Shown: in pieces, positions 1 through 38,717 of the stretch | Layout of the letters: every line of letters starts with the position of its first letter | Numbering within the stretch: the first letter of the stretch is position 1 | UHGV virus genome: UHGV-0007863 | Origin: a virus | Reading direction: 5' to 3' (one strand) | Length of the DNA stretch: 38,717 bases | Notes under the pieces: model-generated | The model's input: the letters and a program-made list of their open reading frames with translations, nothing else | What the model was told of the DNA's origin: nothing | Databases searched by the model: none | Program-made: the position numbers and the translations under genes

Positions 1-47
1 TTAACAGCTAACTCATAGCAACTCATTCCTATTCAGATACTAATTTA

Positions 48-73
48 ACCCTCTGTTTTTACAGAGGGTTTTT
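48..73. repeat. Terminator-like hairpin ACCCTCTGTTTTTACAGAGGGTTTTT; candidate attL core (left prophage boundary)
   Basis: Stem CCCTCTG/CAGAGGG followed by a T-run; a 24/26-identical copy sits at 38685-38710, with both differences in the loop. Confidence 0.4.
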
Positions 74-125
74 GTTTTTATGTATTCATTTCTATTCACT
101 CTACACCATATTTTTCGTCGGTACA

Positions 126-165
126 GGTGACGGTATTACCTTAAAGGTATACTCTCATACCGTCA
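126..165. promoter_or_regulatory. Integrase-upstream repeat cluster: GGTGACGGTAT (126-136), inverted copy ATACCGTCA (157-165), flanking a near-operator TTACC-TTAAA-GGTAT (136-150)
   Basis: Read directly; the same 11-mer GGTGACGGTAT recurs at 38559-38569 just inside the right end, as expected for integrase arm-type sites. Confidence 0.35.
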
Positions 166-192
166 TGAAAATGGTTTCTATACGGGTGAATT

Positions 193-1449
193 GTGCTTAC
201 CGATACAAAATTAAAAAACCTCAAGCCGCAGGACAAACTGTACAAGGTCTCCGATCGTGACGGGCTGTATGTAGCTGTGCTTACGTCAGGCACGGTCTCG
301 TTTCGCTATGACTACCGTATCAACGGTCGCCGCGAAACACTGGTAATCGGGCAGTATGGGCGTGACGGTATCAGCCTGGCAGAAGCGCGAGAAGAACTGA
401 TTGCTGCAAAGAAGCTGCTTAAAGCAGGCCAGTCACCGGCTGCGGCTAAACGTGACGGTATCAAAAAGATTCGTGGTGCCGAGACGTTTGCGGTACATAC
501 CGACAGTTATATGAAACACGTCATCCTGGCTGACAGTACCCGCGCAATGAAGCAGGCGGTGATCGACCGTGACATACTTCCGGTTCTTGGCAACAAAATG
601 ATGGCTGAAATTACCACATCGATGGTTCGTGATTTGTGTGACCGGATTGTCGAACGCGGTGGTCGGGCAACAGCAGTACAGGCCAGGGAGATCATCAGCA
701 GCGTATACCGTCACGCCAATGACCGTGGTCATGGTTTGTTTAATCCTGCGGCTGACATTAAACCTTCGTCTATCGCCATATTTAAACCACGAGAGCGAAC
801 ACTGACACCAGAAGAAATTGGCCTGTTCTTCCGCACGCTGGATGCCATTGGTGCTATGGGCACTATGAAAATGGCTTTAAAGCTGGTGCTTATCACTATG
901 GTTCGTAAAGGCGAATTCACCAATGCAACGTGGGATGAAATAGATTTTAAAAAATGGACATGGACAATTCCTTCAGACCGCATGAAGGGAAGCCGGGCGC
1001 ACGTTATTTACCTGCCTAAACAGGCACAGGATATATTGGTTGGGTTGCAGATGTGCGCTGGTGGAAGTGAATATCTGGTTCCTGGTCGTTACAATTTCCG
1101 GAAGCCATTATCTAATGCCGCGCTGAACTCTCTGATCGACAGAACGGTGAAAATAATAAATGAAGATGGTGAGCATATTCAGGGCTTCACCGTACACGAT
1201 ATGCGCCGTACAGCCAGTACGTTGTTGCATGAGGCTGGTTATCCTTCAGACTGGATTGAAAAGGCGCTGGCACATGAGCAGAAAGGTGTGCGCGCCGTAT
1301 ATAACAAAGCGGAATACGCCAGACAGCGCGCCTGGATGTTGCAGCAGTGGGCCGATATGATTGATTCCTGGATTAACGGGGAGCATACGGATCTGATTCC
1401 GTTCTCCCCGTCGAAGTTTGAGAGGTGGATGGAAGACAGTAATAAATAA
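193..1449 (+). CDS. int: Tyrosine integrase, P4-type (N-terminal arm-binding domain)
   Basis: 418 aa; N-terminus LTDTKLKNLKP...YRINGRRE typical of P4-like integrases; C-terminal catalytic region with HDMRRT and a conserved Tyr region; GTG start; position at the element end. Confidence 0.9.
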   Translation: MLTDTKLKNLKPQDKLYKVSDRDGLYVAVLTSGTVSFRYDYRINGRRETLVIGQYGRDGISLAEAREELIAAKKLLKAGQSPAAAKRDGIKKIRGAETFAVHTDSYMKHVILADSTRAMKQAVIDRDILPVLGNKMMAEITTSMVRDLCDRIVERGGRATAVQAREIISSVYRHANDRGHGLFNPAADIKPSSIAIFKPRERTLTPEEIGLFFRTLDAIGAMGTMKMALKLVLITMVRKGEFTNATWDEIDFKKWTWTIPSDRMKGSRAHVIYLPKQAQDILVGLQMCAGGSEYLVPGRYNFRKPLSNAALNSLIDRTVKIINEDGEHIQGFTVHDMRRTASTLLHEAGYPSDWIEKALAHEQKGVRAVYNKAEYARQRAWMLQQWADMIDSWINGEHTDLIPFSPSKFERWMEDSNK

Positions 1450-1451
1450 TT

Positions 1452-2111
1452 CTATCCTTCCTGGACTTTGGTAAGCGTCAGATTTCCGCAGAACACTGCG
1501 CCGGTGTCGATGTACATCTGGTTTGCATACACCAGTGGGTGATGTGCTGGCGTATGACCGAAGATGAACAAATCGGCACCGGTTATCTCCGAGACAATAC
1601 CGTCCTGCGCGTCGCTAACCCGCTCACGATTCCATATCACCATTTCTTCTGGTACTGGCTTATCGAATGCGTATTCGTTGTGCGGGTAGTCTGCGTGACA
1701 GATGACGACCTTCTTATTGCCGGTAACCAGTTCGATAATCATCGGGAGGTTGGTAATCTTTGGCAGAAGGTATTTGAGTTGCACATCCTGCTCAGAATCA
1801 AGTTGGTGCCACCATCCACCGCCGTTTGACATCCAATGTCCGAAACTTCCGCCGTTGACCAGTGCATCCAGCATCATCTGCTCATGGTTGCCACGAACAG
1901 CTCGGAACCACGGCATAGTAATCAAATCCAGGCATTCGACGTTTTCAGCGCCGCGGTCAACAAGGTCACCAACGGAAATAAGCAAATCGCGCGCCGGGTC
2001 GAATGAAACTTTGTCGAGTTCGTTCATCAGCAGCGTGTAGCACCCATGCAGATCGCCGACGACGAAGATATTGCACCAGTCAGCGCCATTGATGCGTTGA
2101 TATAGGTTCAT
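1452..2111 (-). CDS. Ser/Thr protein phosphatase, calcineurin-like metallophosphoesterase (lambda NinI / PrpA-like)
   Basis: 219 aa; PPP-family motifs GDLHG, GDLVDRG and GNHE present in order. Confidence 0.85.
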
Positions 2112-2770
2112 GCTGCACGCTCCCGCCCCTGGTTGTCTGTTGGTGACAGCGGAGCATTGCTGAATGCATTTGTTAATCTGGCAATATCCAACGCGTATCC
2201 AGGGTGTAGTTGCACTGCCGGGTCTTCACACTGATTACCCCAAACATCGAAGCCATGAGACGACTGGCGGGCGAACAGTTCAATGCGAGAAACATCGCCT
2301 AACAATTGCACAAGTTTTTCACGAACGACATCTGGTTTTCTTGAGTGCTCAAGCCGCGGTGCGGTAAATGACTGAACGATCCCTGCATTAATGCGCGGAG
2401 GTAGTTTTCCCTTTACCGCAAACAGGCAATCTTCACTATTGGCGCGAGTCATGTGTCCCATACCCATAACCAGTTTATCTGGTTGTCGACTACCACATTT
2501 TATCCACGTGAAGCCCTTCATCGTCATCAGACGAAATCCCCAGGCTTCAACAACTTTTAGTGCTTCGAGTGGTTGTGTTGGCACCCACCACATGGCCAAC
2601 AGACAGTTTTCATCGGCCAAATCCCACACAGGAAGGCGGCAGATATCCAGCACACTCATAACCGGATATTTAAAACCGACACCGCGATTACCATCTGCGG
2701 CTTTGTCCCGGTATACCCAAGGTGGATCTGCATAGATTAGTGTGTATTTCTTAGTCATAAACCACCCCAC
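2108..2770 (-). CDS. MT-A70-family N6-adenine DNA methyltransferase
   Basis: 220 aa; catalytic DPPW motif in IYADPPWVY near the N-terminus; 4-nt ATGA overlap with the downstream phosphatase gene. Confidence 0.8.
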
Positions 2771-3050
2771 AACATCCTATGCCGCTATAGTCGCCACGGC
2801 GAAGGCCGTTACCTTTTGTGATACATTGGTCCCTGCGAACCGCGATCCTTGCACGCTCAACATCACCAGAAGCAACATCCATGCACTGAAGCCAAAGGTG
2901 GGCGGCAATGCGGAACTGCCCTTTTTTCTCTCTTTCAATCGCGCGTTTTTCGATCTCTATCGCCGCAGGAGTAACGGCAACAACCTTTGAAGGGCTGCGC
3001 ATTGAAACCTTGTTCATGTGATATTTTTCAAGTCGGCTTAACTTTCTCAC
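2751..3050 (-). CDS. Hypothetical protein, first gene of the phosphatase/methyltransferase sub-operon
   Basis: 99-aa ORF overlapping the methyltransferase start by 20 nt; an internal Met could be the true start; no recognisable motif. Confidence 0.4.
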   Translation of the reverse strand: MRKLSRLEKYHMNKVSMRSPSKVVAVTPAAIEIEKRAIEREKKGQFRIAAHLWLQCMDVASGDVERARIAVRRDQCITKGNGLRRGDYSGIGCCGVVYD

Positions 3051-3159
3051 TTAATCCAACCCTCTCTGAAAATTAATGCCAGCAGATAAAGCCATGCTGA
3101 AACAGAGGCCAGGAATAAGTACCATCCTGACCATTTGCTCCAGTGCCTTAGCAGCGCAC

Positions 3160-3408
3160 TCATGCAGCGTTGCTCACAGGACGATATACACGTTGCTGAA
3201 CAGGAGGTTTTTTACCCTGGAACTCTGCCGGGCTTGCTGCCTGACGTTCATCAAGCCAACGCTCAACTTCGTCACGGTTCCATGCGCAGCGTTTGTCAGT
3301 GATATACCAGCGTTTAGGAAATTCACCTGCGCGCTCCATACGGTCGATAGTGCTCCATGACAGTGGCACCACCGCCAGGAGTTCCTTCTTACCTAATGCA
3401 CCTTTCAT
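3160..3408 (-). CDS. AlpA-family phage transcriptional regulator / excisionase-like protein
   Basis: 82 aa; LLAVVPLSWSTIDRMERAGEFPKRWYITDKRCAWNRDEVERWL matches the AlpA-type helix-turn-helix pattern. Confidence 0.75.
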   Translation of the reverse strand: MKGALGKKELLAVVPLSWSTIDRMERAGEFPKRWYITDKRCAWNRDEVERWLDERQAASPAEFQGKKPPVQQRVYRPVSNAA

Positions 3409-3457
3409 AAATACCTCTCTTGGTTGCAGTGCGGCGCGCGTGGCGCCGCGGTGGTGG

Positions 3458-4339
3458 TTACATAGATGTTTCGTTTAATTCTTCCCGACGAACGCTGTAA
3501 ACGTCGGTGGCTTTTGCCAGCAGTTCGTCATCATCTGAAAGTTTTTGTGCAATGTATTTGTAAGCCTTATCCAGTTCGGAGACAGTGCTGTAATTCATCG
3601 CTGCGCTGGTAAAGGCCATCAGCATTTCTTCTGGATCACGGCTATCCGCTTTACGCGTTTGCTCATCAGGCTTTTTCGCTGGTTTAGCGTTGATCAGACT
3701 GTTCATTCCCGCAGCAGTGGTCGTTTGCGGAGTAATGTCTCGCTCAACGCGCGGTGCCGTTTCCTGTAATTCGTCAGGGGTGTAAACACCGAGAAGTACA
3801 TCAGGAGCGTGCAGGCGAGCCCATCGTTTCGTGCAAAGATAGGCAAGCTGCTGGCGCGGATCCTGTTCCCACAATGGAGAGTTACGCACTCCGGCTTGCG
3901 CCATACTGATGGTAAGCTCACGGGGTTCTGCTTCTCCTTTAAGAACTGCTGACACAGTTACCGTCAGATTCGGTGATTTATCTGTTTTGCCGTTAACATT
4001 CGACCAGTCACCGCTCCAGCGATAATTCAGGCGTGTCGCTAGCAGGCTGGAAGAGGATACGACCGCGTTTACCAACTGTGCTTCGTAGCCTAACGTTCCG
4101 TTTACCACATGCGTTTTCTGCGCCACGGCGAAAGGGTTCATTCCCCACTGTGCCGCCTGCATGGTCACCGCCAGACAATCGGCAGGTTTGCCTTCAAGAT
4201 GTTTCGGTACAGTCGCTTTGCTTTGTGACATCAACTCCGCGAAACGCACCAGTTGATTCATGCCCTCCGGGCTGAAGATTGCCGCAGCAGTACCTACAGT
4301 TGCGCCTGGTTGTGATGTGATTGCGATATCATTGCTCAT
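3458..4339 (-). CDS. Single-strand annealing protein, Bet/RecT superfamily
   Basis: 293 aa; segment AAQWGMNPF resembles the lambda Bet core (ANQYGLNPW); 4-nt overlap with the upstream exonuclease gene. Confidence 0.65.
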   Translation of the reverse strand: MSNDIAITSQPGATVGTAAAIFSPEGMNQLVRFAELMSQSKATVPKHLEGKPADCLAVTMQAAQWGMNPFAVAQKTHVVNGTLGYEAQLVNAVVSSSSLLATRLNYRWSGDWSNVNGKTDKSPNLTVTVSAVLKGEAEPRELTISMAQAGVRNSPLWEQDPRQQLAYLCTKRWARLHAPDVLLGVYTPDELQETAPRVERDITPQTTTAAGMNSLINAKPAKKPDEQTRKADSRDPEEMLMAFTSAAMNYSTVSELDKAYKYIAQKLSDDDELLAKATDVYSVRREELNETSM

Positions 4340-5157
4340 ACGTACATATCCTGTTTACGTGCCCAGTCAGGGCGTTTAATAATTTCCACTCCGCCCCATT
4401 CATCGTTGATGCGGCATTCGTGATAGGTATTCAGATCCCGGCGGAACAGAGCGTGCCCGGCATCGACATCTGGCGCATCCAGCTCGAACACGCGTACCGG
4501 ATACCGACCACAATCAATGCTTTCGCTCACGGCAAGAAAGAAAAAACCATGCGGCTGACCAGTAACCCTCATTGCGCCTTCGCGGTACATTGCGTCCTGC
4601 ACGTGGTAGCGGAATTCCTCGATGTGGCGTGCAAAACGGTCCATATCTGCAACCTTTTTCACGTCGACGATCACGTTGTGCTCGTTCAGCCATTTGTCTG
4701 GACGAATTCGGCACAACTCACCCGTCTCTTCATCGTTCCAGTACATTGATGCTTCGCAGTAACCAGGTGCTTCCAGCATCCAGCGTGCCGCCGGGTGAGC
4801 CATTGCGCTATCACGCATCAGCTCCAGTTTTCGCCACTGCTCGACATCAAGTACCGTAATACCCATATCCGCCACATCACGAAGAAATGCTTCTTCGTCA
4901 GCTTTACCTTGTTTTGTCCGACGATCGAACTTCGGTGAAACAATGAAGCGTTTGTCGAATTCTCCAGGCTCCAGAAGCAGACAGTGCAATGCGGTTCCCA
5001 TATCCAGTGCAGACTTTTTCTCTTCGTCTTCTGGTGCTGCCTGAACCCATTTCAGAAGGGCAGGGTTCTTAGCCACCATATCTAGCTGCGACTTACTCAC
5101 GCCGTCACCGGCGTGGTAGTCCTCGTTGCTGATATCGAAATAAATTCCCGGATTCAT
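4336..5157 (-). CDS. PD-(D/E)XK exonuclease, RecE C-terminal-domain-like partner of the annealing protein
   Basis: 273 aa; D-x-K signature (IVDVKKV) and synteny with the annealing-protein gene. Confidence 0.65.
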   Translation of the reverse strand: MNPGIYFDISNEDYHAGDGVSKSQLDMVAKNPALLKWVQAAPEDEEKKSALDMGTALHCLLLEPGEFDKRFIVSPKFDRRTKQGKADEEAFLRDVADMGITVLDVEQWRKLELMRDSAMAHPAARWMLEAPGYCEASMYWNDEETGELCRIRPDKWLNEHNVIVDVKKVADMDRFARHIEEFRYHVQDAMYREGAMRVTGQPHGFFFLAVSESIDCGRYPVRVFELDAPDVDAGHALFRRDLNTYHECRINDEWGGVEIIKRPDWARKQDMYV

Positions 5158-5453
5158 GCCGCGTCCCTCTGCCCATCAATCTGATCAGCCAGATCCCAGC
5201 GGGCGATAATTGCCATTGCCTCGCGCCGGTAGGCATCCATTAGTTCTTCGAACTCAGGGCTGTCTTTAGCGGCCTCCAGTACTTCCTGGCGAACGCCTTT
5301 AACTGTTACAACGTCAAAAGTTGATGCCAGTTGATGAAGCCGGATACTCTCAATCAGTTCAACTTGTCGGTCATATAGCTGTTCTGACAGGCGGTAGTCC
5401 TTGTCGAATGCCAGCATGATTTTTTGAAGATTTTTCTGCTGATTAACGTTCAT
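5154..5453 (-). CDS. Hypothetical early protein
   Basis: ORF track gives 5154-5468; the internal ATG at 5453 (MNVNQQ...) has a strong GGGAGGG Shine-Dalgarno 6 nt upstream, so the shorter start is preferred. Confidence 0.5.
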   Translation of the reverse strand: MNVNQQKNLQKIMLAFDKDYRLSEQLYDRQVELIESIRLHQLASTFDVVTVKGVRQEVLEAAKDSPEFEELMDAYRREAMAIIARWDLADQIDGQRDAA

Positions 5454-5455
5454 TA

Positions 5456-5608
5456 TCAGCCCTCCCATATCTCGTTATCGTTGGCCACATCGCGAGCTTC
5501 TTTGCTGACGAAAGCCCACTTAATGCCTTCCTGTAATGTGCGGAACTTCCAGCTCATGAATCCGCATGCAGTAACGCAGTACCAACCGTTGATGATTTTC
5601 CACTGCAT
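5456..5608 (-). CDS. Candidate small protein (50 aa, Trp-rich), first gene of the leftward early operon
   Basis: Hand-translated: MQWKIINGWYCVTACGFMSWKFRTLQEGIKWAFVSKEARDVANDNEIWEG; GAGGT 8 nt upstream of ATG; below the ORF-track size cut-off. Confidence 0.3.
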   Translation of the reverse strand: MQWKIINGWYCVTACGFMSWKFRTLQEGIKWAFVSKEARDVANDNEIWEG

Positions 5609-5627
5609 AACTTGTTACCTCGGTCTG

Positions 5628-5704
5628 TTACCGTTGAGGTAATAATTATGCGTATCTGGTTTGATGTCAATAGATATGAGTTAAAAAAATTACCCGTTAG
5701 GTAA
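5628..5704. promoter_or_regulatory. Two perfect TTACC-N5-GGTAA palindromes (5628-5642, 5690-5704); candidate leftward operator (OL-like)
   Basis: Read directly: TTACC-GTTGA-GGTAA and TTACC-CGTTA-GGTAA in the intergenic gap between the repressor terminator and the leftward operon. Confidence 0.6.
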
Positions 5705-5711
5705 TCAAATA

Positions 5712-5739
5712 GGCAATAAAAAAGCCGCCATGAGGCGGC
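5712..5739 (-). terminator. Rho-independent terminator after the repressor gene
   Basis: Hairpin GCCGCC-ATGA-GGCGGC followed on the minus strand by TTTTTTATT. Confidence 0.6.
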
Positions 5740-5761
5740 TTACTTACTGAAAAATATAGTT

Positions 5762-6346
5762 TTATTGTTTGCTTTTTTCGTTCTGGTTGATGACAAATTC
5801 AATGTAACTTTCGATCTTTGCTTTCTCGGTTTCGGGTAACAATGCGTAGCGTGAGCGGTCATAGTTGATAGTCGCAGGGTCGTGCGGGTGAATCAGTAGT
5901 TCATATCCGTGACGCCCGAATGCGGATGCAACATTCTCCAGGGTGGAAATGGAAACGCTGACCTCATTGTTTAACAGGCGGCTGATTGTCACCTGGGCGA
6001 CGCCGGATGCGCGGTGAAGTTTTCCCTGTGTTGAAAGGTCGCGGCTTTCGCTCATCCAGCGTTCCAGGTTGTGAGCCGCCAGCTGACCTATATCGCTCGG
6101 GCCGACAGGCTGAAAACCCTCCTGAGAAAGCGAACGATCAATATCAAGCCAGTTACGGGGTTTATTGGCGGCAGCTTCAATTTTTCGTGCAACCTGGTCG
6201 CCGATAACCTTCTTGCCAAGAGCCCAGCGGTTTACCAGATTTGCCTGAGTTCCAAGTTTTTCTGCCATCCGCGTCTGAACACCATTGAATTCACGGTCGA
6301 TCAAGTCGTTGAGATTTTGCCTGCGGACGTCCTGGATACTTTTCAT
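5762..6346 (-). CDS. Prophage repressor (CI-like) with two HTH-like segments and no recognisable S24 peptidase domain
   Basis: 194 aa; HTH-like segments GVQTRMAEKLGTQANLVNRW and SGVAQVTISRLLNNEVSVSISTLENVASAF; no Ser-Lys dyad domain seen; divergent from a cro-like gene. Confidence 0.7.
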   Translation of the reverse strand: MKSIQDVRRQNLNDLIDREFNGVQTRMAEKLGTQANLVNRWALGKKVIGDQVARKIEAAANKPRNWLDIDRSLSQEGFQPVGPSDIGQLAAHNLERWMSESRDLSTQGKLHRASGVAQVTISRLLNNEVSVSISTLENVASAFGRHGYELLIHPHDPATINYDRSRYALLPETEKAKIESYIEFVINQNEKSKQ

Positions 6347-6401
6347 TTTCTGGAAAATCGCCTCATATATGAATCAGTAGATGATTCAATTTAAAGCAAT
6401 A

Positions 6402-6464
6402 TTACCCAACAGGTAAATGCACCTCATAGGTAACTATCCTTGATTTTTGTTACCTTATGGGTGA
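6402..6464. promoter_or_regulatory. Tripartite operator between repressor and cro-like genes: TTACC-CAACA-GGTAA (6402-6416), GCACC-TCATA-GGTAA (6419-6433), TTACC-TTATG-GGTGA (6450-6464)
   Basis: Three copies of the same dyad in the 154-bp divergent intergenic region, overlapping a -35-like TTGATT at 6440-6445. Confidence 0.65.
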
Positions 6465-6500
6465 ATATTTATTATCTGAAATAAATATCAGGCAATAGCT

Positions 6501-6731
6501 ATGAGCGATAACGGACATTTCGATTTCAAAAAGCACTGGCTTGCACTTACTCCGGATGAGCGTGAAGCCTTCGCACAGGAAGCCGGAACGACGAGTCACT
6601 ATATCCAGACTCACTTAACAGGTAAGCGCAAAATGCCAGGTAAGGTATTGATGAATGGGCTTTTTAAAGCCTGTAAAACAAGACAATGGCTGCGCTCAAA
6701 AGCAGAACTGGCATACTTCTTCTACTCATGA
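6501..6731 (+). CDS. Cro-like HTH regulator
   Basis: 76 aa; divergent from the repressor across the operator cluster; HTH-like AQEAGTTSHYIQTHLTGKRKMP. Confidence 0.6.
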   Translation: MSDNGHFDFKKHWLALTPDEREAFAQEAGTTSHYIQTHLTGKRKMPGKVLMNGLFKACKTRQWLRSKAELAYFFYS

Positions 6732-6753
6732 TATCCAGCTACAACCCTCTGTA

Positions 6754-6778
6754 GACCGCCACCCGGCGGTCTTTTCAT
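6754..6778 (+). terminator. Rho-independent terminator downstream of cro-like gene
   Basis: GACCGCC-ACCC-GGCGGTC followed by TTTTC. Confidence 0.55.
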
Positions 6779-6786
6779 ATCTATTC

Positions 6787-6801
6787 GTACCTCAAAGGTA
6801 A
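6787..6801. promoter_or_regulatory. Near-perfect operator-like palindrome GTACC-TCAAA-GGTAA
   Basis: One mismatch to TTACC-N5-GGTAA; lies between the cro terminator and the next gene. Confidence 0.45.
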
Positions 6802-6879
6802 TAAAAAACCAAATCTGGTTGATCAAATTTTCCAATTGTGCAAAATAGCCAATATCAATAACAAAAAGGGGCGGAAAAA

Positions 6880-7092
6880 TTGAAGATAGTAACCAGAATG
6901 GAGGCCGCAAAAGCCGGGTTAAATCGCTATTTCACAGGAAAGCGGTGCCGTCACGGCCATCTCTCTGAAAGGTATGTTCTGAACGGAACATGTGTTGAAT
7001 GTGCAATGAATAGCGCCAACCGCCATCGTAATGAATTTGCTTGTGCACTAAAGAGTGCAAGAGGGGAAACCTATGGCAAGCAGCTGGATTAA
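6880..7092 (+). CDS. Small Cys/His-rich protein at the cII position
   Basis: 70 aa with C-x-H-G-H ... C-x-x-C spacing suggestive of zinc binding; TTG start with GGGG upstream; overlaps the initiator start. Confidence 0.4.
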   Translation: MKIVTRMEAAKAGLNRYFTGKRCRHGHLSERYVLNGTCVECAMNSANRHRNEFACALKSARGETYGKQLD

Positions 7093-7903
7093 GGTTGAAG
7101 TTATCACTCCTGATAAACCTGAAATTTTTCAGATAGCAGAAATTCTGGGTATTGATCCAGATGCTGTTCTTGGAAAGCTGGTTCGTATATGGGCATGGGC
7201 TGACCAGCAAACAATAGACGGTAACGCTGGCAGCGTTACAAAAGGAGTACTTGATAGACTCGCTTTTATTACAGGATTTGCTGACGCCCTCATTAGCGTC
7301 GGATGGCTTGCTTATCATGACGGCAAACTAATTCTTCCAAACTTTGAGCGACACAATGGAGAATCATCGAAAAAACGTGCACTTACGAATAGAAGAGTGG
7401 CAGAGCATCGAAAACGAGTAACGCAAAAAGTAACGCCAACAGCGTTACAAAAGGAGTTACCAGAGGAAGAGGAAGAGGAAGATATATATAAAACCCCACA
7501 CATAGCGCACGTGCGCGAGGGTGCTCCGACCAGTGAAGCGAACGGTATGCCGTTGCAGGTGGCTGAACCTGAATTTCTGGATGGCCTGAGTGAACCCATC
7601 GGGAAATTTCCGATGACCGATGGCTGGCATCCGTCGCCGGATTTTCGACGGCGTGCTGCGCTGTGGGGAACGGCCCTGCCGGAACCGGAATTTACACCTG
7701 CTGAACTTGCTGCATTCCGGGATTACTGGATGGCTGAGGGCAAAGTGTTCACGCAGGTTCAGTGGGAACAAAAATTCGCCAGGCACGTAAATCATATCAG
7801 GGGAAAATCAAAAAACGCCGGGAAAAGCGATGAGCTTGACTGGAATAACACTGACTGGATAGAAGGGGTGTGGGATGAAATCAACTCCAGAACTTCTCAA
7901 TGA
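7073..7903 (+). CDS. Putative replication initiator (O-like) with internal iteron-like repeats
   Basis: ATG at 7073 with AGAGGGG Shine-Dalgarno; lies immediately upstream of the P-like gene; acidic linker PEEEEEED; function inferred from synteny and the internal repeats. Confidence 0.55.
   Translation: MASSWIKVEVITPDKPEIFQIAEILGIDPDAVLGKLVRIWAWADQQTIDGNAGSVTKGVLDRLAFITGFADALISVGWLAYHDGKLILPNFERHNGESSKKRALTNRRVAEHRKRVTQKVTPTALQKELPEEEEEEDIYKTPHIAHVREGAPTSEANGMPLQVAEPEFLDGLSEPIGKFPMTDGWHPSPDFRRRAALWGTALPEPEFTPAELAAFRDYWMAEGKVFTQVQWEQKFARHVNHIRGKSKNAGKSDELDWNNTDWIEGVWDEINSRTSQ
7221..7494. repeat. Candidate origin of replication inside the initiator gene
   Basis: GTAACGC half-sites at 7221(+), 7233(-), 7418(+), 7430(+), 7442(-); two copies of a ~28-bp unit GTAACGC-N5-GCGTTAC-AAAAGGAGT (7221-7248, 7430-7457) read in different frames; then (AGAGGA)x3 at 7462-7479 and an AT-rich GATATATATAAAA. 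Confidence 0.4.
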
Positions 7904-8651
7904 GTACGATCGCTTACGTGAGCATGGTGTTGCTGTGCATGAAGAGCGGCGTGACAGCAATGGCAAAAAGGAGCAGGTTGCTAGAATTTTCAATGAACTA
8001 TTTGTCCAGTTACAGGCTGCATTTCCTGCAAGCGTTTCGACCATAAGGGAGCAGAACAAACTTAATGAATTCCGTAAGCAATGGATGCTTGCGTTTCTGG
8101 AGAATGGGATCACAACAATGGAACAGGTTAACGCTGGTATGCGCCACGCCCGCGCCAGTGAATCTCCGTTCTGGCCGTCGCCAGGGCAATTTATCAAGTG
8201 GTGTAAAGACAGCAAGATGGTTCTTGGCGTCACCATTGACGATGTGATGGCGGAGTTTCACCGGTACAGCAAGGAAAAAAGTTTATATCCTGGTGGTCCC
8301 GAAAGATTCCCGTGGCGGCATCCGGTTATGTACTGGGTCGTATGTGATACCCGCCGTGCAATGTATCAGCGCCAGCTTAGCGAGATTGAGGTTGAGAAAC
8401 ACGCGCGCAGGCTGCTCGATGATTGGGCGAAAAAGGTGGCTTCCGGACAGCAGATACCCGATCCGGTGATCAGCATACAGGCAAAGCCAGAGCCCATGAG
8501 TACACCTCCGGACACAGGGAGAGACGTTTACCACCCGCCAGGGCGAAGTTTCGGGTGCATGCCTAACGCCGCCACCCTGGGGGGAATAACACCGGCGCAG
8601 TGGCTGATGGAGGAATACAGGCGGGGAAAGGCGGCAGGATTTATCAAGTAA
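7875..8651 (+). CDS. Lambda P-like replication protein (replicative helicase loader)
   Basis: 258 aa; FPAS..REQNKLNEFRKQWMLAFLENGITTMEQVNAGMRHARASESPFWPSPGQFIKWCK closely parallels the lambda P N-terminal region as recalled. Confidence 0.8.
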   Translation: MKSTPELLNEYDRLREHGVAVHEERRDSNGKKEQVARIFNELFVQLQAAFPASVSTIREQNKLNEFRKQWMLAFLENGITTMEQVNAGMRHARASESPFWPSPGQFIKWCKDSKMVLGVTIDDVMAEFHRYSKEKSLYPGGPERFPWRHPVMYWVVCDTRRAMYQRQLSEIEVEKHARRLLDDWAKKVASGQQIPDPVISIQAKPEPMSTPPDTGRDVYHPPGRSFGCMPNAATLGGITPAQWLMEEYRRGKAAGFIK

Positions 8652-8688
8652 TACCAGCGCGATAGCGCATTTTTTTACGTCTCGATGA

Positions 8689-8765
8689 TTACCTTCTGGG
8701 TAATAAAATATTCTAAAATCTATTGATTTCGTGTCTTATGTGGTTTTTAATTACCTCTTGGGTAA
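8689..8765. promoter_or_regulatory. Two perfect TTACC-N5-GGTAA palindromes (8689-8703, 8751-8765) upstream of the nin-like block
   Basis: TTACC-TTCTG-GGTAA and TTACC-TCTTG-GGTAA; the second ends 3 nt before the ATG at 8769; preceded by a weak GC hairpin plus a 7-T run at 8657-8676. Confidence 0.6.
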
Positions 8766-8768
8766 ATC

Positions 8769-9113
8769 ATGAGAAAACAGATACAGGCTCTTGGTCGACT
8801 CAAAACAGGCCAGATGAACAAAACAGAATCTGCGTATTGCCAGCACCTTGAGCAGCGTAAACGTGCAGGGGAAATCGCCTGGTATCGATTCGAGGGTATC
8901 AAGCTGCGGTTAGCTGACAACACGTTCTATACGCCCGATTTTGCTGTGATGCTCGCCACCGGCGAGATGGAACTGCACGAAGTGAAAGGTTTCTGGACCG
9001 ACGACGCCAGGGTGAAAACCAAAGTCGCCGCAGATCAGTATCCGTTCCGAATCATCGGGGTAACGGTTAAACCAAAGAAAGCAGGTGGTGGCTGGAACAT
9101 CGAAGAGTTCTGA
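8769..9113 (+). CDS. DUF1064-like protein (nin-region family, possible nuclease fold)
   Basis: 114 aa; pattern KAGEI..W.FE...L.....YTPDF.V......E..EVKG matches recollection of the family. Confidence 0.5.
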   Translation: MRKQIQALGRLKTGQMNKTESAYCQHLEQRKRAGEIAWYRFEGIKLRLADNTFYTPDFAVMLATGEMELHEVKGFWTDDARVKTKVAADQYPFRIIGVTVKPKKAGGGWNIEEF

Positions 9114-9174
9114 ATCGACGATCTTTTTAGTTATCAATGTAATCAATAAGTTATGTGGATAAGCGAGGGTAAAG

Positions 9175-9717
9175 ATGGAAAGTAATATCAAAGGGTTAGT
9201 TTCCGCCGGGCATGAGATGGCTTCGGAACTGAAAGCAGAATGTGGTGCCGTTGATATGCGTAGTGTGGCAAAGCTGATCAGCGATTTGGCAACGAAACTG
9301 GAAGTGCAACTGGTGCGTGCTAATGCGCTGGCGGCGGAGAATGCTGGGCTGAAAAAGTTCTGTGAAGACGCAGCGTTTGATGCTGATTATGAGTCAGAAC
9401 TTCTTGGAGAACGCGGTGGATTTGTTGATGGGCTTAGCTTGGTAAAAACCCCAGCCACCGACGCTTTCCTGGCTGAAATTCGTGCGGAAGCACGCAACGA
9501 GGGAGTTAACTATACCGCCAGCCGTCTTGCTGCTGCGTTCAATCACGGATTTATCAATAAGTCTTTGCGTGAAGTTTTCGACGTTACACGCATGATTTTG
9601 TCAGCGAAAGAAGAGTTGGCTAATGAAGCGCATCCGATTGATGGCCTGTCTGGTGAATATGCGGAGAAATCCCTTGAAGAATGGGCGGAACAGATTCGCA
9701 AAGGAGCTGACAAGTGA
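9175..9717 (+). CDS. Hypothetical protein
   Basis: 180-aa ORF, co-oriented with neighbours; no motif recognised. Confidence 0.5.
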   Translation: MESNIKGLVSAGHEMASELKAECGAVDMRSVAKLISDLATKLEVQLVRANALAAENAGLKKFCEDAAFDADYESELLGERGGFVDGLSLVKTPATDAFLAEIRAEARNEGVNYTASRLAAAFNHGFINKSLREVFDVTRMILSAKEELANEAHPIDGLSGEYAEKSLEEWAEQIRKGADK

Positions 9718-10124
9718 AGAAGATGATTTTTATCGCGGCATTGTTGGTGAATATCCAACAAGTGCATGCTTCAGCAGCTATTGTAGCCTCTACCGCCGCG
9801 ACTACGGCTGCTGTAGCTGCTGCGAACTCTGCGAATATCGCAAACCAACAGGCACAGCGTGCTGCTAATGCATCAGCCAGCGTTCACTCAATCACCATTA
9901 AGAGCAGTAAGCAAAATCTGGGATTCATAACGTGCGGCACGCGTTCTAATGAAGCTGTAGGTTCACTTGGATGTACGGTATATGGGGGTAGTGAGAATAG
10001 AGAAATTCCATGGAAAACGTGGCCCGGATACGTTCTTGGCTCGAAGCTCCCGGCCAGTTATGAAGTAAACGCCGTATCGTTTGATCACTATAACGGCGTG
10101 GCAACGGTCTATTTTGCATATTGA
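9714..10124 (+). CDS. Small secreted protein with an Ala/Thr/Asn/Gln low-complexity linker
   Basis: 136 aa; signal-peptide-like N-terminus MKKMIFIAALLVNIQQVHA|S; Cys-containing C-terminal domain ending in aromatic YFAY; GTG start overlapping the upstream stop. Confidence 0.5.
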   Translation: MKKMIFIAALLVNIQQVHASAAIVASTAATTAAVAAANSANIANQQAQRAANASASVHSITIKSSKQNLGFITCGTRSNEAVGSLGCTVYGGSENREIPWKTWPGYVLGSKLPASYEVNAVSFDHYNGVATVYFAY

Positions 10125-10132
10125 GGCTCCGC

Positions 10133-10666
10133 ATGAAATTCTCCAAATTTTCTGAGTTGGTGAATCGTATTTTGTTGAATCGTATTTTGTCCAACAACCA
10201 CAGCCATCGTCGCGATATGGATGTAACGATCGTTGTTCATTCGCCTGGCAGCATTGGTTCAACACCCTCAGTTGAGGTTCAGTCAATTCACGCTGGTTTT
10301 GATTGGGATTCCGGGAAAGTGCTGATTTTCCCAGCACAGCCACTGACCACTCTAACACCAGAACAGATTACTGATATTACTGATAGTGTGCGCAAAGGTC
10401 AGTCCTGGCACGCATATCAGGAATACAAGAAGCATAAAGAGCAGTTGGAAAAATTATCGATTGAACTTGATACCGCAAAACAGCGCATTGCAGAGCTGGA
10501 GAGCAATCGCGCGGCGCTGGCGGCGGAGCATGGTATTCAGATTGCAATAAATGAACTGCTTGCTCTGGCCCCGCGTCTGGATAAACGAGCGGTGGATGCA
10601 CTCTCTGTGGCTGTGGAGCACCTGTGTAAACTGATTAAGAAGGAGGCAGTCAGTGAGCAAAATTAA
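10133..10666 (+). CDS. Hypothetical coiled-coil protein
   Basis: ATG at 10133 preferred over TTG at 10121; C-terminal heptad-like region; contains an in-frame tandem 15-bp duplication at 10160-10189. Confidence 0.5.
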   Translation: MKFSKFSELVNRILLNRILSNNHSHRRDMDVTIVVHSPGSIGSTPSVEVQSIHAGFDWDSGKVLIFPAQPLTTLTPEQITDITDSVRKGQSWHAYQEYKKHKEQLEKLSIELDTAKQRIAELESNRAALAAEHGIQIAINELLALAPRLDKRAVDALSVAVEHLCKLIKKEAVSEQN

Positions 10667-11381
10667 TTACCAGGCACTGCGTGAGGCGGCAGAGAAAGCA
10701 ACGTGGGGAGACTGGGACTCATATAAACCACACCGTGGCGCACGTGGTTATAAGGTCCGACTAAGTGGTCAGGCCATTGCGCAACACGTTCTGAAAAACA
10801 ACGCTGAATTTATTGCTGCCTTTAATCCAAAGGTTGCTTTGGCATTACTGGATGAACTGGAAAGAAACCAGCAATACATCAAATCTCGCGACCAGGAGAA
10901 CGAGGATATTGCGCTAACGGTAGGGAAGCTGTTAATCGAAAACGGTCAGCTTGTTGCCGATACGCTACGCCACTTAGCTGATAACGAAATCGACTCTGAT
11001 TATTTTGCTATCACCTCAACTAATGAGAACGGTACTGAAATTGATCATGAGATGTCTATTACCGATTACGCACTGCAAGCTGCCGGAACTGTAGACGAAT
11101 TGGTTGCGGCGCTGGAAGCCGCAAAATCAAAACTCAACGAGCAGCGTGAATATTACGAGGGAGTAATCGCGGATGGAAGTAAGCGCATAGCAGAGTTAGA
11201 AAGTGGTTCTCAGGCACAAAAGTTAGTTGAAGCAATCATTGTTGCGATAGAAAACGAACAGGAACGTCTTTTTGATGAAGATTACCTAATGGATTCGAAA
11301 GAATGCATTGACGTAATTCGTGAAGAAGTAAAGCGATGGAATGATTCCCGCGCCGCTGGCATTCGCATCAAAGGAGAGTGA
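10653..11381 (+). CDS. Ead/Ea22-like accessory protein
   Basis: 242 aa; N-terminus ...ALREAAEKATWGDW... as recalled for the Ea22-like family; acidic coiled-coil content. Confidence 0.45.
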   Translation: MSKINYQALREAAEKATWGDWDSYKPHRGARGYKVRLSGQAIAQHVLKNNAEFIAAFNPKVALALLDELERNQQYIKSRDQENEDIALTVGKLLIENGQLVADTLRHLADNEIDSDYFAITSTNENGTEIDHEMSITDYALQAAGTVDELVAALEAAKSKLNEQREYYEGVIADGSKRIAELESGSQAQKLVEAIIVAIENEQERLFDEDYLMDSKECIDVIREEVKRWNDSRAAGIRIKGE

Positions 11382-11382
11382 G

Positions 11383-11793
11383 ATGAACGCTATAACCAAA
11401 GAACGTATCAAATTATTCATTAAAAATCCGCTTGATAACGGACTTACTCGTGGCGAACAAATGGAACTGGCACGAATTGCTCTGGCATCGCTGGAAGCAG
11501 AGGCAGTTATGTTCTGTATATCAGGACAAAATGTAGATTCAGAAGAACATGTATCAACCAGCAAAGCGGTTGTTGATGCCTGGGTTGAAGAATGGAATCA
11601 GGTTGACGGAAGTCCTGGCGAACCACTGTACAAAACTATGCCACTCTACTATCACGCTGCCTTGCCAGCGCCGGTAGTGCCGGATGAAATGTATTGGCAG
11701 GATGCGCCAGTTGAAGGCAGCAGCAAAGCGGCTGCATACGCTACAGGCTGGAACGCCTGCCGCGCCGCTATGCTTCATGGGAAAGGAGAGTGA
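11383..11793 (+). CDS. Hypothetical protein, short paralog of the 12069-12833 gene
   Basis: 136 aa; first ~40 aa near-identical to the protein at 12069 (MNAITKERIKLFIKNPLDNGLTRGEQMELARIALASLEA); shares the GWNACRAAMLH motif; AAGGAGAG Shine-Dalgarno. Confidence 0.55.
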   Translation: MNAITKERIKLFIKNPLDNGLTRGEQMELARIALASLEAEAVMFCISGQNVDSEEHVSTSKAVVDAWVEEWNQVDGSPGEPLYKTMPLYYHAALPAPVVPDEMYWQDAPVEGSSKAAAYATGWNACRAAMLHGKGE

Positions 11794-11795
11794 TA

Positions 11796-12058
11796 TGGCA
11801 ACTTTAACAAAAAAAGAACGGGCATGGTTGAACGAATTACAGGACGTTCTTGATCGCTGCCCATCACCGAAAAAAATTGGTTTTTACACCATTGGCGATA
11901 AAAGCATTTACCTGTATGACCTGCGCCGCATGGATGAAATCATGGAGGCTCTTGATAATCGTTCGTCAATGGATTGGTGTGTTGCTGTCCATGATATGAA
12001 TGCAGGGTTTGATGAAAAGATTTTGTTCCCCTCATCAGTTGAAAGCACTGCGGGTTAA
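11796..12058 (+). CDS. Hypothetical small protein
   Basis: 87 aa; ATG at 11796 directly after the upstream stop, preceded by the same AAAGGAGAGTGA junction seen at 11370-11382. Confidence 0.45.
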
Positions 12059-12068
12059 GGAGTAACAC

Positions 12069-12833
12069 ATGACCACTATTACCAAAGAACGTATTGAATT
12101 GTTCATTAAAAATCCGCTTGAAAACGGGCTTACCCGTGGTGAACAAATGGAACTGGCACGGATTGCGCTGGCATCGCTGGAAGCAGATCCAGTTAAACGA
12201 GTTAACTCAGATCAGATGCGCCGAGTCTGCTTAGAAGCTAATCGCCATTTAGATAAATATGACGCGATGGCGAAAGAGGTAAATAAGTTGCTTGGACGCA
12301 TCGCCCCGCCAGCGCCGTTATTGCCGGAGGAAATGACACCAAAGCAAGCGTCACGTTCATATTGCGGAGAAGTTCGCGGTTATCGTGATGGCTGGAACGC
12401 CTGCCGCGCTGCCATGCTTCATAGTGCCGAACCTGCAAGTAATCATGAAGAGTTGCCGCTTGATTATCTCCAAGGTCAAAAAGATGGTCTTGAATGGGCT
12501 GCGCAGCTTGCAGAAGCAAATCACCCACAAACTGGCGACTGGCTTTACGATGACCCGCTGGAGCTGGCTAAAGCTATCAGAAAAGGTCCTGACATGCCCG
12601 AATTCGATGGACCAACTCCGGGAACTCCGGATGGTTGGATAAGCTGTAGTGAGCGAATGCCGGAAGAAACGGGTGACATTATTGTTGTTTCGGATGGCAT
12701 TGTAATGTCAGGGATTTCTTATTCTCGTCGTGACGGGTTCTATATAGCCGCATTGGAGTACGACGACGATGAGCCAATTGGCGGTGTAACCCACTGGATG
12801 CCTCTACCAGAACCGCCGCAGGAGGTGAAGTGA
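12069..12833 (+). CDS. DUF551-like protein
   Basis: 254 aa; C-terminus ...GGVTHWMPLPEPP matches the DUF551 hallmark as recalled; N-terminus paralogous to the 11383 gene. Confidence 0.6.
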   Translation: MTTITKERIELFIKNPLENGLTRGEQMELARIALASLEADPVKRVNSDQMRRVCLEANRHLDKYDAMAKEVNKLLGRIAPPAPLLPEEMTPKQASRSYCGEVRGYRDGWNACRAAMLHSAEPASNHEELPLDYLQGQKDGLEWAAQLAEANHPQTGDWLYDDPLELAKAIRKGPDMPEFDGPTPGTPDGWISCSERMPEETGDIIVVSDGIVMSGISYSRRDGFYIAALEYDDDEPIGGVTHWMPLPEPPQEVK

Positions 12834-13183
12834 TGGACTATTCACAGTTAAGTGATTTTGAAATTAACAGAATGGTAGGAGACATAATTTTTAAAGGCCT
12901 TTGGGCGTGTAAACCGGAAACATCAGGGAATAACACCAACAAATGGTATTACGGAAATACTGATACAACTTTTGAGCCATTAAACCCTTTACCTGACTAC
13001 TGCAATAATCCATCGGATGCATGGCCTATTATTGTTGATAATAAAATCAGTCTAACCTGCCACCACTCTCGCGGTGAGTGGTCAGCTGTTTTTAATGCCG
13101 AGAACATTTGCTTTCATGCGAATAATCCACTCCGAGCCGCCATGATTGTATTTCTCATGATGCAGGAAAATCAGAATGGCTAA
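12830..13183 (+). CDS. Hypothetical protein (conserved nin-region type)
   Basis: 117-aa ORF with overlapping stop/start; Cys-containing, no catalytic motif recognised. Confidence 0.5.
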   Translation: MMDYSQLSDFEINRMVGDIIFKGLWACKPETSGNNTNKWYYGNTDTTFEPLNPLPDYCNNPSDAWPIIVDNKISLTCHHSRGEWSAVFNAENICFHANNPLRAAMIVFLMMQENQNG

Positions 13184-13514
13184 ATCAGCAGCAGAGCGCA
13201 AAGCCGCTCAGAGAGCCAGACAAGCTGCATCCGGTGTACGTAAGCTGGAGATTGTGCTTGATGCTCAGGAAATTGAAATGCTGGAGCGGAACTGCGCCAC
13301 GCGTCGCCCCGGGCGTGTGCCTTACGAATTTGGTGAGTATATTGCGTTACTTATCCGCCAGGATGATGCACGTGTGCGCGGGCGTATAAAATCGATCAGC
13401 AGAAAACTTTGCGGTAAGTGCGGCGAGAGAGTTCCCGTTAATTCATGCCCGTGTAATGGTGACTCGCAATGCTGGGTGACTAAAGGCTGGCATGAAACGA
13501 AATTAATAGTGTGA
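13176..13514 (+). CDS. Small basic protein with C-terminal Cys cluster (zinc-ribbon-like), at the position where lambdoid phages carry Q
   Basis: 112 aa; basic N-terminus; C-x-x-C ... C-x-C ... C cluster; function not assignable from sequence. Confidence 0.5.
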   Translation: MAKSAAERKAAQRARQAASGVRKLEIVLDAQEIEMLERNCATRRPGRVPYEFGEYIALLIRQDDARVRGRIKSISRKLCGKCGERVPVNSCPCNGDSQCWVTKGWHETKLIV

Positions 13515-13522
13515 CATGTCAC
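13511..13522. repeat. 12-bp perfect palindrome GTGACATGTCAC, copy 1 of 3
   Basis: Read directly; overlaps the TGA stop of the 13176-13514 gene. Confidence 0.7.
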
Positions 13523-13531
13523 GAAGGTGTT

Positions 13532-13744
13532 ATGCCAAAAATACGCTACGACCTTGAAGATATGAGAGATAACTCAGCAAATTTTCCGAAAGAGGTTAAA
13601 TTTCTCATGCATAAGTATGGTTGCGCCAGGAGGGATATAGTTATCGACAGTCAGCACCCTTGCGGCGAGGATGTAATTTTCATTCGCGGTAAATGGGAAG
13701 GGTATCTTGACGAGAGTTTTTACGATGAATTTGATGGACTTTGA
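13532..13744 (+). CDS. Hypothetical protein
   Basis: 70 aa from ATG 13532 with GAAGGTG upstream; the ORF-track GTG start at 13511 lies inside the palindrome. Confidence 0.45.
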   Translation: MPKIRYDLEDMRDNSANFPKEVKFLMHKYGCARRDIVIDSQHPCGEDVIFIRGKWEGYLDESFYDEFDGL

Positions 13745-13749
13745 ATACT

Positions 13750-13776
13750 GCCGCCAACTATGGCGGCTTTATTTTG
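13750..13776 (+). terminator. Rho-independent terminator immediately upstream of the terminase operon
   Basis: GCCGCCA-ACTA-TGGCGGC followed by TTTATTTT. Confidence 0.6.
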
Positions 13777-13786
13777 CATGGTACTA

Positions 13787-13819
13787 TTACCACAACGGTA
13801 ACTATTACCACGGTGGTTA
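13787..13819. promoter_or_regulatory. Perfect TTACC-ACAAC-GGTAA (13787-13801) plus near copy TTACC-ACGGT-GGTTA (13805-13819) abutting the terminase small-subunit start
   Basis: Read directly; located between the terminator and the ATG at 13819. Confidence 0.6.
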
Positions 13820-14415
13820 TGATGCCTGCTGAACCTAAAACCTATAAACGCAAATCAACGCAATTTAAGCCACTAACAGCAATGCAGGAGGCTTATTGCC
13901 AGTCATACATCAAAACGCCTGAAAACCAGACTCAGGCAGCGATTAATGCAGGATTCTCCCCAAATACAGCGGCAGTTAAAGCCAGTGTCATGATGCGCGA
14001 TGAACGCATTCAAAAACGGATTGCCGAGTTGATGGAGGAGCGCAACAAACGAATGCGCGTCAGTGCTGATTACGTTCTCATGCGCCTGGTGGAGATCGAC
14101 CAGATGGACGTGATCGACATCCTCAACGACGATGGGAGCCTTAAGCCAATCCGCGAGTGGCCGAAAATCTGGCGCACTACGCTTAGCGGCTTTGATCTGT
14201 CATCGACCATCATGAACATGAACGAGGATTCGATAGAGACAATCCTCAAAAAAATTAAATGGCCTGACAAGGTGAAGAACCTCGAACTGATTGGTAAGCA
14301 CGTCGACGTCAACGCATTCAAAGAACGCCTGGATGTTAATGTGAATGTGACAATTGCTGATCGCATAGCAGCAGCCAGGAAGCGACTCAAAGAACGTCAG
14401 GATGGTAATCAGTGA
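13819..14415 (+). CDS. Terminase small subunit
   Basis: Segment QEAYCQSYIKTPENQTQAAINAGFSPNTAAVKASVMMRDERIQ fits the small-terminase HTH family; true start taken as ATG 13819, since the ORF-track N-terminus is encoded by the operator repeats. Confidence 0.8.
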   Translation: MMPAEPKTYKRKSTQFKPLTAMQEAYCQSYIKTPENQTQAAINAGFSPNTAAVKASVMMRDERIQKRIAELMEERNKRMRVSADYVLMRLVEIDQMDVIDILNDDGSLKPIREWPKIWRTTLSGFDLSSTIMNMNEDSIETILKKIKWPDKVKNLELIGKHVDVNAFKERLDVNVNVTIADRIAAARKRLKERQDGNQ

Positions 14416-15887
14416 CAGATACAGTGTTATCTCCTGAAGAGCAGTTGATCGAGGATATTGCAGGGTTTACTCACGATCCGCTTGGTTATGCCCTCTATGC
14501 GTTCCCGTGGGGGGAAGAGGGGACTGAACTGGCACATGCTACCGGTCCACGTCAGTGGCAGGCCGATGCGTTCCGAGAGATACGTGACCACCTGCAGAAT
14601 CCAGAGATGCGCTATCAGCCGCTTATGCTGGCACGCGCTTCTGGTCACGGTATTGGTAAATCCGCATTCATCTCAATGCTGATCAACTGGGGCATGTCCA
14701 CTTGCGAGGATTGTAAGGTCGTGGTGACCGCCAACACCGACAACCAGCTACGAACGAAGACCTGGCCGGAAATTATCAAGTGGTCGAACCTTGCTATCAC
14801 GAAAGACTGGTTTACCTGTACCGCTACCGCTATGTACAGCAATGATCCTGGGCACGACAAGCGGTGGCGAGCTGACGCAATCCCCTGGTCTGAGCACAAC
14901 ACTGAGGCATTCGCCGGACTACACAACGAGCGCAAACGCATCATCGTGGTATTCGATGAAGCGTCGAACATTGCGGATCTGGTGTGGGAAGTTGCCGAGG
15001 GTGCACTAACTGACGAAGACACTGAGATTATCTGGGTGGCGTTCGGAAACCCGACGCGTAATACCGGACGTTTCCGTGAATGTTTCCGCAAGTATAAACA
15101 CCGCTGGAAAACCGCGCAGATTGACAGTCGGACGGTGGAAGGTACCAACAAACAGCAGTTGCAGAAATGGGTTGATGACTACGGGGAAGACAGCGACTTC
15201 GTTAAAATCCGTGTGCGTGGCATATTCCCTGATGCATCTGAATTGCAGTTTATCCCTACCGGTCTTACTGACGAGGCAATGAAACGGGTGGTAACCGCTG
15301 CGCAGGTTGCACATGCTCCGGTGATAATCGGCGTTGACCCGGCATACTCCGGAGTTGATGACGCTGTGATATACCTGCGGCAGGGGCTACACAGTAAGGT
15401 GCTGTGGACTGGCAACAAGACTACCGACGATCTGATTATGGCGAAGCGTATCGCTGACTTTGAAGACCAGTATCAGGCTGACGCGGTGTTCATCGACTTC
15501 GGTTACGGAACCGGTTTGAAGTCAATCGGTGACGGCTGGGGGCGTACATGGCAACTTGTTCCGTTCGGTGGCGCGTCTACTGACCCGCAGATGCTCAACA
15601 AGCGTGGGGAGATGTTCAATTCATGCAAGACATGGCTGAGGCTTGGCGGCATGCTGGATGACCAGGAAACAGCAGACGACCTGTCGGCGGCAGAGTACAA
15701 AGTTCGAGTGGACGGTAAAATCGTTATCGAACCGAAGGAAGATATCAAGGAGCGGCTTGGGCGTTCGCCTGGTAAAGGCGATGCGCTACTGCTGACGTTT
15801 GCTTTCCCGGTGTCAAAGCGCCTGCGAATTCCCGGGCAGCAGAACCAGCAAGGCAAGGCCATTACAGATTACGATCCCTATGCTTAA
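14412..15887 (+). CDS. Terminase large subunit
   Basis: 491 aa; Walker A-like ASGHGIGKS; acidic nuclease-type C-terminal region; GTG start overlapping the small-subunit stop. Confidence 0.8.
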   Translation: MTDTVLSPEEQLIEDIAGFTHDPLGYALYAFPWGEEGTELAHATGPRQWQADAFREIRDHLQNPEMRYQPLMLARASGHGIGKSAFISMLINWGMSTCEDCKVVVTANTDNQLRTKTWPEIIKWSNLAITKDWFTCTATAMYSNDPGHDKRWRADAIPWSEHNTEAFAGLHNERKRIIVVFDEASNIADLVWEVAEGALTDEDTEIIWVAFGNPTRNTGRFRECFRKYKHRWKTAQIDSRTVEGTNKQQLQKWVDDYGEDSDFVKIRVRGIFPDASELQFIPTGLTDEAMKRVVTAAQVAHAPVIIGVDPAYSGVDDAVIYLRQGLHSKVLWTGNKTTDDLIMAKRIADFEDQYQADAVFIDFGYGTGLKSIGDGWGRTWQLVPFGGASTDPQMLNKRGEMFNSCKTWLRLGGMLDDQETADDLSAAEYKVRVDGKIVIEPKEDIKERLGRSPGKGDALLLTFAFPVSKRLRIPGQQNQQGKAITDYDPYA

Positions 15888-15937
15888 TCCGTTAGCGGGG
15901 ATAATGACGGAGATATCCTCTGGTGAGGATAAAACAA

Positions 15938-15963
15938 AGCCAGCTCATCGGCTGGCTGTTTGT
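15938..15963. terminator. Bidirectional terminator between convergent terminase and minus-strand moron gene
   Basis: AGCCAGC-TCATCG-GCTGGCT with an A-run before and GTTTGT after. Confidence 0.5.
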
Positions 15964-15973
15964 GACATGTCAC
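15962..15973. repeat. 12-bp perfect palindrome GTGACATGTCAC, copy 2 of 3
   Basis: Read directly; abuts the bidirectional terminator. Confidence 0.7.
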
Positions 15974-15977
15974 GGTG

Positions 15978-16349
15978 TTATTGCTCGCTTAACTTCTGCT
16001 TCAGCAAGTAACCTTCAAGCATCCAGATTTTGTTTACAGCATTCTGCCTGGCAATCTTCCGACCAATTTCCGCATCAAAGTTTTCCGGGCTTGCACAGGC
16101 GCTCTCTCCGGTGACGGTGAAGCCGTTGCGCAGCACCAGAACGCAGAACGTCAGCAGAGAAAGTGATTCGTGCGGCTGGTAGTTTACCTCTCCGCCAGTA
16201 TGTTTCGCTTTTATGGCTACGCCAAAGACACCATCTTCTGCTGTGAAATATGCCTCCTGAGCAATAATGCTCTCGATATGGTCTGGCGTAACGCGCGGCG
16301 CGGCTAAACCTTTAGCCTGAATTTCAGATTCAATGTCTTTGTCACTCAT
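15978..16349 (-). CDS. Conserved small phage protein of unknown function, opposite strand to the late operon (moron)
   Basis: 123 aa; AAGGTGAG Shine-Dalgarno; possibly N4 gp49 / Sf6 gp66-like by recollection, unverified. Confidence 0.5.
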   Translation of the reverse strand: MSDKDIESEIQAKGLAAPRVTPDHIESIIAQEAYFTAEDGVFGVAIKAKHTGGEVNYQPHESLSLLTFCVLVLRNGFTVTGESACASPENFDAEIGRKIARQNAVNKIWMLEGYLLKQKLSEQ

Positions 16350-16363
16350 AGTCTATTCTCACC

Positions 16364-16389
16364 TTAAAAAAATGCCCGGCGAACCGGGC
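16364..16389 (-). terminator. Hairpin plus T-run immediately upstream of the 15978-16349 gene
   Basis: GCCCGG-CGAA-CCGGGC with a 7-A run on the plus strand (T-run on the minus strand). Confidence 0.45.
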
Positions 16390-16473
16390 GAACTGGAAGC
16401 AATGAGTTATGCCTTCCGTGGCTGTACTGGTTTACAGCATGAAGTCATCGCAATGGCGTCCTGCTGTAAAAAG

Positions 16474-16509
16474 GGCGGTGATAGTCCTTCAAGTGAAACT
16501 ATCACCGCC
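16474..16509. repeat. Perfect 12-bp inverted repeat GGCGGTGATAGT / ACTATCACCGCC with a 12-nt spacer, about 44 nt downstream of the tRNA 3' end
   Basis: Read directly; likely a processing or termination structure for the tRNA transcript. Confidence 0.6.
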
Positions 16510-16552
16510 AAGCCCCTGGAACTTCTGGCATCACGGTCCTTAGGCGTGATTC

Positions 16553-16629
16553 TGGCGTGGCATGCAGGATTCGAACCTGCGACCAACCGCTTAGAAGGCG
16601 GTTGCTCTGTCCGACTGAGCTAATGCCAC
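16553..16629 (-). tRNA. tRNA-Arg (anticodon UCU), phage-encoded
   Basis: Manual cloverleaf: acceptor GTGGCAT/ATGCCAC, D-arm GCTC-AGTCGGACA-GAGC, anticodon arm ACCGC-CTTCTAA-GCGGT, T-arm GCAGG-TTCGAAT-CCTGC, discriminator G, encoded CCA; 77 nt. Confidence 0.85.
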
Positions 16630-16951
16630 AACGCTGAGAGCACTTAGCCTGTTAAGGCGCCACACTTTGTCGCGGCTCCATAAATGCTCTCATCGTTGTA
16701 CCCTCGTCTCTTCCGAGGCGTCACACCGAATCGCCGGGATGGTGAATCCCCGTGCGCGGAATAAAACCGCTCGACTTGCACATTCCGGCTACCTGGTTCG
16801 TTTGCCCGAGCAAGGGAGGGTGCCCCTTAAACGTATCCAGACCGCTATCGTCGCATGTGCCACACGCCGTACTGCTCAAAATAAAAGCTCACTCCACCTG
16901 TTCAATTTAACGACAAGCCAGTCAGGTTAATAACCGGAATGAACTATTTAC

Positions 16952-16966
16952 TTACCTGAAGGGTAA
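16952..16966. promoter_or_regulatory. Perfect TTACC-TGAAG-GGTAA upstream of the portal operon
   Basis: Read directly; about 90 nt upstream of the ATG at 17057. Confidence 0.6.
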
Positions 16967-17056
16967 TAATTCGTGCATTAAATGTCAACTATCTACGATA
17001 AATAAATCATATGTGGTTAAATTGGTAATAATTTAATTGCGTACGGAGTCATTGAT

Positions 17057-17263
17057 ATGTGCATGGGTAGCTCACCATCAGTGCCTGCAACACCAGAAGT
17101 TCAGGCAGCACCACAGGAGCAGGATGCCGCCGTTGTTGATGCCCGCGACGAAGAAACACGTCGCCGTCGCGCTGCTGCTGGTCGTAGTTCTACGCTGCTT
17201 ACCGGTTCTCAGGGCGACACATCAACCGCTAATACCAGCGGTAAAACGCTGCTTGGTCAGTAA
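17057..17263 (+). CDS. Hypothetical low-complexity small protein upstream of portal
   Basis: 68 aa; its translation initiation region CGGAGTCATTGA(T)ATG is a near-exact copy of the portal's (17265-17280). Confidence 0.4.
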   Translation: MCMGSSPSVPATPEVQAAPQEQDAAVVDARDEETRRRRAAAGRSSTLLTGSQGDTSTANTSGKTLLGQ

Positions 17264-17277
17264 CCGGAGTCATTGAA

Positions 17278-18957
17278 ATGGCGGAAACAACTAAAGAGCG
17301 ATTGAACAAACAGTTCGCACAACTTGAAAGCGAGCGTCAGTCGTTCGAGCCGCACTGGCGCGAGTTGAGTGATTACATCAACCCGCGTGGTTCCCGCTTT
17401 CTGACTTCTGAGGTCAACCGTAACGATCGACGCAATACACGCATTATTGATTCGACCGGGACTATGGCGGCGCGCACTCTCGCCAGCGGCATGATGTCAG
17501 GCATCACAAGCCCCGCCCGTCCGTGGTTTCGCCTGGCTACGCCAGATCCTGAAATGATGGATTATGGCCCTGTTAAGTTGTGGCTTGAGGCGGTGCAGAA
17601 CCGCATGAACGATATGTTCAATAAGTCGAATCTCTACCAGTCTCTTCCGCAGTTATACGGAAGCCTCGGCACATACAGCACTGGTGCAATGGCGGTGCTG
17701 GAGGATGACGAGGACATCATTCGCACAATGCCATTCCCTATAGGCAGTTACTACCTGGCTAACTCACCTCGTGGCAGTGTGGACACCTGTTTCCGCAAGT
17801 TCTCTATGACTGTTCGTCAGCTTGTTCAGGAGTTCGGGCTAAATAACGTCAGCGAATCCGTAAAAAGCATGTGGGAAAGCGGCACCTACGAGAAGTGGAT
17901 TGAAGTGATGCATTCGGTTTACCCGAACATTGACCGCGATACATCGAAGCTGGATAGCAAGAACAAGCCATTCAAATCGGTTTATTACGAGGTTGGTGGC
18001 GATAACGACAAGTTGTTGCGTGAGTCCGGATTCGATGAGTTTCCAATTATGGCTCCGCGCTGGGAAGTTAACGGCGAAGATGTTTATGGATCATCATGCC
18101 CGGGTATGCTGGCGCTTGGACCTGTTAAGGCATTGCAGCTTCTCCAGAAGCGCAAGTCGCAGTTGATTGATAAAGCCACCAATCCGCCGATGGTTGCTCC
18201 GACTTCCCTCAAGAATCAGCGCGCCTCCCTTCTTCCTGGCGACATCACGTATATCGATCAGATTACTGGTCAGGATGGCTTCAGGCCTGCTTATCTGGTT
18301 AACCCCAGTACAGCAGATTTGGTGGCAGACATTCAGGACACCCGTCAAATCATTAACAGCGCCTACTTTGTCGATCTGTTCATGATGTTGCAGAACATCA
18401 ATACCCGCTCGATGCCTGTTGAAGCGGTAATCGAAATGAAAGAAGAAAAACTTCTGATGTTGGGGCCGGTTCTGGAGCGTCTGAACGACGAATGTCTTAA
18501 TCCTCTCATTGACCGCGCTTTCTCGATGATGGTGCGTAAAAACATGCTGCCGCCACCGCCTGACGCGATGGAAGGTATGCCCCTGAAGGTCGAATACATT
18601 TCCGTCATGGCTCAGGCGCAGAAGTCTATCGGCCTGTCCAGTCTGGCGTCTACGGTCAACTTCATTGGTCAACTTGCGCAAGCGAAACCAGAAGCTCTCG
18701 ACAAACTCAACGTTGATCAGGCGATCGATGCATTCGCTGATATGTCCGGAGTGTCTCCAACCGTCATTGTTCCGCAGGAACAGGTTGAGCAGGCTCGCCA
18801 GCAACGGGCACAGCAGCAACAGCAGCAACAAATGATGGCGATGGGGATGGCGGCGGCACAGGGTGCCAAGACGCTAAGCGAAGCTAAAACTTCGGATCCG
18901 AGTGTTTTGTCAGCTATGGCGAATGCAGTTAGTGGTCAGGGTGGGCAATCACAATGA
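17278..18957 (+). CDS. Portal (head-to-tail connector) protein, T7 gp8-like by size and position
   Basis: 559 aa; first large gene after terminase; Gln-rich C-terminus; followed by scaffold and capsid genes. Confidence 0.7.
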   Translation: MAETTKERLNKQFAQLESERQSFEPHWRELSDYINPRGSRFLTSEVNRNDRRNTRIIDSTGTMAARTLASGMMSGITSPARPWFRLATPDPEMMDYGPVKLWLEAVQNRMNDMFNKSNLYQSLPQLYGSLGTYSTGAMAVLEDDEDIIRTMPFPIGSYYLANSPRGSVDTCFRKFSMTVRQLVQEFGLNNVSESVKSMWESGTYEKWIEVMHSVYPNIDRDTSKLDSKNKPFKSVYYEVGGDNDKLLRESGFDEFPIMAPRWEVNGEDVYGSSCPGMLALGPVKALQLLQKRKSQLIDKATNPPMVAPTSLKNQRASLLPGDITYIDQITGQDGFRPAYLVNPSTADLVADIQDTRQIINSAYFVDLFMMLQNINTRSMPVEAVIEMKEEKLLMLGPVLERLNDECLNPLIDRAFSMMVRKNMLPPPPDAMEGMPLKVEYISVMAQAQKSIGLSSLASTVNFIGQLAQAKPEALDKLNVDQAIDAFADMSGVSPTVIVPQEQVEQARQQRAQQQQQQQMMAMGMAAAQGAKTLSEAKTSDPSVLSAMANAVSGQGGQSQ

Positions 18958-19250
18958 CAGATTACGAAGACGATCAACTGAAAGAAGAAAACGCCCGTAA
19001 GCAACGTGACATGGCGCAGCGTGAAATTGATGACATTCGCTTTGTCATGAGCAGTGAACAGGGGCGTCGCGTTGTCTGGTCGGTGCTGGAGAAAGGCCGT
19101 GTGTTTTCCGCTATCTCACCGATGGACGCTATGGCAATGGCATTTAATGAGGGGCAACGCAATCTGGCGCTGGAACTGTTTCAACGCGTTATGGCGCATT
19201 GCCCTGAACAGTATTTGAAGATGGCCAAAGAGGCCAGTGAACAGGAGTGA
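18954..19250 (+). CDS. Hypothetical head-morphogenesis protein
   Basis: 98 aa, acidic; overlapping stop/start with portal. Confidence 0.45.
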   Translation: MTDYEDDQLKEENARKQRDMAQREIDDIRFVMSSEQGRRVVWSVLEKGRVFSAISPMDAMAMAFNEGQRNLALELFQRVMAHCPEQYLKMAKEASEQE

Positions 19251-19252
19251 TC

Positions 19253-19948
19253 ATGAATTTATTTGAGCGTTTGCTGTATCGCCGTCTTTGCAATGAGCAA
19301 CCAGTCGATGGTGGAGCAGCTCCGGCTGCGTCAGAACCGTCAGCGCCTGCAGGTGATAACCCTGCTCCAGTTGGTGATCCATCACAACAGGAAGGTGATA
19401 AGCCACAACCTGTTGCTGATGGCGATAAACCTGCTGATGACAAAAAGCCTGAAAACGATAAGCAGGATGAAAAAAAGGACGGCGATAAACCAGAGGGTGC
19501 GCCTGAGAAGTACGAGTTTCAGGCTGCCGAAGGCGTAGAGCTGGATACAGAAGCGTTGAAGGAATTCGAGCCGGTGGCGCGAGAACTTAACCTGACCAAC
19601 GAGCAAGCGCAAAAGCTGGTTGATGCTTATCCGAAGATTCTGGCAGGTGTTCAGCAGCGCCAGGCAGAAGCCTGGCAGAAAACAACCGAGCAGTGGGCTG
19701 CGGATGTAAAAGCTGACAAAGAAATCGGTGGCGACAAGTTGATTTCTAACCTTAGCGTCGCACAGCGTGCGCTTGACCAGTTCGGGACACCTGAACTCAA
19801 AGAATATCTGAACACCACCGGGCTGGGTAATCACCCTGATCTGGTCAAAACGTTCGTGAAAATCGGAAAGGCGATGTCTGAAGATGGCATGGTCACCGGT
19901 GGTAATGAAGGCCAGCGTAGTGCGGCCGAAGTGCTCTATGGCAAATAA
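19253..19948 (+). CDS. Scaffolding protein
   Basis: Highly charged Asp/Lys/Glu/Pro-rich N-terminal half with a helical C-terminal half; lies between portal and capsid; ATG 19253 with GGAG 5 nt upstream. Confidence 0.55.
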   Translation: MNLFERLLYRRLCNEQPVDGGAAPAASEPSAPAGDNPAPVGDPSQQEGDKPQPVADGDKPADDKKPENDKQDEKKDGDKPEGAPEKYEFQAAEGVELDTEALKEFEPVARELNLTNEQAQKLVDAYPKILAGVQQRQAEAWQKTTEQWAADVKADKEIGGDKLISNLSVAQRALDQFGTPELKEYLNTTGLGNHPDLVKTFVKIGKAMSEDGMVTGGNEGQRSAAEVLYGK

Positions 19949-19962
19949 GAGAGGAAATGACA

Positions 19963-20949
19963 ATGGCTGTTAAAGGCTTAACTGCGCTAACGCTGGCTGA
20001 CTGGGGTAAGCGCGTCGATCCAAACGGGAAAGTCGATAAGATTATCGAGCTTCTCGGTCAAACTAACCCGATCCTTCAGGATATGCCTTTTGTCGAAGGG
20101 AACCTTCCTACCGGACACCGAACCACCATTCGTTCTGGTTTACCTTCAGCTACCTGGCGTTTGCTGAACTATGGCGTACAGCCAAGCAAATCAACCACAG
20201 TGCAGGTAACCGATTCCGTTGGCATGCTGGAAACCTATGCTGAAGTCGATAAGTCACTGGCTGATCTGAACGGCAATACCGCTGAATTCCGCCTGTCTGA
20301 AGACCGCGCATTTATTGAAGCGATGAATCAGCAGATGGCGCAGACGCTGTTTTATGGTGATTCCAGCGTTAACCCTCAGCAGTTTATGGGACTGTCCTCC
20401 CGCTATTCCAGCCTGTCTGCGGGTAATGCTCAGAACATCATTGATGCTGGTGGCACGGGTACAGATAACACCTCAATCTGGTTAGTGGTGTGGGGCGAAA
20501 ACACCGTGCATGGCATCTTCCCGAAAGGGCAGAAGGCTGGCATCCAGATGGAAGATAAAGGCCAGGTGACACTGGAAGATGCGAATGGCGGCAAGTACGA
20601 AGGCTACCGTACCCATTACAAATGGGACAACGGACTTGCTCTGCGTGACTGGCGTTATGTTGTTCGCATTGCAAACATCGATGTCAGCAATCTTTCAGAA
20701 CCTTCTTCTGCCGCAAATATTGCGAAGTTGATGGTTAAAGCACTGCATCGCATTCCAAACCGTGGCATGGGGCGCCCAGTGTTCTACATGAACCGCACTG
20801 TAGGCCAGGCTCTTGATCTGCAATCTCTGGAGAAAACATCTCTGGCGATCAGCGTAAAAGAGACAGAAGGCGAGTGGTGGACTTCATTCCGTGGTGTACC
20901 AATCCGTGAAACTGATGCGCTTCTGGAAACAGAAGCCCGCGTGGTGTAA
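19963..20949 (+). CDS. Major capsid protein
   Basis: ~329 aa following scaffold; ATG 19963 preferred (GAGG 8 nt upstream) over 19957; followed by a terminator at 21802-21822. Confidence 0.6.
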   Translation: MAVKGLTALTLADWGKRVDPNGKVDKIIELLGQTNPILQDMPFVEGNLPTGHRTTIRSGLPSATWRLLNYGVQPSKSTTVQVTDSVGMLETYAEVDKSLADLNGNTAEFRLSEDRAFIEAMNQQMAQTLFYGDSSVNPQQFMGLSSRYSSLSAGNAQNIIDAGGTGTDNTSIWLVVWGENTVHGIFPKGQKAGIQMEDKGQVTLEDANGGKYEGYRTHYKWDNGLALRDWRYVVRIANIDVSNLSEPSSAANIAKLMVKALHRIPNRGMGRPVFYMNRTVGQALDLQSLEKTSLAISVKETEGEWWTSFRGVPIRETDALLETEARVV

Positions 20950-21000
20950 CGCCTGTTATTAACCTGTGGGTCGTAACAGACCCACTAATGGAGAAAGAAG

Positions 21001-21438
21001 ATGATCACCGACAAACTGTTGATGTTCTCCGAAGCTCAGGCGGTTACGAATACCGCGGCTTCTACTGACGTAATCGATCTCGGTCCAATTGACGGAAAAC
21101 GTCGTGATATCGGCGTGGGTTACCCGCTTGAGTTTTGGGCGCTGGTTAACACAGCCGCCGCGGCAAGCGGTGATGCAACTGTAAACATCCAGTTGCAGAC
21201 GAGTGAGAATAACAGCTCATGGACCACTATTTATGATAGTGGCGCACTGGCAAAGACCGCCCTGACAGCAGGTAAACGAGTTGTTTCTGCAAAGGTGCCT
21301 GCCGGTGTTCAGCGATATCTGCGTGTTAACTACTCCGTCGCAACTGGCCCACTAACGGCTGGCGAATTCACTGCTGGTATCAGTCTTGATGTTGATGCCA
21401 ATACGCCGTATCCGATCCGCTCAAAAGTAACTGGTTAA
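21001..21438 (+). CDS. Hypothetical virion protein (possible capsid decoration protein)
   Basis: 145 aa immediately after the capsid gene; beta-rich composition. Confidence 0.4.
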   Translation: MITDKLLMFSEAQAVTNTAASTDVIDLGPIDGKRRDIGVGYPLEFWALVNTAAAASGDATVNIQLQTSENNSSWTTIYDSGALAKTALTAGKRVVSAKVPAGVQRYLRVNYSVATGPLTAGEFTAGISLDVDANTPYPIRSKVTG

Positions 21439-21448
21439 GGTGATATCG

Positions 21449-21784
21449 ATGTCAGGTGAGAAACCAAGATACCGCGTTCTGCGCCTCTCTCATATCCATA
21501 ACACTCTGTGGCCGGAGGGGGCAGAAATCGAATACGAAGGTGAGCCTGGTAGCGCACTGGAACCTGTTAACGATGCAGCCAGACAGGCAAAAGCAAAAGT
21601 TGCAGGAAAGGTGTCAATGGCAGCAACCAGCACCAAAATCATCAACGATGTGTCAGATGATGGTGAACTGGATAAGCTCCGTGAAGAGTACGAATTGCTC
21701 TTTAACGAGAAGCCACACCATAACGCCAAAGCCGAAACGCTCCGCGAGAAGATCGCAGATAAGCGTAAAGAACTGGGCGTGTAA
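21449..21784 (+). CDS. Hypothetical protein
   Basis: ATG 21449 with AAGGTG upstream; charged C-terminus. Confidence 0.45.
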   Translation: MSGEKPRYRVLRLSHIHNTLWPEGAEIEYEGEPGSALEPVNDAARQAKAKVAGKVSMAATSTKIINDVSDDGELDKLREEYELLFNEKPHHNAKAETLREKIADKRKELGV

Positions 21785-21801
21785 GCCTCGCGGATCAGAC
21801 A

Positions 21802-21822
21802 AGGGGCTTCGGCCCCTTTATT
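21802..21822 (+). terminator. Rho-independent terminator within the late operon
   Basis: AGGGGC-TTCG-GCCCCT followed by TTTATT. Confidence 0.6.
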
Positions 21823-21834
21823 GCAGGAGTGTAT

Positions 21835-22158
21835 ATGGAACTCGTAAACCTCAAAACCGGCACTGACAGCTACCAGGATGAGAGCGGAGAAACCAGAACT
21901 CGCGATGAATACCCGTGGGGGCTGTGCATCACTCTTAATAACGACACATTGAATAAGCTGAAGGCGCAACCTCAGGGCGTCGGAACAGAAGTGATGATAA
22001 CTGCAAAGGCTGTTATTCGAGGCCTGTCTGCCAGAGAAACTGACGATGGCGTTAATCGCAGCGCCGATCTGCAGATCACTGATATGGCGATCGCTCCTGT
22101 TTCCGGGGATGTAGAAAAATCAGCGGCTGAAACTCTGTACGGTAACGGAGGTGAGTGA
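21835..22158 (+). CDS. Hypothetical virion-associated protein
   Basis: ATG 21835 with CAGGAG 5 nt upstream. Confidence 0.45.
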   Translation: MELVNLKTGTDSYQDESGETRTRDEYPWGLCITLNNDTLNKLKAQPQGVGTEVMITAKAVIRGLSARETDDGVNRSADLQITDMAIAPVSGDVEKSAAETLYGNGGE

Positions 22159-22763
22159 TGGCCTCTGTAGTAGAGATCTGTAATCGTGCGCTGTCCAATA
22201 TTGGCAACAGCCGCAGCATTAACAGCCTGACGGAAGCCAGCAAGGAAGCGGGGGAATGTTCGCTGCACTTTGAGGCCTGCCGTGATGCTGTGCTTTCTGA
22301 TTTTGACTGGAACTTTGCTACCAAACGCGTGGCGCTTGCAGATACGAACAATCCACCGCCTGACTGGGAATATGCGTACCAGTACCCGTCCGATTGTCTG
22401 CGCATTACTGAAATTATGCTTCCTGGTGTACGCAATCCAACAGCAGCAATGCGCGTTCAGTACGAAGTTGGTGCAGACACCAACGGAACAGGAAAGTTGA
22501 TCTACACAGACCAGCCGCAGGCATGGCTCAAGTATGTATCTCGCGTTTCAGATGTGAACATGTTTGATGCCATTTTTATGGAGGCGTTGGCCTGGCGTCT
22601 TGCGGCAGCTATTAACATGGCGCTGACTGGGAATGCAGACCTCGGTACGTTTGCCCTCAATATGTACAATCGCGTGATTCTTAGTGCTGGATCGCATAGC
22701 CAGAATGAATCACAGGAACCACAGCCACCGGTTGACGAGTTTACCATTGCGAGGTTGTCCTGA
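22155..22763 (+). CDS. Putative tail tubular protein A (T7 gp11 position and size)
   Basis: 202 aa; assigned by synteny with the T7-like module only. Confidence 0.35.
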   Translation: MMASVVEICNRALSNIGNSRSINSLTEASKEAGECSLHFEACRDAVLSDFDWNFATKRVALADTNNPPPDWEYAYQYPSDCLRITEIMLPGVRNPTAAMRVQYEVGADTNGTGKLIYTDQPQAWLKYVSRVSDVNMFDAIFMEALAWRLAAAINMALTGNADLGTFALNMYNRVILSAGSHSQNESQEPQPPVDEFTIARLS

Positions 22764-25234
22764 TGGCTATCAGTTGGATCCAGCCCAGTTTTGCCGGTGG
22801 TGAGATTGGACCGTCGTTGTACGGGCGTATTGACATGGCGAAGTACCAGGTAGCATTGCGCAAGTGCGATAACTTTATCGTGCGGCAGTATGGCGGCGTT
22901 GAGAATCGACCTGGTACGCGTTTTGTCGGTGCCGCCAAATACCCAAATCGGAAATGCCGCCTGATCCCGTTCCAGTTCTCGACGGTTCAGACCTATGCTC
23001 TGGAGTTCGGACACCAGTACATGCGCGTTATCAAAGATGGTGCGTTGGTGCTGAACAGCAGCAATGTTATTTATGAAATTGCCACGCCATATACTGAAGC
23101 CGATCTGTTCCGAATTAAATTCACGCAAAGCGCCGACGTGCTTACGCTGGTTCACCCGGCATACCCGCCGAAAGAGTTGCGCCGATATGCTCATGACAAC
23201 TGGCAACTGGTTGATGTGGTAACGAAGAACGGGCCATTTGAAGATATCAATATTGACGAGTCAGTGACGGTTTATGCCAGCGCCAGCACCGGGACAATTA
23301 CGTTAACGGCAAGCGCCTCTATTTTTGGCGCGGAGCAGGTAGGCAAATTGTTCTATCTGGAACAGCCTGCAGTGGATTCAGTGCCGGTATGGGAAACCAG
23401 TAAGAGTACGTCGATTGGCGATATTCGCCGTGCAGACAGTAACTACTATCGCGCCGTTACAGCAGGCAAAACAGGTACTTTGCGCCCTTCGCATACAGAA
23501 GGCACATCATGGGATGGCTGGGGCGGATCCGGTGATGATGATACTGGCATTGAGTGGGAATATCTGCACAGTGGTTTTGGCATTGCCCGTATCACTGCTG
23601 CAAATGGAACTACTGCAACTGCCGAGGTGATTTCCTATATCCCTTCGCAGGTAGTTGGCGAGGATAATGCCAGCTATAAATGGGCTAAATATGCCTGGAA
23701 CAGTGTTAATGGTTATCCTGGCACTGTTGTTTATTATCAACAACGTCTTTACTTCGCCGCATCGACTGCGTTCCCTCAGACTATCTGGGCCAGCCGTACC
23801 GTGGATTATAAGGATTTTGGCAAAAGCAATCCTACGCAGGATGACGACAGAATTATCTACACCTATGCCGGGCGTCAGGTTAATGAGATCCGCCACCTGA
23901 TTGATGTCGGTTCGCTGGTGGCACTGACTTCCGGAGGTGAGTACGTCATCACCGGCGACCAGAACAAAGTGTTAACCCCATCATCATTTGCATTCAGCTC
24001 TCAGGGATCAAATGGCTCGAGCAATGTCCCACCAATTGCCGTGGCGAATATTGCTCTGTTCGTCCAGGAGAAAGGCAGTGTTGTCCGTGATCTGGCCTAC
24101 TCATTCGATGTTGACGGCTATCAGGGGAACGACCTGACCATCCTTGCCAATCATCTTTTTCAGAAGCACAGCATTGTTGACTGGTGCTTCTCTATTGTCC
24201 CTTACTCCAGCGCCTTCTGCATTCGTGATGACGGTAAATTACTGGTGATGACCTATTTGCGTGATCAGCAGGTTTTTGCATGGGCACCACAATCCAGTAC
24301 CGGAAAATATGAAAGCACATGCAGTATCAGCGAAGGAAATGAAGATGCGGTGTATTTCGTCGTTAACCGAACCGTTAACGGGCAAACAGTGAGATACATC
24401 GAGCGACTGTCCAGCCGTTTATTTACCAGCGATGAAGATGCTTTCTTTGTTGATTCTGGCCTTAGCTATGATGGAAGAAATACGTCTGACAGAACGATGA
24501 CCATCACTGGTGGTTCTGGCGAATGGGATTACCGCGCGGAATATACAATCAGTATTTCTGGCGGTGCGTACTTCACCAGTAGTGATGTCGGTGCGCAACT
24601 ACAGTTCCCTTATACCGGAACTGATCCTGATACTGGCGATGAAGTGTCAAAAGAATTACGTTGCGACATTATTTCTGTAACCAGCAATACCGCTGTAGTG
24701 GTTCGTGCTAACAGGAACGTCCCGCCATCCCTCAGGAATGTGGCCACCACGAACTGGCAGATGGCACGCCGGACATTTGGAGGCCTGTCTCATCTTGAAG
24801 GCCAGACCGTAAACATTCTCTCTGATGCGAACGTGGAACCACAGAAAGTGGTTTCCGGAGGTGCCGTCACGCTGGAATCTCCGGGGGCTGTAGTGCACAT
24901 CGGCCTGCCAATAACTGCTGAATTCGAAACACTGGATATCAACATTAACGGACAGGAAACGCTGCTGGACAAAAAACAGGTGATCCCCTCCGTTACTCTG
25001 GTTGTGAATGCCAGTCGCGGCATCTGGGCGACTACGCCCGGCGGTAAATGGTACGAATATCCACAGCGTGAATTCGAGTTCTACGATGATCCTGTTGATG
25101 ATGCTACCGGAAAAGTAGAAGTGAAACTGGACAGTAACTGGGGCAAAAACGGACGTGTAAAAATCCGTCAGCTTGATCCGTTGCCGCTGTCTGTTCTTGC
25201 CGTTATTCCTCGCCTTACTGTTGGGGGATTCTGA
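22763..25234 (+). CDS. Putative tail tubular protein B (T7 gp12 position and size)
   Basis: 823 aa; synteny only. Confidence 0.4.
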   Translation: MAISWIQPSFAGGEIGPSLYGRIDMAKYQVALRKCDNFIVRQYGGVENRPGTRFVGAAKYPNRKCRLIPFQFSTVQTYALEFGHQYMRVIKDGALVLNSSNVIYEIATPYTEADLFRIKFTQSADVLTLVHPAYPPKELRRYAHDNWQLVDVVTKNGPFEDINIDESVTVYASASTGTITLTASASIFGAEQVGKLFYLEQPAVDSVPVWETSKSTSIGDIRRADSNYYRAVTAGKTGTLRPSHTEGTSWDGWGGSGDDDTGIEWEYLHSGFGIARITAANGTTATAEVISYIPSQVVGEDNASYKWAKYAWNSVNGYPGTVVYYQQRLYFAASTAFPQTIWASRTVDYKDFGKSNPTQDDDRIIYTYAGRQVNEIRHLIDVGSLVALTSGGEYVITGDQNKVLTPSSFAFSSQGSNGSSNVPPIAVANIALFVQEKGSVVRDLAYSFDVDGYQGNDLTILANHLFQKHSIVDWCFSIVPYSSAFCIRDDGKLLVMTYLRDQQVFAWAPQSSTGKYESTCSISEGNEDAVYFVVNRTVNGQTVRYIERLSSRLFTSDEDAFFVDSGLSYDGRNTSDRTMTITGGSGEWDYRAEYTISISGGAYFTSSDVGAQLQFPYTGTDPDTGDEVSKELRCDIISVTSNTAVVVRANRNVPPSLRNVATTNWQMARRTFGGLSHLEGQTVNILSDANVEPQKVVSGGAVTLESPGAVVHIGLPITAEFETLDININGQETLLDKKQVIPSVTLVVNASRGIWATTPGGKWYEYPQREFEFYDDPVDDATGKVEVKLDSNWGKNGRVKIRQLDPLPLSVLAVIPRLTVGGF

Positions 25235-25698
25235 TGATCGATGTTCGAATTGTTCCCGCTACCGAAGAGCATCTTCAGATGATTTTGCCGGATGTTCGTC
25301 AGGCTGATATTGACGAACTGTATGCGGTATCGCTGATGACTACCGAAGATGCGCTGCGTGTTGGTCTTCGCACTGCGACTATGGCCTGGTCAGGATTTGC
25401 GAACGGAGAACTGGTAACCATGTTTGGCGTATCTCCGGCGTCAATGATCGGTGGCAATGGTACGCCCTGGCTGGTAGGAACCAGCCGTATTGAAAAATAT
25501 CAGAAGACATTTCTTCGCCACTGCCGCCCTGTATTGCAGCAGATGCTGGCAGTTTATCCGCGCCTGGAAAACTACGTCGACGAGCGAAACCATGTTGCCA
25601 AAGCATGGCTGCACTGGCTTGGATTCAGGCTTGAAGAAGCCGCGCCTTATGGTGCTCTTGGTCTTAATTTCCACAGATTTCACATGGAGAGAAAATAA
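25234..25698 (+). CDS. Putative internal virion protein (T7 gp13 position)
   Basis: 154 aa; synteny only. Confidence 0.35.
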   Translation: MIDVRIVPATEEHLQMILPDVRQADIDELYAVSLMTTEDALRVGLRTATMAWSGFANGELVTMFGVSPASMIGGNGTPWLVGTSRIEKYQKTFLRHCRPVLQQMLAVYPRLENYVDERNHVAKAWLHWLGFRLEEAAPYGALGLNFHRFHMERK

Positions 25699-26243
25699 TG
25701 TGCGATCCGGTTATTGCTGGTGGCGCAATGCTCGCCATGAGTGGCATTCAGGCATACACCCAGTACCAACAGGGAAAGTATGCCTCGAAGGTTGCAGAAG
25801 CGAACGCAGATATAGCCACTGCTCAGGCAAATGATGCAATAAACAGAGGTAACGCTGAAGCTGAGCAACGGCGCAGAGAGACCCGACAGCGGCTTGGTAC
25901 ACAGGCGGCGACAATGGGGGCTACCGGCGCTGATTTATCTACAGGTAACGCGCTGGATATATTTGGCGACACTGCCCAGTTTGGCTCTCTTGATTCGCTG
26001 ACGACGGTGAATAACGCGCAACGCGAGGCTTACGGTTATCAGGTTCAGGCTGCCAACTATAAAGCAGAAGCCAGTTCAGCCCGTAAACAGGGGAATGTGG
26101 GAGCAGCAACAACATTGCTCACTGCGCCTCTGAAGGCATACGGTGCGTACCAGATGTTTGGTGGGACGTGGAGTCCGTTTACTCAAAGCACTCCTGCGCC
26201 AATCGGGGCAGCAGCAGGAACCAGATTACCCGGAGGATTATAA
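25698..26243 (+). CDS. Putative internal virion protein (T7 gp14 position)
   Basis: 181 aa; hydrophobic N-terminus; Gln/Ala-rich. Confidence 0.4.
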   Translation: MCDPVIAGGAMLAMSGIQAYTQYQQGKYASKVAEANADIATAQANDAINRGNAEAEQRRRETRQRLGTQAATMGATGADLSTGNALDIFGDTAQFGSLDSLTTVNNAQREAYGYQVQAANYKAEASSARKQGNVGAATTLLTAPLKAYGAYQMFGGTWSPFTQSTPAPIGAAAGTRLPGGL

Positions 26244-28756
26244 TGCCAGTCGTACCAACAGTATCCGGACGTCAGGTTGAGAGCCGTGGAGTTCAGTCAG
26301 CAGGCTTGCAGACGTTTTCTCAGTCAGGTATTGGTGATGCTTTTGTTCTGGCAGGGGCAGAGACTATTGATGTTTTTGGTCAGGCAAAACAGCGTGCCAA
26401 TATCGCTCTGGCTCAGGAGGCATCTCTTAACCTCAGTCAGATAAGCAGCGATCTGCTGAATAACCCTGAAACAGGGTTGCTTAACCTGAAAGGGAAAAAT
26501 GCTATTGGAAAAGGCCATGAGTATACGCAGCAGTTTGATGCTCAGGTCGAACAACTGGCTATGTCGCTGCCGGATGAACAGGTTCGTAATACTTTCATGC
26601 AGCAGGCGCAGCAGCAGCGCATTCAGTTCACTACGCAGGCCGGGCGGCACGAGATAGGGCAAATAAACGCCTACGAAGAAGGCCAGTTTCAGGCTACGCT
26701 GCTGAACAATGGTAAAAATGCCGCAGCATTGTATGGCGACAACGCCGCATACGTATTGGCTAATAAGCAAACTTTCCAGCAAATTGAGGATTACGGCATT
26801 GCGCATGGCTGGAGCGACGAGCAAATCCAGGCCAAGAAAGTCGAGTTTAAAGAGAAGGTTGCTGATGCCGCATTGTCCCAGTGGTCGGCAAACAATGCGA
26901 CCGCATTCATCCAAAGTAATGGCGAGTTAAGTGATACTGCTGCTGGAGCTCGCCGTGCTGTAGCAGATAGTGACTCTTCCGAGCGTGCCCGTGGCATACG
27001 CAACAATAACCCAGGAAATCTCGAATACAGCAAAACTAATCCGTGGGTAGGCCAGACCGGTGATGATGGTCGATTTGCTAAATTCGAAACACCTGAACAC
27101 GGGATTCGTGCATTAGGGCGAAACCTGATGTCGTATCAGAGGCAGGGTATTGATACCGTCAGCGAGATAATTAATCGCTGGGCACCGCCTACTGATAAAA
27201 ATGACACTATGTCGTATATCAAAGCAGTGTGCGAACAACTTGGCGTTTCTGCTGATGAGCCTCTCGATGCATCTAATCCTGATACCCTGAAGGCGCTTTG
27301 TGCAGCCATTATCCATCATGAGAACGGTAGCCAGCCATACAGTGATCAGCAGTTAACTGCTGGTGTCAGTGCAGCACTTGGTTTATCAACAATTCCAACC
27401 AACACCAAACGCTATACCGGTAATGCAGCATTCGATGCGGCATCTCCTGAGGCGCAGGCAAGTTTTATGCGACAGGCTGATCAACTGCGTCGGCAGCAGC
27501 AGGCTGAATATAAAACGATGATTGACAGCCAGGTTCGCGATGCGACAGCTGCGTATATGCGTGGCGTTGAATTTCCTAACCCACCTGGTGAGGCTGATTT
27601 TATTGCAGCTTATGGAGTAAGAGAAGGAAACCTGCGATATACCGAGTTCAGAAATACGCAAATCGCCGGACAGTATATAGGCTCTTTCCGCAACATGCCG
27701 ACAAGCAGCATTACAGCATATGTTGAGCAATTACGCCCGGATACTGGTGAGACAGGGGGGGGGTATGCGGCACGCGCAGCTCTTTATGACAACGTTGTTT
27801 CGGCTGCAAATCAGGTGATAAAGCAGCGGCAGTCGGATCCTGTGCAGTTCTCTCTTGCCTCCGGACAGGCAAAGCCTATCGACATGAGCAATAAGGATAA
27901 CTTTGGACAGAGCGTTGCCTTGCGTGCCGCTCAGGTCAGTGACATTGCTAAGTCATATGGCACTCCACTGACGTTCTTTTCCAAAGACGAGGCCAATCAG
28001 ATCGGTGTTTTCTTTCGTGATGCTCCAGTTTCCCAACAGGCAGCATATCTCGATACCATCAGGCAGAGCACTGGTGGTGGGCAGGTGTATATGTCAGCAC
28101 TACAGCAGATCAGTGCCAACGCTCCATCTGCTGCCGTTGCCGGGATACTGATGGATAAGCCTGGTGGTATTTTGGCAGAAAAAAACTGGTTTAATCCGGA
28201 TGTTTCCGTGTCTCCTGAAACCGCTGCGCAGACAATTCTTGCTGGCGCGGCGGCTCGTAAAGGTACTGATGATGCGAAAGGTATTCCGATGCCTAAAGAT
28301 GCTGATCTTCGCCTTGAGTTTTCTGACATGGTGAAGGATGCATTTGCTGGTGACGCTCAGGGGGCATCAATGGCATACGAGATCGCAAAGGATTATTACG
28401 CTGGTGTGATGGCGAAAAAAGGCGTGGTATCAGGCGAAATTGACAATGATGTCTGGAAACAGGCTGTTAACGTAGCTACAGGTGGCGTGCATGACTATAA
28501 CGGAATGGGGAATGTCCTTTTGCCGTGGGGAATGTCTGCAGAGCAATTCGATAAGCAGGTTAATCAGGCTTGGATTGAACAAGTTGTCGGCTCTGGGATA
28601 AAAACACCGCCTGGTCAGTATGGTTTGCAAAGTTACGGCGATAGTCAGTACCTGGTGAAACTTGGTACTGGTTATCTGCTGAAAGATGATGGTTCTCCCG
28701 TTGTTCTTAATCTGACACAGAAGCGTCAGAGATTCTCCGGAGATATTCCGCAATGA
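26243..28756 (+). CDS. Large internal virion / ejection protein
   Basis: ATG 26243 overlapping the upstream TAA; ~837 aa; a segment RGIRNNNPGNLEY...WAPP may be a cell-wall-hydrolase-like module (unverified). Confidence 0.45.
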   Translation: MPVVPTVSGRQVESRGVQSAGLQTFSQSGIGDAFVLAGAETIDVFGQAKQRANIALAQEASLNLSQISSDLLNNPETGLLNLKGKNAIGKGHEYTQQFDAQVEQLAMSLPDEQVRNTFMQQAQQQRIQFTTQAGRHEIGQINAYEEGQFQATLLNNGKNAAALYGDNAAYVLANKQTFQQIEDYGIAHGWSDEQIQAKKVEFKEKVADAALSQWSANNATAFIQSNGELSDTAAGARRAVADSDSSERARGIRNNNPGNLEYSKTNPWVGQTGDDGRFAKFETPEHGIRALGRNLMSYQRQGIDTVSEIINRWAPPTDKNDTMSYIKAVCEQLGVSADEPLDASNPDTLKALCAAIIHHENGSQPYSDQQLTAGVSAALGLSTIPTNTKRYTGNAAFDAASPEAQASFMRQADQLRRQQQAEYKTMIDSQVRDATAAYMRGVEFPNPPGEADFIAAYGVREGNLRYTEFRNTQIAGQYIGSFRNMPTSSITAYVEQLRPDTGETGGGYAARAALYDNVVSAANQVIKQRQSDPVQFSLASGQAKPIDMSNKDNFGQSVALRAAQVSDIAKSYGTPLTFFSKDEANQIGVFFRDAPVSQQAAYLDTIRQSTGGGQVYMSALQQISANAPSAAVAGILMDKPGGILAEKNWFNPDVSVSPETAAQTILAGAAARKGTDDAKGIPMPKDADLRLEFSDMVKDAFAGDAQGASMAYEIAKDYYAGVMAKKGVVSGEIDNDVWKQAVNVATGGVHDYNGMGNVLLPWGMSAEQFDKQVNQAWIEQVVGSGIKTPPGQYGLQSYGDSQYLVKLGTGYLLKDDGSPVVLNLTQKRQRFSGDIPQ

Positions 28757-30555
28757 GTTACTTTGGCCTTAATCCAGTAAACCAGAATCAGCAGCTTGAC
28801 GAAGCAGCATCAAATCCAGCTGGCTTTAACAGCGATGTTGGTTTTTTCGACAATGCTGTAGGAGCGGCATTGTCTGGTTTGTACTCCGGGCTGGTGGCAA
28901 AGCCAGATCAGTTGCTATGGGCAGGGATGGATAAAATCGTATCCCCGATTGCTCAGTTTGTTAACGAAAACACCTCGCTCAATGATACTTCAGTTTCATA
29001 CATTGCCGAGCAGAGAAAACTAGCAGAGCAGCAGGTTAAGCGGCTGACGCCTGATGCCGCGACAACCGGAACCGCTGGGCAGGTTCTTTATGGGTTGTTC
29101 GATATGGGCGGGCAGGCTGTTGTCGGTACAACGCTCGGTGGTCCTGTCGGAGGTGCAGCGGCGGTAACTTCGCTACAGGGTTTTTCTGAGTTTGAACGGC
29201 TGACAGCACAGGGTGTTGATTTCAGGACGGCGCAGGAAGCTGGATTAGTGCAGGGCATTACTGCTGGTGCCGGAACGCTGATCCCTATGAGCCTCGGGTT
29301 ACGTGCTGGTGGTGCGCTGGCGGAAGGTGTGGCGGCTCGGCTTGCGCGGACGGGTGAAAGTTCAGTGCGACGCGCCGCAGCAACAGCAGTACGTGCAACG
29401 CCAGATATTGCCTATGCCGCAGGTACAAATATTGCGTTCGGTATGGCACAGCGTGGGCTTACTGCAAAAACGCTTCGTGATGGTGGCTATAGCGAAATGG
29501 CTAACCAGTATGATGTGTTGGATCGACAGGCAATTGCTATTGATGCTGTTCTTGGGGTGGCGTTTGGTGGTGTCGGCAGATTTATTAACTCTCGCGGTGA
29601 GGCTACAAGCACCCCCAATTTTTCACCAGTTGATGTCGATGCTGCACTGGCGGCGAATGCCGCTCATCATGCTGAAATTGATATTTCTCCCGGCGTGCCG
29701 ATCAACGTGCTTTCGCGCAATTCTCACATTCAGGCTCTGCGAAAAGCTATGTCTGATGTTAGCCAGGGGAGACCTGTAGACGTTGCCAGCATTGTTGAGT
29801 CTGCATCTTTCAGTGAAATTCCTGGGCGCAAGAGTCTGCTGTCTCAGGCAGTTAATGAGGCTCTGTCATCTGTAGATGATGGAGTAACGGCGCGCGCTAT
29901 AGAAAATCGGTTGCTTGAAGAACAGGCCGCGCAGCTTTTGCCGCGTGGAGATAGACAGGTTTACCAGTCTGAAATCGCTAATAGCCAACGAATTATTGAA
30001 AATCTCACTGAACAGCGTGCACAAATTCTTGCAGAAGAGCCAACCGGTAGCGGTAAAGCTTTGTCTCGTGCTCGATCAGATAAACAGGCCAGACTTCGCG
30101 ATATTGATCAACGAATCCGGCAGGCACAAGAACGCCTGGAATTTTCCCGTAACGCGTTGGCACCGCACGAGCCTGGAGGTCAGTTTTTTGAAGCTCGAGC
30201 AGAACTGGCTCGGAGACAGCAGGCAGAAAGTGAACTTAATGCTCAGGCTGTTTCATTCTATAAAACAGCAGAGGTCAGGACGCCAGACGAAGTAGCTCCT
30301 TTTGAGCCTGATAAAATATTGCAACAGGCAGAACAAAAAATGATGGCGGATCAGGCAGGAGATATTGATCTGCGCATAGCTGAAGACTCGCTGCTTGAAT
30401 CACCTGACATGATAATCACCGTGCTGGATGATGATGGTAATCCACAATCGCGCAGCGCGCGTGAAGTACTGGATGAAGCGAACAGGGAAAGTGAGCAGGC
30501 AATACAGGATTCCAGCCTGTTTGATGTCGCTGTGGCGTGTTTCTTGAGAGGTTAA
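28753..30555 (+). CDS. Large internal virion / ejection protein
   Basis: 600 aa; Ala/Gly-rich N-terminal half with a charged helical C-terminal half. Confidence 0.45.
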   Translation: MSYFGLNPVNQNQQLDEAASNPAGFNSDVGFFDNAVGAALSGLYSGLVAKPDQLLWAGMDKIVSPIAQFVNENTSLNDTSVSYIAEQRKLAEQQVKRLTPDAATTGTAGQVLYGLFDMGGQAVVGTTLGGPVGGAAAVTSLQGFSEFERLTAQGVDFRTAQEAGLVQGITAGAGTLIPMSLGLRAGGALAEGVAARLARTGESSVRRAAATAVRATPDIAYAAGTNIAFGMAQRGLTAKTLRDGGYSEMANQYDVLDRQAIAIDAVLGVAFGGVGRFINSRGEATSTPNFSPVDVDAALAANAAHHAEIDISPGVPINVLSRNSHIQALRKAMSDVSQGRPVDVASIVESASFSEIPGRKSLLSQAVNEALSSVDDGVTARAIENRLLEEQAAQLLPRGDRQVYQSEIANSQRIIENLTEQRAQILAEEPTGSGKALSRARSDKQARLRDIDQRIRQAQERLEFSRNALAPHEPGGQFFEARAELARRQQAESELNAQAVSFYKTAEVRTPDEVAPFEPDKILQQAEQKMMADQAGDIDLRIAEDSLLESPDMIITVLDDDGNPQSRSAREVLDEANRESEQAIQDSSLFDVAVACFLRG

Positions 30556-30560
30556 ATTAA

Positions 30561-33035
30561 ATGAGACAGGAATGTATACAAGCGGTCCAGCAGGCGGCGC
30601 AGCGCACGTTAACGGCGCGAGAAATACAGAACATTGAAGACCGCATTTATCGAAATATGCGCTCCATTGCTCGTGATGACCCGATGTCGTGGAGACAACT
30701 TTCCGAATCAGAGCGGCTATATCGTGCAGCACAATTGGCATCTGAAGAATTACAGCGAGAAGCGGCATTAAGGAAACGTCGTGTGGCCCTCACTATAGCC
30801 GCACGTCAGAGATTGGATAAATTTATCAATAGCTATCAAGGGTCTGATGGGAAACTTGGCGCTCTTAACCGTACTATTGCTTTTAATGCAGACGGTAAAT
30901 CGAATTTCCTCTCTGTTGAATCCAGAACAAAAGCCACTCGTGATTATGCATTGAGTCAATTGCAGGAGGCATTTGAAGCAGTTGATCCTCGCTTTTTTGG
31001 CCTGTTTGAAGATGAAGCTGGCGTGCGTGACCTGGTATATGAAATGCGAGGGCAAAATACTGGCAATGCTAAAGCAAGAAAAGGTGCTAAGGCGTGGAGA
31101 GAAGTGACAGAGCTACTGCGCCGCCGGTTTAATGATGCTGGTGGGGACATTGGCTATCTCGAAAACTGGGGGATCCCTCAACATCATTCTATGGAAAAGG
31201 TTGGGGCGGTATCAAAGGATAAGTGGGTTAGCGATGTTATAGGTAAGCTGGATCGCAAATATTATATCCGAGCCGATGGACAACTGATGAACGATGCCGA
31301 GTTGTCTTCATTTCTTGGAGAGGCTTATAACACGATCGCTACTGGTGGGCTGAATAAGCTTACTGATACCGGAATGCGAATTTCCGGCGCACGTGCTAAC
31401 CGTGGTAATGCATCACGACAGATACATTTCAAAGATGCAGATTCCTATCTGCAATATCAACAACTTTATGGCGATCGCTCTCTATGGGAAATCATGGTCG
31501 GTCACCTGGAAGGTATCAGTAAAGATATTGCACTGGTGGAAACATATGGCCCAAACCCCGATCATGTTTTCCGCTCTCTTCTTGATCAGGTGAAGGCAGA
31601 AACGGCAACAGCTAACCCGAGTAAAACCGGTAAAGTCGAGCGGCTGGCGAACAACACAGAGAATCTGTACAACTTTATTTCCGGAAAGACACAGCCTGTA
31701 GCGAATCCGCACATCGCGCGATGGTCTGACAATATCCGCAACTGGCTGGTTGCCAGCAGACTCGGATCCGCGTTGCTGTCATCGTTCTCTGATCTTGGAA
31801 CCATGTATCTGTCTGCGAAGGTGACCAACCTTCCAATGAACCAGTTATTCCGCAACCAGCTTGAAGCTATGGACCCAACGAACCGTACAGAACTTGCGCG
31901 GGCGCGCCGCGCTGGTCTGGCGATGGAATCTCTACTTGGCAGCGTTAACCGCTGGGCGATGGATAATATGGGGCCGTCTGTGTCTCGTTGGGCTGCAACG
32001 GCGGTAATGCGTGCCAGTGGGCTTACAGCATGGTCAGATGCGCACAAGCGCGCCTATGGCGTAACCATGATGGGAAGCCTGGGAGAAGTAGTGTCACGGA
32101 CACCAGACCTTCGTAGCCTCGATGATTCTGATTTTCGTATCCTGAAAAGCAAAGGGATTACTGACACAGACTGGAGCGTATGGAAGCTGGCTCAACAGGA
32201 GGACTGGGGGAACGGCAATAATACGATGCTGACACCGGAAAGCATTATGCGTATCCCTGATTCAGCAGTTAAACATCTTGGTGAGCCTGAACGCGTGAAA
32301 TTTGAGGCAATGCGTAAACTGCTCGGTGCCGTAACTGAAGAAGTTGATATGGCTGTTATTACACCGGGAGCACGTGAGCAACTGATAACCGGTTCTGGTA
32401 TTCAGCGTGGAACATGGAAAGGTGAATTAACGAGAAGTGTTTTCCTGTTTAAATCGTTCCCTATCTCGGTGGTTATGCGTCACTGGTCACGCGCTATGGG
32501 TATTCCGTCTGCTGGTGGGCGTGCGGCATATATTGCGACGTTTATTGCCAGTACGACCATTCTTGGCGCTTTGTCGCAGCAACTTAACGACCTTGCGTCT
32601 GGTCGTAATCCTCGCGAGATGACAGGAGAAGATGCTGCTAAATTTTGGCTTGGTGCTCTACTGAAAGGTGGTGGTCTTGGCCTTTACGGTGACTTTTTAT
32701 TGTCAGATCACACTAGGTACGGAAGCGGCGCACTGGCGTCGATGCTTGGCCCGGTAGCTGGTCTGGTTGATGACGTAGTGAAGATTGCTCAGGGCATACC
32801 GTTAAATGCTGTGGAAGGGAAGAATGAGCAGACTGGTGGTGATCTGGTTAAGCTGGGGAAAGGTCTGATGCCAGGTGCGAATCTCTGGTACTTAAAGGCG
32901 GCTCTCGATCACATGATCTTTAACCAGATGCAGGAGTATTTTTCACCAGGTTATTTGCGTAAAATGGAGCAACGTTCGAAGAAAGAGTTTAACCAGACAT
33001 ACTGGTGGCGACCACAGGATGTCACTCCGCAATAA
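30561..33035 (+). CDS. Large internal virion / ejection protein (T7 gp16 position)
   Basis: 824 aa; last gene before the moron island and tail fiber. Confidence 0.45.
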   Translation: MRQECIQAVQQAAQRTLTAREIQNIEDRIYRNMRSIARDDPMSWRQLSESERLYRAAQLASEELQREAALRKRRVALTIAARQRLDKFINSYQGSDGKLGALNRTIAFNADGKSNFLSVESRTKATRDYALSQLQEAFEAVDPRFFGLFEDEAGVRDLVYEMRGQNTGNAKARKGAKAWREVTELLRRRFNDAGGDIGYLENWGIPQHHSMEKVGAVSKDKWVSDVIGKLDRKYYIRADGQLMNDAELSSFLGEAYNTIATGGLNKLTDTGMRISGARANRGNASRQIHFKDADSYLQYQQLYGDRSLWEIMVGHLEGISKDIALVETYGPNPDHVFRSLLDQVKAETATANPSKTGKVERLANNTENLYNFISGKTQPVANPHIARWSDNIRNWLVASRLGSALLSSFSDLGTMYLSAKVTNLPMNQLFRNQLEAMDPTNRTELARARRAGLAMESLLGSVNRWAMDNMGPSVSRWAATAVMRASGLTAWSDAHKRAYGVTMMGSLGEVVSRTPDLRSLDDSDFRILKSKGITDTDWSVWKLAQQEDWGNGNNTMLTPESIMRIPDSAVKHLGEPERVKFEAMRKLLGAVTEEVDMAVITPGAREQLITGSGIQRGTWKGELTRSVFLFKSFPISVVMRHWSRAMGIPSAGGRAAYIATFIASTTILGALSQQLNDLASGRNPREMTGEDAAKFWLGALLKGGGLGLYGDFLLSDHTRYGSGALASMLGPVAGLVDDVVKIAQGIPLNAVEGKNEQTGGDLVKLGKGLMPGANLWYLKAALDHMIFNQMQEYFSPGYLRKMEQRSKKEFNQTYWWRPQDVTPQ

Positions 33036-33231
33036 GGAAGTGTTGTGTTTTTAATTATTTTGAGTGTGATAATTTCTGGTGTATTGTTATTTATTGACCG
33101 CTACAAATATTTTCTTAACCCTCAGACTCAAGCTATTTGCTGGTTCATCTTTGTTGTGCAGGGAGTAGTTCTTGTTGCAAGCCTTATTGAGGGGAGGCCT
33201 CTTATTTTTACTGGGTAAATTAGGTGACTAC

Positions 33232-33528
33232 ATGCAAGCTATAGGATTCATTGTTTATATCGTCGTTGGTCTTTTTCAGTTGGCAGCAATTATGGCTGGG
33301 CTTGAATCATGGTGGGGATTGCACTGGATAATTGCAGCCCCCATTGCTTTCATCGTGAGCTATATTCCATTTGTTGGAGCGATTGTTGGTATGGTTGGCG
33401 CTGTGGATGTATGGCGGTGGGAGTGGTGGCAGGCTGGCCTTCTCTTCTTTGGTGGGATCATCTTTGCTATTGTCTGCGGTGGAATGTCATCATTTTTCGA
33501 ATGGCTATCATTCAGAAAAGGGACGTGA
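33232..33528 (+). CDS. Small polytopic membrane protein (moron)
   Basis: ATG 33232 with AGGTGA upstream; 98 aa, almost entirely hydrophobic; preceded by an AT-rich stretch at 33036-33231. Confidence 0.5.
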   Translation: MQAIGFIVYIVVGLFQLAAIMAGLESWWGLHWIIAAPIAFIVSYIPFVGAIVGMVGAVDVWRWEWWQAGLLFFGGIIFAIVCGGMSSFFEWLSFRKGT

Positions 33529-33536
33529 CATGTCAC
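33525..33536. repeat. 12-bp perfect palindrome GTGACATGTCAC, copy 3 of 3
   Basis: Read directly; overlaps the TGA stop of the membrane-protein gene. Confidence 0.7.
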
Positions 33537-33537
33537 A

Positions 33538-33562
33538 GGCCGCTTTCGCGGCCTTTTCTTTA
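33538..33562 (+). terminator. Rho-independent terminator after the membrane-protein gene
   Basis: GGCCGC-TTTC-GCGGCC followed by TTTTCTTTAT; overlaps the 3' end of the convergent minus-strand gene. Confidence 0.6.
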
Positions 33563-33817
33563 TGTGGTTTGTTTTCGTAATTGTTCGGCACAATAGTCGA
33601 GATGTGTTTGCAGATCCCGCATAGACATCTGTGAGCTGGTGACGTAGTTAATCAGTGCAGTCAGTTCGGCAAGTGGGCCATCGACATTAAATCCATCCTT
33701 ATCGAGATCCCGGAGTAATTTCATCAAGTGCGATCCTTCCACCAGTGACCTGACGCCTCCCGGCGTGTGAATCCTTTCGGTAAATCCGTCTTCCAGTGGA
33801 TAGTGATACTGCTGCAT
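33560..33817 (-). CDS. Small LexA-box-associated protein; candidate SOS-inducible antirepressor
   Basis: 85 aa from ATG 33817 (MQQYHYPL...), GGAG 8 nt upstream; ORF track gives a TTG start at 33835; a LexA box sits 20-40 nt upstream; function is inference. Confidence 0.5.
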   Translation of the reverse strand: MQQYHYPLEDGFTERIHTPGGVRSLVEGSHLMKLLRDLDKDGFNVDGPLAELTALINYVTSSQMSMRDLQTHLDYCAEQLRKQTT

Positions 33818-33836
33818 CTTATCTTCTCCATGCAAT

Positions 33837-33856
33837 AACTGTATATTTATACAGTA
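33837..33856. promoter_or_regulatory. LexA (SOS) box AACTGTATATTTATACAGTA
   Basis: CTGT-N8-ACAG with AT-rich spacer; 18/20 to the consensus TACTGTATATATATACAGTA; overlaps the likely promoter of the minus-strand gene. Confidence 0.75.
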
Positions 33857-33893
33857 TCAAATAATTTGTTTGCTATCCAGCACGTTTTGCAAA

Positions 33894-33908
33894 TTACCTG
33901 AAAGGTAA
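33894..33908. promoter_or_regulatory. Perfect TTACC-TGAAA-GGTAA upstream of the tail-fiber gene
   Basis: Read directly; a half-site GGTAA at 33955-33959 follows. Confidence 0.6.
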
Positions 33909-34012
33909 TATCTATTCATATTTACAGCCTTTCTATCCATATGTGGTTTTTCAGGTAATAGAATAACCAGATATGCGGCGCAACGGGTGCTGCGACTATC
34001 TGGAGATTTAAC

Positions 34013-36142
34013 ATGACGGTCTCAACCGAAGTTGACCACAACGAATACACCGGTAACGGCGTTACGACATCGTTTCCGTATACTTTTCGAATTTTCAGAA
34101 AATCAGACCTGGTTGTTCAGGTGTCTGACCTGAACGGGAACGTAACAGAATTGGTCCTGGATACCGGTTATACGGTAACTGGGGCGGGCACTTATAGTGG
34201 CGGTTCTGTGGTTCTTCTGTCTCCGCTTGCTACTGGATGGCGAATTACGATAGATCGTGTGCTTGATGTAGTGCAGGAGACAGACCTTCGCAATCAGGGA
34301 AAATTTTTCCCCGAAGTGCATGAAGATGCCTTTGACTACCTGACGATGCTGATCCAGCAATGTTTTGGGTGGTTCAGACGTGCATTGATGAAGCCCTCTC
34401 TGCTTGCAAAATATTACGATGCAAAGCAAAACAGAATTTCTAACCTTGCAGATCCATCACTTGAGCAGGATGCTGTAAATAATCGCTCAATGCGTAATTA
34501 TGTCGATGCTGCAATCGCCGGGGTTGTTGGTGGTTTTGGTTGGTTTATTCAGTATGGTTCTGGGGCTGTGCACCGAACGTTCCAGGATAAGATGAGAGAC
34601 ACCATTAGTGTTCGTGATTTTGGTGCAAAAGGAGACGGCATAACAGATGATACTGTAGCAATTCAAAATGCTATTAATGCAGTACCAGAAGGGGCTATAC
34701 TTGGATTTTATGGTGGTGAATTTGTTTTTGATAAGGTTGAATTGTTTAAGCCAATAACATTAGTTGGTGATGCAACGTTAATTCACAACGGATTTAGAAT
34801 AAAATCTAGCAGAATCCGATCACTTTTATCTGGCGTTCAGAAATGCAAGGATTACTCCGAGTCTTCAAGAGCATTTTATTGCTATGCAAATGAAGACCAA
34901 AGAGATTATGACGATATTCAGATTTTATTTAATAGATTTGAAGGTTTCTTTTACTCTACGGCATTTGTTGCAAAAAACTATTATTTGGAGAATGACCCTA
35001 ATTCAAGAATTGTCAAAAACACAAAAGTAATAGGGTGTACATCAGTTGCTCCTGATTCTGTAAATGCCGGTCATTTTCAACATATAGGCGTTACAAATGC
35101 TGAAACATCACATAACTCAACTTATGGCGGACAAAATGCAACATCATACAACTTCATTAACCAGAATGGATTTGTAAGGATTATAGGAAATTATGACCAT
35201 AACAATAGCTATGGTTCATGTGAGCTTGAGAACTCAATGGTGAGTAACTCAGTCATATCAGGTAATACGTTTTCGTCATATTTATGGGTGGATGATACAA
35301 GTAATGTTACTATTTCTGGAAATACAGTTTCATCAGGGATCAAAGTAACATCGCAAACTGACGATGTTCATAATATAACCATATCAGCAAATACCACAAA
35401 ACGGATTACTATAGAGCAATTTGGAGAATCTCCAACAGGTCTGGTATATGGTGCATTAATTTCCTGCAACACTATTACTGGCGACAGTGATGGAAGTTCA
35501 GACATTTTATGTACGTCACTTGTTACAGGTGAAATTTCATCAAATTATTGTCATGGATCAGAAAAAAATATATCAATTGTCCGCCTGGATTCTTCTGATA
35601 TAACCGTTAGAAACAATAAAGGAAACAAAGGATTACTTACAATAAGTAACGATGGTGGAAGGATAATTGAATATGGCAATGATTCTATGGTTCTGTCTGG
35701 AAGCATAGATAGCAGACATATACATAATTTATTACATCCAGACACATCGTATTTAGATCTACCGGGGAAATATCTGCACGGAACTAAATATACTGGCAGT
35801 ATCCCCCCCGGTTCCACAGGAACTGTATCACTTCAAATACCATCAGGGGCAAGCCTTGTTTTCAGGGGGGTTTCTATATGGGTTCTAATTAGAGATGTTA
35901 GCAATAACAATATATCGTCATTCAGAATTGATGGTTCATATAGAGTTGTTGGTGGAAGTGTTGGTCTTAGTTTTGCTGATGCTTATTCGAAACTCGGGGT
36001 GGATGCAAACTCTATAACAGTGTCAAACAATAACAGCACTTCTGACAATATCAGCATAGCAATTAAAAACACAGATTCATCAAAAACCCTTCAGGTTACT
36101 GTTATGCCGGAGGTTTCAAGCAGGTTAGGTATTGAGGAATAG
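34013..36142 (+). CDS. Tail fiber / tailspike with T7 gp17-like N-terminal adaptor domain and beta-helix-like, AT-rich distal domain
   Basis: 709 aa; N-terminus parallels the T7 tail-fiber N-terminal pattern; distal part has repeats such as NVTISGNTVSSGIKV...NITISANTTK; base composition turns AT-rich from about 34600. Confidence 0.75.
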   Translation: MTVSTEVDHNEYTGNGVTTSFPYTFRIFRKSDLVVQVSDLNGNVTELVLDTGYTVTGAGTYSGGSVVLLSPLATGWRITIDRVLDVVQETDLRNQGKFFPEVHEDAFDYLTMLIQQCFGWFRRALMKPSLLAKYYDAKQNRISNLADPSLEQDAVNNRSMRNYVDAAIAGVVGGFGWFIQYGSGAVHRTFQDKMRDTISVRDFGAKGDGITDDTVAIQNAINAVPEGAILGFYGGEFVFDKVELFKPITLVGDATLIHNGFRIKSSRIRSLLSGVQKCKDYSESSRAFYCYANEDQRDYDDIQILFNRFEGFFYSTAFVAKNYYLENDPNSRIVKNTKVIGCTSVAPDSVNAGHFQHIGVTNAETSHNSTYGGQNATSYNFINQNGFVRIIGNYDHNNSYGSCELENSMVSNSVISGNTFSSYLWVDDTSNVTISGNTVSSGIKVTSQTDDVHNITISANTTKRITIEQFGESPTGLVYGALISCNTITGDSDGSSDILCTSLVTGEISSNYCHGSEKNISIVRLDSSDITVRNNKGNKGLLTISNDGGRIIEYGNDSMVLSGSIDSRHIHNLLHPDTSYLDLPGKYLHGTKYTGSIPPGSTGTVSLQIPSGASLVFRGVSIWVLIRDVSNNNISSFRIDGSYRVVGGSVGLSFADAYSKLGVDANSITVSNNNSTSDNISIAIKNTDSSKTLQVTVMPEVSSRLGIEE

Positions 36143-36170
36143 CATCATATATAATTATTTTAATGTTAAT

Positions 36171-36197
36171 GCCGTCTTCTTGTTGGCGGCTTATTTG
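36171..36197 (+). terminator. Terminator-like hairpin after the tail-fiber gene
   Basis: GCCGTC-N8-GGCGGC (one G-U pair) followed by TTATTT. Confidence 0.45.
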
Positions 36198-36218
36198 TGA
36201 AAATCGAATGAGTTATCT

Positions 36219-36518
36219 ATGATGAATATAGAAGTTGATATAACACCAATTCTTCACGCACTTTGCGCTGTTGTCGCACAAGTTCTTGTTGGTCTTTTTA
36301 CCGGAAACTGGGCTTACGGTGCGATAGCCGGTTGTACGTTCTTCATTGCGCGTGAACACACCCAGGCAGAATATCGCTGGATAGAAAAGTTTGGGAAAGG
36401 GAAACGTATCAACATGCCGTGGTGGGGAGGTTTTGATCCGCGCGTATGGGATGTTGGAAGCCTGTTTGACTTTGTTGTTCCTGTTACTGTTTGTTTTTGT
36501 GTTTATTTCTCTATTTGA
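36219..36518 (+). CDS. Hypothetical membrane protein between tail fiber and lysis cassette
   Basis: 99 aa with hydrophobic N- and C-terminal segments; weak Shine-Dalgarno. Confidence 0.45.
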   Translation: MMNIEVDITPILHALCAVVAQVLVGLFTGNWAYGAIAGCTFFIAREHTQAEYRWIEKFGKGKRINMPWWGGFDPRVWDVGSLFDFVVPVTVCFCVYFSI

Positions 36519-36740
36519 CTGCTACCGCGCCATTTGATGGTGCGGAATTCAACTAATCCTCTATATTTTGAATCATTTCTGTACTGCAATCTCTTCAGAG
36601 TTATGTAAAAGGCAAGCCTTATTATCGACATGAAAGGAAGGGGATTGACAATACATGGGTAACAAAAAACCATAAATGGTTTATCATGCATAATGCCTTT
36701 ACTATTCAGGAGGTAGTTATGCATATAAACGGTGGAAAAC

Positions 36741-37145
36741 ATGTCAGCTCAACTAACCAGTGAAACTTTAAATCAGTGGCTTAGCATGAGTTCTCTGGCG
36801 GCGGTGATAGCAGGAGTTCCTCCTGAGGTTGCTTTGGGGGCTTTGGCTGGGGCGGTAATTTTTGTTACCTCTGCGGTAGAGTATCCTATTCGTCGTCGTG
36901 TACTCTTGTCGATGCTTAGCTTTCTCTGCGGCCTTCTTTTTTATAAACCAGCAGCATCAATTCTTATCGGCATAGCCAGCCTGATCCCTACCATCACGCA
37001 GGACTCTTTTGAAAAAGGGATTGTTTTCTCAGTTGGCGCATTCGTGTCAGCAATTGTTGCTGTGCGTATTGGTATATGGCTCTATCACCGTTCCGATAAT
37101 CCACGCGAGTTAATTCCGGGGAGAAAAGACGATGGTAACGCATGA
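36741..37145 (+). CDS. Putative holin
   Basis: ATG 36741 with GGTGG 5 nt upstream; ~134 aa with three to four hydrophobic helices and a charged C-terminus; first gene of the lysis cassette. Confidence 0.55.
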   Translation: MSAQLTSETLNQWLSMSSLAAVIAGVPPEVALGALAGAVIFVTSAVEYPIRRRVLLSMLSFLCGLLFYKPAASILIGIASLIPTITQDSFEKGIVFSVGAFVSAIVAVRIGIWLYHRSDNPRELIPGRKDDGNA

Positions 37146-37440
37146 GTTTTTTTTGCTTATCACCAATGCAGTTATTTGTACTGGCATAGCAATTCGCGTT
37201 GTCACATTCCGGCGTAACGGCTCTCAACATCGAAGATGGGGAGGGTGGCTTGCTTATTTCCTTATTGTTGCTGCGGCCAGTATTCCTGTTCGTGTCGTCT
37301 ATGCAATCTGGTTACGCACGCCAATGGCTGTGGATTTATCTGAGGTCATTATCAACGCTGTCATGCTCGCCGCGGTTATTAAAACACGCGGTAACGTTGT
37401 TCAGATTTTCAAAATATCGAGGTCTAAACATGGAGATTAA
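37132..37440 (+). CDS. Second small membrane protein of the lysis cassette (holin or antiholin-like)
   Basis: 102 aa with at least two transmembrane segments; overlapping stop/start with holin and endolysin. Confidence 0.45.
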
Positions 37441-38059
37441 ACAATTCCAGCGAGCTGCTGGTATTAGCGAGTCGCTGGCCGCACGCTGGTTCTCGCATAT
37501 AACTTCTGCGATGAAAGAGTTTGGTATCAGCAAAGCAGAAGATCAGGCAATGTTTATTGCTCAGGTCGGGCATGAGTCTGGGGGCTTCACCCGGTTGCAG
37601 GAGAATTTCAACTACAGCGTCAGCGGTCTGGCTAACTTTGTTCGGGCTGGGCGTCTCACTCAGGGACAGGCCAACGCATTGGGGCGACGCGCAGGCGAAC
37701 CACCATTGCCACCTGAGCGCCAGAGAGCGATTGCCAATCTGGTGTACAGCAAACGCATGGGTAACAATGCTCCTGGCGATGGCTGGAACTACCGTGGGCG
37801 CGGACTTATCCAGATTACCGGTTTGAATAACTATCGTGATTGTGGAAACGCTCTTAAGGTTGACCTGCTGGAGAGTCCTGAATTGCTGGCGCAGGACGAA
37901 TACGCGGCTCGTAGCGCGGCGTGGTTCTTCTCCAGCAAAGGCTGCATGAAGTATACCGGAGATATTGCACGTGTAACTCTGCTTATCAATGGTGGCCGGA
38001 ACGGCATTGATGACCGGCGCGCGCGATACATCACTGCCAGTAAGGTGCTGGCGTTATGA
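37430..38059 (+). CDS. Endolysin, glycoside hydrolase family 19-like (chitinase-fold lysozyme)
   Basis: ATG 37430 in frame within ORF 37199-38059; motifs [12 protein letters not shown] and [12 protein letters not shown] recalled as typical of GH19-type endolysins; position between holin and spanins. Confidence 0.65.
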
Positions 38060-38553
38060 TCTGGGCATTCGCAAAAGCATACTGGAAACAGTTGGTTATC
38101 ATGGCGATGCTTGCTGTTCTGGTCATATCAGGAGTTGTAGCCTGGAATGCACACGGCATTCGTCAGTACGACGCCGGGTATGCGCAGGCACAGGAAGATC
38201 AGAAACAGGCTGATGATAAGGCCAGGTCACAACGTGATCAGGAGAAAACACAAATTGAACGTGAAGCACAATCCCGTATCGATGTGGCGCGTGTTGATGC
38301 TGAGCATGCTAATGCCGCTGCTGACAGCCTGCGCGCCGAGCTTGACAAAACCAAGCGACTCGCCGAACACTATACCGGATCTTTCCCCACTGGCACGCCA
38401 GCCAGCAAGGTCATCGGTGTGCTCGCCGACATGCTTGAAGAAAGCAACCGAGTTTACAACGCAACAGCAACTGAGGCTGAAAAGTATCGGATTGCAGGAG
38501 AATCCTGCGAACAGCAATACGATTCACTGAAGAAGCAAAAATCGTGGCACTGA
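38056..38553 (+). CDS. i-spanin (Rz-like)
   Basis: 165 aa; N-terminal transmembrane helix, charged coiled-coil periplasmic domain; immediately after the endolysin. Confidence 0.65.
38282..38530 (+). CDS. o-spanin (Rz1-like lipoprotein) nested in the +1 frame of the i-spanin gene
   Basis: [16 protein letters not shown]|C lipobox-type signal, Pro-rich mature region; entirely inside 38056-38553. Confidence 0.6.
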   Translation: MWRVLMLSMLMPLLTACAPSLTKPSDSPNTIPDLSPLARQPARSSVCSPTCLKKATEFTTQQQLRLKSIGLQENPANSNTIH

Positions 38554-38558
38554 TTTCC

Positions 38559-38569
38559 GGTGACGGTAT
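38559..38569. repeat. GGTGACGGTAT, copy of the left-end arm-like 11-mer
   Basis: Identical to 126-136; followed by a partial repeat AACGGTACGGTG. Confidence 0.3.
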
Positions 38570-38684
38570 ATAAAACGGTACGGTGAAAATCAGGTTGCAG
38601 AAAGTTATTATCAGTCAATTGGTTATGTGTGTCGTAAATAATTGAGTGGGAATGATTTTGATCCCTGCACTATGAATGAACAAA

Positions 38685-38710
38685 ACCCTCTGTTACTACA
38701 GAGGGTTTTT
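38685..38710. repeat. Terminator-like hairpin ACCCTCTGTTACTACAGAGGGTTTTT; candidate attR core (right prophage boundary)
   Basis: 24/26 identical to 48-73; also serves as terminator of the lysis operon. Confidence 0.4.
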
Positions 38711-38717
38711 TATCTTC

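Follow-up and report, generated by a model that had tools for sequence, protein, structure and literature searches.

A conserved gene-boundary linker is a probable site of cassette exchange in enterobacterial temperate phages

Introduction

An old argument about phage mosaicism sets homologous recombination at conserved boundaries against random illegitimate joining followed by selection. The modular-evolution model (Susskind and Botstein, 1978) and the analysis of phage HK620 (Clark et al., 2001), in the form in which later papers summarize them (PMC3233612, PMC2327257), describe conserved boundary or linker sequences in lambdoid phages. In T4-type phages, the elements called PeSL consist of a promoter and a terminator stem-loop in intergenic DNA (Arbiol et al., 2010; PMC2839356). 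Rad52-like phage recombinases carry out relaxed, or homeologous, recombination (Martinsohn et al., 2008, PMC2327257; De Paepe et al., 2014, PMC3945230), with minimal pairing lengths of 23-27 bp for Red-beta-type enzymes and 31-34 bp for RecA (PMC3945230). [quoted passage not shown]

Here we describe a short sequence, AAAGGAGAGTGA-N-ATG, that is repeated in the 38,717-nucleotide window (the whole stretch of DNA analysed), which is a phiV10/epsilon15-type (Uetakevirus) prophage. We propose that this sequence is probably a portable gene-boundary linker of enterobacterial temperate phages, at which cassettes are swapped, gained and lost by recombination.

Results

Two exact linker copies in an accessory operon

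The sequence lies in a promoter-less accessory operon situated between the replication and terminase genes. The features that concern its two junctions are as follows.

10653-11381, plus strand: Ead/Ea22-like gene, 242 aa, product ending in RWNDSRAAGIRIKGE before the stop (Pfam PF13935, E 9e-35)
11334-11385, plus strand: extended junction repeat, copy 1 (WNxxRAA...KGE-stop-N-ATG), compared below with 11746-11797
11370-11385, plus strand: linker copy 1, AAAGGAGAGTGA-G-ATG, comprising the codons K-G-E, a TGA stop, an AAGGAG Shine-Dalgarno sequence and the next start
11383-11793, plus strand: short paralog, 136 aa, with an N-module, a variable middle, a PAP...GWNACRAAML module and GKGE before the stop (phrog_5117/60/660)
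11782-11797, plus strand: linker copy 2, AAAGGAGAGTGA-T-ATG, located by sequence scan
11795-12058, plus strand: 87-aa cassette gene (phrog_1714, by PHROG match), of constant length across Enterobacterales prophages

The Ead/Ea22-like protein matches PF13935 over the full model length at 120.7 bits (gathering cut-off 27), and exact copies of it occur on 113 contigs. When the whole 38.7 kb was scanned with up to one mismatch allowed, AAAGGAGAGTGA was found exactly twice, at 11370-11381 and 11782-11793. A chance repeat is rejected by these two exact copies against the 0.12 expected from shuffled windows, none of which (0/100) held two or more matches.

In copy 1, the Ead/Ea22-like ORF terminates at a TGA (11379-11381), with one base between it and the ATG (11383) of the 136-aa ORF. 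In copy 2, the 136-aa ORF likewise terminates at a TGA (11791-11793), and the 87-aa ORF begins at the ATG of 11795. The initial annotation had remarked on an identical junction closing the Ea22-like gene and the short paralog, which these two exact copies bear out; the start that it gave for the 87-aa gene, 11796, is corrected to 11795. The similarity of the junctions exceeds 12 nt, in that 11334-11385 and 11746-11797 match at 36 of 52 positions, and thus the tails that end in RWNDSRAAGIRIKGE and GWNACRAAMLHGKGE are homologous.

In this layout, the upstream gene obtains its last three codons (Lys-Gly-Glu) and its TGA stop from the linker, and the downstream gene obtains its start codon and an AAGGAG Shine-Dalgarno sequence, a predicted ribosome-binding site placed 6 nt from GGAG to ATG. 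Because the linker combines stop, Shine-Dalgarno sequence and start, any cassette joined to it would be in frame and translationally coupled in an operon that lacks promoters. A scan of positions 8500-14000 revealed no promoter-like site on the plus strand inside the block, and a terminator scan of the block yielded no convincing intrinsic terminator, terminator-like matches being at the level of shuffled sequence. Expression of the block should therefore depend on coupling. In an Rfam scan of 8500-14000 at E<=1, the sole match was a chance miRNA hit, and the junctions showed no RNA element.

One linker between many gene pairs

The linker is widespread. A 34-mer (11352-11385) comprising the linker and about 12 upstream bases is present in 1420 of 5426 complete E. 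coli genomes (26%) and in 168 phage records. The linker also occurs in lambda (at the end of ea22), in HK620 (between hkaG and hkaF), in Stx phages, and in records of large phages and plasmids, about 95-115 kb long. A 25-nt extended version was found at only four loci in species-representative genomes (in two Escherichia spp., in Shimwellia and in one probably mis-binned Segatella MAG contig), a collection whose one genome per species is too sparse to give a host range.

A comparison set of 12 loci was retrieved by BLAST without use of the motif, and 11 of them carry the linker, between differing gene pairs. When IMG/VR sites were combined with these 12 loci, the main connected set comprised 81 sites representing 16 upstream and 17 downstream gene families in 48 combinations, although the sites are related by descent and the counts therefore overstate the number of events. 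At every related site, the upstream ORF stops and the downstream ORF starts within the linker.

The breakpoints between sites coincide with the linker. In 149 of 156 pairs that share an upstream gene and differ in the downstream gene, homology ends 0-3 nt past the ATG; among pairs that share the downstream gene and differ upstream, it is lost mostly 0-30 nt before the linker. Pairwise identity falls to background (about 0.25) beyond approximately 12 nt upstream and directly after the ATG. In addition, the variable base N (G or T) follows the downstream gene, with an H(N|down) of 0.24 versus a permutation minimum of 0.43, and so most crossovers are placed inside or 5′ of the 12-mer. Many upstream families share more than the core: most carry a 5′ extension of the form (GGC)ATTCGCATC, and ATTCGCATC itself is present in 10 of the 16.

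A search with a 16-mer pattern fixes the core by ascertainment. This bias is lifted in part, and for one cassette family, by anchoring on the start of the 87-aa gene only, which retrieves an invariant AAAGGAGAGTGA in 53 of 54 sites behind at least nine different upstream genes; synonymous variants of the K-G-E codons were not seen among these sites. The anchored comparison replaced a codon-usage scan of ORFs ending in K/R-G-E, which was dominated by motif-ascertained sites. The number of sequence families rises from 1 to 9-10 across the linker, and to 15-18 past the end of the N-module.

The most direct case is plasmid p702_18_3 of E. coli (L001), which corresponds to the window but lacks precisely the 412 nt (11386-11797) that separate the linker copies. 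Its flanks differ from the window by 3 mismatches in 1935 nt (99.8% identity) and 6 in 540 nt (98.9%). A comparison of relatives for presence or absence of the inserted cassette had been suggested from the window's own sequence, as had recombination at a conserved linker that doubles as stop and Shine-Dalgarno sequence; the comparison is positive in this plasmid, and the recombination is supported by the 48 partner combinations, the breakpoints and the 412-nt indel. The linker is nonetheless not obligatory, given that phiV10 carries the variant AAAGGAGGTGAGTAATG and that an unrelated junction precedes the 87-aa gene at another locus (L012).

Homologous exchange versus selection on the junction

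Because the same 16-28 nt are found between many genes in co-resident phages and prophages, recombination at this short homology would swap, insert and delete cassettes. The 136-aa gene, flanked by two linker copies in the window, or equivalently the 412-nt repeat unit, is a presence/absence polymorphism. The likeliest enzymes would be phage single-strand-annealing recombinases such as Red-beta, Erf or Sak4 in relatives. The window encodes candidates of its own, together with one integrase.

193-1449: prophage integrase with an arm-binding domain, the sole integrase of the window
3458-4339, minus strand: RecT-family single-strand-annealing recombinase (Pfam PF03837, E 1e-31)
4336-5157, minus strand: PDDEXK-type exonuclease, the RecT partner (DUF3799; Pfam PF12684, E 2e-21)

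From these genes and the distribution of homology, we infer that the exchange is homology-driven and mediated by RecT. Where two sites differ to either side of the linker, the median tract of perfect identity spanning it is 18 nt; 36% of such tracts are at least 23 nt long, and no more than 8% attain the 31-34 bp of RecA. The core of 12-16 nt is by itself shorter than any measured minimal length for efficient pairing.

Could the junction instead be kept by its function alone? In the Hendrix model, illegitimate joins that need no homology are followed by selection for intact genes, and the junction would be retained as a good combination of stop, Shine-Dalgarno sequence and start, through functional convergence or purifying selection and without being a substrate for recombination. 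Selection favoring a strong ribosome-binding site and a stop could indeed help to hold the core constant without recombination. The AAGGAG of the core is canonical and ideally spaced, coupling matters in a block that has no internal promoters, and the median identity tract is short. Moreover, other junctions of the block have a different layout of Shine-Dalgarno sequence and stop while their partners still vary, as illustrated by the end of the DUF551 domain.

12786-12838, plus strand: second conserved boundary, ...PLPEPPQEVK-stop, CAGGAGGTGAAGTGATG, whose stop overlaps the start of a NinX-like gene

This second boundary is kept at five other loci (L005, L007, L008, L010 and L011), whose downstream genes differ. 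However, 53 of the 54 anchored sites are identical at 12 of 12 positions, whereas the equivalent junction at the DUF551 end tolerates many variants. The GTGA and the 5′ ATTCGCATC are conserved despite being irrelevant to ribosome binding. Furthermore, illegitimate joins would not strike the same nucleotide repeatedly with so many partner combinations, and the endpoints of the 412-nt indel fall exactly in the repeat. On balance we regard illegitimate joining followed by selection as an improbable account of the junction, and favor exchange at the linker by homology.

A dedicated recombinase or nuclease, acting on the linker as on an integron attC site or a homing-endonuclease target and moving cassettes site-specifically, might account for a strikingly invariant core and for the precision of the joins, and the T4-type PeSL cassettes offer a precedent for mini-circles formed between repeated regulatory cassettes (PMC2839356). 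Against such an enzyme, neither inverted repeats nor an attC-like structure were found at or near the junctions. An integron cassette would combine an attC-like imperfect inverted repeat with an IntI-type integrase, whereas the only integrase here is the ordinary prophage enzyme at 193-1449. No recombinase or nuclease gene travels with the cassettes, whether in lambdoid phages, in Uetakevirus or in the large records (phages and plasmids of about 95-115 kb). The crossovers, in turn, vary in position within and 5′ of the linker, as exchange driven by homology predicts. Site-specific movement by such an enzyme is therefore very unlikely.

There is an equally small chance that the C-terminal peptide (+GE, or IRIKGE) has been selected because it serves Ea22-type proteins as a tag or in an interaction, with identity of the DNA as a by-product. 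A published alignment has all Ea22 proteins ending in K/R-G-E, with 'significance unknown' (PMC7093339), and lambda retains the motif without an ATG after it. Nevertheless, the tripeptide ends separate families, namely Ea22-like coiled-coil proteins, the short paralog that lacks DUF551, and proteins ending in NRWKNHLRTKGE. The 87-aa-anchored sites show no synonymous codon variants, and at related sites the motif is always followed by the stop, with a start codon 1 nt on. Even the Arg variants in the literature would presumably retain the AGGAG core, as AGA/CGA-GGA-GAG.

The two paralogs as probable mosaics of exchanged segments

The analysis of the two paralogs draws on the following additional features.

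11383-11509, plus strand: N-module copy 1 ('short-type' allele), 96-100% identical to copies in L002, L022, L035 and L102
11659-11778, plus strand: PAPxxPxEM...GWNACRAAMLH module, copy 1 (direct repeats D2 and D3)
12069-12833, plus strand: long paralog, 254 aa, with an N-module, a middle, a GWNACRAAML module, a spacer and DUF551; a mosaic of at least four segments
12069-12195, plus strand: N-module copy 2 ('long-type' allele), 97-100% identical to copies in L001, L002, L003, L012, L025 and L044
12303-12422, plus strand: PAPxxPxEM...GWNACRAAMLH module, copy 2 (direct repeats)
12633-12821, plus strand: DUF551 domain, residues 189-251 of the long paralog (Pfam PF04448, E 4e-15)

Over their whole length, the 136-aa and 254-aa proteins show 47% identity (E 5e-33), although their middles are unrelated. 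The shared N-terminus of about 40 residues that had been read from the sequence is confirmed at 35 of 40 positions, the later GWNACRAAMLH motif is identical at all 11, and the short protein does end just after it, with its stop four residues on. At the DNA level, direct repeats link 11371-11509 to 12057-12195 (86%), 11659-11691 to 12303-12335 (85%) and 11746-11778 to 12390-12422 (94%). The N-modules are 89% identical and have a synonymous divergence of only pS = 0.26, and hence the DNA repeat exceeds what protein similarity alone requires, in agreement with what the initial annotation had proposed for a self-comparison of the block.

That annotation had also called the genes tandem paralogs. 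They are indeed adjacent and homologous, but they did not arise by recent local duplication, as the N-modules come from two separately widespread allelic lineages. Although the genes lie on the same strand with DNA repeats spaced 686 and 644 nt apart, a recent tandem duplication yielding both paralogs and both junction copies is the least probable explanation of all and can be set aside: the N-modules are closer to copies in phages that carry only one type than to each other, the middles are unrelated, the junction copies lie 412 rather than 686 nt apart and flank different genes, the linker has other partners in hundreds of phages, and the short form occurs on at least 1000 contigs compared with 3 for the long form.

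Both genes would instead be mosaics formed by exchange at two conserved stretches within the genes, namely the 127-nt N-module and the GWNACRAAML module, with either the KGE-stop linker or a DUF551 domain attached 3′ of the latter. The pattern of homology indicates that exchange takes place within genes too, at the N-module end (about 11502-11516 and 12186-12195) and after GWNACRAAML. Similarity of N-module copy 1 to other phages stops at 11496-11516, and the first GWNACRAAMLH module forms a separate block of homology (11665-11777) in three loci (L004, L011 and L012). At the loci that carry the long-type allele, the N-module comes after the 87-aa gene, and the two move as one unit (11795-12195).

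The exact 136-aa protein is found on at least 1000 contigs. It has no Pfam match at all, DUF551 (PF04448) included, and is therefore related to the N-terminal part of DUF551 proteins only; a near-identical body is joined to DUF551 in rare proteins (P0033-P0035). Annotation pipelines split this intact and very common gene into two pseudogene fragments, a warning to annotators. The long paralog matches PF04448 at 56.8 bits (cut-off 22) over residues 189-251, and the exact protein occurs on only three contigs, as a singleton 90% cluster. An assembly artefact was rejected on the basis of identical gene order on three independent contigs.

Searches of NCBIfam, PADLOC and PDB sequences with the block proteins gave no matches, and consequently we assign no defence or anti-defence role. 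An AlphaFold model of the long paralog from a 39-sequence alignment was unusable (pLDDT 41.7). The 87-aa protein was modelled with confidence (pLDDT 91), and a fold search with this model found no counterpart in the PDB (best E 1.7) and a single unnamed viral match.

Discussion

The linker is a clear and well-documented case of a known idea, the exchange of phage modules at short conserved boundaries, rather than a new type of system. In the argument over the origin of mosaicism, it provides a nucleotide-exact and unusually clean example for the side of boundary homology. Because the linker is short, ubiquitous and present at the end of lambda ea22, the question is directly testable in the best genetic system available. 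The in-frame layout also offers an account of the published '+GE' puzzle: the K/R-G-E that invariably ends Ea22 proteins would reflect in-frame translation of a Shine-Dalgarno sequence, and not a peptide motif.

A bolder reading, which we consider unlikely, is that linker-bounded ORFs constitute a mobile-cassette system, excised as circles or captured from resident prophages at a high and possibly actively promoted rate during replication. If so, the 412-nt unit and similar cassettes would go back in wherever a linker copy is present, be it in a lambdoid phage, a phiV10-type phage or a large phage-like plasmid, forming a shared 'plug-and-play' accessory pool for at least a quarter of E. coli strains. 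Such a system would be the temperate-phage counterpart, at the translational level, of integron cassettes and of the T4 PeSL mini-circles.

The resemblance to PeSL lies in short repeated expression signals that flank non-essential ORFs in hyperplastic regions, where recombination inserts, deletes and replaces genes. Direct repeats could release a circle in both cases, which for the linker would measure 412 nt. Unlike PeSL, the linker has neither promoter nor stem-loop, lies inside the upstream coding sequence and would act at the translational level; in place of the strong sigma-70 promoter and terminator stem-loop of a PeSL, the plus strand of 8500-14000 has no promoter-like site, and the junctions have neither a terminator-like nor an inverted repeat.

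Studies of Rad52-like recombinases likewise describe how short or diverged homology allows mosaic exchange between temperate phages and prophages. RecT is encoded in the window, and a third of pairs share identical tracts of 23-33 nt, in line with the minimal pairing length of Red-beta-type enzymes. Those studies report flanking 'shoulders' of at least 100 nt at 70-80% identity, whereas the linker is very short, nearly invariant and fixed in functional position. The exo-xis mosaics involve the same protein families, Ea22 and DUF551. In those papers the mosaic is described at the protein level and the +GE is left unexplained, whereas here it is traced to a linker at the nucleotide level, in the replication-to-terminase operon of a podovirus rather than in the exo-xis region.

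The closest likeness is to the boundary sequences of lambdoid phages, which, as far as the accounts cited above extend, are short, lie at gene boundaries, coincide with breakpoints and are proposed sites of homologous recombination; HK620 has the very same linker. Like them, the linker is conserved between non-homologous modules at a gene boundary, with breakpoints that coincide and partners that reassort. It differs from those descriptions in being defined to the nucleotide, in its quantified range (48 combinations, and 26% of the complete E. coli genomes carrying it), in spanning lambdoid, phiV10-type and large (about 95-115 kb) records, and in encoding a stop, a Shine-Dalgarno sequence and a start within a single short sequence.

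Genome context of the accessory block

Over its first 24 kb, the window matches podoviruses of the phiV10/epsilon15 type (Uetakevirus; vB_EcoP_ZX5, HEMP4, TL-2011b, PAS61 and phiv142-3) at ~98% identity over 77-83% of their length. The features relevant here are as follows.

193-1449, plus strand: integrase
3458-4339, minus strand: RecT recombinase
4336-5157, minus strand: PDDEXK exonuclease
5762-6346, minus strand: HTH (Cro/CI-type) DNA-binding protein, probable repressor
7055-8651, plus strand: DnaT-like and P-like replication genes
8769-13744, plus strand: densely packed small ORFs, all on the same strand (accessory block)
10653-11381: Ead_Ea22 (Pfam)
12069-12833: 254-aa protein with DUF551 (Pfam) at its C-terminus
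12833-13183: NinX (Pfam)
from 13741, plus strand: terminase

A metallophosphoesterase gene (1452-2111) and an MT-A70 family methyltransferase gene (2108-2770), both on the minus strand, sit between the integrase and the recombination genes. A promoter and terminator scan of the accessory block reveals no promoter-like site on the plus strand and no convincing terminator, which argues that the block is one operon whose genes rely on coupled translation. Among 50,697 phage genomes and 5,426 complete E. coli genomes, no record covers 80% or more of 10400-13200, and pieces of this region are found in thousands of phage and E. coli records. The region is a fine-grained mosaic.

NCBIfam, PADLOC and PDB searches of the block proteins returned zero matches, and the 136-aa and 87-aa proteins discussed below match only PHROGs of unknown function. 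The ORF at 9714-10124 (136 aa, phrog_8805), also carried by plasmid p702_18_3, has a hydrophobic N-terminal segment resembling a signal peptide (MKKMIFIAALLVNIQQVHASAA...) and may encode a secreted or envelope 'moron' protein within the accessory operon. Directly upstream of the small terminase gene, the small ORF at 13511-13744 matches phrog_1541 in the window and Pfam Phage_T4_Y11B in the precomputed annotation of an identical metagenome contig (L139).

A linker repeated at two junctions

Two junctions, read directly in the sequence from 10400 to 13100 and in the ORF list, are built alike. Specifically, the Ead/Ea22-like ORF (10653-11381) terminates in AAA GGA GAG TGA, and the ATG of a 136-aa ORF lies one base on, at 11383. 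This ORF (11383-11793) terminates in the identical 12 nucleotides, and the ATG of an 87-aa ORF (11795-12058) again lies one base on, at 11795; the 254-aa ORF (12069-12833) comes next. The linker 12-mer occurs at exactly two sites in the 38.7-kb window, even with one mismatch permitted, and shuffled sequence yields a mean of 0.12 matches, with two or more in 0 of 100 shuffles. The initial annotation had reported that the same linker closes both the Ea22-like gene and the short paralog, as is indeed the case at 11381 and 11793, and that a new gene starts where the short paralog ends, which holds except that the start is 11795 rather than 11796. The repeat is also longer than was noticed then: 11334-11385 and 11746-11797 are identical at 36 of 52 positions, and therefore the protein tails RWNDSRAAGIRIKGE and GWNACRAAMLHGKGE, each followed by a stop codon, are homologous.

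The linker joins many different gene pairs

Of 12 loci found through their similarity to the region, rather than by motif, 11 carry AAAGGAGAGTGA-[G/T]-ATG between differing gene pairs. Scanning IMG/VR for the 16-mer yielded at least 120 loci, from which chance matches were then separated out. Among the matches listed, the connected linker set comprises at least 81 sites with at least 16 upstream families, at least 17 downstream families and at least 48 distinct combinations. In these listed matches, AAGIRIKGE, ATGIRIKGE, NIGIKGE, NRWKNHLRTKGE and GWNACRAAML[HQ]GKGE are among the endings of the upstream proteins before the stop, and MNAITKERIKLF, MATLTKKERAWL (the 87-aa gene), MNGQISIVRP, MALTHRELCQ, MAIAASYTMH, MTTFTDKELI and MIHYHGGPIT are among the beginnings of the downstream proteins.

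In the same listed matches, conservation beyond the searched 16-mer reaches only ~9-12 nt upstream and does not pass the ATG; ATTCGCATC lies upstream of the linker in 10 of the 16 upstream families. When two listed sites share the upstream gene and differ downstream, homology is lost 0-3 nt past the ATG in 149 of 156 site pairs; when they share the downstream gene and differ upstream, homology usually disappears no more than 30 nt 5' of the linker. The base N that varies just before the ATG tracks the downstream gene far more closely than the upstream gene among these matches, and therefore most crossovers fall inside or just 5' of the 12-mer.

Querying with only the opening 25 nt of the 87-aa gene partly escapes the ascertainment inherent in a motif search. 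The invariant 12-mer precedes 53 of the 54 sites so anchored, behind at least nine different upstream genes, and none of the 54 has a synonymous variant of the K-G-E codons.

A 412-nt indel and a travelling unit

Comparison with E. coli plasmid p702_18_3 (L001) captures both states of the cassette. From 9451 up to the first ATG, 1935 nt of the plasmid differ from the window at 3 positions; the 87-aa gene and what lies past it then follow at once, with 6 mismatches over 540 nt. Precisely 11386-11797 is missing, a segment of 412 nt that equals the spacing of the two linker copies, and the plasmid junction, AAAGGAGAGTGA-G-ATG-GCA, combines the N base of copy 1 with the first codon of copy 2. Thus, the comparison of presence and absence suggested in the initial annotation gives a positive result. 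The plasmid's Ea22-like gene (L001 2754-3302), 99.8% identical to that of the window, is annotated as a pseudogene 'missing C-terminus'.

A lambdoid prophage of strain AVS0787 (L002) has 11348-12194 in common with the window at 99.4% identity, with both flanks different. Among the sites anchored on the 87-aa gene, a single sequence family covers -20 to +279; upstream of the linker there are 9-10 families, and past ~+400, where the shared 5' coding segment of the paralogs (the N-module) ends, 15-18. These counts indicate a travelling unit consisting of linker, 87-aa gene and N-module (11795-12195), with two conserved segments as its boundaries.

The 87-aa protein is conserved, without change in length, in prophages of Escherichia, Salmonella, Klebsiella, Enterobacter, Edwardsiella, Pectobacterium and Serratia. 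Its confidently predicted alpha/beta fold (pLDDT 91) has no match in a PDB search, and its sole significant BFVD match is one unnamed viral protein.

The extended linker, taken as the 34-mer 11352-11385 that includes a 5' extension, is present in 168 phage records and in 1420 of 5426 complete E. coli genomes, at 1820 places (up to six per genome, 127 on plasmids). It lies between hkaG and hkaF in HK620, and occurs in Stx1, Stx2 and Salmonella phages and in large phage records, RCS47 (115 kb) and SJ46 (103 kb) among them. phiV10 carries a variant, GGCATTCGCATC-AAAGGAGGTGAGTAATG. In lambda, the extended linker ends ea22 and is followed by GATCGG in place of ATG.

At this lambda site (L137 1500-1720), where the ATG has been lost (GAGTGAGATCGG), ea8.5 begins only after ~190 nt of non-coding DNA. 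In L049 and L107 from IMG/VR, the sequence that follows (GTAAAAGATAACGCTTGTGAAAATGCTG) comes after an intact TATG, and a stop breaks the frame there; the lambda segment looks like the remnant of a decayed cassette. A 3.3-kb contig (L133, JAJXBQ010000292.1) from a MAG labelled 'Segatella copri' (Bacteroidota) carries the extended linker together with an N-module that shares 98% identity with the window sequence, and is most likely a mis-binned enterobacterial phage fragment.

Assembly of the paralogs

The 136-aa and 254-aa proteins are 47% identical (E 5e-33). As initially described, their first 40 residues nearly coincide (35 of 40), and the GWNACRAAMLH motif is identical. Direct DNA repeats accompany this similarity, one of 139 nt (86% identity) and two of 33 nt (85% and 94%); the low synonymous divergence of the N-terminal module (pS 0.26) indicates that the repeat exists in the DNA beyond what protein similarity requires. 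The outcome that the initial annotation named as counting against its reading, the lack of such a repeat, is thus not observed.

Recent tandem duplication would account for such a pair, and is ruled out because the two N-modules belong to separate allelic lineages among the compared loci. The short paralog's N-module is 96-100% identical to copies in L002, L022, L035 and L102 and ~88% identical to the other type, and the long paralog's matches, at 97-100% identity, copies located behind the 87-aa gene in many loci. Cassette assembly brought the two genes together. The body of the short paralog (residues 1-133) is fused to a spacer and DUF551 in homologs P0033-P0035 at 96-99% identity. GWNACRAAML can be followed either by the GKGE-stop linker or by a DUF551 tail.

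The exact short paralog is present on at least 1000 contigs, ST131 included. The exact 254-aa protein is a rare mosaic found on three contigs, and because all three have the gene order of the window, an assembly artefact is ruled out. In AVS0787 (L002 2536-2928, corresponding to 11383-11793) the 136-aa gene is intact, yet RefSeq/PGAP splits it into a pair of pseudogenes, labelled 'DUF551... missing C-terminus' and 'hypothetical... missing C-terminus', probably an annotation artefact due to the mosaic.

A second boundary at the DUF551 end

Another conserved boundary spans 12786-12838, where DUF551 genes end in WMPLPEPPQEVK (PQEVK-stop) with CAGGAGGTGAAGTGATG; the Shine-Dalgarno sequence lies within the last codons and the stop overlaps the start of the next gene. 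It is also present in L005, L007, L008, L010 and L011, before many different downstream genes (NinX-like in the window). Unlike the KGE linker, this boundary has many sequence variants, and the invariance of the linker is therefore more than would be expected of any junction combining these signals. The DUF551 domains themselves (12633-12821; P0033-P0049, alignment A1) have nearly invariant edges, TPDGWISCSERMP ... THWMPLPEPPQEV, and a hypervariable interior of varying length, a pattern resembling a diversified core enclosed by conserved ends that are prone to recombination.

Proposed exchange at the linker and comparison with known systems

The linker encodes K-G-E-stop for the upstream gene and puts AAGGAG ahead of the downstream gene, with 6 nt separating GGAG from the ATG. 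Because synonymous variants are lacking and the motif ends proteins of separate upstream families, the terminal tripeptide would be the next cassette's ribosome-binding site as it reads in the frame of the upstream gene. Any two linker-bearing genomes could then swap either side and always gain an intact, translationally coupled junction.

Between sites with unlike sequence on either side, the median length of the perfect-identity tracts across the linker is 18 nt; 36% reach at least 23 nt and 8% at least 31 nt. Red-beta needs a minimum of 23-27 bp for efficient pairing and RecA 31-34 bp (PMC3945230), and RecET is reported to be active on 5-13 bp (PMC2327257). These tract lengths, together with the RecT/exonuclease pair of the window, point to exchange by phage single-strand-annealing recombination. 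The cassette recombination at a conserved linker that was initially proposed thus gains support from the partner combinations, the breakpoints and the 412-nt indel, with the refinement that the paralogs are not a recent duplication.

A competing view of phage module exchange invokes illegitimate recombination followed by selection. As cited in two papers (PMC3233612, PMC2327257), module exchange by homologous recombination at short conserved boundary sequences originated with Susskind and Botstein (1978) and was supported for HK620 by Clark et al. (2001). At the level of sequence, the linker has the properties of such a phage boundary sequence, and since HK620 carries it, it may already be listed by Clark et al. 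An integron-like identity was rejected. In the way it works, the linker resembles the PeSL cassettes found in T4-type phages (PMC2839356), but it has neither promoter nor stem-loop and so is not a PeSL. Its presence in lambda makes the old question of module exchange experimentally tractable, and it would resolve a small published puzzle, the K/R-G-E ending recorded for all Ea22 proteins in an alignment (PMC7093339). By its sequence features, the linker appears to be a well-documented further instance of the known boundary-sequence idea rather than a new kind of element, unsurprising to phage genomicists yet unusually clean and widespread.

Follow-up and report, generated by a model that had tools for sequence, protein, structure and literature searches.

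A conserved 12-bp palindrome at operon boundaries of epsilon15-like phages and its candidate reader, a gp49-family protein

Introduction

The terminus of the E. coli chromosome (the Ter macrodomain) is organised by matS sites, whose reader is the ribbon-helix-helix protein MatP. The matS site is 13 bp long, with the form GTGAC-RNY-GTCAC or GTGAC[AG]N[TC]GTCAC and the consensus GTGACATTGTCAC (PMC3603311, PMC8669397). Here we describe a phage palindrome to which one central base need only be added to give this E. coli consensus. It occurs in a 38,717-nt stretch of DNA (UHGV virus genome UHGV-0007863; the whole stretch is referred to below as the window), which is an epsilon15/phiV10-like (Uetakevirus) prophage. 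The paper on its closest relative, ZX5, covers the repressor, antirepressor and integrase only, and a search of the open-access and bioRxiv literature found no phage paper on the 12-mer or on five variants of it. Below we compare the sites, and the phage protein that may read them, with related phages and with known systems.

Palindromes at the ends of transcription units

The palindrome GTGACATGTCAC, of the general form GTGAC-N2-GTCAC, has three exact copies in the window and no others (Table 1), at the coordinates given in the initial annotation, and no exact match arose in 100 dinucleotide-preserving shuffles. No other 12-bp palindrome is repeated within the window, and comparison of the flanks of the three copies revealed no similarity beyond the palindrome itself. 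The general motif GTGAC-N2-GTCAC is expected by chance ∼1 time per megabase. A near-match to the 12-mer, with 2 mismatches, at 19006 is no more than chance would give.

All three copies are at transcription-unit ends, with a stop codon before them and an intrinsic terminator after them, and the reported overlap of two copies with TGA stops is borne out for copies 1 and 3. The initial annotation placed copy 2 against the terminator that follows the terminase genes; a hairpin (15938-15957) does adjoin it, but the copy is better placed 4 nt past the stop of the minus-strand gene 15978-16349 and, in minus-strand reading, 4 nt before the hairpin and T-run at 15957-15938. A second minus-strand terminator (16389-16374) is located directly upstream of the start of this gene. 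Copy 3 lies between the converging structural operon and antirepressor-like gene, with a terminator (33537-33554) directly after it and a LexA box (33839-33854) upstream of the antirepressor-like gene. The small ORF that follows copy 1 is missing from epsilon15, SPN1S and Tyrion, while phiV10 keeps a remnant, and the epsilon15 equivalent of the terminator beyond it is also annotated as a terminator.

Each copy had further been described as closely preceding a region with TTACC-N5-GGTAA sites, equivalent positions of which are recorded as prophage repressor binding sites or operator in the epsilon15 GenBank entry. This is loosely correct, the nearest downstream sites being 276, 990 and 369 nt away (13787, 16952 and 33894), but the link is not specific, as such sites also precede several palindrome-free operons of the window. 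CRP (TGTGA-N6-TCACA) and LexA (CTGT-N8-ACAG) sites were rejected on direct sequence reading because the spacing is wrong, as had been noted before. The idea that GTGACA within the palindrome serves as a -35 hexamer was also rejected: only Salmonella-type phages have a matching -10 element at 17 nt, at their copy 1, and the match is kept neither in the window nor at copies 2 and 3.

Table 1. Coordinates of the palindrome copies and neighbouring features in the window
Feature	Position	Strand	Remarks
Palindrome copy 1	13511-13522		Overlaps TGA stop (13512-13514) of 13176-13514; end of early-right operon
Palindrome copy 2	15962-15973		Between converging terL and PF13876 genes
Palindrome copy 3	33525-33536		Contains TGA stop (33526-33528) of ORF 33172-33528
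gp49-family gene, proposed binding protein	13176-13514	+	112 aa; last gene of early-right operon
Small inserted ORF (70 aa, phrog_1541)	13532-13744	+	Between copy 1 and terminator
Intrinsic terminator (GCCGCCAACTATGGCGGC + T-run)	13750-13775	+	Between early operon and terS (small terminase subunit)
Two TTACC-N5-GGTAA-type sites	13787-13819		Just upstream of probable terS start (ATG 13820/13823)
Hairpin AGCCAGCCGATGAGCTGGCT + TTGTTTT	15930-15957	-	Minus-strand terminator; weaker on plus strand
N4 gp49 / Sf6 gp66 family gene (PF13876)	15978-16349	-	3' end carries copy 2
Last structural-operon gene (phrog_3075)	33172-33528	+	Stop codon inside copy 3
Intrinsic terminator (AGGCCGCTTTCGCGGCCT + TTTCTTT)	33537-33562	+	Begins one base past copy 3
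Antirepressor-like gene (phrog_450/phrog_1760)	33560-33835	-	Converges on copy 3

Conservation in Uetakeviruses

The 12-mer is present at the same three places in 8 relatives from Escherichia, Salmonella, Enterobacter and Klebsiella hosts (named members being phiV10, epsilon15, Tyrion, SPN1S, BUCT711, BUCT554 and Kp4865-1), with two exceptions: BUCT711 lacks the copy beside the terminase genes, and Kp4865-1 the copy after the structural operon. The position of copy 1 is kept in 8 Uetakeviruses. The flanks of the sites are almost unalignable among these relatives, such that invariant columns account for 12/12 positions in the site versus 6/72 in the flanks for copy 2 (7 phages), and 12/12 versus 2/72 for copy 3. 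In Tyrion, copy 2 remains with the minus-strand gene and not with terL. The centre dinucleotide is usually one per genome and differs between lineages, although BUCT554 mixes CT and AT. Positional conservation in close relatives, the check proposed in the initial annotation, clearly favours a function, and the alignments show that the sites are under strong selection.

Where copies 2 and 3 are present, almost all relatives show the order of stop codon, site, a gap of 0-4 nt, and hairpin with T-run, BUCT711 having a longer gap of 11 nt. Copy 1 of the Salmonella-type phages follows this order too, with 22 nt between site and hairpin. The arrangement GTGACA-17-TAAATT arises at copy 1 in epsilon15, SPN1S and Tyrion, and is followed by a terminator and terS.

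Linkage of the site to the gp49 gene family

The product of 13176-13514, the gene that ends in copy 1, belongs to the family of epsilon15 gp49, phiV10 p55 and N15 gp46 (phrog_536), which comprises 148 clusters at 50% identity among 1.8 billion representatives and has mostly enterics, Vibrio and Aeromonas as hosts. GTGAC-N2-GTCAC was found together with a gene of this family in every lineage sampled, namely Uetakeviruses, N15-like phages, P2-like Yersinia phages, phages of Pantoea and of Vibrio, and relatives from metagenomes. The motif overlaps the stop codon of the family gene in 79 of 88 Uetakevirus-type, 50 of 50 N15-like and 47 of 50 Yersinia P2-like loci, and also in Pantoea phage AH07 (GTGACAGGTCAC) and the metagenomic members L192 and L198; in L195 and Chlobot it follows the stop by 7-15 nt. 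It is often paired; next to a family gene the pair spacing is 21-27 bp, and L192, L193 and L200 all have 23 bp. N15 carries three copies, all with a TG centre. A viral-contig scan with the distant member P0195 gave no matches.

In a reverse test, at least 120 IMG/VR loci were found solely through a tandem motif pair. The spacing in these loci peaks at 22-24 and 33 bp, and within 600 nt a full family gene is present in 26 and the N-terminal domain in 31. About three quarters of the loci have no family gene detected nearby, which means that the family does not have the motif to itself; some of these loci are clearly other systems, e.g. repeats inside replication genes.

Adjacency to terminators, tested as a family-wide trait, was rejected, being confined to Uetakeviruses; elsewhere the sites are near promoters (those of N15 were assigned from sequence reading) without an adjoining terminator. 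In L192, L193 and L195 a site lies ∼42 nt upstream of the -35 element in a late-promoter-like region, followed by a leader terminator and then a holin gene. In relatives consisting of the N-terminal domain only, the gene is immediately preceded by 2-3 sites at 33-bp spacing; these relatives (L221), as well as L222, show classic promoter-operator layouts, and N-domain-only relatives with sites occur in high-GC phages. Across distant phages, the sites travel with the gp49 gene family.

The gp49-family protein

PHROGs labels the product of 13176-13514 only as 'transcriptional regulator'. Scans of the gene against Pfam, NCBIfam and PADLOC assigned no family, a single-protein sequence search of the PDB gave no match, and Foldseek gave no useful match against the PDB or viral models. 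The predicted layout consists of an N-terminal basic helix, a ribbon-helix-helix, a long helix and a Cys-rich knuckle, with helices at residues 5-19, 30-42, 52-74 and 100-108 and the knuckle at 78-99 of the 112-aa model. The best structural matches of the predicted beta-alpha-alpha fold are Arc, Mnt, CopG, AmrZ and antitoxin-type ribbon-helix-helix proteins, and the product is predicted to be a ribbon-helix-helix DNA-binding protein. The predicted beta-strand is poorly conserved, while the invariant basic residues (arginines) are in the preceding helix; because this strand varies although the half-site is invariant, the DNA-reading head is uncertain. The C-terminal Cys-rich module (CxxC-x7-C-x9-C or a variant) is probably zinc-binding.

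Proposed role of the sites

A second phage DNA-binding protein was among the explanations offered in the initial annotation, which named the 13176-13514 product, as a zinc-ribbon protein, among the candidates. This is the option we favour, given the co-occurrence of its family with the motif across distant phages and its predicted ribbon-helix-helix, and the protein is a reasonably supported candidate for the binder of the sites. Our preferred reading, held with somewhat better than even confidence, is that the sites are operators for this protein that mark or regulate operon boundaries; whether the outcome is a block, read-through or looping we infer more weakly.

The gene is the last of the early-right operon, and the protein would therefore be made after induction or infection. 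It would bind GTGAC-N2-GTCAC as a dimer, through the N-terminal basic helix and the ribbon-helix-helix domain, at three boundaries: between the early operon and terminase, between the terminase operon and the PF13876 gene, and between the structural operon and the antirepressor gene. Most likely, the bound protein would reinforce or gate these boundaries, limiting read-through and collisions of converging units, and at copy 1 it would govern what the stretch before the terminase genes receives from the early operon. Against a boundary block, one small dimer makes a poor roadblock, and RNA polymerase blocked at copy 1 or 3 would halt before it had reached the stop codon of the upstream gene.

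The same protein-site pair might instead serve as a late activator, or as a DNA-loaded antiterminator like lambda Q, promoting terminator read-through or starts at late promoters, which we regard as rather unlikely. The gene does occupy the lambdoid Q position, last among the early genes and before terminase or lysis, in Uetakeviruses, Vibrio phage K303, L195, L197 and L199, and the late-promoter-like arrangement ahead of holin in L192, L193 and L195, the promoter-like copy 1 of epsilon15, SPN1S and Tyrion, and the weak match (E about 0.04) of the C-terminal half to the zinc finger of the RNA-polymerase-binding TraR/DksA proteins are all in keeping with such a role. However, Salmonella-type relatives alone have the promoter-like context, and only at copy 1; the window and phiV10 have lost it. 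A distance of 370-990 nt separates copies 2 and 3 from the next late promoter region, and Pfam reveals no Q-family similarity. For terL transcription, moreover, the terminator precedes copy 2, so that read-through there would give antisense RNA only, and the repressor operators annotated ahead of each late operon of epsilon15 imply separate promoters there.

Shared half-sites, and hosts that are mostly enterics, Vibrio and Aeromonas, could also mean that the sites mimic matS for the host MatP and tie phage DNA into host chromosome organisation, with the linkage to a phage gene incidental. We consider this improbable: the spacer is 2 bp rather than 3 bp and no GTGAC-N3-GTCAC was found in the window, prophages are reported to avoid matS (PMC3603311), the motif tracks the phage gene through six lineages with a lineage-dependent centre dinucleotide, and N-domain-only relatives with sites occur also in high-GC phages.

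Equally improbable is an RNA element, i.e. a small 3' UTR hairpin beside the terminator that affects mRNA stability, processing or termination. The order of stop, palindrome and terminator runs in the direction of the adjacent gene at 3/3 copies, and in context the 4-bp palindrome hairpin can stack on the terminator stem, but the isolated hairpin has a folding energy of -1.2 kcal/mol (z-score -0.03), which leaves the RNA-level element suggested in the initial annotation weak. For the same reason, and since it lacks a T-run, the palindrome was rejected as an intrinsic terminator, the terminators being separate adjacent hairpins. It is also the sequence that is conserved and not the pairing, with invariant half-sites, a varying loop and no compensatory changes, and the predicted fold of the linked protein is a DNA-binding one. 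The tandem pairs of relatives are helically phased and sites also lie upstream of promoters and genes, and DNA recognition therefore fits.

Least probable of all, and without anything in its support beyond position, is the previously suggested recombination or nuclease hotspot. Targets of this kind, marking module junctions, would account for the variable regions that all three copies border: copy 1 is followed by an inserted ORF or a umuD-like gene, the surroundings of copy 2 include additional genes separating terL from the portal operon, and the antirepressor module beyond copy 3 differs. However, accessory genes gather at operon ends anyway, no nuclease or recombinase fold or motif was found in the linked protein, and L221 and L222 have their sites in promoter-operator layouts.

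Significance

The protein-operator reading would provide a likely DNA target and a testable function for a 'hypothetical' family of epsilon15, phiV10, N15, P2-like Yersinia and many Vibrio phages, with a defined 12-bp consensus available for experiments. In epsilon15-like phages, where repressor operators precede every operon, the boundary sites offer a handle on the timing and insulation of transcription units. Annotators can take the motif as a marker of operon ends and of the 3' end of gp49-family genes. Its one-base difference from matS raises the question of spacing specificity in ribbon-helix-helix proteins, and the likeness itself that of whether phages avoid or exploit the host chromosome-organising system.

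Comparison with known systems

With Arc, Mnt, CopG, AmrZ and the antitoxins, the phage protein would share the beta-alpha-alpha fold predicted for it, which in the Arc/MetJ/CopG superfamily builds an intertwined dimer. Its putative targets are likewise short palindromes, and gp49-family relatives also have sites inside or upstream of the promoter of their own gene, as ribbon-helix-helix repressors do. Unlike these repressors, it adds an N-terminal basic helix with invariant arginines and a C-terminal Cys-rich module, its proposed sites in the window lie between stops and terminators rather than at promoters, and each is a single palindrome sized for one dimer rather than part of an array.

The likeness to lambda Q lies in the position of the gene, last among the early genes and ahead of the late genes, and in the succession of site, promoter-like region, leader terminator and late genes in several relatives. 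The protein differs in having no sequence or fold similarity to Q and no Q Pfam match, and two of the three window sites are not at promoters.

The helix and Cys-rich knuckle of the C-terminal half align weakly with TraR and YbiI in a profile search of the PDB (E 0.04-0.05). The Cys pattern of TraR/DksA proteins is CxxC-x17-CxxC after a long helix, which differs from that of the phage protein, and fold searches did not recover these proteins. To our knowledge, TraR/DksA proteins do not bind DNA.

The half-sites GTGAC/GTCAC are identical in matS and the phage site, and the phage protein resembles MatP in its predicted ribbon-helix-helix core. Like matS, the phage sites are single, isolated and scattered over the replicon, not clustered at one promoter. 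They differ from matS in being 12 bp rather than 13 bp long and in their location at gene ends beside terminators, and the protein is phage-encoded. MatP has an N-terminal four-helix bundle and a C-terminal tetramerisation coiled coil, for which the modelled 112 aa leave no room. An hhalign comparison of a 54-sequence family profile with E. coli MatP (MatP sequence checked against PDB 4d8j) gave a probability of 0.3% over 12 columns, and the Pfam hits of the 54 members did not include the MatP family. The proposed protein-site pair would follow a recognition logic like that of MatP/matS, with a ribbon-helix-helix dimer reading isolated palindromes of GTGAC half-sites, but the protein is not a member of the MatP family. 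More speculatively, and with a fairly low probability in our estimate, phages of enterobacteria and vibrios may carry a miniature MatP/matS-like system made up of a ribbon-helix-helix protein with a zinc module and its 12-bp sites. In epsilon15-like phages it would act through site-tethered termination or antitermination at the adjoining terminators, or through operon-sized looping of the phage chromosome by bridging of the three sites; a 12-bp site one base short of the host matS would then prevent cross-talk between the two systems.

A conserved palindrome at three operon junctions

The palindrome GTGACATGTCAC, reported in the initial annotation as present in three exact copies, was found at exactly these three positions and in none of 100 dinucleotide-preserving shuffles of the window, within which no other 12-bp palindrome recurs. 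The overlap of two copies with the TGA stop of the upstream gene was likewise borne out, and similarity among the three copies is confined to the 12 bases.

One order, from gene stop through site and GC-rich hairpin to T-run, is kept in nearly all relatives that have the copy in question; the site overlaps the stop or is within 8 nt of it, and the hairpin is 0-4 nt further (11 nt in Klebsiella phage BUCT711). This order runs on the plus strand at copy 3 and on the minus strand at copy 2, where the site follows a gene of the N4 gp49/Sf6 gp66 family (PF13876) and is itself followed by AGCCAGCCGATGAGCTGGCT and then TTGTTTT. At copy 1, site and terminator are 22 nt apart in Salmonella-type phages; in the window, a small ORF is inserted between them. 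The sites therefore fall on three junctions: from the early operon into terminase, of the terminase operon with the converging PF13876 gene, and of the structural operon with a converging antirepressor-like gene. The PF13876 gene has a second, strong terminator directly upstream of its ribosome-binding site, and is thus bracketed by terminators on both sides.

Features of the window (invariant columns counted in ungapped alignments anchored on the site)
Feature	Position	Strand	Invariant columns	Description
Copy 1	13511-13522		site 10/12, flanks 22/72	contains TGA stop of ORF 13176-13514; upstream flank is coding sequence
Inserted ORF	13532-13744			70 codons (phrog_1541), between copy 1 and terminator
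Terminator	13750-13775			follows inserted ORF
Copy 2	15962-15973		site 12/12, flanks 6/72	adjoins hairpin 15938-15957; 4 nt past stop of minus-strand gene 15978-16349 (PF13876)
Terminator	16374-16389	minus		GCCCGGTTCGCCGGGC and T-run, upstream of PF13876 gene
Copy 3	33525-33536		site 12/12, flanks 2/72	contains TGA stop of ORF 33172-33528
Terminator	33537-33562	plus		follows copy 3
Antirepressor-like gene	33560-33835	minus		phrog_450/phrog_1760
LexA box	33839-33854			CTGTATATTTATACAG, upstream of antirepressor-like gene
TTACC-N5-GGTAA-type sites	136-150, 5628-5704, 6402-6464, 6787-6801, 8689-8765, 13787-13819, 16952-16966, 33894-33908, 36865-36879			13 sites in total
terS ORF, mechanical start	13741			TTG; 13741-13823 spans terminator and repressor operators
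terS, probable start	13820 or 13823			ATG
tRNA-Arg (anticodon tct)	16553-16629	minus		between terminase and portal operons
ORF overlapping tRNA-Arg	16333-16623	plus		phrog_4647 match
End hairpins	47-76, 38680-38712			AACCCTCTGT...ACAGAGGGTTTTT

All three positions are also occupied by the 12-mer in phiV10, epsilon15, Tyrion (Enterobacter), SPN1S (Salmonella), BUCT554 (Enterobacter), BUCT711 and Kp4865-1 (both from Klebsiella), with three departures: copy 1 differs at one base in phiV10, copy 2 is missing from BUCT711, and Kp4865-1 has no copy 3, the one at the structural operon end. Relatives carrying the 12-mer at these positions have a DNA identity to the window of about 80% or less. The upstream gene at copy 3 varies among phages while the site and following terminator are kept, and in Tyrion, which has an extra gene between terL and the copy 2 junction, it is the minus-strand gene that the site accompanies. 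The initial annotation had counted absence or loss of position in close relatives as evidence against a role; the conservation of the 12-mer in position while its flanks vary favours function. Klebsiella Uetakeviruses also share a fourth exact copy within an internal-virion-protein gene (BUCT711 26462, Kp4865-1 24674).

Organization of the prophage

The window is a Uetakevirus prophage, of the epsilon15/phiV10 group, and both vB_EcoP_ZX5 and phiV10 are about 97-98% identical to it over the terminase region. The integrase lies at the left end and the early-left genes on the minus strand, while the early-right operon (∼7.9 kb to 13.5 kb) is followed by terminase, structural genes, tailspike and lysis genes. 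TTACC-N5-GGTAA-type sites (13, against 0.66 expected) front early and late operons alike, and the corresponding positions in the epsilon15 GenBank record, ahead of several operons, are annotated as prophage repressor binding sites or operators; they are a separate system from the palindromes, and one already recognized. The LexA box upstream of the antirepressor-like gene has equivalents in epsilon15, SPN1S and Tyrion, in keeping with the SOS control of antirepressors described in this phage group. The small terminase subunit ORF, when called mechanically, begins at a TTG, annotated likewise in phiV10; comparison with epsilon15 makes one of two downstream ATG codons the probable true start. 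A tRNA-Arg gene overlaps an ORF on the opposite strand. The same hairpin is present near both ends of the window, probably as a duplicated attachment-site region with a host terminator; integration of ZX5, the closest relative, is reported at the guaA 3' end (PMC9782041).

Linkage of the site to the gp49/gp46 family

Copy 1 lies on the stop codon of ORF 13176-13514, which encodes a 112-aa protein labelled 'transcriptional regulator' in PHROGs and matched by no Pfam or NCBIfam model. Its family is small, with 148 clusters at 50% identity among 1.8 billion representatives, and includes epsilon15 gp49, phiV10 p55 and N15 gp46. The general form of the site, GTGAC-N2-GTCAC, expected by chance about once per megabase, accompanies the family gene in every lineage examined. 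The central dinucleotide is usually uniform within a genome and different between lineages; an exception is BUCT554, whose copy 1 has CT where copies 2 and 3 have AT.

GTGAC-N2-GTCAC sites beside the family gene, by lineage (L-numbers denote phage or viral stretches)
Loci	Centre	Position
Uetakevirus-type	AT	over family-gene stop in 79/88
N15-like	TG	over family-gene stop in 50/50
Yersinia P2-like	CG	over family-gene stop in 47/50; many with second whole or half site downstream
Pantoea myophage AH07	AG	over family-gene stop
Phage Chlobot	AT	7 nt past family-gene stop
L192, L198 (metagenomic)	mostly CG	at family-gene stop; stop copy of L192 has one mismatch
L195	AG	15 nt past family-gene stop
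L194	AG	at family-gene start
L192, L193, L200	CG, or AC/GT	site pairs exactly 23 bp apart

N15 carries three copies of GTGACTGGTCAC (28550, 33237 and 39269, all with centre TG), located ahead of genes 32-30 in an intergenic region, inside repA and over the gp46 stop. In the repA copy the 12-mer is invariant while adjacent wobble positions vary. N15 also has a LexA box at 39564, downstream of gene 47. AH07 has an exact GTGACATGTCAC at 34430, within a gene annotated as encoding an antitermination protein, where it codes for a C-V-T-C-H zinc-finger motif; this match is probably coincidental.

In the reverse direction, when pairs of motifs separated by 5-35 nt were sought in IMG/VR irrespective of genes, at least 120 loci were recovered, with spacings peaking at 22-24 and 33 bp. 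The full family gene is present in 26 of these, usually arranged so that its stop codon carries the first site, 21-27 bp ahead of the second. At least the N-terminal domain is encoded within 600 nt in 31 (E ≤ 1e-3), five of which have this domain only, joined to a different C-terminus; L221, for example, has three sites at 33-bp spacing directly upstream of the N-terminal-domain-only gene itself. Such loci point to the N-terminal part of the family as the putative reader of GTGAC. The other loci include other uses of the motif, such as repeats inside a replication gene (L250, L243), and GTGAC-N2-GTCAC is therefore not exclusive to the gp49/gp46 family. Some viral contigs carry six copies, back to back with a 12-bp period in L284 (3661-3732) and as a regular array in L246 (10584-10702); the family gene was not detected in the stretch analysed of either.

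An AlphaFold2 model of the 13176-13514 protein, built from a 54-sequence alignment (mean pLDDT 92.6), predicts a basic helix at residues 5-19 that holds the invariant R8 and R13, then an extended stretch (20-29), two further helices (30-42 and 52-74), a Cys-rich knuckle (78-99) and a last helix (100-108). The C-terminal half of the family profile has weak similarity to the zinc fingers of TraR and YbiI (E 0.04-0.05), a likeness that may serve only as a lead. On comparative grounds, the protein is supported as a candidate binding partner of the sites.

Possible roles of the sites

We suggest that the sites and their bound protein would act at transcription-unit boundaries. Such a role is favoured by the location of all three sites at transcription-unit ends, two of them between converging genes, by the 0-4 nt separating site and terminator hairpin in nearly all relatives carrying those two copies (11 nt in BUCT711), and by the origin of the protein from the last early gene. 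A simple roadblock is disfavoured, as RNA polymerase is not easily obstructed by a small dimer, and a polymerase halted ahead of copy 1 or 3 would not yet have reached the upstream stop codon.

Sites close to promoters in other lineages keep an activator or antiterminator role for the protein as a serious rival, albeit one we consider rather unlikely. In L192, L193 and L195 the site lies ∼42 nt upstream of the -35 element in a late-promoter-like region, followed by a leader terminator and the holin gene. In Klebsiella and Enterobacter Uetakeviruses, a promoter (TTGACT...TATACT) with a LexA box lies 6 nt past copy 1 (BUCT711 34-363, L203 7860-8189, Kp4865-1 ∼12710-12760) and serves a umuD-like gene (109 aa, phrog_3469) inserted ahead of terS. 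In N15 and L222 the site falls within the spacer of a promoter-like sequence (TGTGCA-17-TAAAAT in N15, upstream of genes 32-30). Binding of host MatP, action as an RNA element and use as a recombination target are less probable explanations.

Vibrio-type relatives (L089, L192, L193, L195, L197, L199) share a late regulatory layout ahead of the holin gene, with direct repeats of ACCACAAA, -35 and -10 elements, a conserved leader (aacgtggt...tgcgt) and a terminator, an indication of a second late regulator distinct from the putative palindrome binder.

Comparison with known systems

Ribbon-helix-helix regulators with palindromic operators are already well known as a kind. New here are the family with its consensus site, the placement of the site over the stop codon of the family gene itself and beside terminators, and its near-identity to matS, the E. 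coli chromosome-terminus site bound by MatP. The six 12-mer variants appear in no phage paper of the literature searched (open-access and bioRxiv), and the paper on ZX5 is confined to repressor, antirepressor and integrase.

The comparison with matS was made because MatP is among the structural matches of the 13176-13514 protein. E. coli matS is GTGAC[AG]N[TC]GTCAC, with consensus GTGACATTGTCAC (PMC3603311, PMC8669397), and the phage site equals this consensus with one central base fewer. MatP is a ribbon-helix-helix protein, as predicted for the phage protein, and binds single, dispersed palindromes. However, matS is 13 bp long and the phage site 12 bp, with no 13-bp matS in the window; hhalign of the family profile against E. 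coli MatP (sequence verified against PDB 4d8j) gave a probability of 0.3%, a Pfam scan found no MatP domain in the family, and the architecture of MatP differs from that of the modelled phage protein. Membership in the MatP/matS system is rejected on these four grounds. Prophages are reported by Bobay et al. to avoid matS (PMC3603311), and a site one base shorter would be compatible with such avoidance.

Follow-up and report, generated by a model that had tools for sequence, protein, structure and literature searches.

The put RNAs of phages HK022 and HK639 are cis-acting antiterminators that bind RNA polymerase, and mutations in the zinc-binding domain of the polymerase beta' subunit prevent them from suppressing terminators in cis. 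In the nut layout of phage lambda, a boxA is followed by a spacer and a boxB, and in the eps operons of Bacillus a conserved pseudoknotted RNA of ~120 nt inside the operon (EAR) brings about read-through of distal terminators. put lies directly downstream of the early-left promoter in N-less lambdoid phages (PMC9378689). Here we describe a structured RNA encoded in the spacer upstream of a phage tRNA gene and compare it with these systems. This RNA is the main finding; the neighboring tRNA is already known in related phages.

The window we analyzed, meaning the whole 38,717-nucleotide stretch of the virus genome UHGV-0007863, is a phiV10-like Uetakevirus with 98.8% identity to annotated phiV10. 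By that identity, the locus is flanked by the genes for the large terminase (14412–15887) and the portal (17278–18957), and the annotation bears out the reverse-strand unit that a preliminary description of this DNA had placed between terminase and portal. Positions 16988–16364 of the minus strand are a single conserved non-coding block, which runs from a promoter-like site through a leader of ~80 nt, a structured RNA of ~245 nt and a tRNA-Arg(UCU) to two terminators, T1 and T2; 3′ of the block stands a swappable cargo gene. The term 'moron island' that had been applied to the unit fits only this last gene, which is swapped between relatives, and not the RNA, tRNA, T1 and T2, which form the conserved block.

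The upstream end of the block carries a predicted sigma-70 promoter-like site (16960–16988, minus) with a –35 element TTGACA (16988–16983), a 17-nt spacer and a –10 element TACCCT (16965–16960). This site was read from the sequence and scores under the threshold of a consensus scanner; phiV10-type loci have TTGACA-N17-TACCTT 89 nt upstream of helix P1 of the RNA. A putative 5′ leader (16874–16955, minus) separates the predicted start from the RNA core and includes GGUGGAGUGAGCUUUUAUUUUGAG (16898–16875), a segment resembling the 3′ strand of helix P6. The suggestion that the spacer upstream of the tRNA may hold the tRNA promoter was incomplete: the promoter-like site is present at its far end, but ~245 nt of the spacer is structured RNA. 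The spacer is indeed GC-rich, with a G+C content of 52.6% at 16630–16950 and 59.4% in the RNA core, compared to 48.8% for the whole window. Its ORFs, which had been suspected to be spurious, are not conserved as reading frames: indels between homologues are not multiples of three, and changes come as compensating pairs.

The spacer RNA is almost certainly a real, conserved, structured family. Its core in the window occupies 16873–16694 (minus) and is extended by a closing stem to 16629 (~245 nt in total); across the family, the RNA measures 165–245 nt and has six helices and two proposed pseudoknots, with invariant blocks alternating with variable helices. The core, comprising helices P1–P5 and both proposed pseudoknots, matched a covariance model built from relatives (R1) with 138.9 bits (E = 1.5e-41). 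In an alignment of 36 sequences, the 33 pairs were 95.8% paired, compared to 23–45% when the partners were slid, and compensatory change occurred at 13 of them. Folding of the single sequence gave no information (z of –0.58 on the minus and –1.75 on the plus strand), and we assigned the RNA to the minus strand because of the G-U pairs, which form only on that strand of the window, the covariation and the orientation of the tRNA.

P1 is a hairpin (16849–16869, minus) of CGGCGUG and UGCGACG with a 7-nt loop, UGGCACA (16862–16856), and it covaries, one pair being G-C in 18 sequences and A-U in 17. The GCACA of this loop is proposed to pair with UGUGC at 16782–16778 (minus) as pseudoknot PK1, which is invariant (100% paired, with one G-U variant) and is thus compatible with pairing while giving no covariation signal. 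P2 (16788–16845, minus) joins GCGGUCUGG (16845–16837) to CCAGGUAGC (16796–16788) and closes a variable apical domain; its pairs show compensatory CG/UA and GC/AU changes, and variants at its base favor CGG/CCG pairing. P2 leads into an invariant 19-mer, GGUAGCCGGAAUGUGCAAG (16793–16775), which is found exactly in at least 120 viral contigs. P4 is a GGGA/UCCC hairpin (16750–16747 with 16739–16736) with a 7-nt loop, UUCACCA, and with compensatory change at three of its four pairs. Together with PK2, the proposed pairing of CACC in this loop with GGUG at 16727–16724, it spans 16724–16750 (minus); CACC/GGUG becomes AACC/GGUU in 2H10-type copies. P5 (16702–16718, minus) is a CCUCG/CGAGG hairpin with the loop GAAGAGA and compensatory change at four of five pairs. 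The long stem P6 (16629–16698, minus) pairs CAACGAUGAGAGCAUUU (16698–16682) with AAGUGCUCUCAGCGUUG (16645–16629), closes a variable insert and has as its terminal base the first nucleotide, G1, of the tRNA. Because two subtypes lie one base apart in register, we judged P6 by per-sequence duplex energies: 29 of 46 representatives retain a duplex, of –12.6 to –24 kcal/mol, although their sequences differ, the end-to-end span ranges from 44 to 350 nt among representatives, and the stem is present in the MFE fold. The core lacks its own terminator at a fixed 3′ end.

Scanning the window with Rfam 15 at the gathering threshold, only the tRNA passed, and no family covered 16630–16950; even at E ≤ 10, nothing overlapped the RNA core. 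Rfam searches of 14 related loci found no match on the RNA, only tRNAs and, elsewhere, C4, isrK and STnc100. A degraded second tRNA, one of three earlier ideas for the spacer, can be dismissed, as neither ARAGORN nor the Rfam tRNA model finds anything there. The idea of a small RNA came closest of the three; the RNA also exists independently of the tRNA in lambdoid and P1-like phages.

The tRNA-Arg(UCU) itself (16553–16629, minus), whose cloverleaf with encoded CCA had already been recognized, was called by ARAGORN (anticodon tct; 3′ end ...GCCACGCCA) and accepted in the Rfam scan of the locus, with a full-length score of 73.3 bits against RF00005 (gathering score 29). It is encoded by the phage and is not the host argU: it is ~79% identical to E. 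coli argU, and its flanks are 98.8% identical to phiV10. AGA codons occur at 5.7 per 1,000 in the ORFs of the window, and 15 of the 57 lie in ORF 34013–36142. The gene is an ordinary rare-codon helper known in relatives, with nothing unusual about it, and of the same kind as argO/ileZ of Stx phages and trnI of P1; it would be a passenger whose contribution is to decode AGA in late genes. The rare codon concerned is AGA here and AUA for the tRNA-Ile2(CAU) beside the P1 copy of the RNA. The annotations of O157 typing phages 9 and 10, phiv142-3 and SPN9TCW already include the tRNA, and 'one tRNA' was reported for phage ZX5 (PMC9782041).

Downstream of the tRNA, the perfect 12-bp inverted repeat noted earlier at 16474–16509 proved to be the stem of T1 (16467–16509, minus), where it is followed by CUUUUU. 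The stem has 14 pairs counting G-U, and it covaries among Uetakeviruses, appearing as GGCGGUGAUAG, GGCGGUACCAG and GGCGGUGGCAG with matching 3′ strands. A DicF match at T1 was rejected (16.5 bits versus a gathering score of 48), as were weak DicF, RyhB and mir matches, which are terminator hairpins. The interval between T1 and T2 (16390–16466, minus), with the invariant stretches GACGCCAUUGCGAUGAC and GCUGUAAAC, is 72–99% identical in Uetakeviruses of Escherichia, Salmonella, Klebsiella and Enterobacter, tRNA-less ones included. We considered and discarded a small upstream ORF in this interval, which keeps its start codon while its frame and stop are not conserved. T2 (16364–16389, minus), seen earlier as a hairpin with a T-run, consists of the GCCCGGUUCGCCGGGC hairpin (16374–16389) and AUUUUUUU (16364–16373). 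T1 and T2 thus each have the predicted hairpin and ensuing U-tract of an intrinsic (Rho-independent) terminator.

All 19 Uetakevirus-type representatives have T2 ahead of the cargo gene. In the window (AUUUUUUUAAGGUGAGAAUAGACUAUG) and in most of these 19, its U-tract merges into the RBS of the cargo gene, leaving no space for a separate promoter 3′ of the terminator. The cargo gene, a reverse-strand gene that had been noted without a function (15978–16349, minus; 123 aa), encodes a member of Pfam PF13876, Phage_gp49_66 (the N4 gp49/Sf6 gene 66 family; E = 2.4e-35, 121.3 bits versus a cut-off of 27). Unrelated genes occupy this position in relatives such as TL-2011b. The whole leader, the T1–T2 interval included, is kept from genus to genus, in contrast to the variable cargo gene. 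A further terminator hairpin lies between the converging terminase and cargo genes (15938–15957), on the minus strand according to our scan and on the plus strand according to the phiV10 annotation.

The RNA, of about 180–240 nt, is present in 1,840 of 5,426 complete E. coli genomes, about a third, and nothing was annotated over it in 40 sampled RefSeq rows. The family is confined to temperate phages of Enterobacterales; outside this order, exact 18-mer matches in Azonexus and in Bacteroides or Firmicutes MAGs failed the covariance model or scored ~11 bits. E. coli K-12 lacks the RNA, with no copy in its CPS-53, and this may explain why the RNA was overlooked. It is undescribed in the literature we consulted on put and HK639, phiV10, prophage sRNAs (Pas) and processive antitermination. 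Each phage has one copy, with no second copy in the window and none on the PR side of the phages, and a degenerate tandem copy occurs at one locus (L031). The RNA is always co-oriented with the genes 3′ of it and usually has a promoter-like site shortly upstream of it. Of 133 loci, 46 have an adjacent tRNA gene, co-oriented with the RNA in every case (29 with tRNA-Arg directly downstream, 17 with tRNA-Ile2 ~15 nt upstream), and the other 87 have no tRNA nearby. Beyond P5, subfamilies differ, continuing with P6, with one of two other 3′ modules or directly with an ORF.

Three lineages carry the RNA, namely lambdoid, P1-like and Uetakevirus, and tRNA-Arg is absent in the first two settings. In lambdoid prophages without an N gene, the RNA is found directly 3′ of the early-left promoter, in the order cI-like repressor, strong terminator, promoter-like site, RNA and downstream genes. 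There, 300–450 nt without a convincing ORF follow the RNA, and then come yfdP-type or phrog_14171 genes; the downstream ORFs examined included no N-type antiterminator, and most of these loci have same-strand genes and not a terminator after the RNA. In the early-left operons of lambdoids, sense-strand intrinsic terminators are not in excess (18 sense versus 68 antisense in 58.6 kb); any suppressed termination there would need to be Rho-dependent, which is not predictable from sequence. In phage P1, the RNA lies between trnI and ban, within the C1-controlled ban operon; the promoter ahead of it is annotated as repressor-controlled, and the sequence right after the core provides the GGAG ahead of the ban start codon. 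In Uetakeviruses, the RNA heads the conserved leader of RNA, tRNA and two terminators before the variable cargo gene, and Uetakevirus and BUCT708-type units consist of promoter, RNA, in some cases a tRNA, and a strong terminator. Epsilon15 has kept the terminator and cargo gene with the RNA reduced to about its first 50 nt.

The lambdoid members of the family, not the copy in the window, share with put its early-left position in N-less lambdoid phages. Both RNAs are non-coding and structured, without a dedicated phage protein partner nearby, and they have in common a short string, CGGCG...CGUCG, at the base of the first hairpin, G-U pair included. However, put is ~70 nt long (126 nt in the HK639 annotation) and has two stem-loops, whereas our RNA reaches 165–245 nt with its six helices and two proposed pseudoknots, lacks the second copy downstream of PR that is part of the HK022 pattern, and extends beyond the lambdoid setting to P1-like and Uetakevirus genomes. 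Run with filters off, covariance model R1 found nothing above 6.6 bits in the loci containing HK022 putL and the annotated HK639 put, and the local similarity to put (ACGGCG...AUGCGUCG) was matched by 32–476 of 1,000 shuffles and is not significant. By the covariance model and the alignment, the RNA is not detectably related to put. There is also a nut-like layout in that many copies have UGCUCU(U/C)... (the P6 3′ strand), GUUGUGGUGAAU and then a 5–6 bp hairpin with a conserved GGCUGA loop, whose position is taken by the tRNA in the window, and nut sites and the RNA occupy the same place on the early-left transcript. Unlike in nut/N systems, though, the boxA-like strand is base-paired within P6 and no N-like gene follows the RNA. 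With a canonical boxA after the core (13 nt, at most three mismatches) in only 2 of 118 loci and no N-like protein among the downstream ORFs examined, we rejected identity with a nut site. EAR is placed within its operon in the same way as the P1 copy between trnI and ban, but EAR comes from a different phylum and differs in sequence and fold, and no Rfam family, EAR included, matches our RNA.

Tentatively, we see in the RNA a leader acting in cis that would modify elongation or termination of transcription, making elongation termination-resistant; our best guess is a function like that of HK022 put in an RNA that is not a put homologue. The nascent RNA would fold and act in cis on its own transcription complex by binding a conserved component of the host, for which RNA polymerase or an elongation factor would be the simplest candidate, and elongation would then resist termination. 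In N-less lambdoid prophages, the RNA would carry transcription across the long untranslated early-left leader, and in the window phage past T1 and T2 into the cargo gene, with an RNase P cut at the 5′ end of the tRNA (16630/16629) freeing the RNA from the tRNA. A role in cis is suggested by the early-left position in lambdoids without N and the placement in the P1 ban operon, by the strong terminator that separates RNA and cargo in all 19 Uetakevirus-type representatives and that in the window and most of the others leaves no room for a promoter, by the conservation of the leader while the cargo varies, and by a core without its own terminator. Several observations argue against it: the lambdoid early-left operons lack an intrinsic-terminator excess; the RNA is single-copy in each phage and missing from the PR side, unlike the putL and putR of HK022; no relation to put can be detected; Epsilon15 retains terminator and cargo gene without most of the RNA; and the tRNA linkage and long P6 would equally suit an excised RNA acting in trans. 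That the family is an undescribed RNA class that reprograms a host machine, most plausibly RNA polymerase, and serves three unrelated temperate-phage lineages at early promoters as an RNA-only substitute for N, with a structure unrelated to put, is a possibility we regard as somewhat doubtful.

Only slightly less likely than the cis-acting leader is a processed RNA that acts in trans. It would be a stable non-coding RNA, excised by RNase P cutting at the adjacent tRNA and by RNase III or RNase E cutting the early transcript at P6 or close to it, and would bind a conserved host target such as a defense or RNA-processing protein, the ribosome, or RNA polymerase off its own template. This reading, which we consider possible rather than probable, draws on the 46 loci with a directly joined same-strand tRNA, whose processing would define the ends of the RNA, and on P6 terminating exactly at tRNA G1; the Uetakevirus/BUCT708-type unit resembles a free-standing RNA gene, invariant single-stranded stretches of great length, the 19-mer among them, would suit a conserved binding partner, and ROOL and GOLLD are large phage-borne RNAs that tend to adjoin tRNAs. 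It is harder to reconcile with the 87 loci lacking a nearby tRNA, with the same-strand genes that take the place of a terminator after the RNA in most lambdoid loci, and with locus L074, where an ORF with an RBS begins ~25 nt past P5. An improbable variant of cis regulation would make the RNA a riboswitch-like sensor of a metabolite or signal, or an element of mRNA stability or translation. Invariant junctions and loops, covarying stems and two pseudoknots are typical of ligand-binding aptamers, the RNA stands at the 5′ end of early operons behind a promoter-like site and beside the phage repressor gene or operators, and P1 has the ban GGAG in its post-core sequence; yet there is no conserved expression platform, the sequence after P5 varies by subfamily, and no terminator or sequestered RBS overlaps the core. 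The compact double-pseudoknot fold with its invariant joining regions and tRNA adjacency could also recall a self-cleaving or RNA-processing ribozyme that trims the early transcript or tRNA precursor, and several ribozyme classes are found in phages. We consider this very unlikely, given that no Rfam 15 ribozyme matched at E ≤ 10, that no cleavage-site mark is visible in the sequence and that host RNase P suffices for tRNA processing. Finally, the promoter-like site at the upstream end and the small ORFs once annotated in the spacer region of phiV10 and in other records would be all that is left if the spacer were a functionless promoter or leader, or a decayed tRNA or protein gene. The 138.9-bit match and 13 compensatory pairs refute this reading and leave it the slightest of chances; the RNA is moreover conserved in unrelated phage lineages without a tRNA, its homologues differ by frame-breaking indels, and the spacer gives no tRNA signal.

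How N-less lambdoid prophages pass through their early operons was the subject of a 2025 guess, 'perhaps put-like' (PMC12315714), and in these prophages the RNA occupies the exact position expected of such an antitermination element. Among its carriers are the classic, tractable phages P1 (upstream of ban) and phiV10, and because its structure is backed by covariation, precise disrupting and compensating mutants can be designed. An RNA of this kind, if it indeed modifies RNA polymerase, would give E. coli a second, independent RNA route to processive antitermination, and would give engineers a compact genetic part. Even otherwise, few uncatalogued structured RNAs are as widespread in E. coli.

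All of the items in the preliminary description are present in the window. Over 15900-17100 it shares 98.8% identity with Escherichia phage phiV10 and with O157 typing phages 9 and 10, of the genus Uetakevirus. Annotation transferred from phiV10 places the tRNA/spacer unit between the genes for the large terminase (14412-15887) and the portal, or head-to-tail joining, protein (17278-18957), on the strand opposite to both. The tRNA holds up and is unexceptional. ARAGORN calls one tRNA in the whole window, a complete minus-strand tRNA-Arg with anticodon TCT and an encoded 3' CCA (16553-16629), which the Rfam tRNA model scores at 73.3 bits (threshold 29). About one position in five differs between it and host argU, so it is a phage-type tRNA. 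A tRNA-Arg is already annotated in several relatives, and "one tRNA" was reported for ZX5 (PMC9782041). Across the window's ORFs, AGA occurs 5.7 times per 1,000 codons, with 15 of the 57 occurrences in ORF 34013-36142. For E. coli as a whole the figure averages about 2 per 1,000, and a codon-supplement role is plausible and unremarkable. That late plus-strand ORF (709 aa), with 23 AUA codons besides its 15 AGA, stands far above every other ORF in the window and would benefit most from a rare-codon tRNA. The tRNA sequence also matches hundreds of cyanophage records; over 65 nt it shares 92% identity with the tRNA-Arg of Synechococcus phage S-RIM2. A 96-aa ORF (16333-16623, plus strand; equivalent to PhiV10p04) runs antisense to the tRNA and to both terminators described below. 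It is labelled "hypothetical protein" in phiV10, TL-2011b and SPN1S, and almost certainly reflects an erroneous gene prediction.

The sequence upstream of the tRNA, initially described as an unexplained spacer, is not merely a spacer: homology, covariation and a covariance model establish it as a real, widespread structured RNA, apparently uncatalogued. A similarity search with 16630-16960 found Uetakevirus matches at 96-99% identity. Matches of about 80%, without tRNA-Arg, occurred in unrelated phages: in lambdoids (2H10, cdtI, mEp460, mEp390, Stx2c and some Stx2a phages), in P1, P7, D6 and SJ46, and in several Klebsiella, Enterobacter and "Stenotrophomonas" phages; next to nothing is annotated over the RNA in these records. 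An invariant 19-mer, GGTAGCCGGAATGTGCAAG, is found exactly in at least 120 viral contigs, which yielded 112 distinct versions and 46 representatives at <90% identity. Among complete RefSeq E. coli genomes, 1,840 of 5,426 carry the RNA, at 2,472 places (554 plasmid-borne), and annotation over it was "none" in 40 of 40 sampled rows. One-genome-per-species exact-word scans placed it almost exclusively in Enterobacterales, in genera including Escherichia, Citrobacter, Klebsiella, Kosakonia, Enterobacter and Erwinia. Rfam 15 has no family that matched the RNA, either across 14 related loci or in the window, where the search was relaxed to E <= 10. Full-text literature searches with its sequence and related topics found no description; subscription literature lay outside their scope, and an earlier description is possible. 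E. coli K-12 has no copy, though its prophage CPS-53 keeps yfdPQRST. In that region (2466000-2480000), the repressor, promoter region and RNA are lost, and short tandem repeats resembling GATTTTGACGGGTCA lie upstream of yfdP instead.

An alignment of ten copies revealed long invariant blocks separated by length-variable segments that change in compensating pairs, with G-U pairs valid solely on the window's minus strand. From 36 aligned sequences we proposed six helices: P1 (a 7-bp hairpin, loop UGGCACA), P2 (closing a variable apical domain), P4 (4 bp, loop UUCACCA), P5 (5 bp, loop GAAGAGA), and two proposed pseudoknots, PK1 (GCACA of the P1 loop with UGUGC within the 19-mer) and PK2 (CACC of the P4 loop with downstream GGUG). 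The model excludes P3, the variable hairpin that separates the 19-mer from P4. Paired cells made up 95.8% of 1,179, falling to 23-45% when 3' partners were slid by 1-3 columns; both sides changed in 13 of 33 pairs (86 cells), and none of 500 shuffles matched the observed covariation score. Compensatory changes occur in each of P1, P2, P4 and P5 and also in PK2 (CACC/GGUG to AACC/GGUU); PK1, invariant in the alignment, is compatible with the data as a proposed pairing. Uncommon variants of the "invariant" GGUAGCC point to a CGG/CCG pairing at the base of P2. The core model finds a single copy in the window, at 16694-16873 on the minus strand (138.9 bits, E = 1.5e-41). In one prophage (L031), a second, degenerate tandem copy (129 bits, 19-mer altered) lies about 740-905 nt downstream of the first, after an inserted block apparently coding on the opposite strand.

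A further long stem, P6 (16698-16682 with 16645-16629), closes a variable-length insert and ends in the window on G1 of the tRNA. It is kept in 29 of the 46 representatives despite sequence change, for example as GAGAGCAUU/AGUGCUCUC, GAGAGCGCACU/AGUGCGCUC and AAAAGGCGUU/AGCGCCGUUU. In SPN1S-type loci (L010, L017) and L108, the insert (window equivalent 16646-16681) holds tRNA-like T-arm hairpins such as CUGGUUCAAUUCCAG, in L108 a near-complete pseudo-tRNA; ARAGORN calls none of them. Gain and loss of tRNAs seems to be concentrated at the P6 apex and at the GUUGUGG junction. Upstream of the core in Uetakeviruses, the P6 3' strand has a lookalike (16875-16898, minus strand; GGUGGAGUGAGCUUUUAUUUUGAG, or GGAGUGCGCUUUCAGGUGUG in relatives), so that the core is flanked by imperfect direct repeats, which may reflect alternative pairing or an old duplication.

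Uetakeviruses share one order: promoter-like site (in the window TTGACA 16988-16983, N17, TACCCT 16965-16960), leader, RNA, usually tRNA, terminator T1, a conserved 77-nt interval and terminator T2. The hairpins noted earlier correspond to these predicted terminators: T1 is a perfect 12-bp stem (16474-16509) followed on the minus strand by CUUUUU, and T2 a G+C-rich hairpin (16374-16389) followed by AUUUUUUU. In the window and most relatives the T2 U-tract merges with the ribosome-binding site for the gene that follows, here the predicted reverse-strand gene (16349-15978), whose 123-aa product belongs to Pfam PF13876 (N4 gp49 / Sf6 gene 66). Relatives differ in this gene but share all that lies upstream of it, a conservation that spans phages of Escherichia, Salmonella, Klebsiella and Enterobacter. 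The T1-T2 interval (16390-16466, minus strand), kept across genera with invariant stretches GACGCCAUUGCGAUGAC and GCUGUAAAC, includes an AGGA followed by an AUG, of which neither stop nor frame is conserved. In epsilon15 the RNA is reduced to P1 and half of P2 and the tRNA is missing, but the terminator and gene are kept.

Across 133 loci, tRNA-Arg(UCU) lies directly downstream in 29 and tRNA-Ile2(CAU) about 15 nt upstream in 17; adjoining tRNAs are always on the RNA's strand, and 87 loci have none nearby. Lambdoid prophages run from a cI-like repressor (phrog_4) through a strong terminator and a promoter-like site with operator-like symmetry to the RNA, then 300-450 nt without a convincing ORF, then yfdP-type or phrog_14171 genes, YfdQ-like/ParB-like proteins and others. 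No N-type antiterminator was seen in these loci; according to a 2025 paper (PMC12315714), the related phage LLS lacks N and may use a put-like RNA. In P1 the RNA lies between trnI and ban, within the ban operon that C1 controls. In 2H10-type lambdoids whose early-left promoter has the RNA, isrK and C4 antisense RNA genes lie beside the antirepressor, across the immunity region from the RNA (L003 5286-5474; L022 2538-2726).

The analysis shows the RNA to be a strand-specific, highly constrained fold fronting early phage transcripts. No phage protein is consistently encoded beside it, which together with the constrained fold points to a conserved host partner. We tentatively favor, at less than even odds, a cis effect on the transcribing polymerase, which would become resistant to termination or to Rho. 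This reading draws on the RNA's nutL/putL position in lambdoids without N, its occurrence inside an operon in P1, the lack of a terminator of its own at fixed distance, and the conserved two-terminator leader that separates it from the cargo gene, with no room for a promoter after T2 in this phage. Against it count the single copy per phage, the truncated epsilon15 copy and the absence of any terminator excess in lambdoid operons. The main rival, which we consider nearly as likely, is a stable RNA freed by tRNA processing and acting in trans; the close joining to tRNAs and the order promoter, RNA, terminator agree with it equally well. A riboswitch-like or other cis-regulatory leader is improbable, as the RNA has no expression platform, and a ribozyme, with no match to an Rfam 15 family, is very improbable.

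For the favored cis reading, the closest known system by function is the put RNA of HK022 and HK639. We located HK022 putL and the annotated HK639 put RNA; our covariance model matched neither, and the shared hairpin base CGGCG...CGUCG was not significant against shuffles. We therefore reject homology and suggest that this RNA may work like put, not that it is a put RNA. The segment 3' of the core loosely resembles a nut site (boxA-like UGCUCUU, spacer, hairpin with GGCUGA loop), but few of these loci have a good boxA match and no N gene was seen. Just after P6, many copies (L008, L011, L020, L022, L029, L062) have GUUGUGGUGAAU and then a 5-6 bp hairpin whose stem covaries (GCGCA/UGCGC, GCACA/UGUGC, GGCGG/CCGCC) below the conserved GGCUGA loop; in the window the tRNA (16629 downward) takes its place. 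The mechanism of this RNA is directly testable.

Follow-up and report, generated by a model that had tools for sequence, protein, structure and literature searches.

Why do two neighbouring genes of a phage begin behind the same ribosome-binding sequence? In the window, by which we mean the whole stretch of 38,717 nucleotides analysed here (virus genome UHGV-0007863), the 12-nt sequence CGGAGTCATTGA occurs twice on the + strand, each time followed by a single nucleotide (W; T or A) and ATG, at 17044-17059 and 17265-17280, and nowhere else. The two ATG codons, at 17057 and 17278, open an ORF of 68 aa and the portal ORF of 559 aa, respectively. The initial annotation of this DNA took the repeat as a sign that the small ORF is a real gene, co-regulated with the portal gene and possibly derived by local duplication. 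Short identity of two start regions alone is weak evidence for anything, and comparison with relatives quickly settles what it means. The features concerned are the following.

16952..17038, + strand: non-coding leader or regulatory block upstream of the small gene, opening with the palindrome TTACC-N5-GGTAA
17044..17055, + strand: first copy of the repeat, made up of the GGAG Shine-Dalgarno sequence (17045-17048) and the spacer of the small gene, at the 3' end of the highly conserved leader
17057..17263, + strand: small gene, 68 aa (MCMGSSPSVPATPEVQAAPQEQDAAVVDARDEETRRRRAAAGRSSTLLTGSQGDTSTANTSGKTLLGQ), with its TAA at 17261-17263; the same gene as PhiV10p06, epsilon15 gp3 and phrog_831
17265..17276, + strand: second copy of the repeat, made up of the Shine-Dalgarno sequence (17266-17269) and the spacer of the portal gene, beginning 2 nt past the TAA of the small gene
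17278..18957, + strand: portal (head-to-tail connector) gene of the T7 type, 559 aa (PF12236 Head-tail_con, E=1.6e-187; phrog_332, E=1.3e-253)

The phage and its portal gene

The window is a phiV10-like phage or prophage of E. coli that belongs to the epsilon15 group (Uetakevirus). Phages of Uetakevirus, among them phiV10 and TL-2011b, gave the best DNA matches, with epsilon15 at about 77%, and phiV10 is 98.9% identical to the window over the region considered here. The portal protein matches PF12236 over the full length of the Pfam profile (positions 2-488 of 489). Neighbours of its gene encode the large terminase, a Bbp19-like protein, a protease or scaffold protein, and a GP7-type major capsid protein. 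The stretch consisting of the small gene and the portal gene was found in 547 of 5,426 complete E. coli genomes (about 10%), where it is carried by phiV10-like prophages. RefSeq labels the pair in those genomes as "hypothetical protein" and "portal protein".

The small ORF is a conserved gene

The small ORF is a real gene. It matches phrog_831 at E=2.4e-36, with residues 1-68 lying on profile positions 3-70 of 70, and its product shares 100% identity with PhiV10p06 and 88% with epsilon15 gp3; each of these is annotated as hypothetical protein. The gene had therefore already been annotated in these phages. In a comparison of the ORF with 11 relatives, the annotated frame gave dN/dS values of 0.012-0.20 (dS 0.7-1.8), and each of the other two frames gave values above 1. 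Thus, the initial annotation was right about the gene, and its support comes from conservation and from purifying selection in this frame only. The repeat does not contribute to this support; relatives lacking the repeat keep the small gene equally well. Conservation in relatives had been proposed as a check, and the gene is indeed kept both with and without the repeat. The absence of the small ORF beside a retained portal start had been named as evidence against it; no genome was found in which the portal start is kept and the small ORF is precisely missing, and the gene stands. The predicted junction of a deletion mediated by the repeat had 0 matches in IMG/VR (2.9 million viral contigs), and the only truncation seen was that in a defective prophage with a large deletion (L110).

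The gene is also widespread. A word-indexed search revealed 146 relatives of the small protein across Enterobacterales, and an exhaustive profile search (E<=1e-3) revealed at least 1,497 clusters of relatives at 50% identity. The small ORF matched no family of Pfam or NCBIfam. In an alignment of 100 diverse family members, Met1 and Cys2 are invariant, and Pro7, Thr46, Thr49, Gly53, Lys63, Leu65, Leu66 and Gly67 are nearly invariant. Among the 150 matches listed, 114 of the 143 newly found representatives start with MC. The family also has a C-terminal motif, ST(I/L)LTG..G..(.)KTLLG, whose residues are nearly invariant in the same 100 members and which is present in the window protein. A tblastn search of the phage collection with two divergent family members gave no match, for which the low-complexity filter and the short length are the probable cause. 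A few relatives (P0135, P0137, P0205 and P0252) carry a hydrophobic extension ahead of the Cys.

The AlphaFold2 monomer of the small protein has a mean pLDDT of 62 and shows, at low confidence, a single helix (residues 24-49) in an otherwise extended chain. Peptides that fold only on a partner typically give such a prediction. The small protein is short (7 kDa), Arg-rich, Lys-poor and probably mostly disordered. We also considered whether Cys2 marks a lipoprotein, i.e., a substrate of signal peptidase II. This reading was rejected because the protein has neither a signal peptide nor a lipobox; the Cys is residue 2 and follows the initiator Met at once, which leaves no room for a signal peptide.

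Two copies in the same register

A pattern search confirmed the repeat reported in the initial annotation. The 16-mer CGGAGTCATTGAWATG has exactly two sites when both strands of the window are searched, and there is no third site on either strand even when up to 2 mismatches are allowed. Shuffled sequence gave a mean of 0.06 matches to the 16-mer, and 2 matches were reached in 1 of 100 shuffles. Each copy consists of GGAG, an 8-nt spacer and the start codon, and so is a standard bacterial translation-initiation region. Direct repeats of 12 nt within 300 nt of each other occur at 5 loci in the window, where about 0.8 are expected under a first-order Markov model, and at least one such repeat appeared in 46% of first-order Markov simulations. 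The unusual feature is not the bare repeat but the same register of both copies to the start codons of adjacent genes.

To what extent is this unusual? The start regions of the 55 annotated coding sequences of phiV10 were compared in all 1,485 pairs, only 54 of which are pairs of adjacent genes. The small gene and the portal gene share the longest identical run, 12 nt. The runners-up, with 10 and 9 nt, come from extended canonical Shine-Dalgarno sequences (GGAGGTGAGT), and a second pair of start regions is also identical at 12 of 16 positions. According to both the pattern search of the window and the pairwise comparison in phiV10, the motif stands at no other start region of the phage. CGGAGTC, which makes up 7 of the 12 bases of the repeat, also precedes the portal ATG of a Pseudocitrobacter prophage (L014; CGGAGTCTGAAGAG), a relative without the repeat. 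This leaves only about 5 further matches to be explained. The repeat is thus real, modestly surprising at most, and of little import in itself.

Distribution of the repeat among relatives

We collected the gene pair from 8 phage records, 18 genome loci of different genera and 80 IMG/VR loci, as well as from 2 divergent E. coli prophages and 6 Tyrion-like contigs. The gene pair does not in general carry the duplicated initiation region, which occurs only in the phiV10 and Tyrion clades. In the phiV10 type, the exact repeat pair is present in 77 of 80 IMG/VR loci, and the other 3 have one substitution in the portal copy. In the 6 contigs of the Tyrion clade, the small-gene copy reads CGGAGTCATTGT followed by T and ATG, and the portal copy reads CGG(A/G)GT(C/A)ATTGT followed by C and ATG. 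At the loci of 14 other haplotypes, the two starts match at only 2-8 of 16 upstream bases, no different from the cross-locus null, which has its mode at 3-5.

Both genes are found 2-15 nt apart without the repeat in the phages epsilon15, SPN1S, PAT1 and BUCT554 and in two Klebsiella phages. Prophages with both genes at this spacing and without the repeat were found in Scandinavium, Pseudescherichia, Kluyvera, Superficieibacter, Pseudocitrobacter, Erwinia, Citrobacter, Morganella, Buttiauxella, Providencia, Proteus and Pseudomonas. In epsilon15, the orthologous gene, also of 68 aa, lies between the leader and the portal gene as it does in the window, but the duplicated initiation region is missing, and the portal spacer is TAGGCAGAG. 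The site in front of the orthologous small gene is GGAGCTATTGCT in epsilon15, GGAGTCATTGTT in Tyrion and GAGGTTATCGCT in BUCT554. The site at the portal start is CGGAGTAGGCAGAG in epsilon15, SPN1S and PAT1, CGGAGCGCGCAGAG in BUCT554 and CTGGAGCGCGGAAG in Klebsiella, with others elsewhere. Since the small-gene copy resembles its orthologues and the portal copy differs from its own, the small-gene copy seems to be the ancestral one, and the portal copy the derived one. The small gene itself is far older than the repeat, as Proteus, Morganella, Pseudomonas and metagenomic lineages also carry it.

At position 12 of the repeat, the two copies agree with each other within each clade but differ between the clades: the base is A in the phiV10 clade and T in the Tyrion clade. 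TCATTG is kept in both copies even though the synonymous divergence of the two clades is nearly saturated (pS 0.57). The shared change at position 12 hints at concerted change or at selection for identity, and is not predicted by a purely neutral account. The portal copy of the Tyrion clade has drifted, with GGAG changed to GGGG and, in one contig, TC changed to TA.

Gene order, leader and operon layout

In the window, the small gene is followed by the PF12236 portal gene after a gap of 14 nt. The 8 phage records and 4 distant metagenomic members have the same order with a gap of 0-15 nt, and so do 16 of the 18 genome loci, whose genera include Scandinavium, Kluyvera, Citrobacter, Morganella, Proteus and Pseudomonas; at the remaining 2 genome loci, the script located no portal ORF. 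In all contexts examined but one, a satellite-like element (L114), a PF12236 portal gene comes immediately after the small gene. Distant members have starts that overlap the coding sequence upstream.

The leader upstream of the small gene (about 90 nt) varies hardly at all among 12 phages and prophages of several genera, and IHF and repressor sites are annotated over its palindrome in the epsilon15 record. A simple consensus scan gave no sigma-70 promoter upstream of the small gene, and no promoter-like or terminator-like site was found in a scan of the 14-nt gap. This layout suggests that the small gene and the portal gene are co-transcribed and perhaps translationally coupled. As for the co-regulation proposed in the initial annotation, membership of one transcription unit with the portal gene is favoured by the short gap, the lack of a site within it and the adjacency of the genes, but the repeat is not evidence for it.

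The pair resembles coupled adjacent cistrons of phage late operons in its short gap, in its conserved gene order and in the position of the downstream Shine-Dalgarno sequence immediately past the upstream stop codon. The identical initiation regions are the only unusual point. Translational coupling requires no identity between initiation regions. An RNA structure joining the start regions or the leader was also considered and was dropped: a single-sequence fold pairs the small-gene start with leader bases that are not conserved, and an alignment fold gave invariant A/U hairpins only, in which covariation was absent. An Rfam scan of the whole window found tRNA-Arg and no other known RNA family.

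Origin of the shared initiation region

We favour, with a probability of about three in four, the view that the two copies serve as ribosome-binding regions for the first two cistrons in the head-morphogenesis operon of a phiV10-like, epsilon15-group podovirus, their identity having been derived within the phiV10/Tyrion lineage. The small gene is a genuine and widely conserved partner of T7-type portal genes, with a product that is likely virion-associated. One mRNA carrying both genes would begin in the conserved leader (16952-17038). Ribosomes would start on the small gene at 17057. Translation from the portal ATG would then begin either by re-initiation after termination at the TAA (17261-17263), 14 nt upstream, or by direct loading of ribosomes on the second GGAG. 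The portal spacer, which would already have had CGGAGT(C) in common with the upstream site, may later have come to match the spacer of the small gene (ATTGA), either because a short patch was copied across 221 nt, by template switch or micro-conversion, or through drift. The match would be needed by neither gene and would be no remnant of gene duplication.

Alternatively, the identity might be selected, either because it matches translation of the small protein to that of the portal (e.g., 12:12 per virion) or because it forms a site for a shared translational regulator or RNA partner. Retention of the repeat in 77 of 80 phiV10-type loci, the base at position 12 that differs between clades yet stays equal in both copies within each, and the spacer that is kept despite saturated synonymous divergence all agree with this. 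T7 gp6.7 and the T7 portal are also equal in number, 12 each (PMC11784390). However, most relatives with both genes have unrelated spacers, distant members have no room for a shared element because their starts overlap the upstream coding sequence, and the motif is at no other start region of the phage. The covariation amounts to a single phylogenetic event, and the portal copy of the Tyrion clade has drifted. Selection, or recurrent micro-conversion, is therefore only a minority possibility.

Pure coincidence, in which A/T-rich spacers after similar Shine-Dalgarno sites drifted to identity with neither copying nor selection, seems slightly less likely still. Local repeats of 12 nt are common, as the 5 loci in the window and the simulations indicate; CGGAGTC is already at the portal starts of some relatives without the repeat, such as L014, so that about 5 matches are to be accounted for; and the two members of another start-region pair of phiV10 are also identical at 12 of 16 positions. 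What coincidence explains poorly is that the top-ranked of 1,485 pairs is also one of adjacent genes, and that both copies show the same change at position 12 between the clades.

Local duplication of the portal-gene start giving rise to the small gene, or the reverse, was the origin suspected in the initial annotation, and we regard it as very improbable. The only observation in its favour is the 12-nt repeat itself, both copies of which end 1 nt short of ATG. The identity is confined to these 12 nt of untranslated Shine-Dalgarno sequence and spacer; it ends at the start codon, the coding sequences differ from codon 2 on, and the proteins share no resemblance, which argues against gene duplication. 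Furthermore, the same gene with the same neighbour is present where the repeat is missing, in lineages whose divergence far exceeds the age of the repeat. Finally, although the direct repeats flank exactly one ORF, the idea that this ORF is a recent cassette with a target-site-like flanking duplication, or no gene at all, has next to no probability in view of its presence in all relatives with or without repeats, the strong purifying selection on it and the absence of the deletion junction from 2.9 million viral contigs.

Comparison with small proteins of T7 and BPP-1

The residual interest of the locus is not the repeat but a widespread, uncharacterised family of small proteins. The family is very large, its members have 60-75 residues and an invariant Met-Cys, it has no Pfam or NCBIfam family, and its gene is tied to a T7-type portal. 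No expression or virion-proteomics data for the small protein were found in the literature searched. In T7, 12 copies of residues 2-15 of gp6.7 are arranged around the portal barrel, gp7.3 sits in the tail channel, and both proteins are ejected at infection (PMC11784390). By analogy with gp6.7 and gp7.3, the small protein is most likely a small virion-associated assembly or ejection protein at the portal or the tail channel.

T7 gp6.7 (PF17570, phrog_1391) is similar to the window protein in small size, in disorder and in an invariant Met-Cys with a Ser/Pro/Lys-rich stretch. The N-termini are MCFSPKIKTPK in T7 gp6.7, MCMGSSPSVP in the window protein and MCISKPKVSSP in a Klebsiella relative. 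The gp6.7 gene also lies upstream of a PF12236 portal gene in a podovirus; unlike the gene in the window, it is separated from the portal gene by genes 7, 7.3 and 7.7. The C-terminal halves are unrelated (KSAFGGKK in T7, KTLLGQ in the window protein). An HMM of the Met-Cys type family gave T7 gp6.7 8.8 bits, a score that was reached by 2 of 2,000 composition-matched shuffles. PF17570 did not match the small protein even at E<=10, whereas T7 gp6.7 itself scores 98 bits, and hhalign aligned only 4 columns (MCxx) at 49% probability, with no homology beyond the N-terminus. Single-sequence and profile searches of solved structures gave no significant relative. The sole structural hint was 9vvp Gp17, a homologue of T7 gp6.7 that matched the N-terminus at E=3.2.

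The second comparison is with T7 gp7.3 (PF11653, phrog_1320), a small protein for assembly of the tail channel. N-terminally extended relatives of the small protein contain MCGSKIKKAVKSVV...EDERRRRAAAAGQSSTILTG, which is co-linear with MGKKVKKAVKKV...ESGRKKARAGGKKSLSV of gp7.3. The N-terminal extension of this subfamily is Lys-rich, and one of its members (P0153) is encoded between the terminase and the portal at its locus (L116). An HMM of the extended subfamily gave T7 gp7.3 12.8 bits with residues 10-87 co-linear, a score reached by 0 of 2,000 shuffles, and four extended members match phrog_1320 at E 0.002-0.02. The window protein itself matched neither phrog_1320 nor PF11653, and hhalign with gp7.3 covered 17 columns at 2% probability. 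The KTLLG motif at the C-terminus is absent from gp7.3, and the Lys-rich N-terminal part is absent from the window protein. In Bordetella phage BPP-1, Bbp22 is encoded upstream of the portal gene and has a related C-terminal motif behind a membrane-like N-terminus. The likenesses to gp6.7 and gp7.3 are weak; together with Bbp22 they serve as leads to a small virion-associated protein of assembly or ejection, and membership of either T7 family is not established.

A more far-reaching and rather doubtful proposal would join these leads. The epsilon15 gp3 family might be the missing small ejection or assembly protein of podoviruses of the epsilon15/BPP-1 type, with a gp6.7-like N-terminus whose Cys2 end is clamped round the portal barrel and a gp7.3-like, basic, Ser/Thr-rich C-terminal part. 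It would be made 1:1 with the portal, and in the phiV10/Tyrion lineage this ratio would be fixed by the identical ribosome-binding regions, through recurrent micro-conversion or selection. If the small protein is a portal-bound ejection or assembly factor like gp6.7 or gp7.3, it would be a new component for models of how the internal core of epsilon15-type phages is built and fired.

Upstream region of the small gene

Located 5' of the small gene (the 68-aa ORF directly upstream of the portal gene), a block of roughly 90 non-coding nt (window 16952-17038) is near-identical in 12 phages and prophages of several genera. The synonymous sites adjoining the block are saturated, in contrast to its near-invariance. 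The block starts with the palindrome TTACC-N5-GGTAA, which is annotated as IHF and repressor sites in the epsilon15 record, and contains two copies of GGTAATAAT. RNA structure in the block was not supported by covariation. It is probably the control region of the late operon. A second reading frame overlaps the small gene:

17037-17276: TTG-initiated ORF of 79 codons, in the +1 frame with respect to the small gene

This ORF was rejected as a gene because dN/dS was >1 in all comparisons.

Farther upstream, the interval from the terminase module to the portal module contains a tRNA gene:

16553-16629, - strand: tRNA-Arg, anticodon TCT

The adjoining 231 nt (16640-16870) show about 81% identity to the lambdoid phages cdtI and mEp460, which indicates a putative mosaic insert.

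Other repeats in the window

Direct repeats were also found elsewhere, one pair inside a DnaT-like replication gene (ORF 7055-7903):

7231-7248 and 7440-7457: 18-nt direct repeat CAGCGTTACAAAAGGAGT
361/451, 10161/10176 and 22360/22623: three more local direct repeats, each 12-15 nt long

The pair at 10161/10176 is almost tandem. Inverted copies of GTAACGC occur near the CAGCGTTACAAAAGGAGT repeat, followed by consecutive Glu codons and an AT-rich segment. From its arrangement, this set looks like candidate origin iterons within the replication gene, in the style of lambdoid phages.

The small gene in other contexts

A phiV10-like prophage of E. coli E8 (NZ_CM180514.1, 1380-1707) is defective. 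The terminase genes are lost through a deletion that fused a truncated DUF1064 gene to the 5' end of the small ORF, where the first three codons are replaced. The portal start region is intact.

A few family members (P0135, P0137, P0205 and P0252) carry a hydrophobic, lipoprotein-signal-like extension ahead of the conserved Cys (MKTFILNLLLIPMG-C...). Two proteins from other contexts are encoded at:

L114, 2938-3177: P0135, family member with an N-terminal extension
L113, 2263-2670, - strand: bbp22 of Bordetella phage BPP-1, immediately preceding that phage's portal gene

P0135 is encoded by an element of about 7 kb that has integrase, AlpA and HTH genes and lacks a portal gene. This suggests that the element is a satellite or island borrowing the family protein. 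Bbp22 (135 aa) ends in ...SGTMLTGPQGVDQSALTLGKSTLLGQ, which matches the C-terminal motif of the small-protein family. Bbp22 lacks the Met-Cys start and has a membrane-like N-terminus followed by a Gln-rich coiled region.

Follow-up and report, generated by a model that had tools for sequence, protein, structure and literature searches.

What does a temperate podovirus carry between the last gene of its ejection block and its tailspike region, and could it serve to keep other phages out? The question was raised by positions 33036–33835 of the window, the 38,717-nt stretch of DNA analyzed here. The original prediction described them as an AT-rich moron island in the place that sieA occupies in P22, encoding a small membrane protein of a kind that commonly mediates superinfection exclusion or blocks DNA injection. 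Integrated in E. coli and ~98.8% identical to phage phiv142-3, the window is an epsilon15/phiV10-like prophage of the genus Uetakevirus rather than a P22-like one. Its ejection-protein block ends with a gene (30561–33035, + strand) for an 824-aa gp17-like internal virion/ejection protein, and the preceding genes encode internal virion proteins and a protein that contains a transglycosylase. This protein, the counterpart of phiV10p20, matches PHROG 684 (“virion structural protein”) over its full length (E = 0) and has moderately hydrophobic C-terminal segments (residues 655–673 and 722–742). From the gp17-like gene the order continues with small, predicted inner-membrane genes, a LexA-boxed gene (an anti-repressor in some records) and the tailspike gene. 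In P22, the order is gene 16 (ejection), sieA, mnt/arc/ant and gene 9 (tailspike). The positional parallel with sieA is thus borne out, as an analogy with a phage of another genus. No recognizable O-antigen conversion gene follows the tailspike gene of the window prophage, and a complete lysis cassette with two holin-family genes, an endolysin and a spanin lies elsewhere, at 36732–38553.

The island contains two real genes. The one already predicted, orf98 (33232–33528, + strand), is the cassette's conserved gene and encodes a predicted polytopic inner-membrane protein of 98 aa. The description of the protein as almost wholly hydrophobic agrees with its GRAVY of ~1.2 and its mere 8 charged or His residues, and the Shine-Dalgarno sequence assigned to the gene is AGGTGA (33222–33227), 4 nt 5′ of the ATG. 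All 98 residues align to positions 1–98 of the profile of PHROG 3075 (E = 1.6e-54), a phage protein family without known function, and a dN/dS of 0.02 (0.022) indicates very strong constraint. The AF2 model (pLDDT 91.4) predicts four helices, two long ones flanking two short ones, and the glycine patterns G49xxxG53xxG56A57 and FFGG are conserved. Searches of NCBIfam and PADLOC returned no family for orf98, and the only Pfam match at E ≤ 1 was to Phage_holin_5_2, at 15.2 bits and below the cut-off of 29.2. A PDB sequence search with the orf98 family profile gave no match, and all Foldseek matches of the fold in PDB and BFVD had E > 1. K+ channel pore domains and holins stood near the top of the Foldseek list, at values that are not significant (E > 1). 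We found no paper that mentions WP_001147904, nor any title or abstract on phiV10/epsilon15 superinfection and integral membrane proteins that refers to the small membrane ORFs. The phiv142-3 record starts orf98 at a TTG (33172), giving 118 aa; we rejected this start because all homologues begin with MQAIG and conservation does not reach into the extension.

The preceding stretch (33036–33231) had been called ORF-poor, a description that we must correct because it is filled by a second gene, orf57 (33045–33218, + strand), which runs from a GTG at 33045 to a TAA ending at 33218. The gene has a Shine-Dalgarno sequence of its own (AAGGAAG, 33034–33040) and encodes a 57-aa membrane protein with two predicted hydrophobic helices. 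In 66 of 66 related loci, representing 25 nucleotide alleles, the reading frame is unbroken over 57 codons, with a dN/dS of 0.21–0.24 and a start codon that varies between GTG and TTG. PGAP (NCBI) leaves orf57 unannotated, and it had no match in Pfam (E ≤ 1), NCBIfam or PADLOC; at E ≤ 1, PADLOC-DB v2 had no family that matched orf57, orf98 or the product of the 85-aa gene downstream. In the phage database, orf57 was seen only in the company of orf98. The AT-richness attributed to the whole island holds for 33036–33231, whose GC content of 36.7% ranks at the 4th percentile for the window (48.9% on average), and for orf57 itself (36.8% GC; GC3 of 0.35 vs. 0.45 in gp17). It does not extend to orf98, which resembles its neighbors (46.6% GC; GC3 of 0.45). 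The strong T-over-A skew results from hydrophobic codons, with T at codon position 2 in 45–54% of the codons. A hairpin inside orf57 (33188–33204) was considered as a terminator and rejected, as its stem sequence differs in Klebsiella phage BUCT711 (alignment inspected by eye).

Comparisons with relatives revealed that the two genes fill a slot with fixed boundaries and mosaic contents. The slot is bounded on the left by the gp17 stop codon and on the right by the perfect 12-bp palindrome GTGACATGTCAC (33525–33536), which includes the orf98 stop codon, together with an intrinsic terminator. The palindrome has three exact copies in the window (13511, 15962 and 33525) against 0.13 expected, and is conserved in phiV10, BUCT711 and IMG/VR loci. 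Between these boundaries, relatives encode proteins of the inner membrane or with a signal peptide, of which at least 7 are unrelated. All the slot proteins are envelope-targeted: besides orf98, there are two-helix proteins (46, 54, 57, 64 and 103 aa) and others with a signal peptide (102, 123 and 175 aa). The place of orf57 is the variable first position of the slot, taken in other loci by unrelated envelope proteins. The gp17 C-terminus of phiV10 is 99.5% identical to that of the window prophage over 200 aa, yet its slot holds the 46-aa p21 rather than orf57 and orf98. Similarly, phiV10p21, the 64-aa ORF of the epsilon15-like phage VB_ST_E15 and Tyrion gp19 are predicted membrane proteins encoded in the same slot after the gp17 stop and in the same orientation; the right flank of palindrome and terminator was shown for phiV10. 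They are unrelated in sequence (PHROGs 7892, 29212 or none), and these phages have one slot gene, compared to two in the window. Every Uetakevirus examined had at least one gene for a small inner-membrane protein in the slot. These observations support reading the “island” as a recombination cassette, with different envelope-protein genes in different relatives.

Whether the cassette deserves to be called a moron was judged by the Juhala/Hendrix definition, as restated in PMC3594210. The cassette is extra DNA relative to close relatives, in that its contents differ despite near-identical gp17. A base composition unlike that of the neighbors, also part of the definition, is seen in orf57 and not in orf98. 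The terminator predicted for the 98-aa ORF is also present (33537–33561, + strand; AGGCCGC-TTTC-GCGGCCT followed by TTTCTTT) and ends the rightward unit. Its stem (33537–33554) has 7 pairs, 6 of them G-C, and the 61-nt region has a folding energy of −19.9 kcal/mol (z = −2.3); phiV10 has the same terminator 3′ of its alternative gene p21. The strict label is not supported, however, as we found no promoter belonging to the cassette, and the genes are co-oriented and contiguous with the late operon. The 10 nt separating the gp17 stop from the orf57 start leave no room for a promoter, and homology of the orf98 module begins 12–15 nt 5′ of its ATG regardless of the upstream gene. A sigma-70 scan (at least 9 of 12 positions matching) returned nothing upstream of orf57 or orf98; its only two matches fell at 33484–33536, in the 3′ end of orf98. 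The candidates inside orf57 were weak, for example TGTGATAAT at 33065–33073, and a weak promoter may be embedded in the coding sequence. Searches upstream of orf98 homologues in two other contexts (L020 and L010) found no promoter either, and Rfam gave nothing significant over 32800–34200. With this arrangement, late lytic expression is the default expectation.

On the opposite strand, convergent with orf98, lies an epsilon15p19-like gene for an 85-aa protein (33560–33817, − strand; PHROG 450, E = 1e-47). PGAP calls the same 258-nt CDS, and the protein also matches, weakly, the C-terminus of the anti-repressor family PHROG 1760 (E = 6.6e-7). A LexA-type box, CTGTATATTTATACAG (33839–33854), is situated 22 nt upstream of its ATG; the box is perfect and the single one in the window, where 0.14 are expected by chance. 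These findings agree with the predicted convergent, LexA-controlled gene, which is probably an SOS-controlled small anti-repressor.

The distribution of orf98 extends well beyond the Uetakeviruses. At E ≤ 1e-3, 742 cluster representatives belong to the family, and its more than 700 clusters at 50% identity span Enterobacterales to Alphaproteobacteria, Desulfovibrio and Chloroflexota. We identified orf98 in Escherichia, Klebsiella, Cronobacter, Salmonella, Yersinia and Dickeya, and the cassette in 222 of 5426 complete E. coli genomes (~4%), avian pathogenic strains included; a scan of genome contigs with a narrow peptide pattern returned 9 loci. In enterobacterial podophage-type prophages, orf98 is always directly 3′ of the last ejection gene, an order kept in the different genome architecture of Salmonella and tightened to a single base after the gp17 stop codon in Cronobacter. 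The cassette is nonetheless independent of both gp17 type and tailspike. Conservation is far higher for orf98 (61% identity to Cronobacter) than for the adjacent ejection protein (~29% identity), and orf98 alleles that are 94–100% identical adjoin gp17 types only 23–26% identical to each other. Furthermore, the same cassette (at least 95% identity) occurs in 37 loci with 32 clusters of the tailspike C-terminal (receptor-binding) region, which fits a step after adsorption. Distant relatives of orf98 are found in mobile-element contexts, some of them without any recognizable phage gene. Among those without ejection genes, one is beside an integrase, one follows SSB near RepL, two are in a serine-recombinase element and one follows umuDC. 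These locations away from ejection genes suggest a self-contained function that is useful to mobile elements generally. Some relatives are repeated in tandem or fused to DUF805, RDD or MORN domains, which were the only domains that Pfam detected in 20 long fusion relatives. The relative P0061 has four tandem copies of the orf98-type unit, and its AF2 model, built without an alignment, had an uninformative pLDDT of 47.

We tentatively propose that orf57 and orf98 form an envelope-acting accessory cassette whose most likely activity would be to block phage DNA entry after adsorption. As two putative inner-membrane proteins encoded by the final genes of the rightward virion/ejection operon, they would act on the envelope of the phage-carrying cell. 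Their most likely job would be post-adsorption superinfection exclusion, with the proteins in the inner membrane stopping the incoming gp15-gp17-type conduit of related podophages from delivering DNA. Such a block has precedents in P22 SieA, HK97 gp15 and T4 Imm, each in its own system, and the exclusion activity, its target and expression in the lysogen are proposed here by analogy only. Consistent with this proposal are the P22-like position, the envelope targeting of all slot proteins, the accessory distribution and the complete lysis cassette elsewhere. Like P22 SieA, the predicted proteins are small, inner-membrane and, for orf98, polytopic; they are encoded past the final ejection gene and ahead of the anti-repressor/tailspike region; and they are accessory, occurring in some relatives only, in what are in both cases temperate podoviruses. 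SieA is, however, longer (162–164 aa, compared to 98 aa), and its gene lies on the opposite strand under a separate promoter; orf57 and orf98 run in the direction of the late operon. Against exclusion, too, similarity to SieA types A–C was lacking (BLASTP E = 20; hhalign probability 0.2%), the SieA motif FxRYPxEAxxFNK was absent from both proteins by inspection, and the defense and domain databases provided no match. The far stronger conservation of orf98 compared to the ejection protein, and its pairing with divergent gp17 types, also speak against a co-evolving contact with gp17.

Two other exclusion proteins were compared. Pfam has models for both the HK97 gp15/YebO and the T4 Imm families, and neither orf57 nor orf98 matched them at E ≤ 1. 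HK97 gp15, the first moron described, is a YebO-like inner-membrane exclusion protein whose gene adjoins the tape-measure gene (PMC3594210). As with orf98, it is a small membrane protein encoded in a virion-gene operon beside a DNA-conduit gene and has homologues outside prophages (PMC3594210). It has, however, its own promoter and demonstrated prophage expression, whereas no promoter was found for orf98; this counts against exclusion, as sieA and gp15 are both prophage-expressed. T4 Imm illustrates that exclusion proteins need not be prophage-expressed, although T4 is an unrelated type of phage.

The same lack of a promoter, together with the contiguity and shared terminator with the co-oriented late operon, makes a late lytic membrane function conceivable, if somewhat doubtful: made along with the virion proteins and acting in the inner membrane of the infected cell, the proteins might control lysis timing in the manner of a holin or antiholin, or form an oligomeric viroporin-like channel that alters membrane potential. 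Because the slot is filled in every Uetakevirus examined, its genes could be required for the lytic cycle instead of being a dispensable defense. The glycine patterns suggest tight helix packing; this feature, along with the size and several hydrophobic helices, is reminiscent of holins such as Phage_holin_5_2/Hol44, and the sub-threshold Pfam score, the four tandem copies in P0061 and the modeled long and short helices point the same way. Unlike holins, however, orf98 is not part of the lysis cassette, which is complete without it, its profile score is below threshold and the channel-pore and holin fold matches lack significance. Nor would a lysis role account readily for relatives in loci without an identified late operon or for signal-peptide proteins in the same slot. 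It is less probable still that the genes act in lysogenic conversion apart from exclusion, changing the lysogen's tolerance of envelope stress, its survival in serum or some comparable trait. The patchy spread over mobile elements fits such a role, as does the report that the near-identical prophage phiv142-3 helps its host, an avian pathogenic E. coli, to survive in serum (PMC7724020). However, that qRT-PCR study ascribed the phenotypes to orf6 and orf10; orf11–13 are absent from its main text, and orf7, orf12 and orf13 from its supplement (PMC7724020). In addition, no lysogenic promoter was found, and the sequence indicates no particular host pathway.

The invariable location of orf98 after the last ejection gene in enterobacterial podophage-type prophages, Salmonella and Cronobacter included, would also suit an accessory of the ejection machinery, either carried in the virion or serving the hydrophobic gp17-like protein as its chaperone or immunity partner. 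We consider this role very unlikely. Near-identical orf98 alleles are paired with divergent gp17 types, phiV10 lacks orf98 despite its matching gp17 C-terminus, and the distant relatives are in loci without ejection genes. The secreted signal-peptide proteins that share the slot could not be packaged. Even less probable is a helper of serotype conversion, that is, a small hydrophobic inhibitor of a host O-antigen polymerase or modification enzyme comparable to Iap of Pseudomonas phage D3 and to the small hydrophobic proteins that epsilon15 uses for conversion. Uetakeviruses recognize specific O-antigens, and their conversion genes (oac, wzy-like, gtr) usually lie beside the tailspike gene, where the window prophage has none that is recognizable. 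Yet the 32 tailspike clusters tie the cassette to no one specificity, its presence in six genera from Escherichia to Dickeya makes a type-specific O-antigen target unlikely, and Cronobacter loci carry orf98 together with gtr or acyltransferase genes.

If the block to DNA entry is confirmed, the cassette would be a sequence-unrelated addition to the few known inner-membrane exclusion proteins and would supply a positional rule for finding more, namely to look between the end of the ejection block and the terminator. A broader and unlikely extension is that orf98 represents a widespread unnamed membrane domain, an oligomeric plug or pore, that founds a new family of DNA-entry blockers on mobile elements, with the post-ejection slot as a general hot spot for exclusion genes in temperate podoviruses, as for sieA in P22. 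More modestly, orf57 and orf98 belong to an ordinary class of accessory genes in phages and, by analogy, plausibly block DNA entry by rival phages. With ~4% of complete E. coli genomes carrying it, the cassette could affect susceptibility to O-antigen-specific podophages, which are considered for typing or biocontrol of strains; avian pathogenic strains are among the carriers. Should orf98 prove to be only a late membrane protein, and hence an ordinary uncharacterized phage gene, the useful yield would be two corrections to the annotation: the addition of orf57 to PGAP and the repair of the orf98 start in the phiv142-3 record.

The window spans a prophage from an integrase gene (193-1449) at one end to a lysis cassette of two holin-family genes (36732-37440), an endolysin and a spanin (38056-38553). 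Its 14000-38717 portion shares 98.8% identity with Escherichia phage phiv142-3 and ~97% with phiV10, both members of Uetakevirus, the epsilon15-like temperate podoviruses. Thus, the phage is a Uetakevirus relative rather than the P22-like phage originally envisaged, and a "P22-equivalent position" within it can only be an analogy. The tailspike gene (34013-36142) has receptor-binding domains that are extremely diverse among otherwise closely related prophages (loci L023-L103) and a conserved N-terminal head-binding part common to all. Directly after it, a plus-strand gene (36219-36518) encodes a protein of 99 aa that has hydrophobic segments and belongs to PHROG 1443, a family of no assigned function. 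In relatives, this place is taken by genes that modify the O-antigen (oac in phiV10, wzy/ligase-like in VB_ST_E15, gtr or acyltransferase in Cronobacter prophages); no recognisable O-antigen conversion gene directly follows the tailspike gene in the window prophage.

The gene for the gp17-like internal virion/ejection protein (824 aa; PHROG 684, E = 0), whose hydrophobic segments are confined to the C-terminal quarter, ends at 33035. Ten bases past its stop codon is the GTG start of orf57 (33045-33218; ribosome-binding site AAGGAAG), which encodes a 57-aa protein with two hydrophobic helices. Another 13 bases separate the orf57 stop codon from orf98 (33232-33528), the hydrophobic 98-aa protein of the original prediction, which matches PHROG 3075 over its full length (E = 1.6e-54) and has the expected Shine-Dalgarno sequence (AGGTGA). 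A perfect 12-bp palindrome, GTGACATGTCAC (33525-33536), encloses the orf98 TGA stop codon. Immediately next to it is a strong intrinsic terminator (stem 33537-33554, 6 of its pairs being G-C, followed by TTTCTTT; folding energy of the 61-nt region -19.9 kcal/mol, z = -2.3). On the minus strand, an 85-aa epsilon15p19-like gene (33560-33817) converges on orf98 and ends inside the terminator T-run. Upstream of this gene is a perfect LexA-type box (33839-33854), the only one in the window (0.14 expected by chance). Both the terminator and the convergent LexA-boxed gene had been anticipated.

orf98 is certainly a real gene: it differs from its counterpart in Klebsiella phage BUCT711 by 52 nucleotide changes and 8 amino-acid changes (dN/dS 0.022), and PGAP calls it as WP_001147904.1. 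The phiv142-3 record starts it (as Orf12) at an upstream TTG, giving a 118-aa product that runs over orf57 (33172-33231); this extension is spurious, as the TTG is not conserved. orf57 is absent from the PGAP annotation and is very probably a real gene, open at exactly 57 codons in 66/66 related loci (25 distinct nucleotide alleles), with a dN/dS of 0.21-0.24, a start codon that is by turns GTG or TTG, and the two-helix pattern kept. The stretch it occupies (33036-33231) is therefore not ORF-poor, as had been proposed. The AT-richness ascribed to the region applies to this stretch (36.7% GC, 4th percentile of the window; GC3 0.35 vs 0.45 in gp17) and not to orf98, whose composition is ordinary (46.6% GC, GC3 0.45). 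The YDC107_2 record carries frameshifts through gp17 and orf57.

Alignment of relatives revealed sharp mosaic boundaries, with identity up to the gp17 stop codon and again from GTGACATGTCAC and the terminator. The slot in between holds orf57 and orf98 in the window, phiv142-3 and BUCT711, a 46-aa two-helix gene in phiV10, SPN1S and 65FD, a 64-aa two-helix gene in the epsilon15-like phage VB_ST_E15 and a 103-aa gene in Tyrion. The slot was never empty and all the occupants found are targeted to the inner membrane or periplasm. Among the best 80 of 105 related IMG/VR loci, all with orf98 by construction, orf98 lay downstream of a gp17-like match in the 78 with one resolved upstream, and the match reached its C-terminal end in 77 of these 78. 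The gene in between was orf57 in 65 of the 80 loci; in seven inspected of the other 15, it encoded either an unrelated membrane protein (54 or 103 aa) or a protein with a signal peptide (102, 123 or 175 aa). In Cronobacter prophages the orf98 homologue starts one base past the stop codon of an 849-aa gp17-like gene, and in a Salmonella prophage 36 nt past an 833-aa gene, within a different gene order (ejection genes, orf98 homologue, Bro-N, terminase). The prophages at loci L059, L071-L075 and L086 (3094-5619) have orf98, epsilon15p19-like and tailspike N-terminal sequences that are almost identical, and their ejection gene has been swapped as a module. The orf57-orf98 pair, present in 222/5426 complete E. 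coli genomes and almost always chromosomal and single-copy, is a real, well-defined accessory cassette of an ordinary kind, that of small phage membrane proteins in a mosaic slot.

The region had also been classed as a moron, which the data do not support: one defining feature of a moron is an own promoter (PMC3594210), and we did not find one. A scan of 32700-34100 retrieved no sigma-70-like sites (≥9/12) upstream of orf57 or orf98, the only two matches being in the 3' end of orf98. Nor is there intergenic room for a promoter, the sequence common to orf98 modules across contexts beginning 12-15 nt before the ATG. When the scan was relaxed, the candidates were all weak and within orf57; an extended -10-like TGTGATAAT (33065-33073) was the best of them. 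With its own ribosome-binding sites and terminator and without a demonstrable promoter, the cassette would, on sequence alone, be the tail of the late virion operon. In this it differs from P22 sieA, which has its own promoter on the strand opposite to gene 16.

A first search with orf98 returned 52 clusters, all unnamed and all from Enterobacterales; a profile search of 1.84 billion representatives returned 742 matches at E ≤ 1e-3 (311 at E ≤ 1e-10). Conserved in the family are three residues (G13, Q16 and A19), an acidic loop rich in Trp (ESWWG), Y-I-P with GxxxGxxGA after it, another loop rich in Trp (W-x-W-E-W-W-Q-A), the motif LFFGG and a basic C-terminal tail, to which the accumulation of K/R residues is confined. 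The AlphaFold2 model from the family alignment (pLDDT 91.4; helices 2-28, 32-42, 46-59 and 65-97) predicts two short helices between two that span the membrane. The short pair could form one kinked span (three transmembrane segments, N-terminus outside) or a re-entrant hairpin that would leave both termini inside. We found no significant match among solved or viral predicted structures, no similarity to P22 SieA by BLASTP or profile comparison, and no match in PADLOC or NCBIfam. In some members (P0073, P0072/P0078, P0151) the orf98-like domain is fused to RDD, DUF805 or MORN-repeat regions, and the 427-aa P0061 has four tandem copies of it; these arrangements hint that the domain may assemble into oligomers and have a wider role in the cell. 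Hence, orf98 is a highly conserved, widely distributed, structurally confident and unnamed membrane domain, a mildly notable one.

Several roles for the cassette can be weighed against these data. A holin function for orf98 was rejected, given the complete lysis cassette elsewhere and a Pfam holin match far below threshold. The absence of co-evolution speaks against a chaperone or partner role for gp17: orf98 is 94-100% identical beside gp17-like proteins only 23-26% identical to that of the window (L059, L071-L075, L086), the Cronobacter homologue is 61% identical beside a gp17 C-terminus ~29% identical, and phiV10, with 99.5% identity over the gp17 C-terminal 200 aa, is yet without orf98. 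An Iap-like seroconversion role is disfavored by the tailspikes: receptor-binding domains formed 52 clusters (≥60% identity) among 69 loci with complete tailspikes, and the E. coli-type cassette, the same in 37 loci, pairs with 32 of them. Relatives of orf98 also occur away from ejection genes: one at the end of an element, next to an integrase gene and Bro-N genes, one after SSB near RecT and RepL, one after umuDC in Buttiauxella and two in a serine-recombinase element splitting comM in Microvirga; therefore, the function must make sense without virion production.

We tentatively rank first a post-adsorption superinfection exclusion role, by analogy to exclusion proteins of the inner membrane whose genes neighbor that of the DNA conduit being blocked. 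P22 SieA, which phages escape by mutations at the C-terminal ends of gp16 and gp20 (PMC10883804), is one such precedent, and HK97 gp15, beside the tape-measure gene, another (PMC3594210). The positional parallel with P22 sieA/immI drawn earlier stands as an analogy, and exclusion, likewise proposed earlier, is a reasonable hypothesis. The ranking reflects these precedents, the envelope targeting of every slot occupant, the independence from receptor specificity and the C-terminal hydrophobic segments of the gp17-like protein. It is weakened by three observations: the cassette is arranged as part of a late operon and has no promoter, orf98 is very strongly conserved, and no empty slot was seen. 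Each of them keeps seriously in play a late lytic membrane function, rather unlikely in our estimate. If orf98 does mediate exclusion, its conservation and indifference to gp17 type suggest that it would work via some conserved component of the host or suffice by itself as an oligomer, rather than depend on a gp17 contact that co-evolves.

The palindrome GTGACATGTCAC has three exact copies in the window (13511-13522, 15962-15973 and 33525-33536) vs 0.13 expected, a number reached in 0/100 shuffles. One site heads the packaging operon, another lies past the terminase large subunit and another behind orf98. For two copies, the immediate neighbor is an intrinsic terminator that belongs to the rightward late transcription unit; the remaining copy comes after an epsilon15p49-like 'transcriptional regulator' ORF, at a point where a putative terminator is likewise marked in the phiV10 record. 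That record, which is linear, conserves two of the copies, and its ends coincide with the position of the third. The palindrome may serve as a site of antitermination or RNA processing, or for a late regulator. The epsilon15p19-like protein shows similarity in its C-terminal part to the C-terminal end of an anti-repressor PHROG (E = 6.6e-7), and 'anti-repressor' is the name given to the family in some databases. Together with the LexA box, this suggests SOS induction via a LexA-controlled anti-repressor (33560-33854), not repressor cleavage. Between the terminator and this gene, the minus strand of relatives accommodates variable cargo in a second region (3352-4216 in locus L001, 4329-5967 in L004, 5340-6129 in L005 and 6362-7620 in L006), which the window carries in a minimal form without cargo. 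Its contents include Bro-N anti-repressors, a HicA/DUF1902 (HicAB-like) pair in Cronobacter, a DUF2335 protein and orf9-orf11 of phiv142-3, of which orf10 has been reported to affect serum resistance.

Follow-up and report, generated by a model that had tools for sequence, protein, structure and literature searches.

The prophage described here carries, among its late genes, a small opposite-strand gene preceded by a LexA box, and we estimate at about 0.88 the probability that this locus serves the lysis-lysogeny switch as its SOS-sensing arm and is an orthologue of the Ant/Rep system found in Salmonella phage SPC32H. Such an arrangement would explain how DNA damage is sensed by a prophage whose repressor cannot cleave itself.

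The window, by which we mean the whole 38,717-nucleotide stretch of DNA analysed, represents a nearly complete prophage of E. coli that belongs to the epsilon15/phiV10 type (genus Uetakevirus), with about 98% identity to phages vB_EcoP_ZX5, HEMP4 and TL-2011b across about 80% of its length. A P22-like phage was ruled out, the nearest phages being epsilon15/phiV10-like. An earlier note on this DNA had placed an 85-aa minus-strand gene at 33560-33817 in the late region. This assignment, which includes the stop codon, is borne out: the gene, here called ant, begins with an ATG, preceded by GGAG at a distance of 8 nt, and this start is homologous to that of SPC32H ant, while the longer, TTG-initiated version of the open reading frame (91 aa) does not begin at the homologous position. 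The gene is flanked by large virion protein genes and the tailspike gene, a context conserved in SPC32H, phiV10 and epsilon15. In the GenBank records of SPC32H and SPC32N, where the orthologues are annotated ant and rep, the opposite-strand ant likewise follows genes for a virion protein and a small membrane protein and precedes the tailspike gene. The earlier note had also likened the location to the sieA/immI (mnt-arc-ant) region of P22. That comparison did not survive: the phage is epsilon15/phiV10-like rather than P22-like, so the positional analogy is a loose one, and Pfam revealed no homology to ANT/KilAC, Arc or Mnt.

Two small hydrophobic genes sit between the last large virion gene and ant. 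They encode membrane proteins of 57 aa (33045-33218, two hydrophobic segments) and 98 aa (33232-33528, three hydrophobic segments), the latter already described as a small hydrophobic membrane protein beside ant and assigned here to PHROG 3075, a family of unknown function. The 98-aa protein gave a holin-like Pfam match below threshold (E = 0.027), and searches of Pfam, PHROG and NCBIfam lent no support to a sieA-like role. The records of SPC32H and phiV10 annotate just one membrane protein, of 46 aa, directly after the large virion gene; the phiV10 region is nonetheless similar to the 98-aa gene of the window, and this gene is also found in YDC107_2, phiv142-3 and HEMP4. Between the convergent membrane-protein gene and ant lies a GC-rich hairpin, AGGCCGC-TTTC-GCGGCCT (33537-33554), which on the plus strand is a terminator with a T-run and has its counterpart among the annotated terminators of epsilon15 and phiV10. 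On the minus strand the hairpin stands 6 nt beyond the ant stop codon, has a GAAA tetraloop and lacks a U-run; therefore, ant transcripts may continue, antisense, into the membrane-protein gene.

The 85-aa protein has one match in the PDB, to 5D50 chain E, 'Anti-repressor protein' (phmmer E = 4.6e-47, residues 2-85 against 3-86), and is 86.9% identical to SPC32H Ant over 84 aa. PDB entries 5D50 and 5D4Z belong to the SPC32H Ant/Rep system. A search of the protein against known antirepressors had been proposed in the earlier note, which regarded the gene as a candidate SOS-inducible antirepressor; the match to SPC32H Ant supports that proposal, as do the type of repressor and the orthologous LexA box described below. 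Among PHROG families the protein matches only 450, 15539 and 1760: the match to PHROG 450 is strong (E = 1.1e-47), although this family is marked 'unknown function', while that to PHROG 1760, 'anti-repressor', falls at the C-terminus of the family. No Pfam or NCBIfam model describes the protein, and in particular no Pfam match to DinI, ANT/KilAC, Arc or Mnt was obtained at E <= 1. Comparison with the genes of SPC32H, epsilon15, Tyrion and BUCT554 gave a dN/dS of about 0.05, with synonymous sites near saturation. The ant gene is thus under strong purifying selection, in lineages with either type of Rep.

The LexA (SOS) box, AACTGTATATTTATACAGTA, occupies positions 33837-33856, or −39 to −20 from the ant ATG. 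Read on the ant strand, it is TACTGTATAAATATACAGTT and matches the consensus TACTGTATATATATACAGTA at 18 of 20 positions; the CTGT-N8-ACAG core is intact, with both arms and an AT-rich spacer. An 18-of-20 match at these coordinates had been claimed before, and both sequence and position proved exact. At a limit of three mismatches to the consensus the box stands alone in the window, and 100 dinucleotide-preserving shuffles yielded no such site. No further LexA box was found at that threshold in the 38.7-kb window, and none lies at rep. Two further CTGT-N8-ACAG matches, at 16422 and 20964, have GC-rich cores and lie inside long open reading frames according to the list of these frames. The box ends 19 nt before the ant ATG and 6 nt before the Shine-Dalgarno sequence.

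Sequences upstream of ant were aligned from 13 phages of E. coli, Salmonella, Enterobacter and Klebsiella, the last with four members. The distance from box to ATG is the same in the window and in ZX5, TL-2011b and phiV10 (E. coli), SPC32H and epsilon15 (Salmonella), and Tyrion and BUCT554 (Enterobacter). Leaving aside SPC32N, the sole exception, the nine phages from E. coli, Salmonella and Enterobacter all keep the CTGT and ACAG arms unchanged and differ in the spacer, the pattern expected of a protein-binding site. The ZX5 box is identical to that of the window, those of TL-2011b and phiV10 differ from it by two and three spacer bases, respectively, and the SPC32H box matches the consensus at 17 of 20 positions as against 18 here. 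SPC32N differs from SPC32H at 2 of the 3252 nt compared, one difference being a C-to-A change in the CAG of the box. This change is reported by Kim and Ryu (2013) to abolish LexA control and to render Ant constitutive. The four Klebsiella Uetakeviruses carry ATGT-N8-ACAG upstream of ant instead of CTGT-N8-ACAG (L005, 16941-17056; L009, L010 and L012, 582-697), a change of the same kind as that of SPC32N, in the other half-site, and LexA may have a reduced hold on ant in this lineage, or none.

A consensus scan of the minus strand found no σ70 promoter for ant. Adjoining the LexA box is a −35-like hexamer, TTGATA (33855-33860, minus strand), a candidate element of the ant promoter whose T-G is invariant in the alignment of relatives. 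By eye, the candidates were limited to weak ones: TTGATA followed after 17 nt by TATTGC, a poor −10, or a −10 inside the box. The recA promoter likewise has a −35-like element adjoining its LexA box. By analogy with SPC32H, and given the weak TTGATA-17 nt-TATTGC layout, an overlap between the LexA box and the ant promoter is plausible. The Shine-Dalgarno sequence (GGAG, 33826-33829, minus strand) recurs ahead of the ATG in each of the 13 aligned relatives, with a one-base shift in the four from Klebsiella.

The presumed target of Ant is the 194-aa prophage repressor encoded by rep (5762-6346, minus strand), which is of the SPC32H Rep type. Rep is a full-length homologue of PDB 5D50 chain A, 'Repressor' (E = 3.5e-42, residues 1-190). 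Its Pfam matches are confined to helix-turn-helix families, a YdaS-type domain at residues 21-61 and HTH_3 at residues 106-147, and Peptidase_S24 gave no Pfam match, in agreement with an earlier reading of two HTH-like segments and no S24 domain. Because it lacks this domain, Rep cannot autocleave. Identity to SPC32H Rep is 42.7% overall, with 53% in the N-terminal and 41% in the C-terminal domain. Among phage records, homologues of Ant (n = 35) and of the Rep family (n = 37) are distributed over sets of phages that are essentially the same.

A 17-bp palindrome, ATTACC-N5-GGTAAT, occurs at 13 sites in the window with two or fewer mismatches, against about 1.6 expected, and at least 11 of the 13 immediately precede transcription units: int, the leftward early genes, rep/cro, the replication genes, the small terminase gene, the late operon and the tailspike gene. 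The sites include those at 135, 5627, 5689, 6401, 6786, 8688, 8750, 13786, 13804, 16951 and 33893-33909. In the rep-cro intergenic cluster (6401-6465), a clear ATTACC-N5-GGTAA site at 6401-6417 is followed by two degenerate copies, read by eye, at about 6418-6434 and 6449-6465; the resulting spacings of 17 and 31 bp equal those of the three sites in the SPC32H rep-cro region, at 34389, 34406 and 34436. SPC32H carries the same motif at corresponding places even though its Rep is 43% identical.

One of these Rep-operator-like sites, the perfect palindrome ATTACCTGAAAGGTAAT at 33893-33909, is found in the gap that separates ant from the tailspike gene, at a distance of 36 nt upstream from the LexA box. 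Its half-sites are invariant in 13 relatives; the GenBank record of epsilon15, which marks the sites of this motif as bound by the repressor, labels the counterpart of this one 'protein_bind: repressor'. The palindrome may control the tailspike promoter, ant, or both. Closer to the tailspike gene, GGTAATAGAAT at 33949-33964 is invariant in the window, SPC32H, SPC32N and phiV10. It consists of the operator half-site TTTCAGGTAAT and TAGAAT, a hexamer with good resemblance to a −10 that precedes the tailspike ATG by about 50 nt, and is a candidate Rep-controlled tailspike promoter. The tailspike gene would need a promoter of its own because the terminator at 33537-33554 cuts it off from the upstream late operon.

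From homology and the literature on related phages, the following sequence of events can be proposed. In the lysogen, host LexA would occupy the box at 33837-33856, on or immediately beside the ant promoter, and keep ant silent, while Rep would sit on the ATTACC-N5-GGTAAT operators in the control regions of the early and late genes, the integrase gene and the tailspike gene. Upon DNA damage, RecA would be activated, LexA would cleave itself and ant would be transcribed; Ant would then bind the non-cleavable Rep, which would leave its operators, turning on the lytic genes. In SPC32H, according to one review (PMC7380047), Ant is produced after LexA self-cleavage and inactivates the repressor through protein-protein binding; according to another (PMC9638917), two Rep dimers are bound by an Ant tetramer, which disrupts the tetrameric, DNA-binding form of Rep. 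Treatment of a ZX5 lysogen with mitomycin C gave approximately 100-fold induction (PMC9782041). Rep and Ant of ZX5 are 99.5% and 98.8% identical, respectively, to those of the window, but the induction cannot be put down to the small Ant by itself, as a gene for a Bro-N antirepressor lies just downstream of ZX5 ant.

The pairing of Ant with Rep deserves separate consideration. In the work of Kim et al. in PNAS in 2016, the C-terminal domain is said to be the part of Rep that Ant binds. We infer the pairing in this phage, rather than taking it as given, because that domain is 41% identical to its SPC32H counterpart, compared with 87% for Ant; the co-occurrence of the two families and the selection on ant argue for it.

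The two proteins have diverged incongruently. Between the window and SPC32H, Ant is 87% and Rep 43% identical; between the window and Tyrion, the values are 86% and 78%, and between SPC32H and BUCT711, 65% and 63%. When grouped by similarity, Ant joins the E. coli phages with those of Salmonella, whereas Rep joins the E. coli phages with those of Enterobacter. This incongruence points to exchange of modules and suggests that Ant can cope with widely differing C-terminal domains in Rep. It also invites an alternative, which we regard as improbable, in which ant is SOS-induced but Ant is without effect on its own Rep, acting instead on the repressors of other phages such as co-resident prophages, or in which the induction of the E. 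coli relatives proceeds mainly through a Bro-N antirepressor. Besides the contrast between Ant and the Rep C-terminal domain and the discordant similarity patterns, two bodies of work lend this alternative some weight: the antirepressors of Gifsy and Fels-1 act on heteroimmune repressors (PMC3121763), and overexpression of the ZX5 Bro-N protein moves that phage towards lysis (PMC9782041). Bro-N antirepressors are encoded directly 3' of ant in ZX5, phiV10 and Tyrion, and those of Tyrion (gp20) and phiV10 (p23) possess an Ant-like C-terminal domain. Against it, Ant and the Rep family co-occur in every phage record found, ant is under strong purifying selection in lineages with either Rep type, and the window and SPC32H both lack a Bro-N gene. 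Because of this last point, Ant is the only candidate for an SOS link to the non-cleavable repressor in these two phages.

Two other alternatives question the site or the protein itself. That the palindrome upstream of ant is not a working LexA site but an AT-rich palindrome that arose by chance or binds some other factor, and that the gene is constitutive or controlled by Rep only, seems to us very unlikely: shuffling never produced a site within three mismatches of the consensus, the nine phages outside Klebsiella keep the arms, but not the spacer, constant, and the sole exception, SPC32N, is the phage reported to express Ant constitutively. Such a view could draw on the empty promoter scan, on the Rep-operator-like palindrome 36 nt upstream and on the ATGT that replaces CTGT in one half-site of the Klebsiella relatives. 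We likewise give very little credence to the small protein being an SOS-induced accessory factor, either a DinI-like modulator of RecA or a superinfection-exclusion or immunity factor as in the immI/sieA region of P22. The location of ant beside the small membrane-protein genes (33045-33218 and 33232-33528) does resemble that of accessory-gene regions, but the protein shares 87% identity with an antirepressor whose crystal structure includes the bound repressor, has no Pfam match to DinI, ANT/KilAC, Arc or Mnt at E <= 1, and has no arc or mnt genes adjacent.

Returning to the SOS-induced antirepressor of Rep, we put forward tentatively, as a possibility we would not favour over its opposite, an extension in two parts: that Ant is a broad-specificity 'master key' that inactivates divergent Reps and cross-induces related prophages, as the Gifsy antirepressors do, and that ant is under double control by LexA and Rep through the conserved operator. 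If true, the double control would create positive feedback, in which removal of Rep by Ant leads to more Ant, and would sharpen the commitment to lysis.

About 10% of complete E. coli genomes (531 of 5426) carry the locus (window positions 33530-34020, containing ant and the LexA box), at 80-99% identity. Among the genomes listed, ant is labelled 'hypothetical protein' in every E. coli entry, as it is in most phage records. The epsilon15 record cites PDB 5D50_A for the repressor while leaving gp19 hypothetical, although Ant is chain E of the same entry, and in the GenBank record of ZX5 the small Ant is left 'hypothetical'. The 2022 paper on ZX5, the closest E. coli phage, characterised only the Bro-N protein and makes no mention of SPC32H or LexA (PMC9782041). 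Phages related to this prophage family include some used in O157 typing and one that came from an O103:H25 strain associated with an outbreak.

What is new here is accordingly small. The Ant/Rep system is already known, in the same phage genus, since 2013, with a structure since 2016, and identical or near-identical copies of ant are already public; the system was reportedly described by Kim and Ryu in J Virol in 2013 and the structure by Kim et al. in PNAS in 2016. The remainder consists of the annotation gap and of the conservation of Ant (87%) far beyond that of the Rep domain it reportedly binds (41%). The practical gain is in annotation, as a crystal structure and functional data exist for an orthologue that is 87% identical.

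P22 immI resembles the present locus in having an antirepressor gene among the late genes, close to the tailspike gene. P22 Ant, however, is a large protein, and Arc is a further regulator of its gene. P22 ant is under the control of Mnt, not LexA, and a P22 ant mutant stays SOS-inducible (PMC7380047). Membership of the P22 immI module was rejected for the present gene, in which Pfam detected no ANT/KilAC, Arc or Mnt and whose neighbours are the small membrane-protein genes and the tailspike gene.

A closer parallel is provided by GfoA and GfhA of Gifsy-1 and Gifsy-3, Tum of phage 186 and AntC of N15, each of which is encoded by a small LexA-repressed gene outside the immunity region and binds a non-cleavable repressor, freeing it from DNA (PMC3121763). 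These phages are sipho- and myoviruses, in contrast to the phage described here, and neither Pfam nor PHROG searches revealed a sequence relation between Ant and the Gifsy antirepressors, Tum or AntC. The complexes differ as well, being reported as A2B2 for Gifsy (PMC3121763) and as an Ant tetramer with two Rep dimers for SPC32H (PMC9638917). The C-terminal half of 186 Tum is DinI-like (PMC3121763); assignment of the present protein to a Tum/DinI-like family was rejected, with no DinI match in Pfam at E <= 1 and PHROG matches only to 450, 15539 and 1760. The earlier note had named Tum and Gifsy as functional analogues, rightly so, but the true homologue, SPC32H Ant, was not named there.

Among proteins related in sequence, the Bro-N antirepressors (Tyrion gp20, phiV10 p23, PHROG 1760) are longer, and Ant corresponds to their C-terminal domain alone, without the Bro-N DNA-binding-like domain. 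The C-terminal 78 or so residues of Tyrion gp20 align with nearly the whole of Ant at 40% identity (E of about 1e-19). Their genes lie directly downstream of ant in Tyrion (gp20; L006, 20417-21121), phiV10 (p23, truncated; L003, 2571-3155) and ZX5 (ORF4; L013, 2374-3069), where they presumably share its LexA-controlled transcript. The window differs from these phages in this respect: no second Ant-like or Bro-N antirepressor gene was found in it, tblastn matching only ant itself.

The nearest counterparts are phiV10, vB_EcoP_ZX5, TL-2011b, HEMP4 and phiv142-3, whose Ant is 97.6-100% and whose Rep is at least 99% identical to those of the window; in the E. coli Uetakeviruses the gene (PhiV10p24 and equivalents) is annotated as a 'hypothetical protein'. 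The characterised relative is SPC32H, also a Uetakevirus, with which the window shares the gene order, the strand of ant, the distance between box and ATG, a Rep with two helix-turn-helix domains and no S24 domain, and the positions of the operator motif. It differs from SPC32H in having an Ant one residue shorter, a Rep that is 42.7% identical, E. coli as host and the additional 98-aa membrane-protein gene beside ant. In every feature compared, namely sequence, size, box position, repressor type and context, the window agrees with the SPC32H Ant family.

Follow-up and report, generated by a model that had tools for sequence, protein, structure and literature searches.

The tailspike gene of the phage described here changes its base composition part-way through a single reading frame, which raises the question of where its distal part came from and what that part does for the phage. 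The window, that is the whole 38,717-nt stretch of DNA that was analysed (virus genome UHGV-0007863), belongs to a Uetakevirus, an epsilon15/phiV10-like temperate podophage near-identical to Escherichia phage phiv142-3. Its gene order is collinear with phiv142-3 and vB_EcoP_ZX5 (ZX5), both classed as Uetakevirus. The ORF at 34013–36142 on the plus strand encodes a product of 709 aa. It is the equivalent of phiv142-3 orf6, with 99.6% nucleotide identity to the 'putative tail fiber protein' of MN187550, and the protein matches the PHROG tail-protein families 13893 and 20231. The gene lies 3′ of the injection-protein genes and a divergent regulatory region, and 5′ of holin-like, endolysin and Rz-like genes, as part of a podophage genome of ~39 kb. 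Over the whole gene, phiv142-3 orf6 (QGF19612.1, MN187550) and phage EC.W1-9 are 99.4–99.6% identical to the window at the nucleotide level, and anchor, distal module, a downstream 99-aa ORF and the lysis genes are held in common. The phages are not the same throughout: phiv142-3 carries ~1.95 kb upstream (antirepressor region, orf8–11) that the window lacks, and endolysin (96% identity) and Rz (78%) are diverged regions between the two. In EC.W1-9 the tailspike gene is annotated as two ORFs. The gene product is best explained as the only tailspike of a temperate podophage of the epsilon15/phiV10 type.

An earlier note on this DNA had proposed that the first ~200 codons are of ordinary phage composition and that the gene becomes markedly AT-rich from about 34600. 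Sliding GC and codon usage were computed to follow this up, and the profile was clearly non-uniform. In 200-nt intervals, GC content was 0.44–0.51 over 34000–34700 and 0.32–0.37 over 34600–35800. The maximum-likelihood change-point within the gene fell at nt 34640 (log-likelihood ratio 11.0), with a GC of 0.469 on its left and 0.359 on its right. GC at the first, second and third codon positions was 0.565, 0.407 and 0.435 left of 34640, and 0.409, 0.417 and 0.251 to the right; GC3 thus drops from ~0.44–0.45 to 0.25 across the break and GC2 stays flat. At a GC of 0.357, the distal 1.5 kb is the lowest 1.5-kb stretch in the 38.7-kb window (mean 0.489, SD 0.034), and all 500-nt intervals with GC below 0.41 are confined to 34501–36250. 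The GC3 of the tailspike gene, 0.306, is likewise the lowest among 31 long ORFs (range 0.40–0.61).

Expected GC3 was obtained by back-translating each part of the gene, using codon frequencies from the remaining genes of the phage. For the distal module, the observed GC3 of 0.248 lies far below the 0.472 ± 0.022 expected (z = −10.3). For the first 197 codons, whose GC is 0.47, z was −1.4 against their own expectation, and they are indeed ordinary for the phage. The AAT/ATT/TTA codons are enriched (11.5% vs 4%), as is ATA (4.3% vs 0.5%), but the 'long runs' of such codons that had been described were overstated, the longest consecutive run being 3 codons. The break in composition is genuine, has strong statistical backing and is for the most part synonymous.

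One way to account for such a break would be that the AT-richness comes from the amino acids that a beta-helix favours (Asn, Ser, Ile, Thr), with neither a foreign source nor a transfer involved. N, S and I are more frequent in the module than in the anchor, and amino-acid composition alone cuts the expected GC from 0.487 to 0.449. Some homologues also fall below their own N-terminus in GC, as in Aeromonas phage P05B (0.553 to 0.432). Most of the drop is nevertheless synonymous, as the z-score of the module indicates. GC3 in homologous modules extends from 0.25 in the window up to 0.52 (L015) and 0.54 (fBC-Eco01), so the protein family does not impose AT-richness. In addition, the module keeps 98–99% nucleotide identity on anchors that are unrelated to one another, always from one fixed breakpoint, as described below. 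Amino-acid composition as the cause is effectively refuted by the codon-usage simulation, the normal-GC homologues and the cross-anchor identity, and an explanation without foreign origin is exceedingly improbable.

The module would rather retain the codon usage of a low-GC source, and hence give rise to the composition break. A low-GC donor was not found by tblastn against 50,697 phage records, by HMMER against 1.84 billion representatives or in an IMG/VR scan. Wherever the near-identical cassette was found, the backbone of its carrier had 43–49% GC. Among the Uetakevirus carriers the cassette was not detectably younger than its flanks, which are also ~98–99% identical except at endolysin/Rz.

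The N-terminal part of the protein (aa 1–197; 34013–34603, plus strand) is a virion anchor of the epsilon15/Uetakevirus type. Residues 1–165 share 71.5% identity with the epsilon15 tail protein, and the anchor is 93–99% identical to that of the E. coli Uetakeviruses HEMP4, ZX5 and Phi05, which bear other distal modules. Compared with gp20 of Salmonella phage epsilon15 and the E. coli phiV10-group tailspikes, including that of ZX5 (a K1 endosialidase), the anchor is alike (68–98% identity over aa 1–165/197) and genome position and single-spike architecture are the same, but the distal modules of these phages are unrelated to that of the window beyond the opening DFGA.GDG motif, and ZX5 does not have the 99-aa ORF. 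Related anchors were seen in phiV10-group, Enterobacter, Klebsiella, Pseudomonas, Xanthomonas, Bordetella BPP-1 and Pelagibacter podophages. The anchor also matches over 20 tail families of PHROG, in every case through the first ~160–200 residues alone. The P22-type head-binding domain PF09008 was absent from the window protein in the Pfam search; the 663-aa proteins with the same module do possess it.

Among solved structures, the nearest relative of the anchor is the D1–D2 region of Dpo31, the tail fibre of Cobetia phage Carin1 (E 5e-41, obtained with the family profile). In Dpo31, a D1 beta-sandwich and a D2 coiled coil fix the spike to the tail, and the protein is a trimer in the crystal structure (PMC13317679). 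The AF2 model of the anchor has a beta-sandwich at aa 9–82 (pLDDT ~86) followed by helical coiled-coil segments at aa 103–126 and 157–171; the mean pLDDT of the model is low (62.5), the beta-sandwich alone being confident. By analogy with Dpo31, the protein is presumed to be a homotrimer on the virion, and residues 1–197 would be the genus-conserved anchor that fixes this spike to the tail.

The N-terminus had previously been likened to that of T7 gp17. As a statement of lineage this does not hold. The window phage is not an Autographivirus, and Autographiviridae are absent among the listed sequence-level relatives of the anchor. The Pfam model for the T7 tail fibre N-terminal domain, PF03906, gave 14.6 bits with the full protein and 18.8 bits with aa 1–215, below its gathering cut-off of 25.2. 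The alignment is limited to profile positions 123–149 of 157, a ~27-residue motif at aa 135–161. A remote likeness in profile and predicted fold is nevertheless indicated. All 32 anchor-family members (32/32) match PF03906 weakly (best E 5e-7), and in Foldseek the predicted anchor fold matched Carin1. T7 gp17 N-terminal structures (7boz, 7ey9, 8dsp) and other T7-like fibre N-termini also ranked among the top Foldseek hits, with E of 1e-4 to 1e-3, a probability of ~1.0, a TM(target) of 0.4–0.5 and 14–24% identity, the query being the low-confidence model with a mean pLDDT of 62.5. For the gp17 N-terminal domain itself (7boz, 7ey9), identity is 14–17%. The T7 resemblance is therefore remotely true, as distant homology and not as a lineage relationship.

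The joint between anchor and module was located by comparison from both sides. By blastn, only 33560–34608 (98.1%) and 36717–38657 (85.2%) of the window are homologous to ZX5, and the segment between them, 34609–36716 on the plus strand, is what differs from this phage of the same genus, as a host-range cassette within the genus. Just the first 536–610 nt of the gene were matched by ZX5, HEMP4 and the Phi05 contigs (93–98%), all of the same genus. Identity with ZX5 stops at 34608, and identity with P22-like phages and with the carrier of a PF18668 anchor starts at 34603. The homology breakpoint is thus at 34603/34604, codon 198, close to the compositional change-point, and the position near 34600 that had been claimed for the break is borne out by both. 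In the three-way alignment the recombination joint is an ATTAG microhomology (34604–34608, plus strand; Ile198–Ser199), which opens the motif IS.(R/K)DFGA.GDGI.DD.

When the distal 510 residues were searched against 5.8 billion proteins, ~110 clusters of 663-aa E. coli proteins were recovered with 98–100% identity over the module. These proteins begin with PF09008, the head-binding domain of P22 type, and one further module-bearing protein, of 675 aa, has a PF18668 N-terminus. P22-like prophages are 98–99% identical to the window at the nucleotide level from exactly 34603 to 36463–36473, and the contig with the PF18668 anchor matches from 34603 to 36283, where the contig ends. The 663-aa tailspikes of these P22-like (Lederbergvirus) E. 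coli prophages thus have the same module, with the same 99-aa ORF next to it, on a wholly different anchor (P22 head-binding domain and a ~40-aa neck) and in a different phage backbone. A near-identical module is therefore common to three anchor types with the same left breakpoint. It was present in 37 of 5,426 complete E. coli genomes, in all cases on the chromosome, mostly with the Uetakevirus anchor and in some with the P22-type one. The proposal that the distal part is a horizontally exchanged module of receptor-binding or depolymerase type gains from this identity on two unrelated anchors and from the other modules of the same-genus phages; in the domain-wise comparison, the distal part was not tied to the lineage of the N-terminal domain.

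How the exchange may take place is suggested by the joint itself. The IS.(R/K)DFGA.GDGI.DD opening motif is also present in the otherwise unrelated module of ZX5, and the first ~57 module residues, motif included, match many other proteins in the exhaustive HMMER search. Since the joint sits on a 5-nt microhomology in a motif common to many beta-helix modules, homeologous recombination can swap modules in frame, and from the sequence we infer that this short conserved beta-helix opening is a plausible crossover site. A foreign 512-residue module would thereby have been joined to the genus anchor at codon 198, with homeologous recombination at the ATTAG/IS.(R/K)DFGA.GDG motif as a plausible means of exchanging such modules in frame. 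The module would have arrived as a cassette of ~1.9–2.1 kb, together with a terminator-like hairpin and the gene for a 99-aa membrane protein. The hairpin, called from a consensus scan alone, is inside the cassette at 36171–36190 (plus strand), just 3′ of the tailspike stop.

The 99-aa ORF (36219–36518, plus strand) encodes a predicted membrane protein, orf5 of phiv142-3, and travels with the module. It is found 3′ of the module with an identical spacer in all three anchor backgrounds. The nucleotide identity to the P22-like carriers ends within it, and the PF18668 contig has the same ORF start. No Pfam, NCBIfam or PADLOC match was obtained for this protein; PHROG 1443, of unknown function, was the sole match.

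The distal module was modelled with AF2 from 29 sequences of 47–99% identity. Over its 512 residues (pLDDT 88), the model has a beta-helix at module residues 1–365, a low-confidence linker at 378–392 and a beta-sandwich at 396–504. In the gene, these correspond to an AT-rich right-handed parallel beta-helix (aa 198–562; 34604–35698), the presumed polysaccharide-binding or depolymerase body; a probably flexible linker (aa 563–592; 35699–35788), where pLDDT is <50 for module residues 378–392; and a C-terminal beta-sandwich domain with the stop codon (aa 593–709; 35789–36142), all on the plus strand. The C-terminal domain has a pLDDT of ~86–91 and a family mean identity of 57%, and it ends in ...QVTVMPEVSSRLG.EE. 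The body is predicted as a right-handed parallel beta-helix whose nearest folds are tailspike depolymerases such as those of Sf6 and HK620, and the fold class, tailspike-type right-handed beta-helix, is a confident prediction. The 'repeats' reported for this region were overstated: there are four IS[GAC]NT motifs at a spacing of 19–26 residues, which is rung-like.

The module family is small, with 34 clusters at E <= 1e-30 in the exhaustive HMMER search of 1.84 billion representatives, the nearest non-identical one at 62%. Anchors of its diverged members are of Kagunavirus, Gamaleyavirus (C-terminus of St11Ph5 gp66), Vectrevirus, Aeromonas-phage, PF27114 and PF12571 type, and even PF03906. The C-terminus of St11Ph5 gp66 and the spikes of Kagunavirus fBC-Eco01, a Vectrevirus (552 aa) and Aeromonas phages belong to the same family over the 512 residues (47–52% identity), but have other anchors, a higher GC (GC3 0.32–0.54) and probably a different specificity. 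The present receptor-binding protein (RBP) and St11Ph5 gp66 have been filed together as unassigned subtype X1 (PMC10408124).

The most conserved stretch of the module (aa 348–432; 35054–35308, plus strand) was identified from 25 diverged homologues. Residues H357, Y400, E404, E406, W425, D427 and D428 are invariant in all of them and would lie on successive rungs of the predicted helix. The active sites of the P22, Sf6 and HK620 tailspikes use acid pairs. By analogy with these, the conserved block with E404/E406 and D427/D428 is proposed as a candidate active site or binding groove. The Sf6, HK620 and P22 tailspike endoglycosidases and capsule depolymerases (2vbm, 2vji, 5w5p, 6e0v) have the right-handed parallel beta-helix fold predicted for the module, and their acidic pairs, on adjacent rungs, may be likened to its invariant acids; at 10–17% identity, they are not members of the same sequence family.

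The fold matches of the module are generic (10–18% identity), with epimerases, lyases and hydrolases among them, and they include beta-helix adhesins such as PfbA (21–24% identity). In spite of the NCBI name 'GH28-related', the GH28 model PF00295 gave no match at E <= 1. The NCBIfam rhamnogalacturonidase model reached 23.6 bits where its cut-off is 500, and aligned over its first 54 positions only. Endosialidase PF12218 scored 18.8 bits against 26.3, over 26 residues only, and no propeller was matched or predicted. No glycoside-hydrolase or lyase family model was matched past the first 58 residues. Of the suggested 'beta-helix glycosidase', the beta-helix is supported by structure prediction and fold search, whereas the glycosidase is not established, the fold being equally that of a hydrolase, lyase or epimerase.

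Taken as a whole, the gene very probably encodes a chimeric tailspike, in which the genus anchor is followed by a foreign beta-helix/linker/beta-sandwich module that binds, and probably cleaves, a host polysaccharide and sets host range. For the module, recognition and probable depolymerisation of a surface polysaccharide, with host range set in this way, is the best-supported function.

Which polysaccharide this might be is less straightforward. Copies of the RBP with at least 95% identity are carried by prophages in strains of serogroups O1, O5, O51 and O102, for which a common receptor, for instance capsule, has been suggested (PMC10408124); the serogroup of the phiv142-3 host is O2 (PMC7724020). 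With near-identical copies in lysogens of several O-serogroups, a simple O-antigen specificity is doubtful. The same distribution would fit a non-enzymatic adhesin for a receptor common to many serogroups (capsule, ECA, LPS core or a protein), which does not depolymerise O-antigen. The PfbA-like fold matches and the lack of enzyme family matches past those first 58 residues agree with this, as does the finding that resistant mutants to St11Ph5, whose gp66 C-terminus is 47% identical to the module, keep their LPS profile (PMC6393563). St11Ph5, however, is equipped with two spikes, and specificity need not be conserved at 47% identity. The mixture of lysogen serogroups may also reflect a switch of O-antigen once lysogeny was established, or modification encoded by the prophage, and the dense invariant block E404, E406, D427, D428, H357 and Y400 appears to resemble the acid pairs of Sf6, HK620 and P22. 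A purely adhesive module is thus unlikely, though to be taken seriously. Less likely still is a two-gene host-range cassette in which the beta-helix module would target a non-O-antigen surface glycan (e.g. capsule) common to O1, O2, O5, O51 and O102, with the 99-aa protein as its partner in receptor masking or modification, or in superinfection exclusion in lysogens. If true, this partner role could also underlie a serum-fitness phenotype that has been reported.

That phenotype comes from the avian pathogenic strain (APEC) DE142, of type O2:K1, in which orf6 is up-regulated in chicken serum, and a DE142 lysogen deleted for the gene grows more poorly in serum and under iron limitation, complementation restoring growth (PMC7724020). 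In lysogens the gene could on this account be mainly a bacterial fitness factor (iron acquisition, serum growth) and not a host-range determinant. The observation is from a single study, and the effect could act via the adjacent 99-aa ORF or prophage induction. In its architecture the protein is a complete virion tailspike, and its gene lies in the tail/lysis block. A main role in bacterial fitness is very improbable; the serum/iron phenotype does not exclude a structural role and is compatible with a structural tailspike, the chimeric polysaccharide-directed spike remaining the preferred reading.

That tailspikes are modular, with distal modules exchanged on an anchor conserved in the genus, is textbook knowledge, and the composition break is an expected signature of module exchange, an ordinary finding. 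Prior work has already documented the chimeric architecture and its horizontal spread, as well as the protein itself, as subtype X1 (PMC10408124). What is added here is modest: a nucleotide-exact joint in three anchor types, the synonymous nature of the AT bias and the constant linkage to the 99-aa membrane ORF. Tailspike modules decide which strains a phage infects. Exact in-frame breakpoints such as that at codon 198, which three anchor types share, offer practical sites for splicing when phages or tailocins are engineered. Clinical and avian E. coli commonly have the module in their prophages, and assigning it a receptor would close a gap in the prediction of host range.

The module, the AT-rich distal part of the tailspike, was compared among carriers with three types of anchor, namely epsilon15-type (Uetakevirus), P22-type and PF18668-type. 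Carriers of the last two types (proteins P0008 and P0012) have in common an extra neck of ~40 residues (LASSGDDLGDALIAVKQPFTLSIRRTQHQKNAEH), which precedes the ISVRDFGAKGDG motif. In the Uetakevirus spike, in contrast, this neck is missing. The unit swapped between P22-type and PF18668-type anchors is thus longer than that on the epsilon15-type anchor. In Aeromonas phage P05B (56% GC), a module 51% identical to that of the window is encoded within 1382-4000, and the GC fraction within this spike falls from 0.553 in the N-terminal part to 0.432 in the module. Several members of the module family therefore look compositionally foreign in their carriers.

The same tailspike is broken in some carriers. 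In phage EC.W1-9 (3001-5129) it is annotated as two ORFs, an 'eliminase' and a hypothetical protein, and in E. coli XH993 (hit H129) an IS1 element is located within the module.

Upstream of the tailspike gene, ~1.95 kb of phiv142-3, comprising orf8-orf11 and including a putative anti-repressor, is missing from the window at 33560-33562; a strong terminator-like hairpin (33537-33554) ends just upstream of the deletion joint. The lysis region (37430-38553) is mosaic when compared with other carriers of the same tailspike. Relative to these, identity drops to ~95-96% in the endolysin and to ~78% over half the length of the Rz-like gene (38056-38553), whereas the adjoining genes are ~99% identical.

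Directly after the AT-rich module, every time and in all three phage backgrounds, there is an ORF of 99 codons (36219-36518, + strand in the window) for a predicted membrane protein of PHROG 1443, a family of unknown function. A terminator-like hairpin (36171-36190), 29 nt past the tailspike stop codon, is followed by a promoter-like site (36195-36223) that overlaps the start of this ORF, both identified by consensus scan only. The arrangement suggests that the 99-aa ORF may be transcribed on its own. Of 5,426 E. coli genomes, ~1,900 carry homologues with ~85% nucleotide identity. Three of these were examined (Nissle 1917, ATCC 11775 and Ecol_448), and in each a lambdoid prophage ends with the homologue, which has side-tail-fibre genes directly upstream. 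The 99-aa ORF family is a recurrent gene immediately 3′ of the receptor-binding protein.
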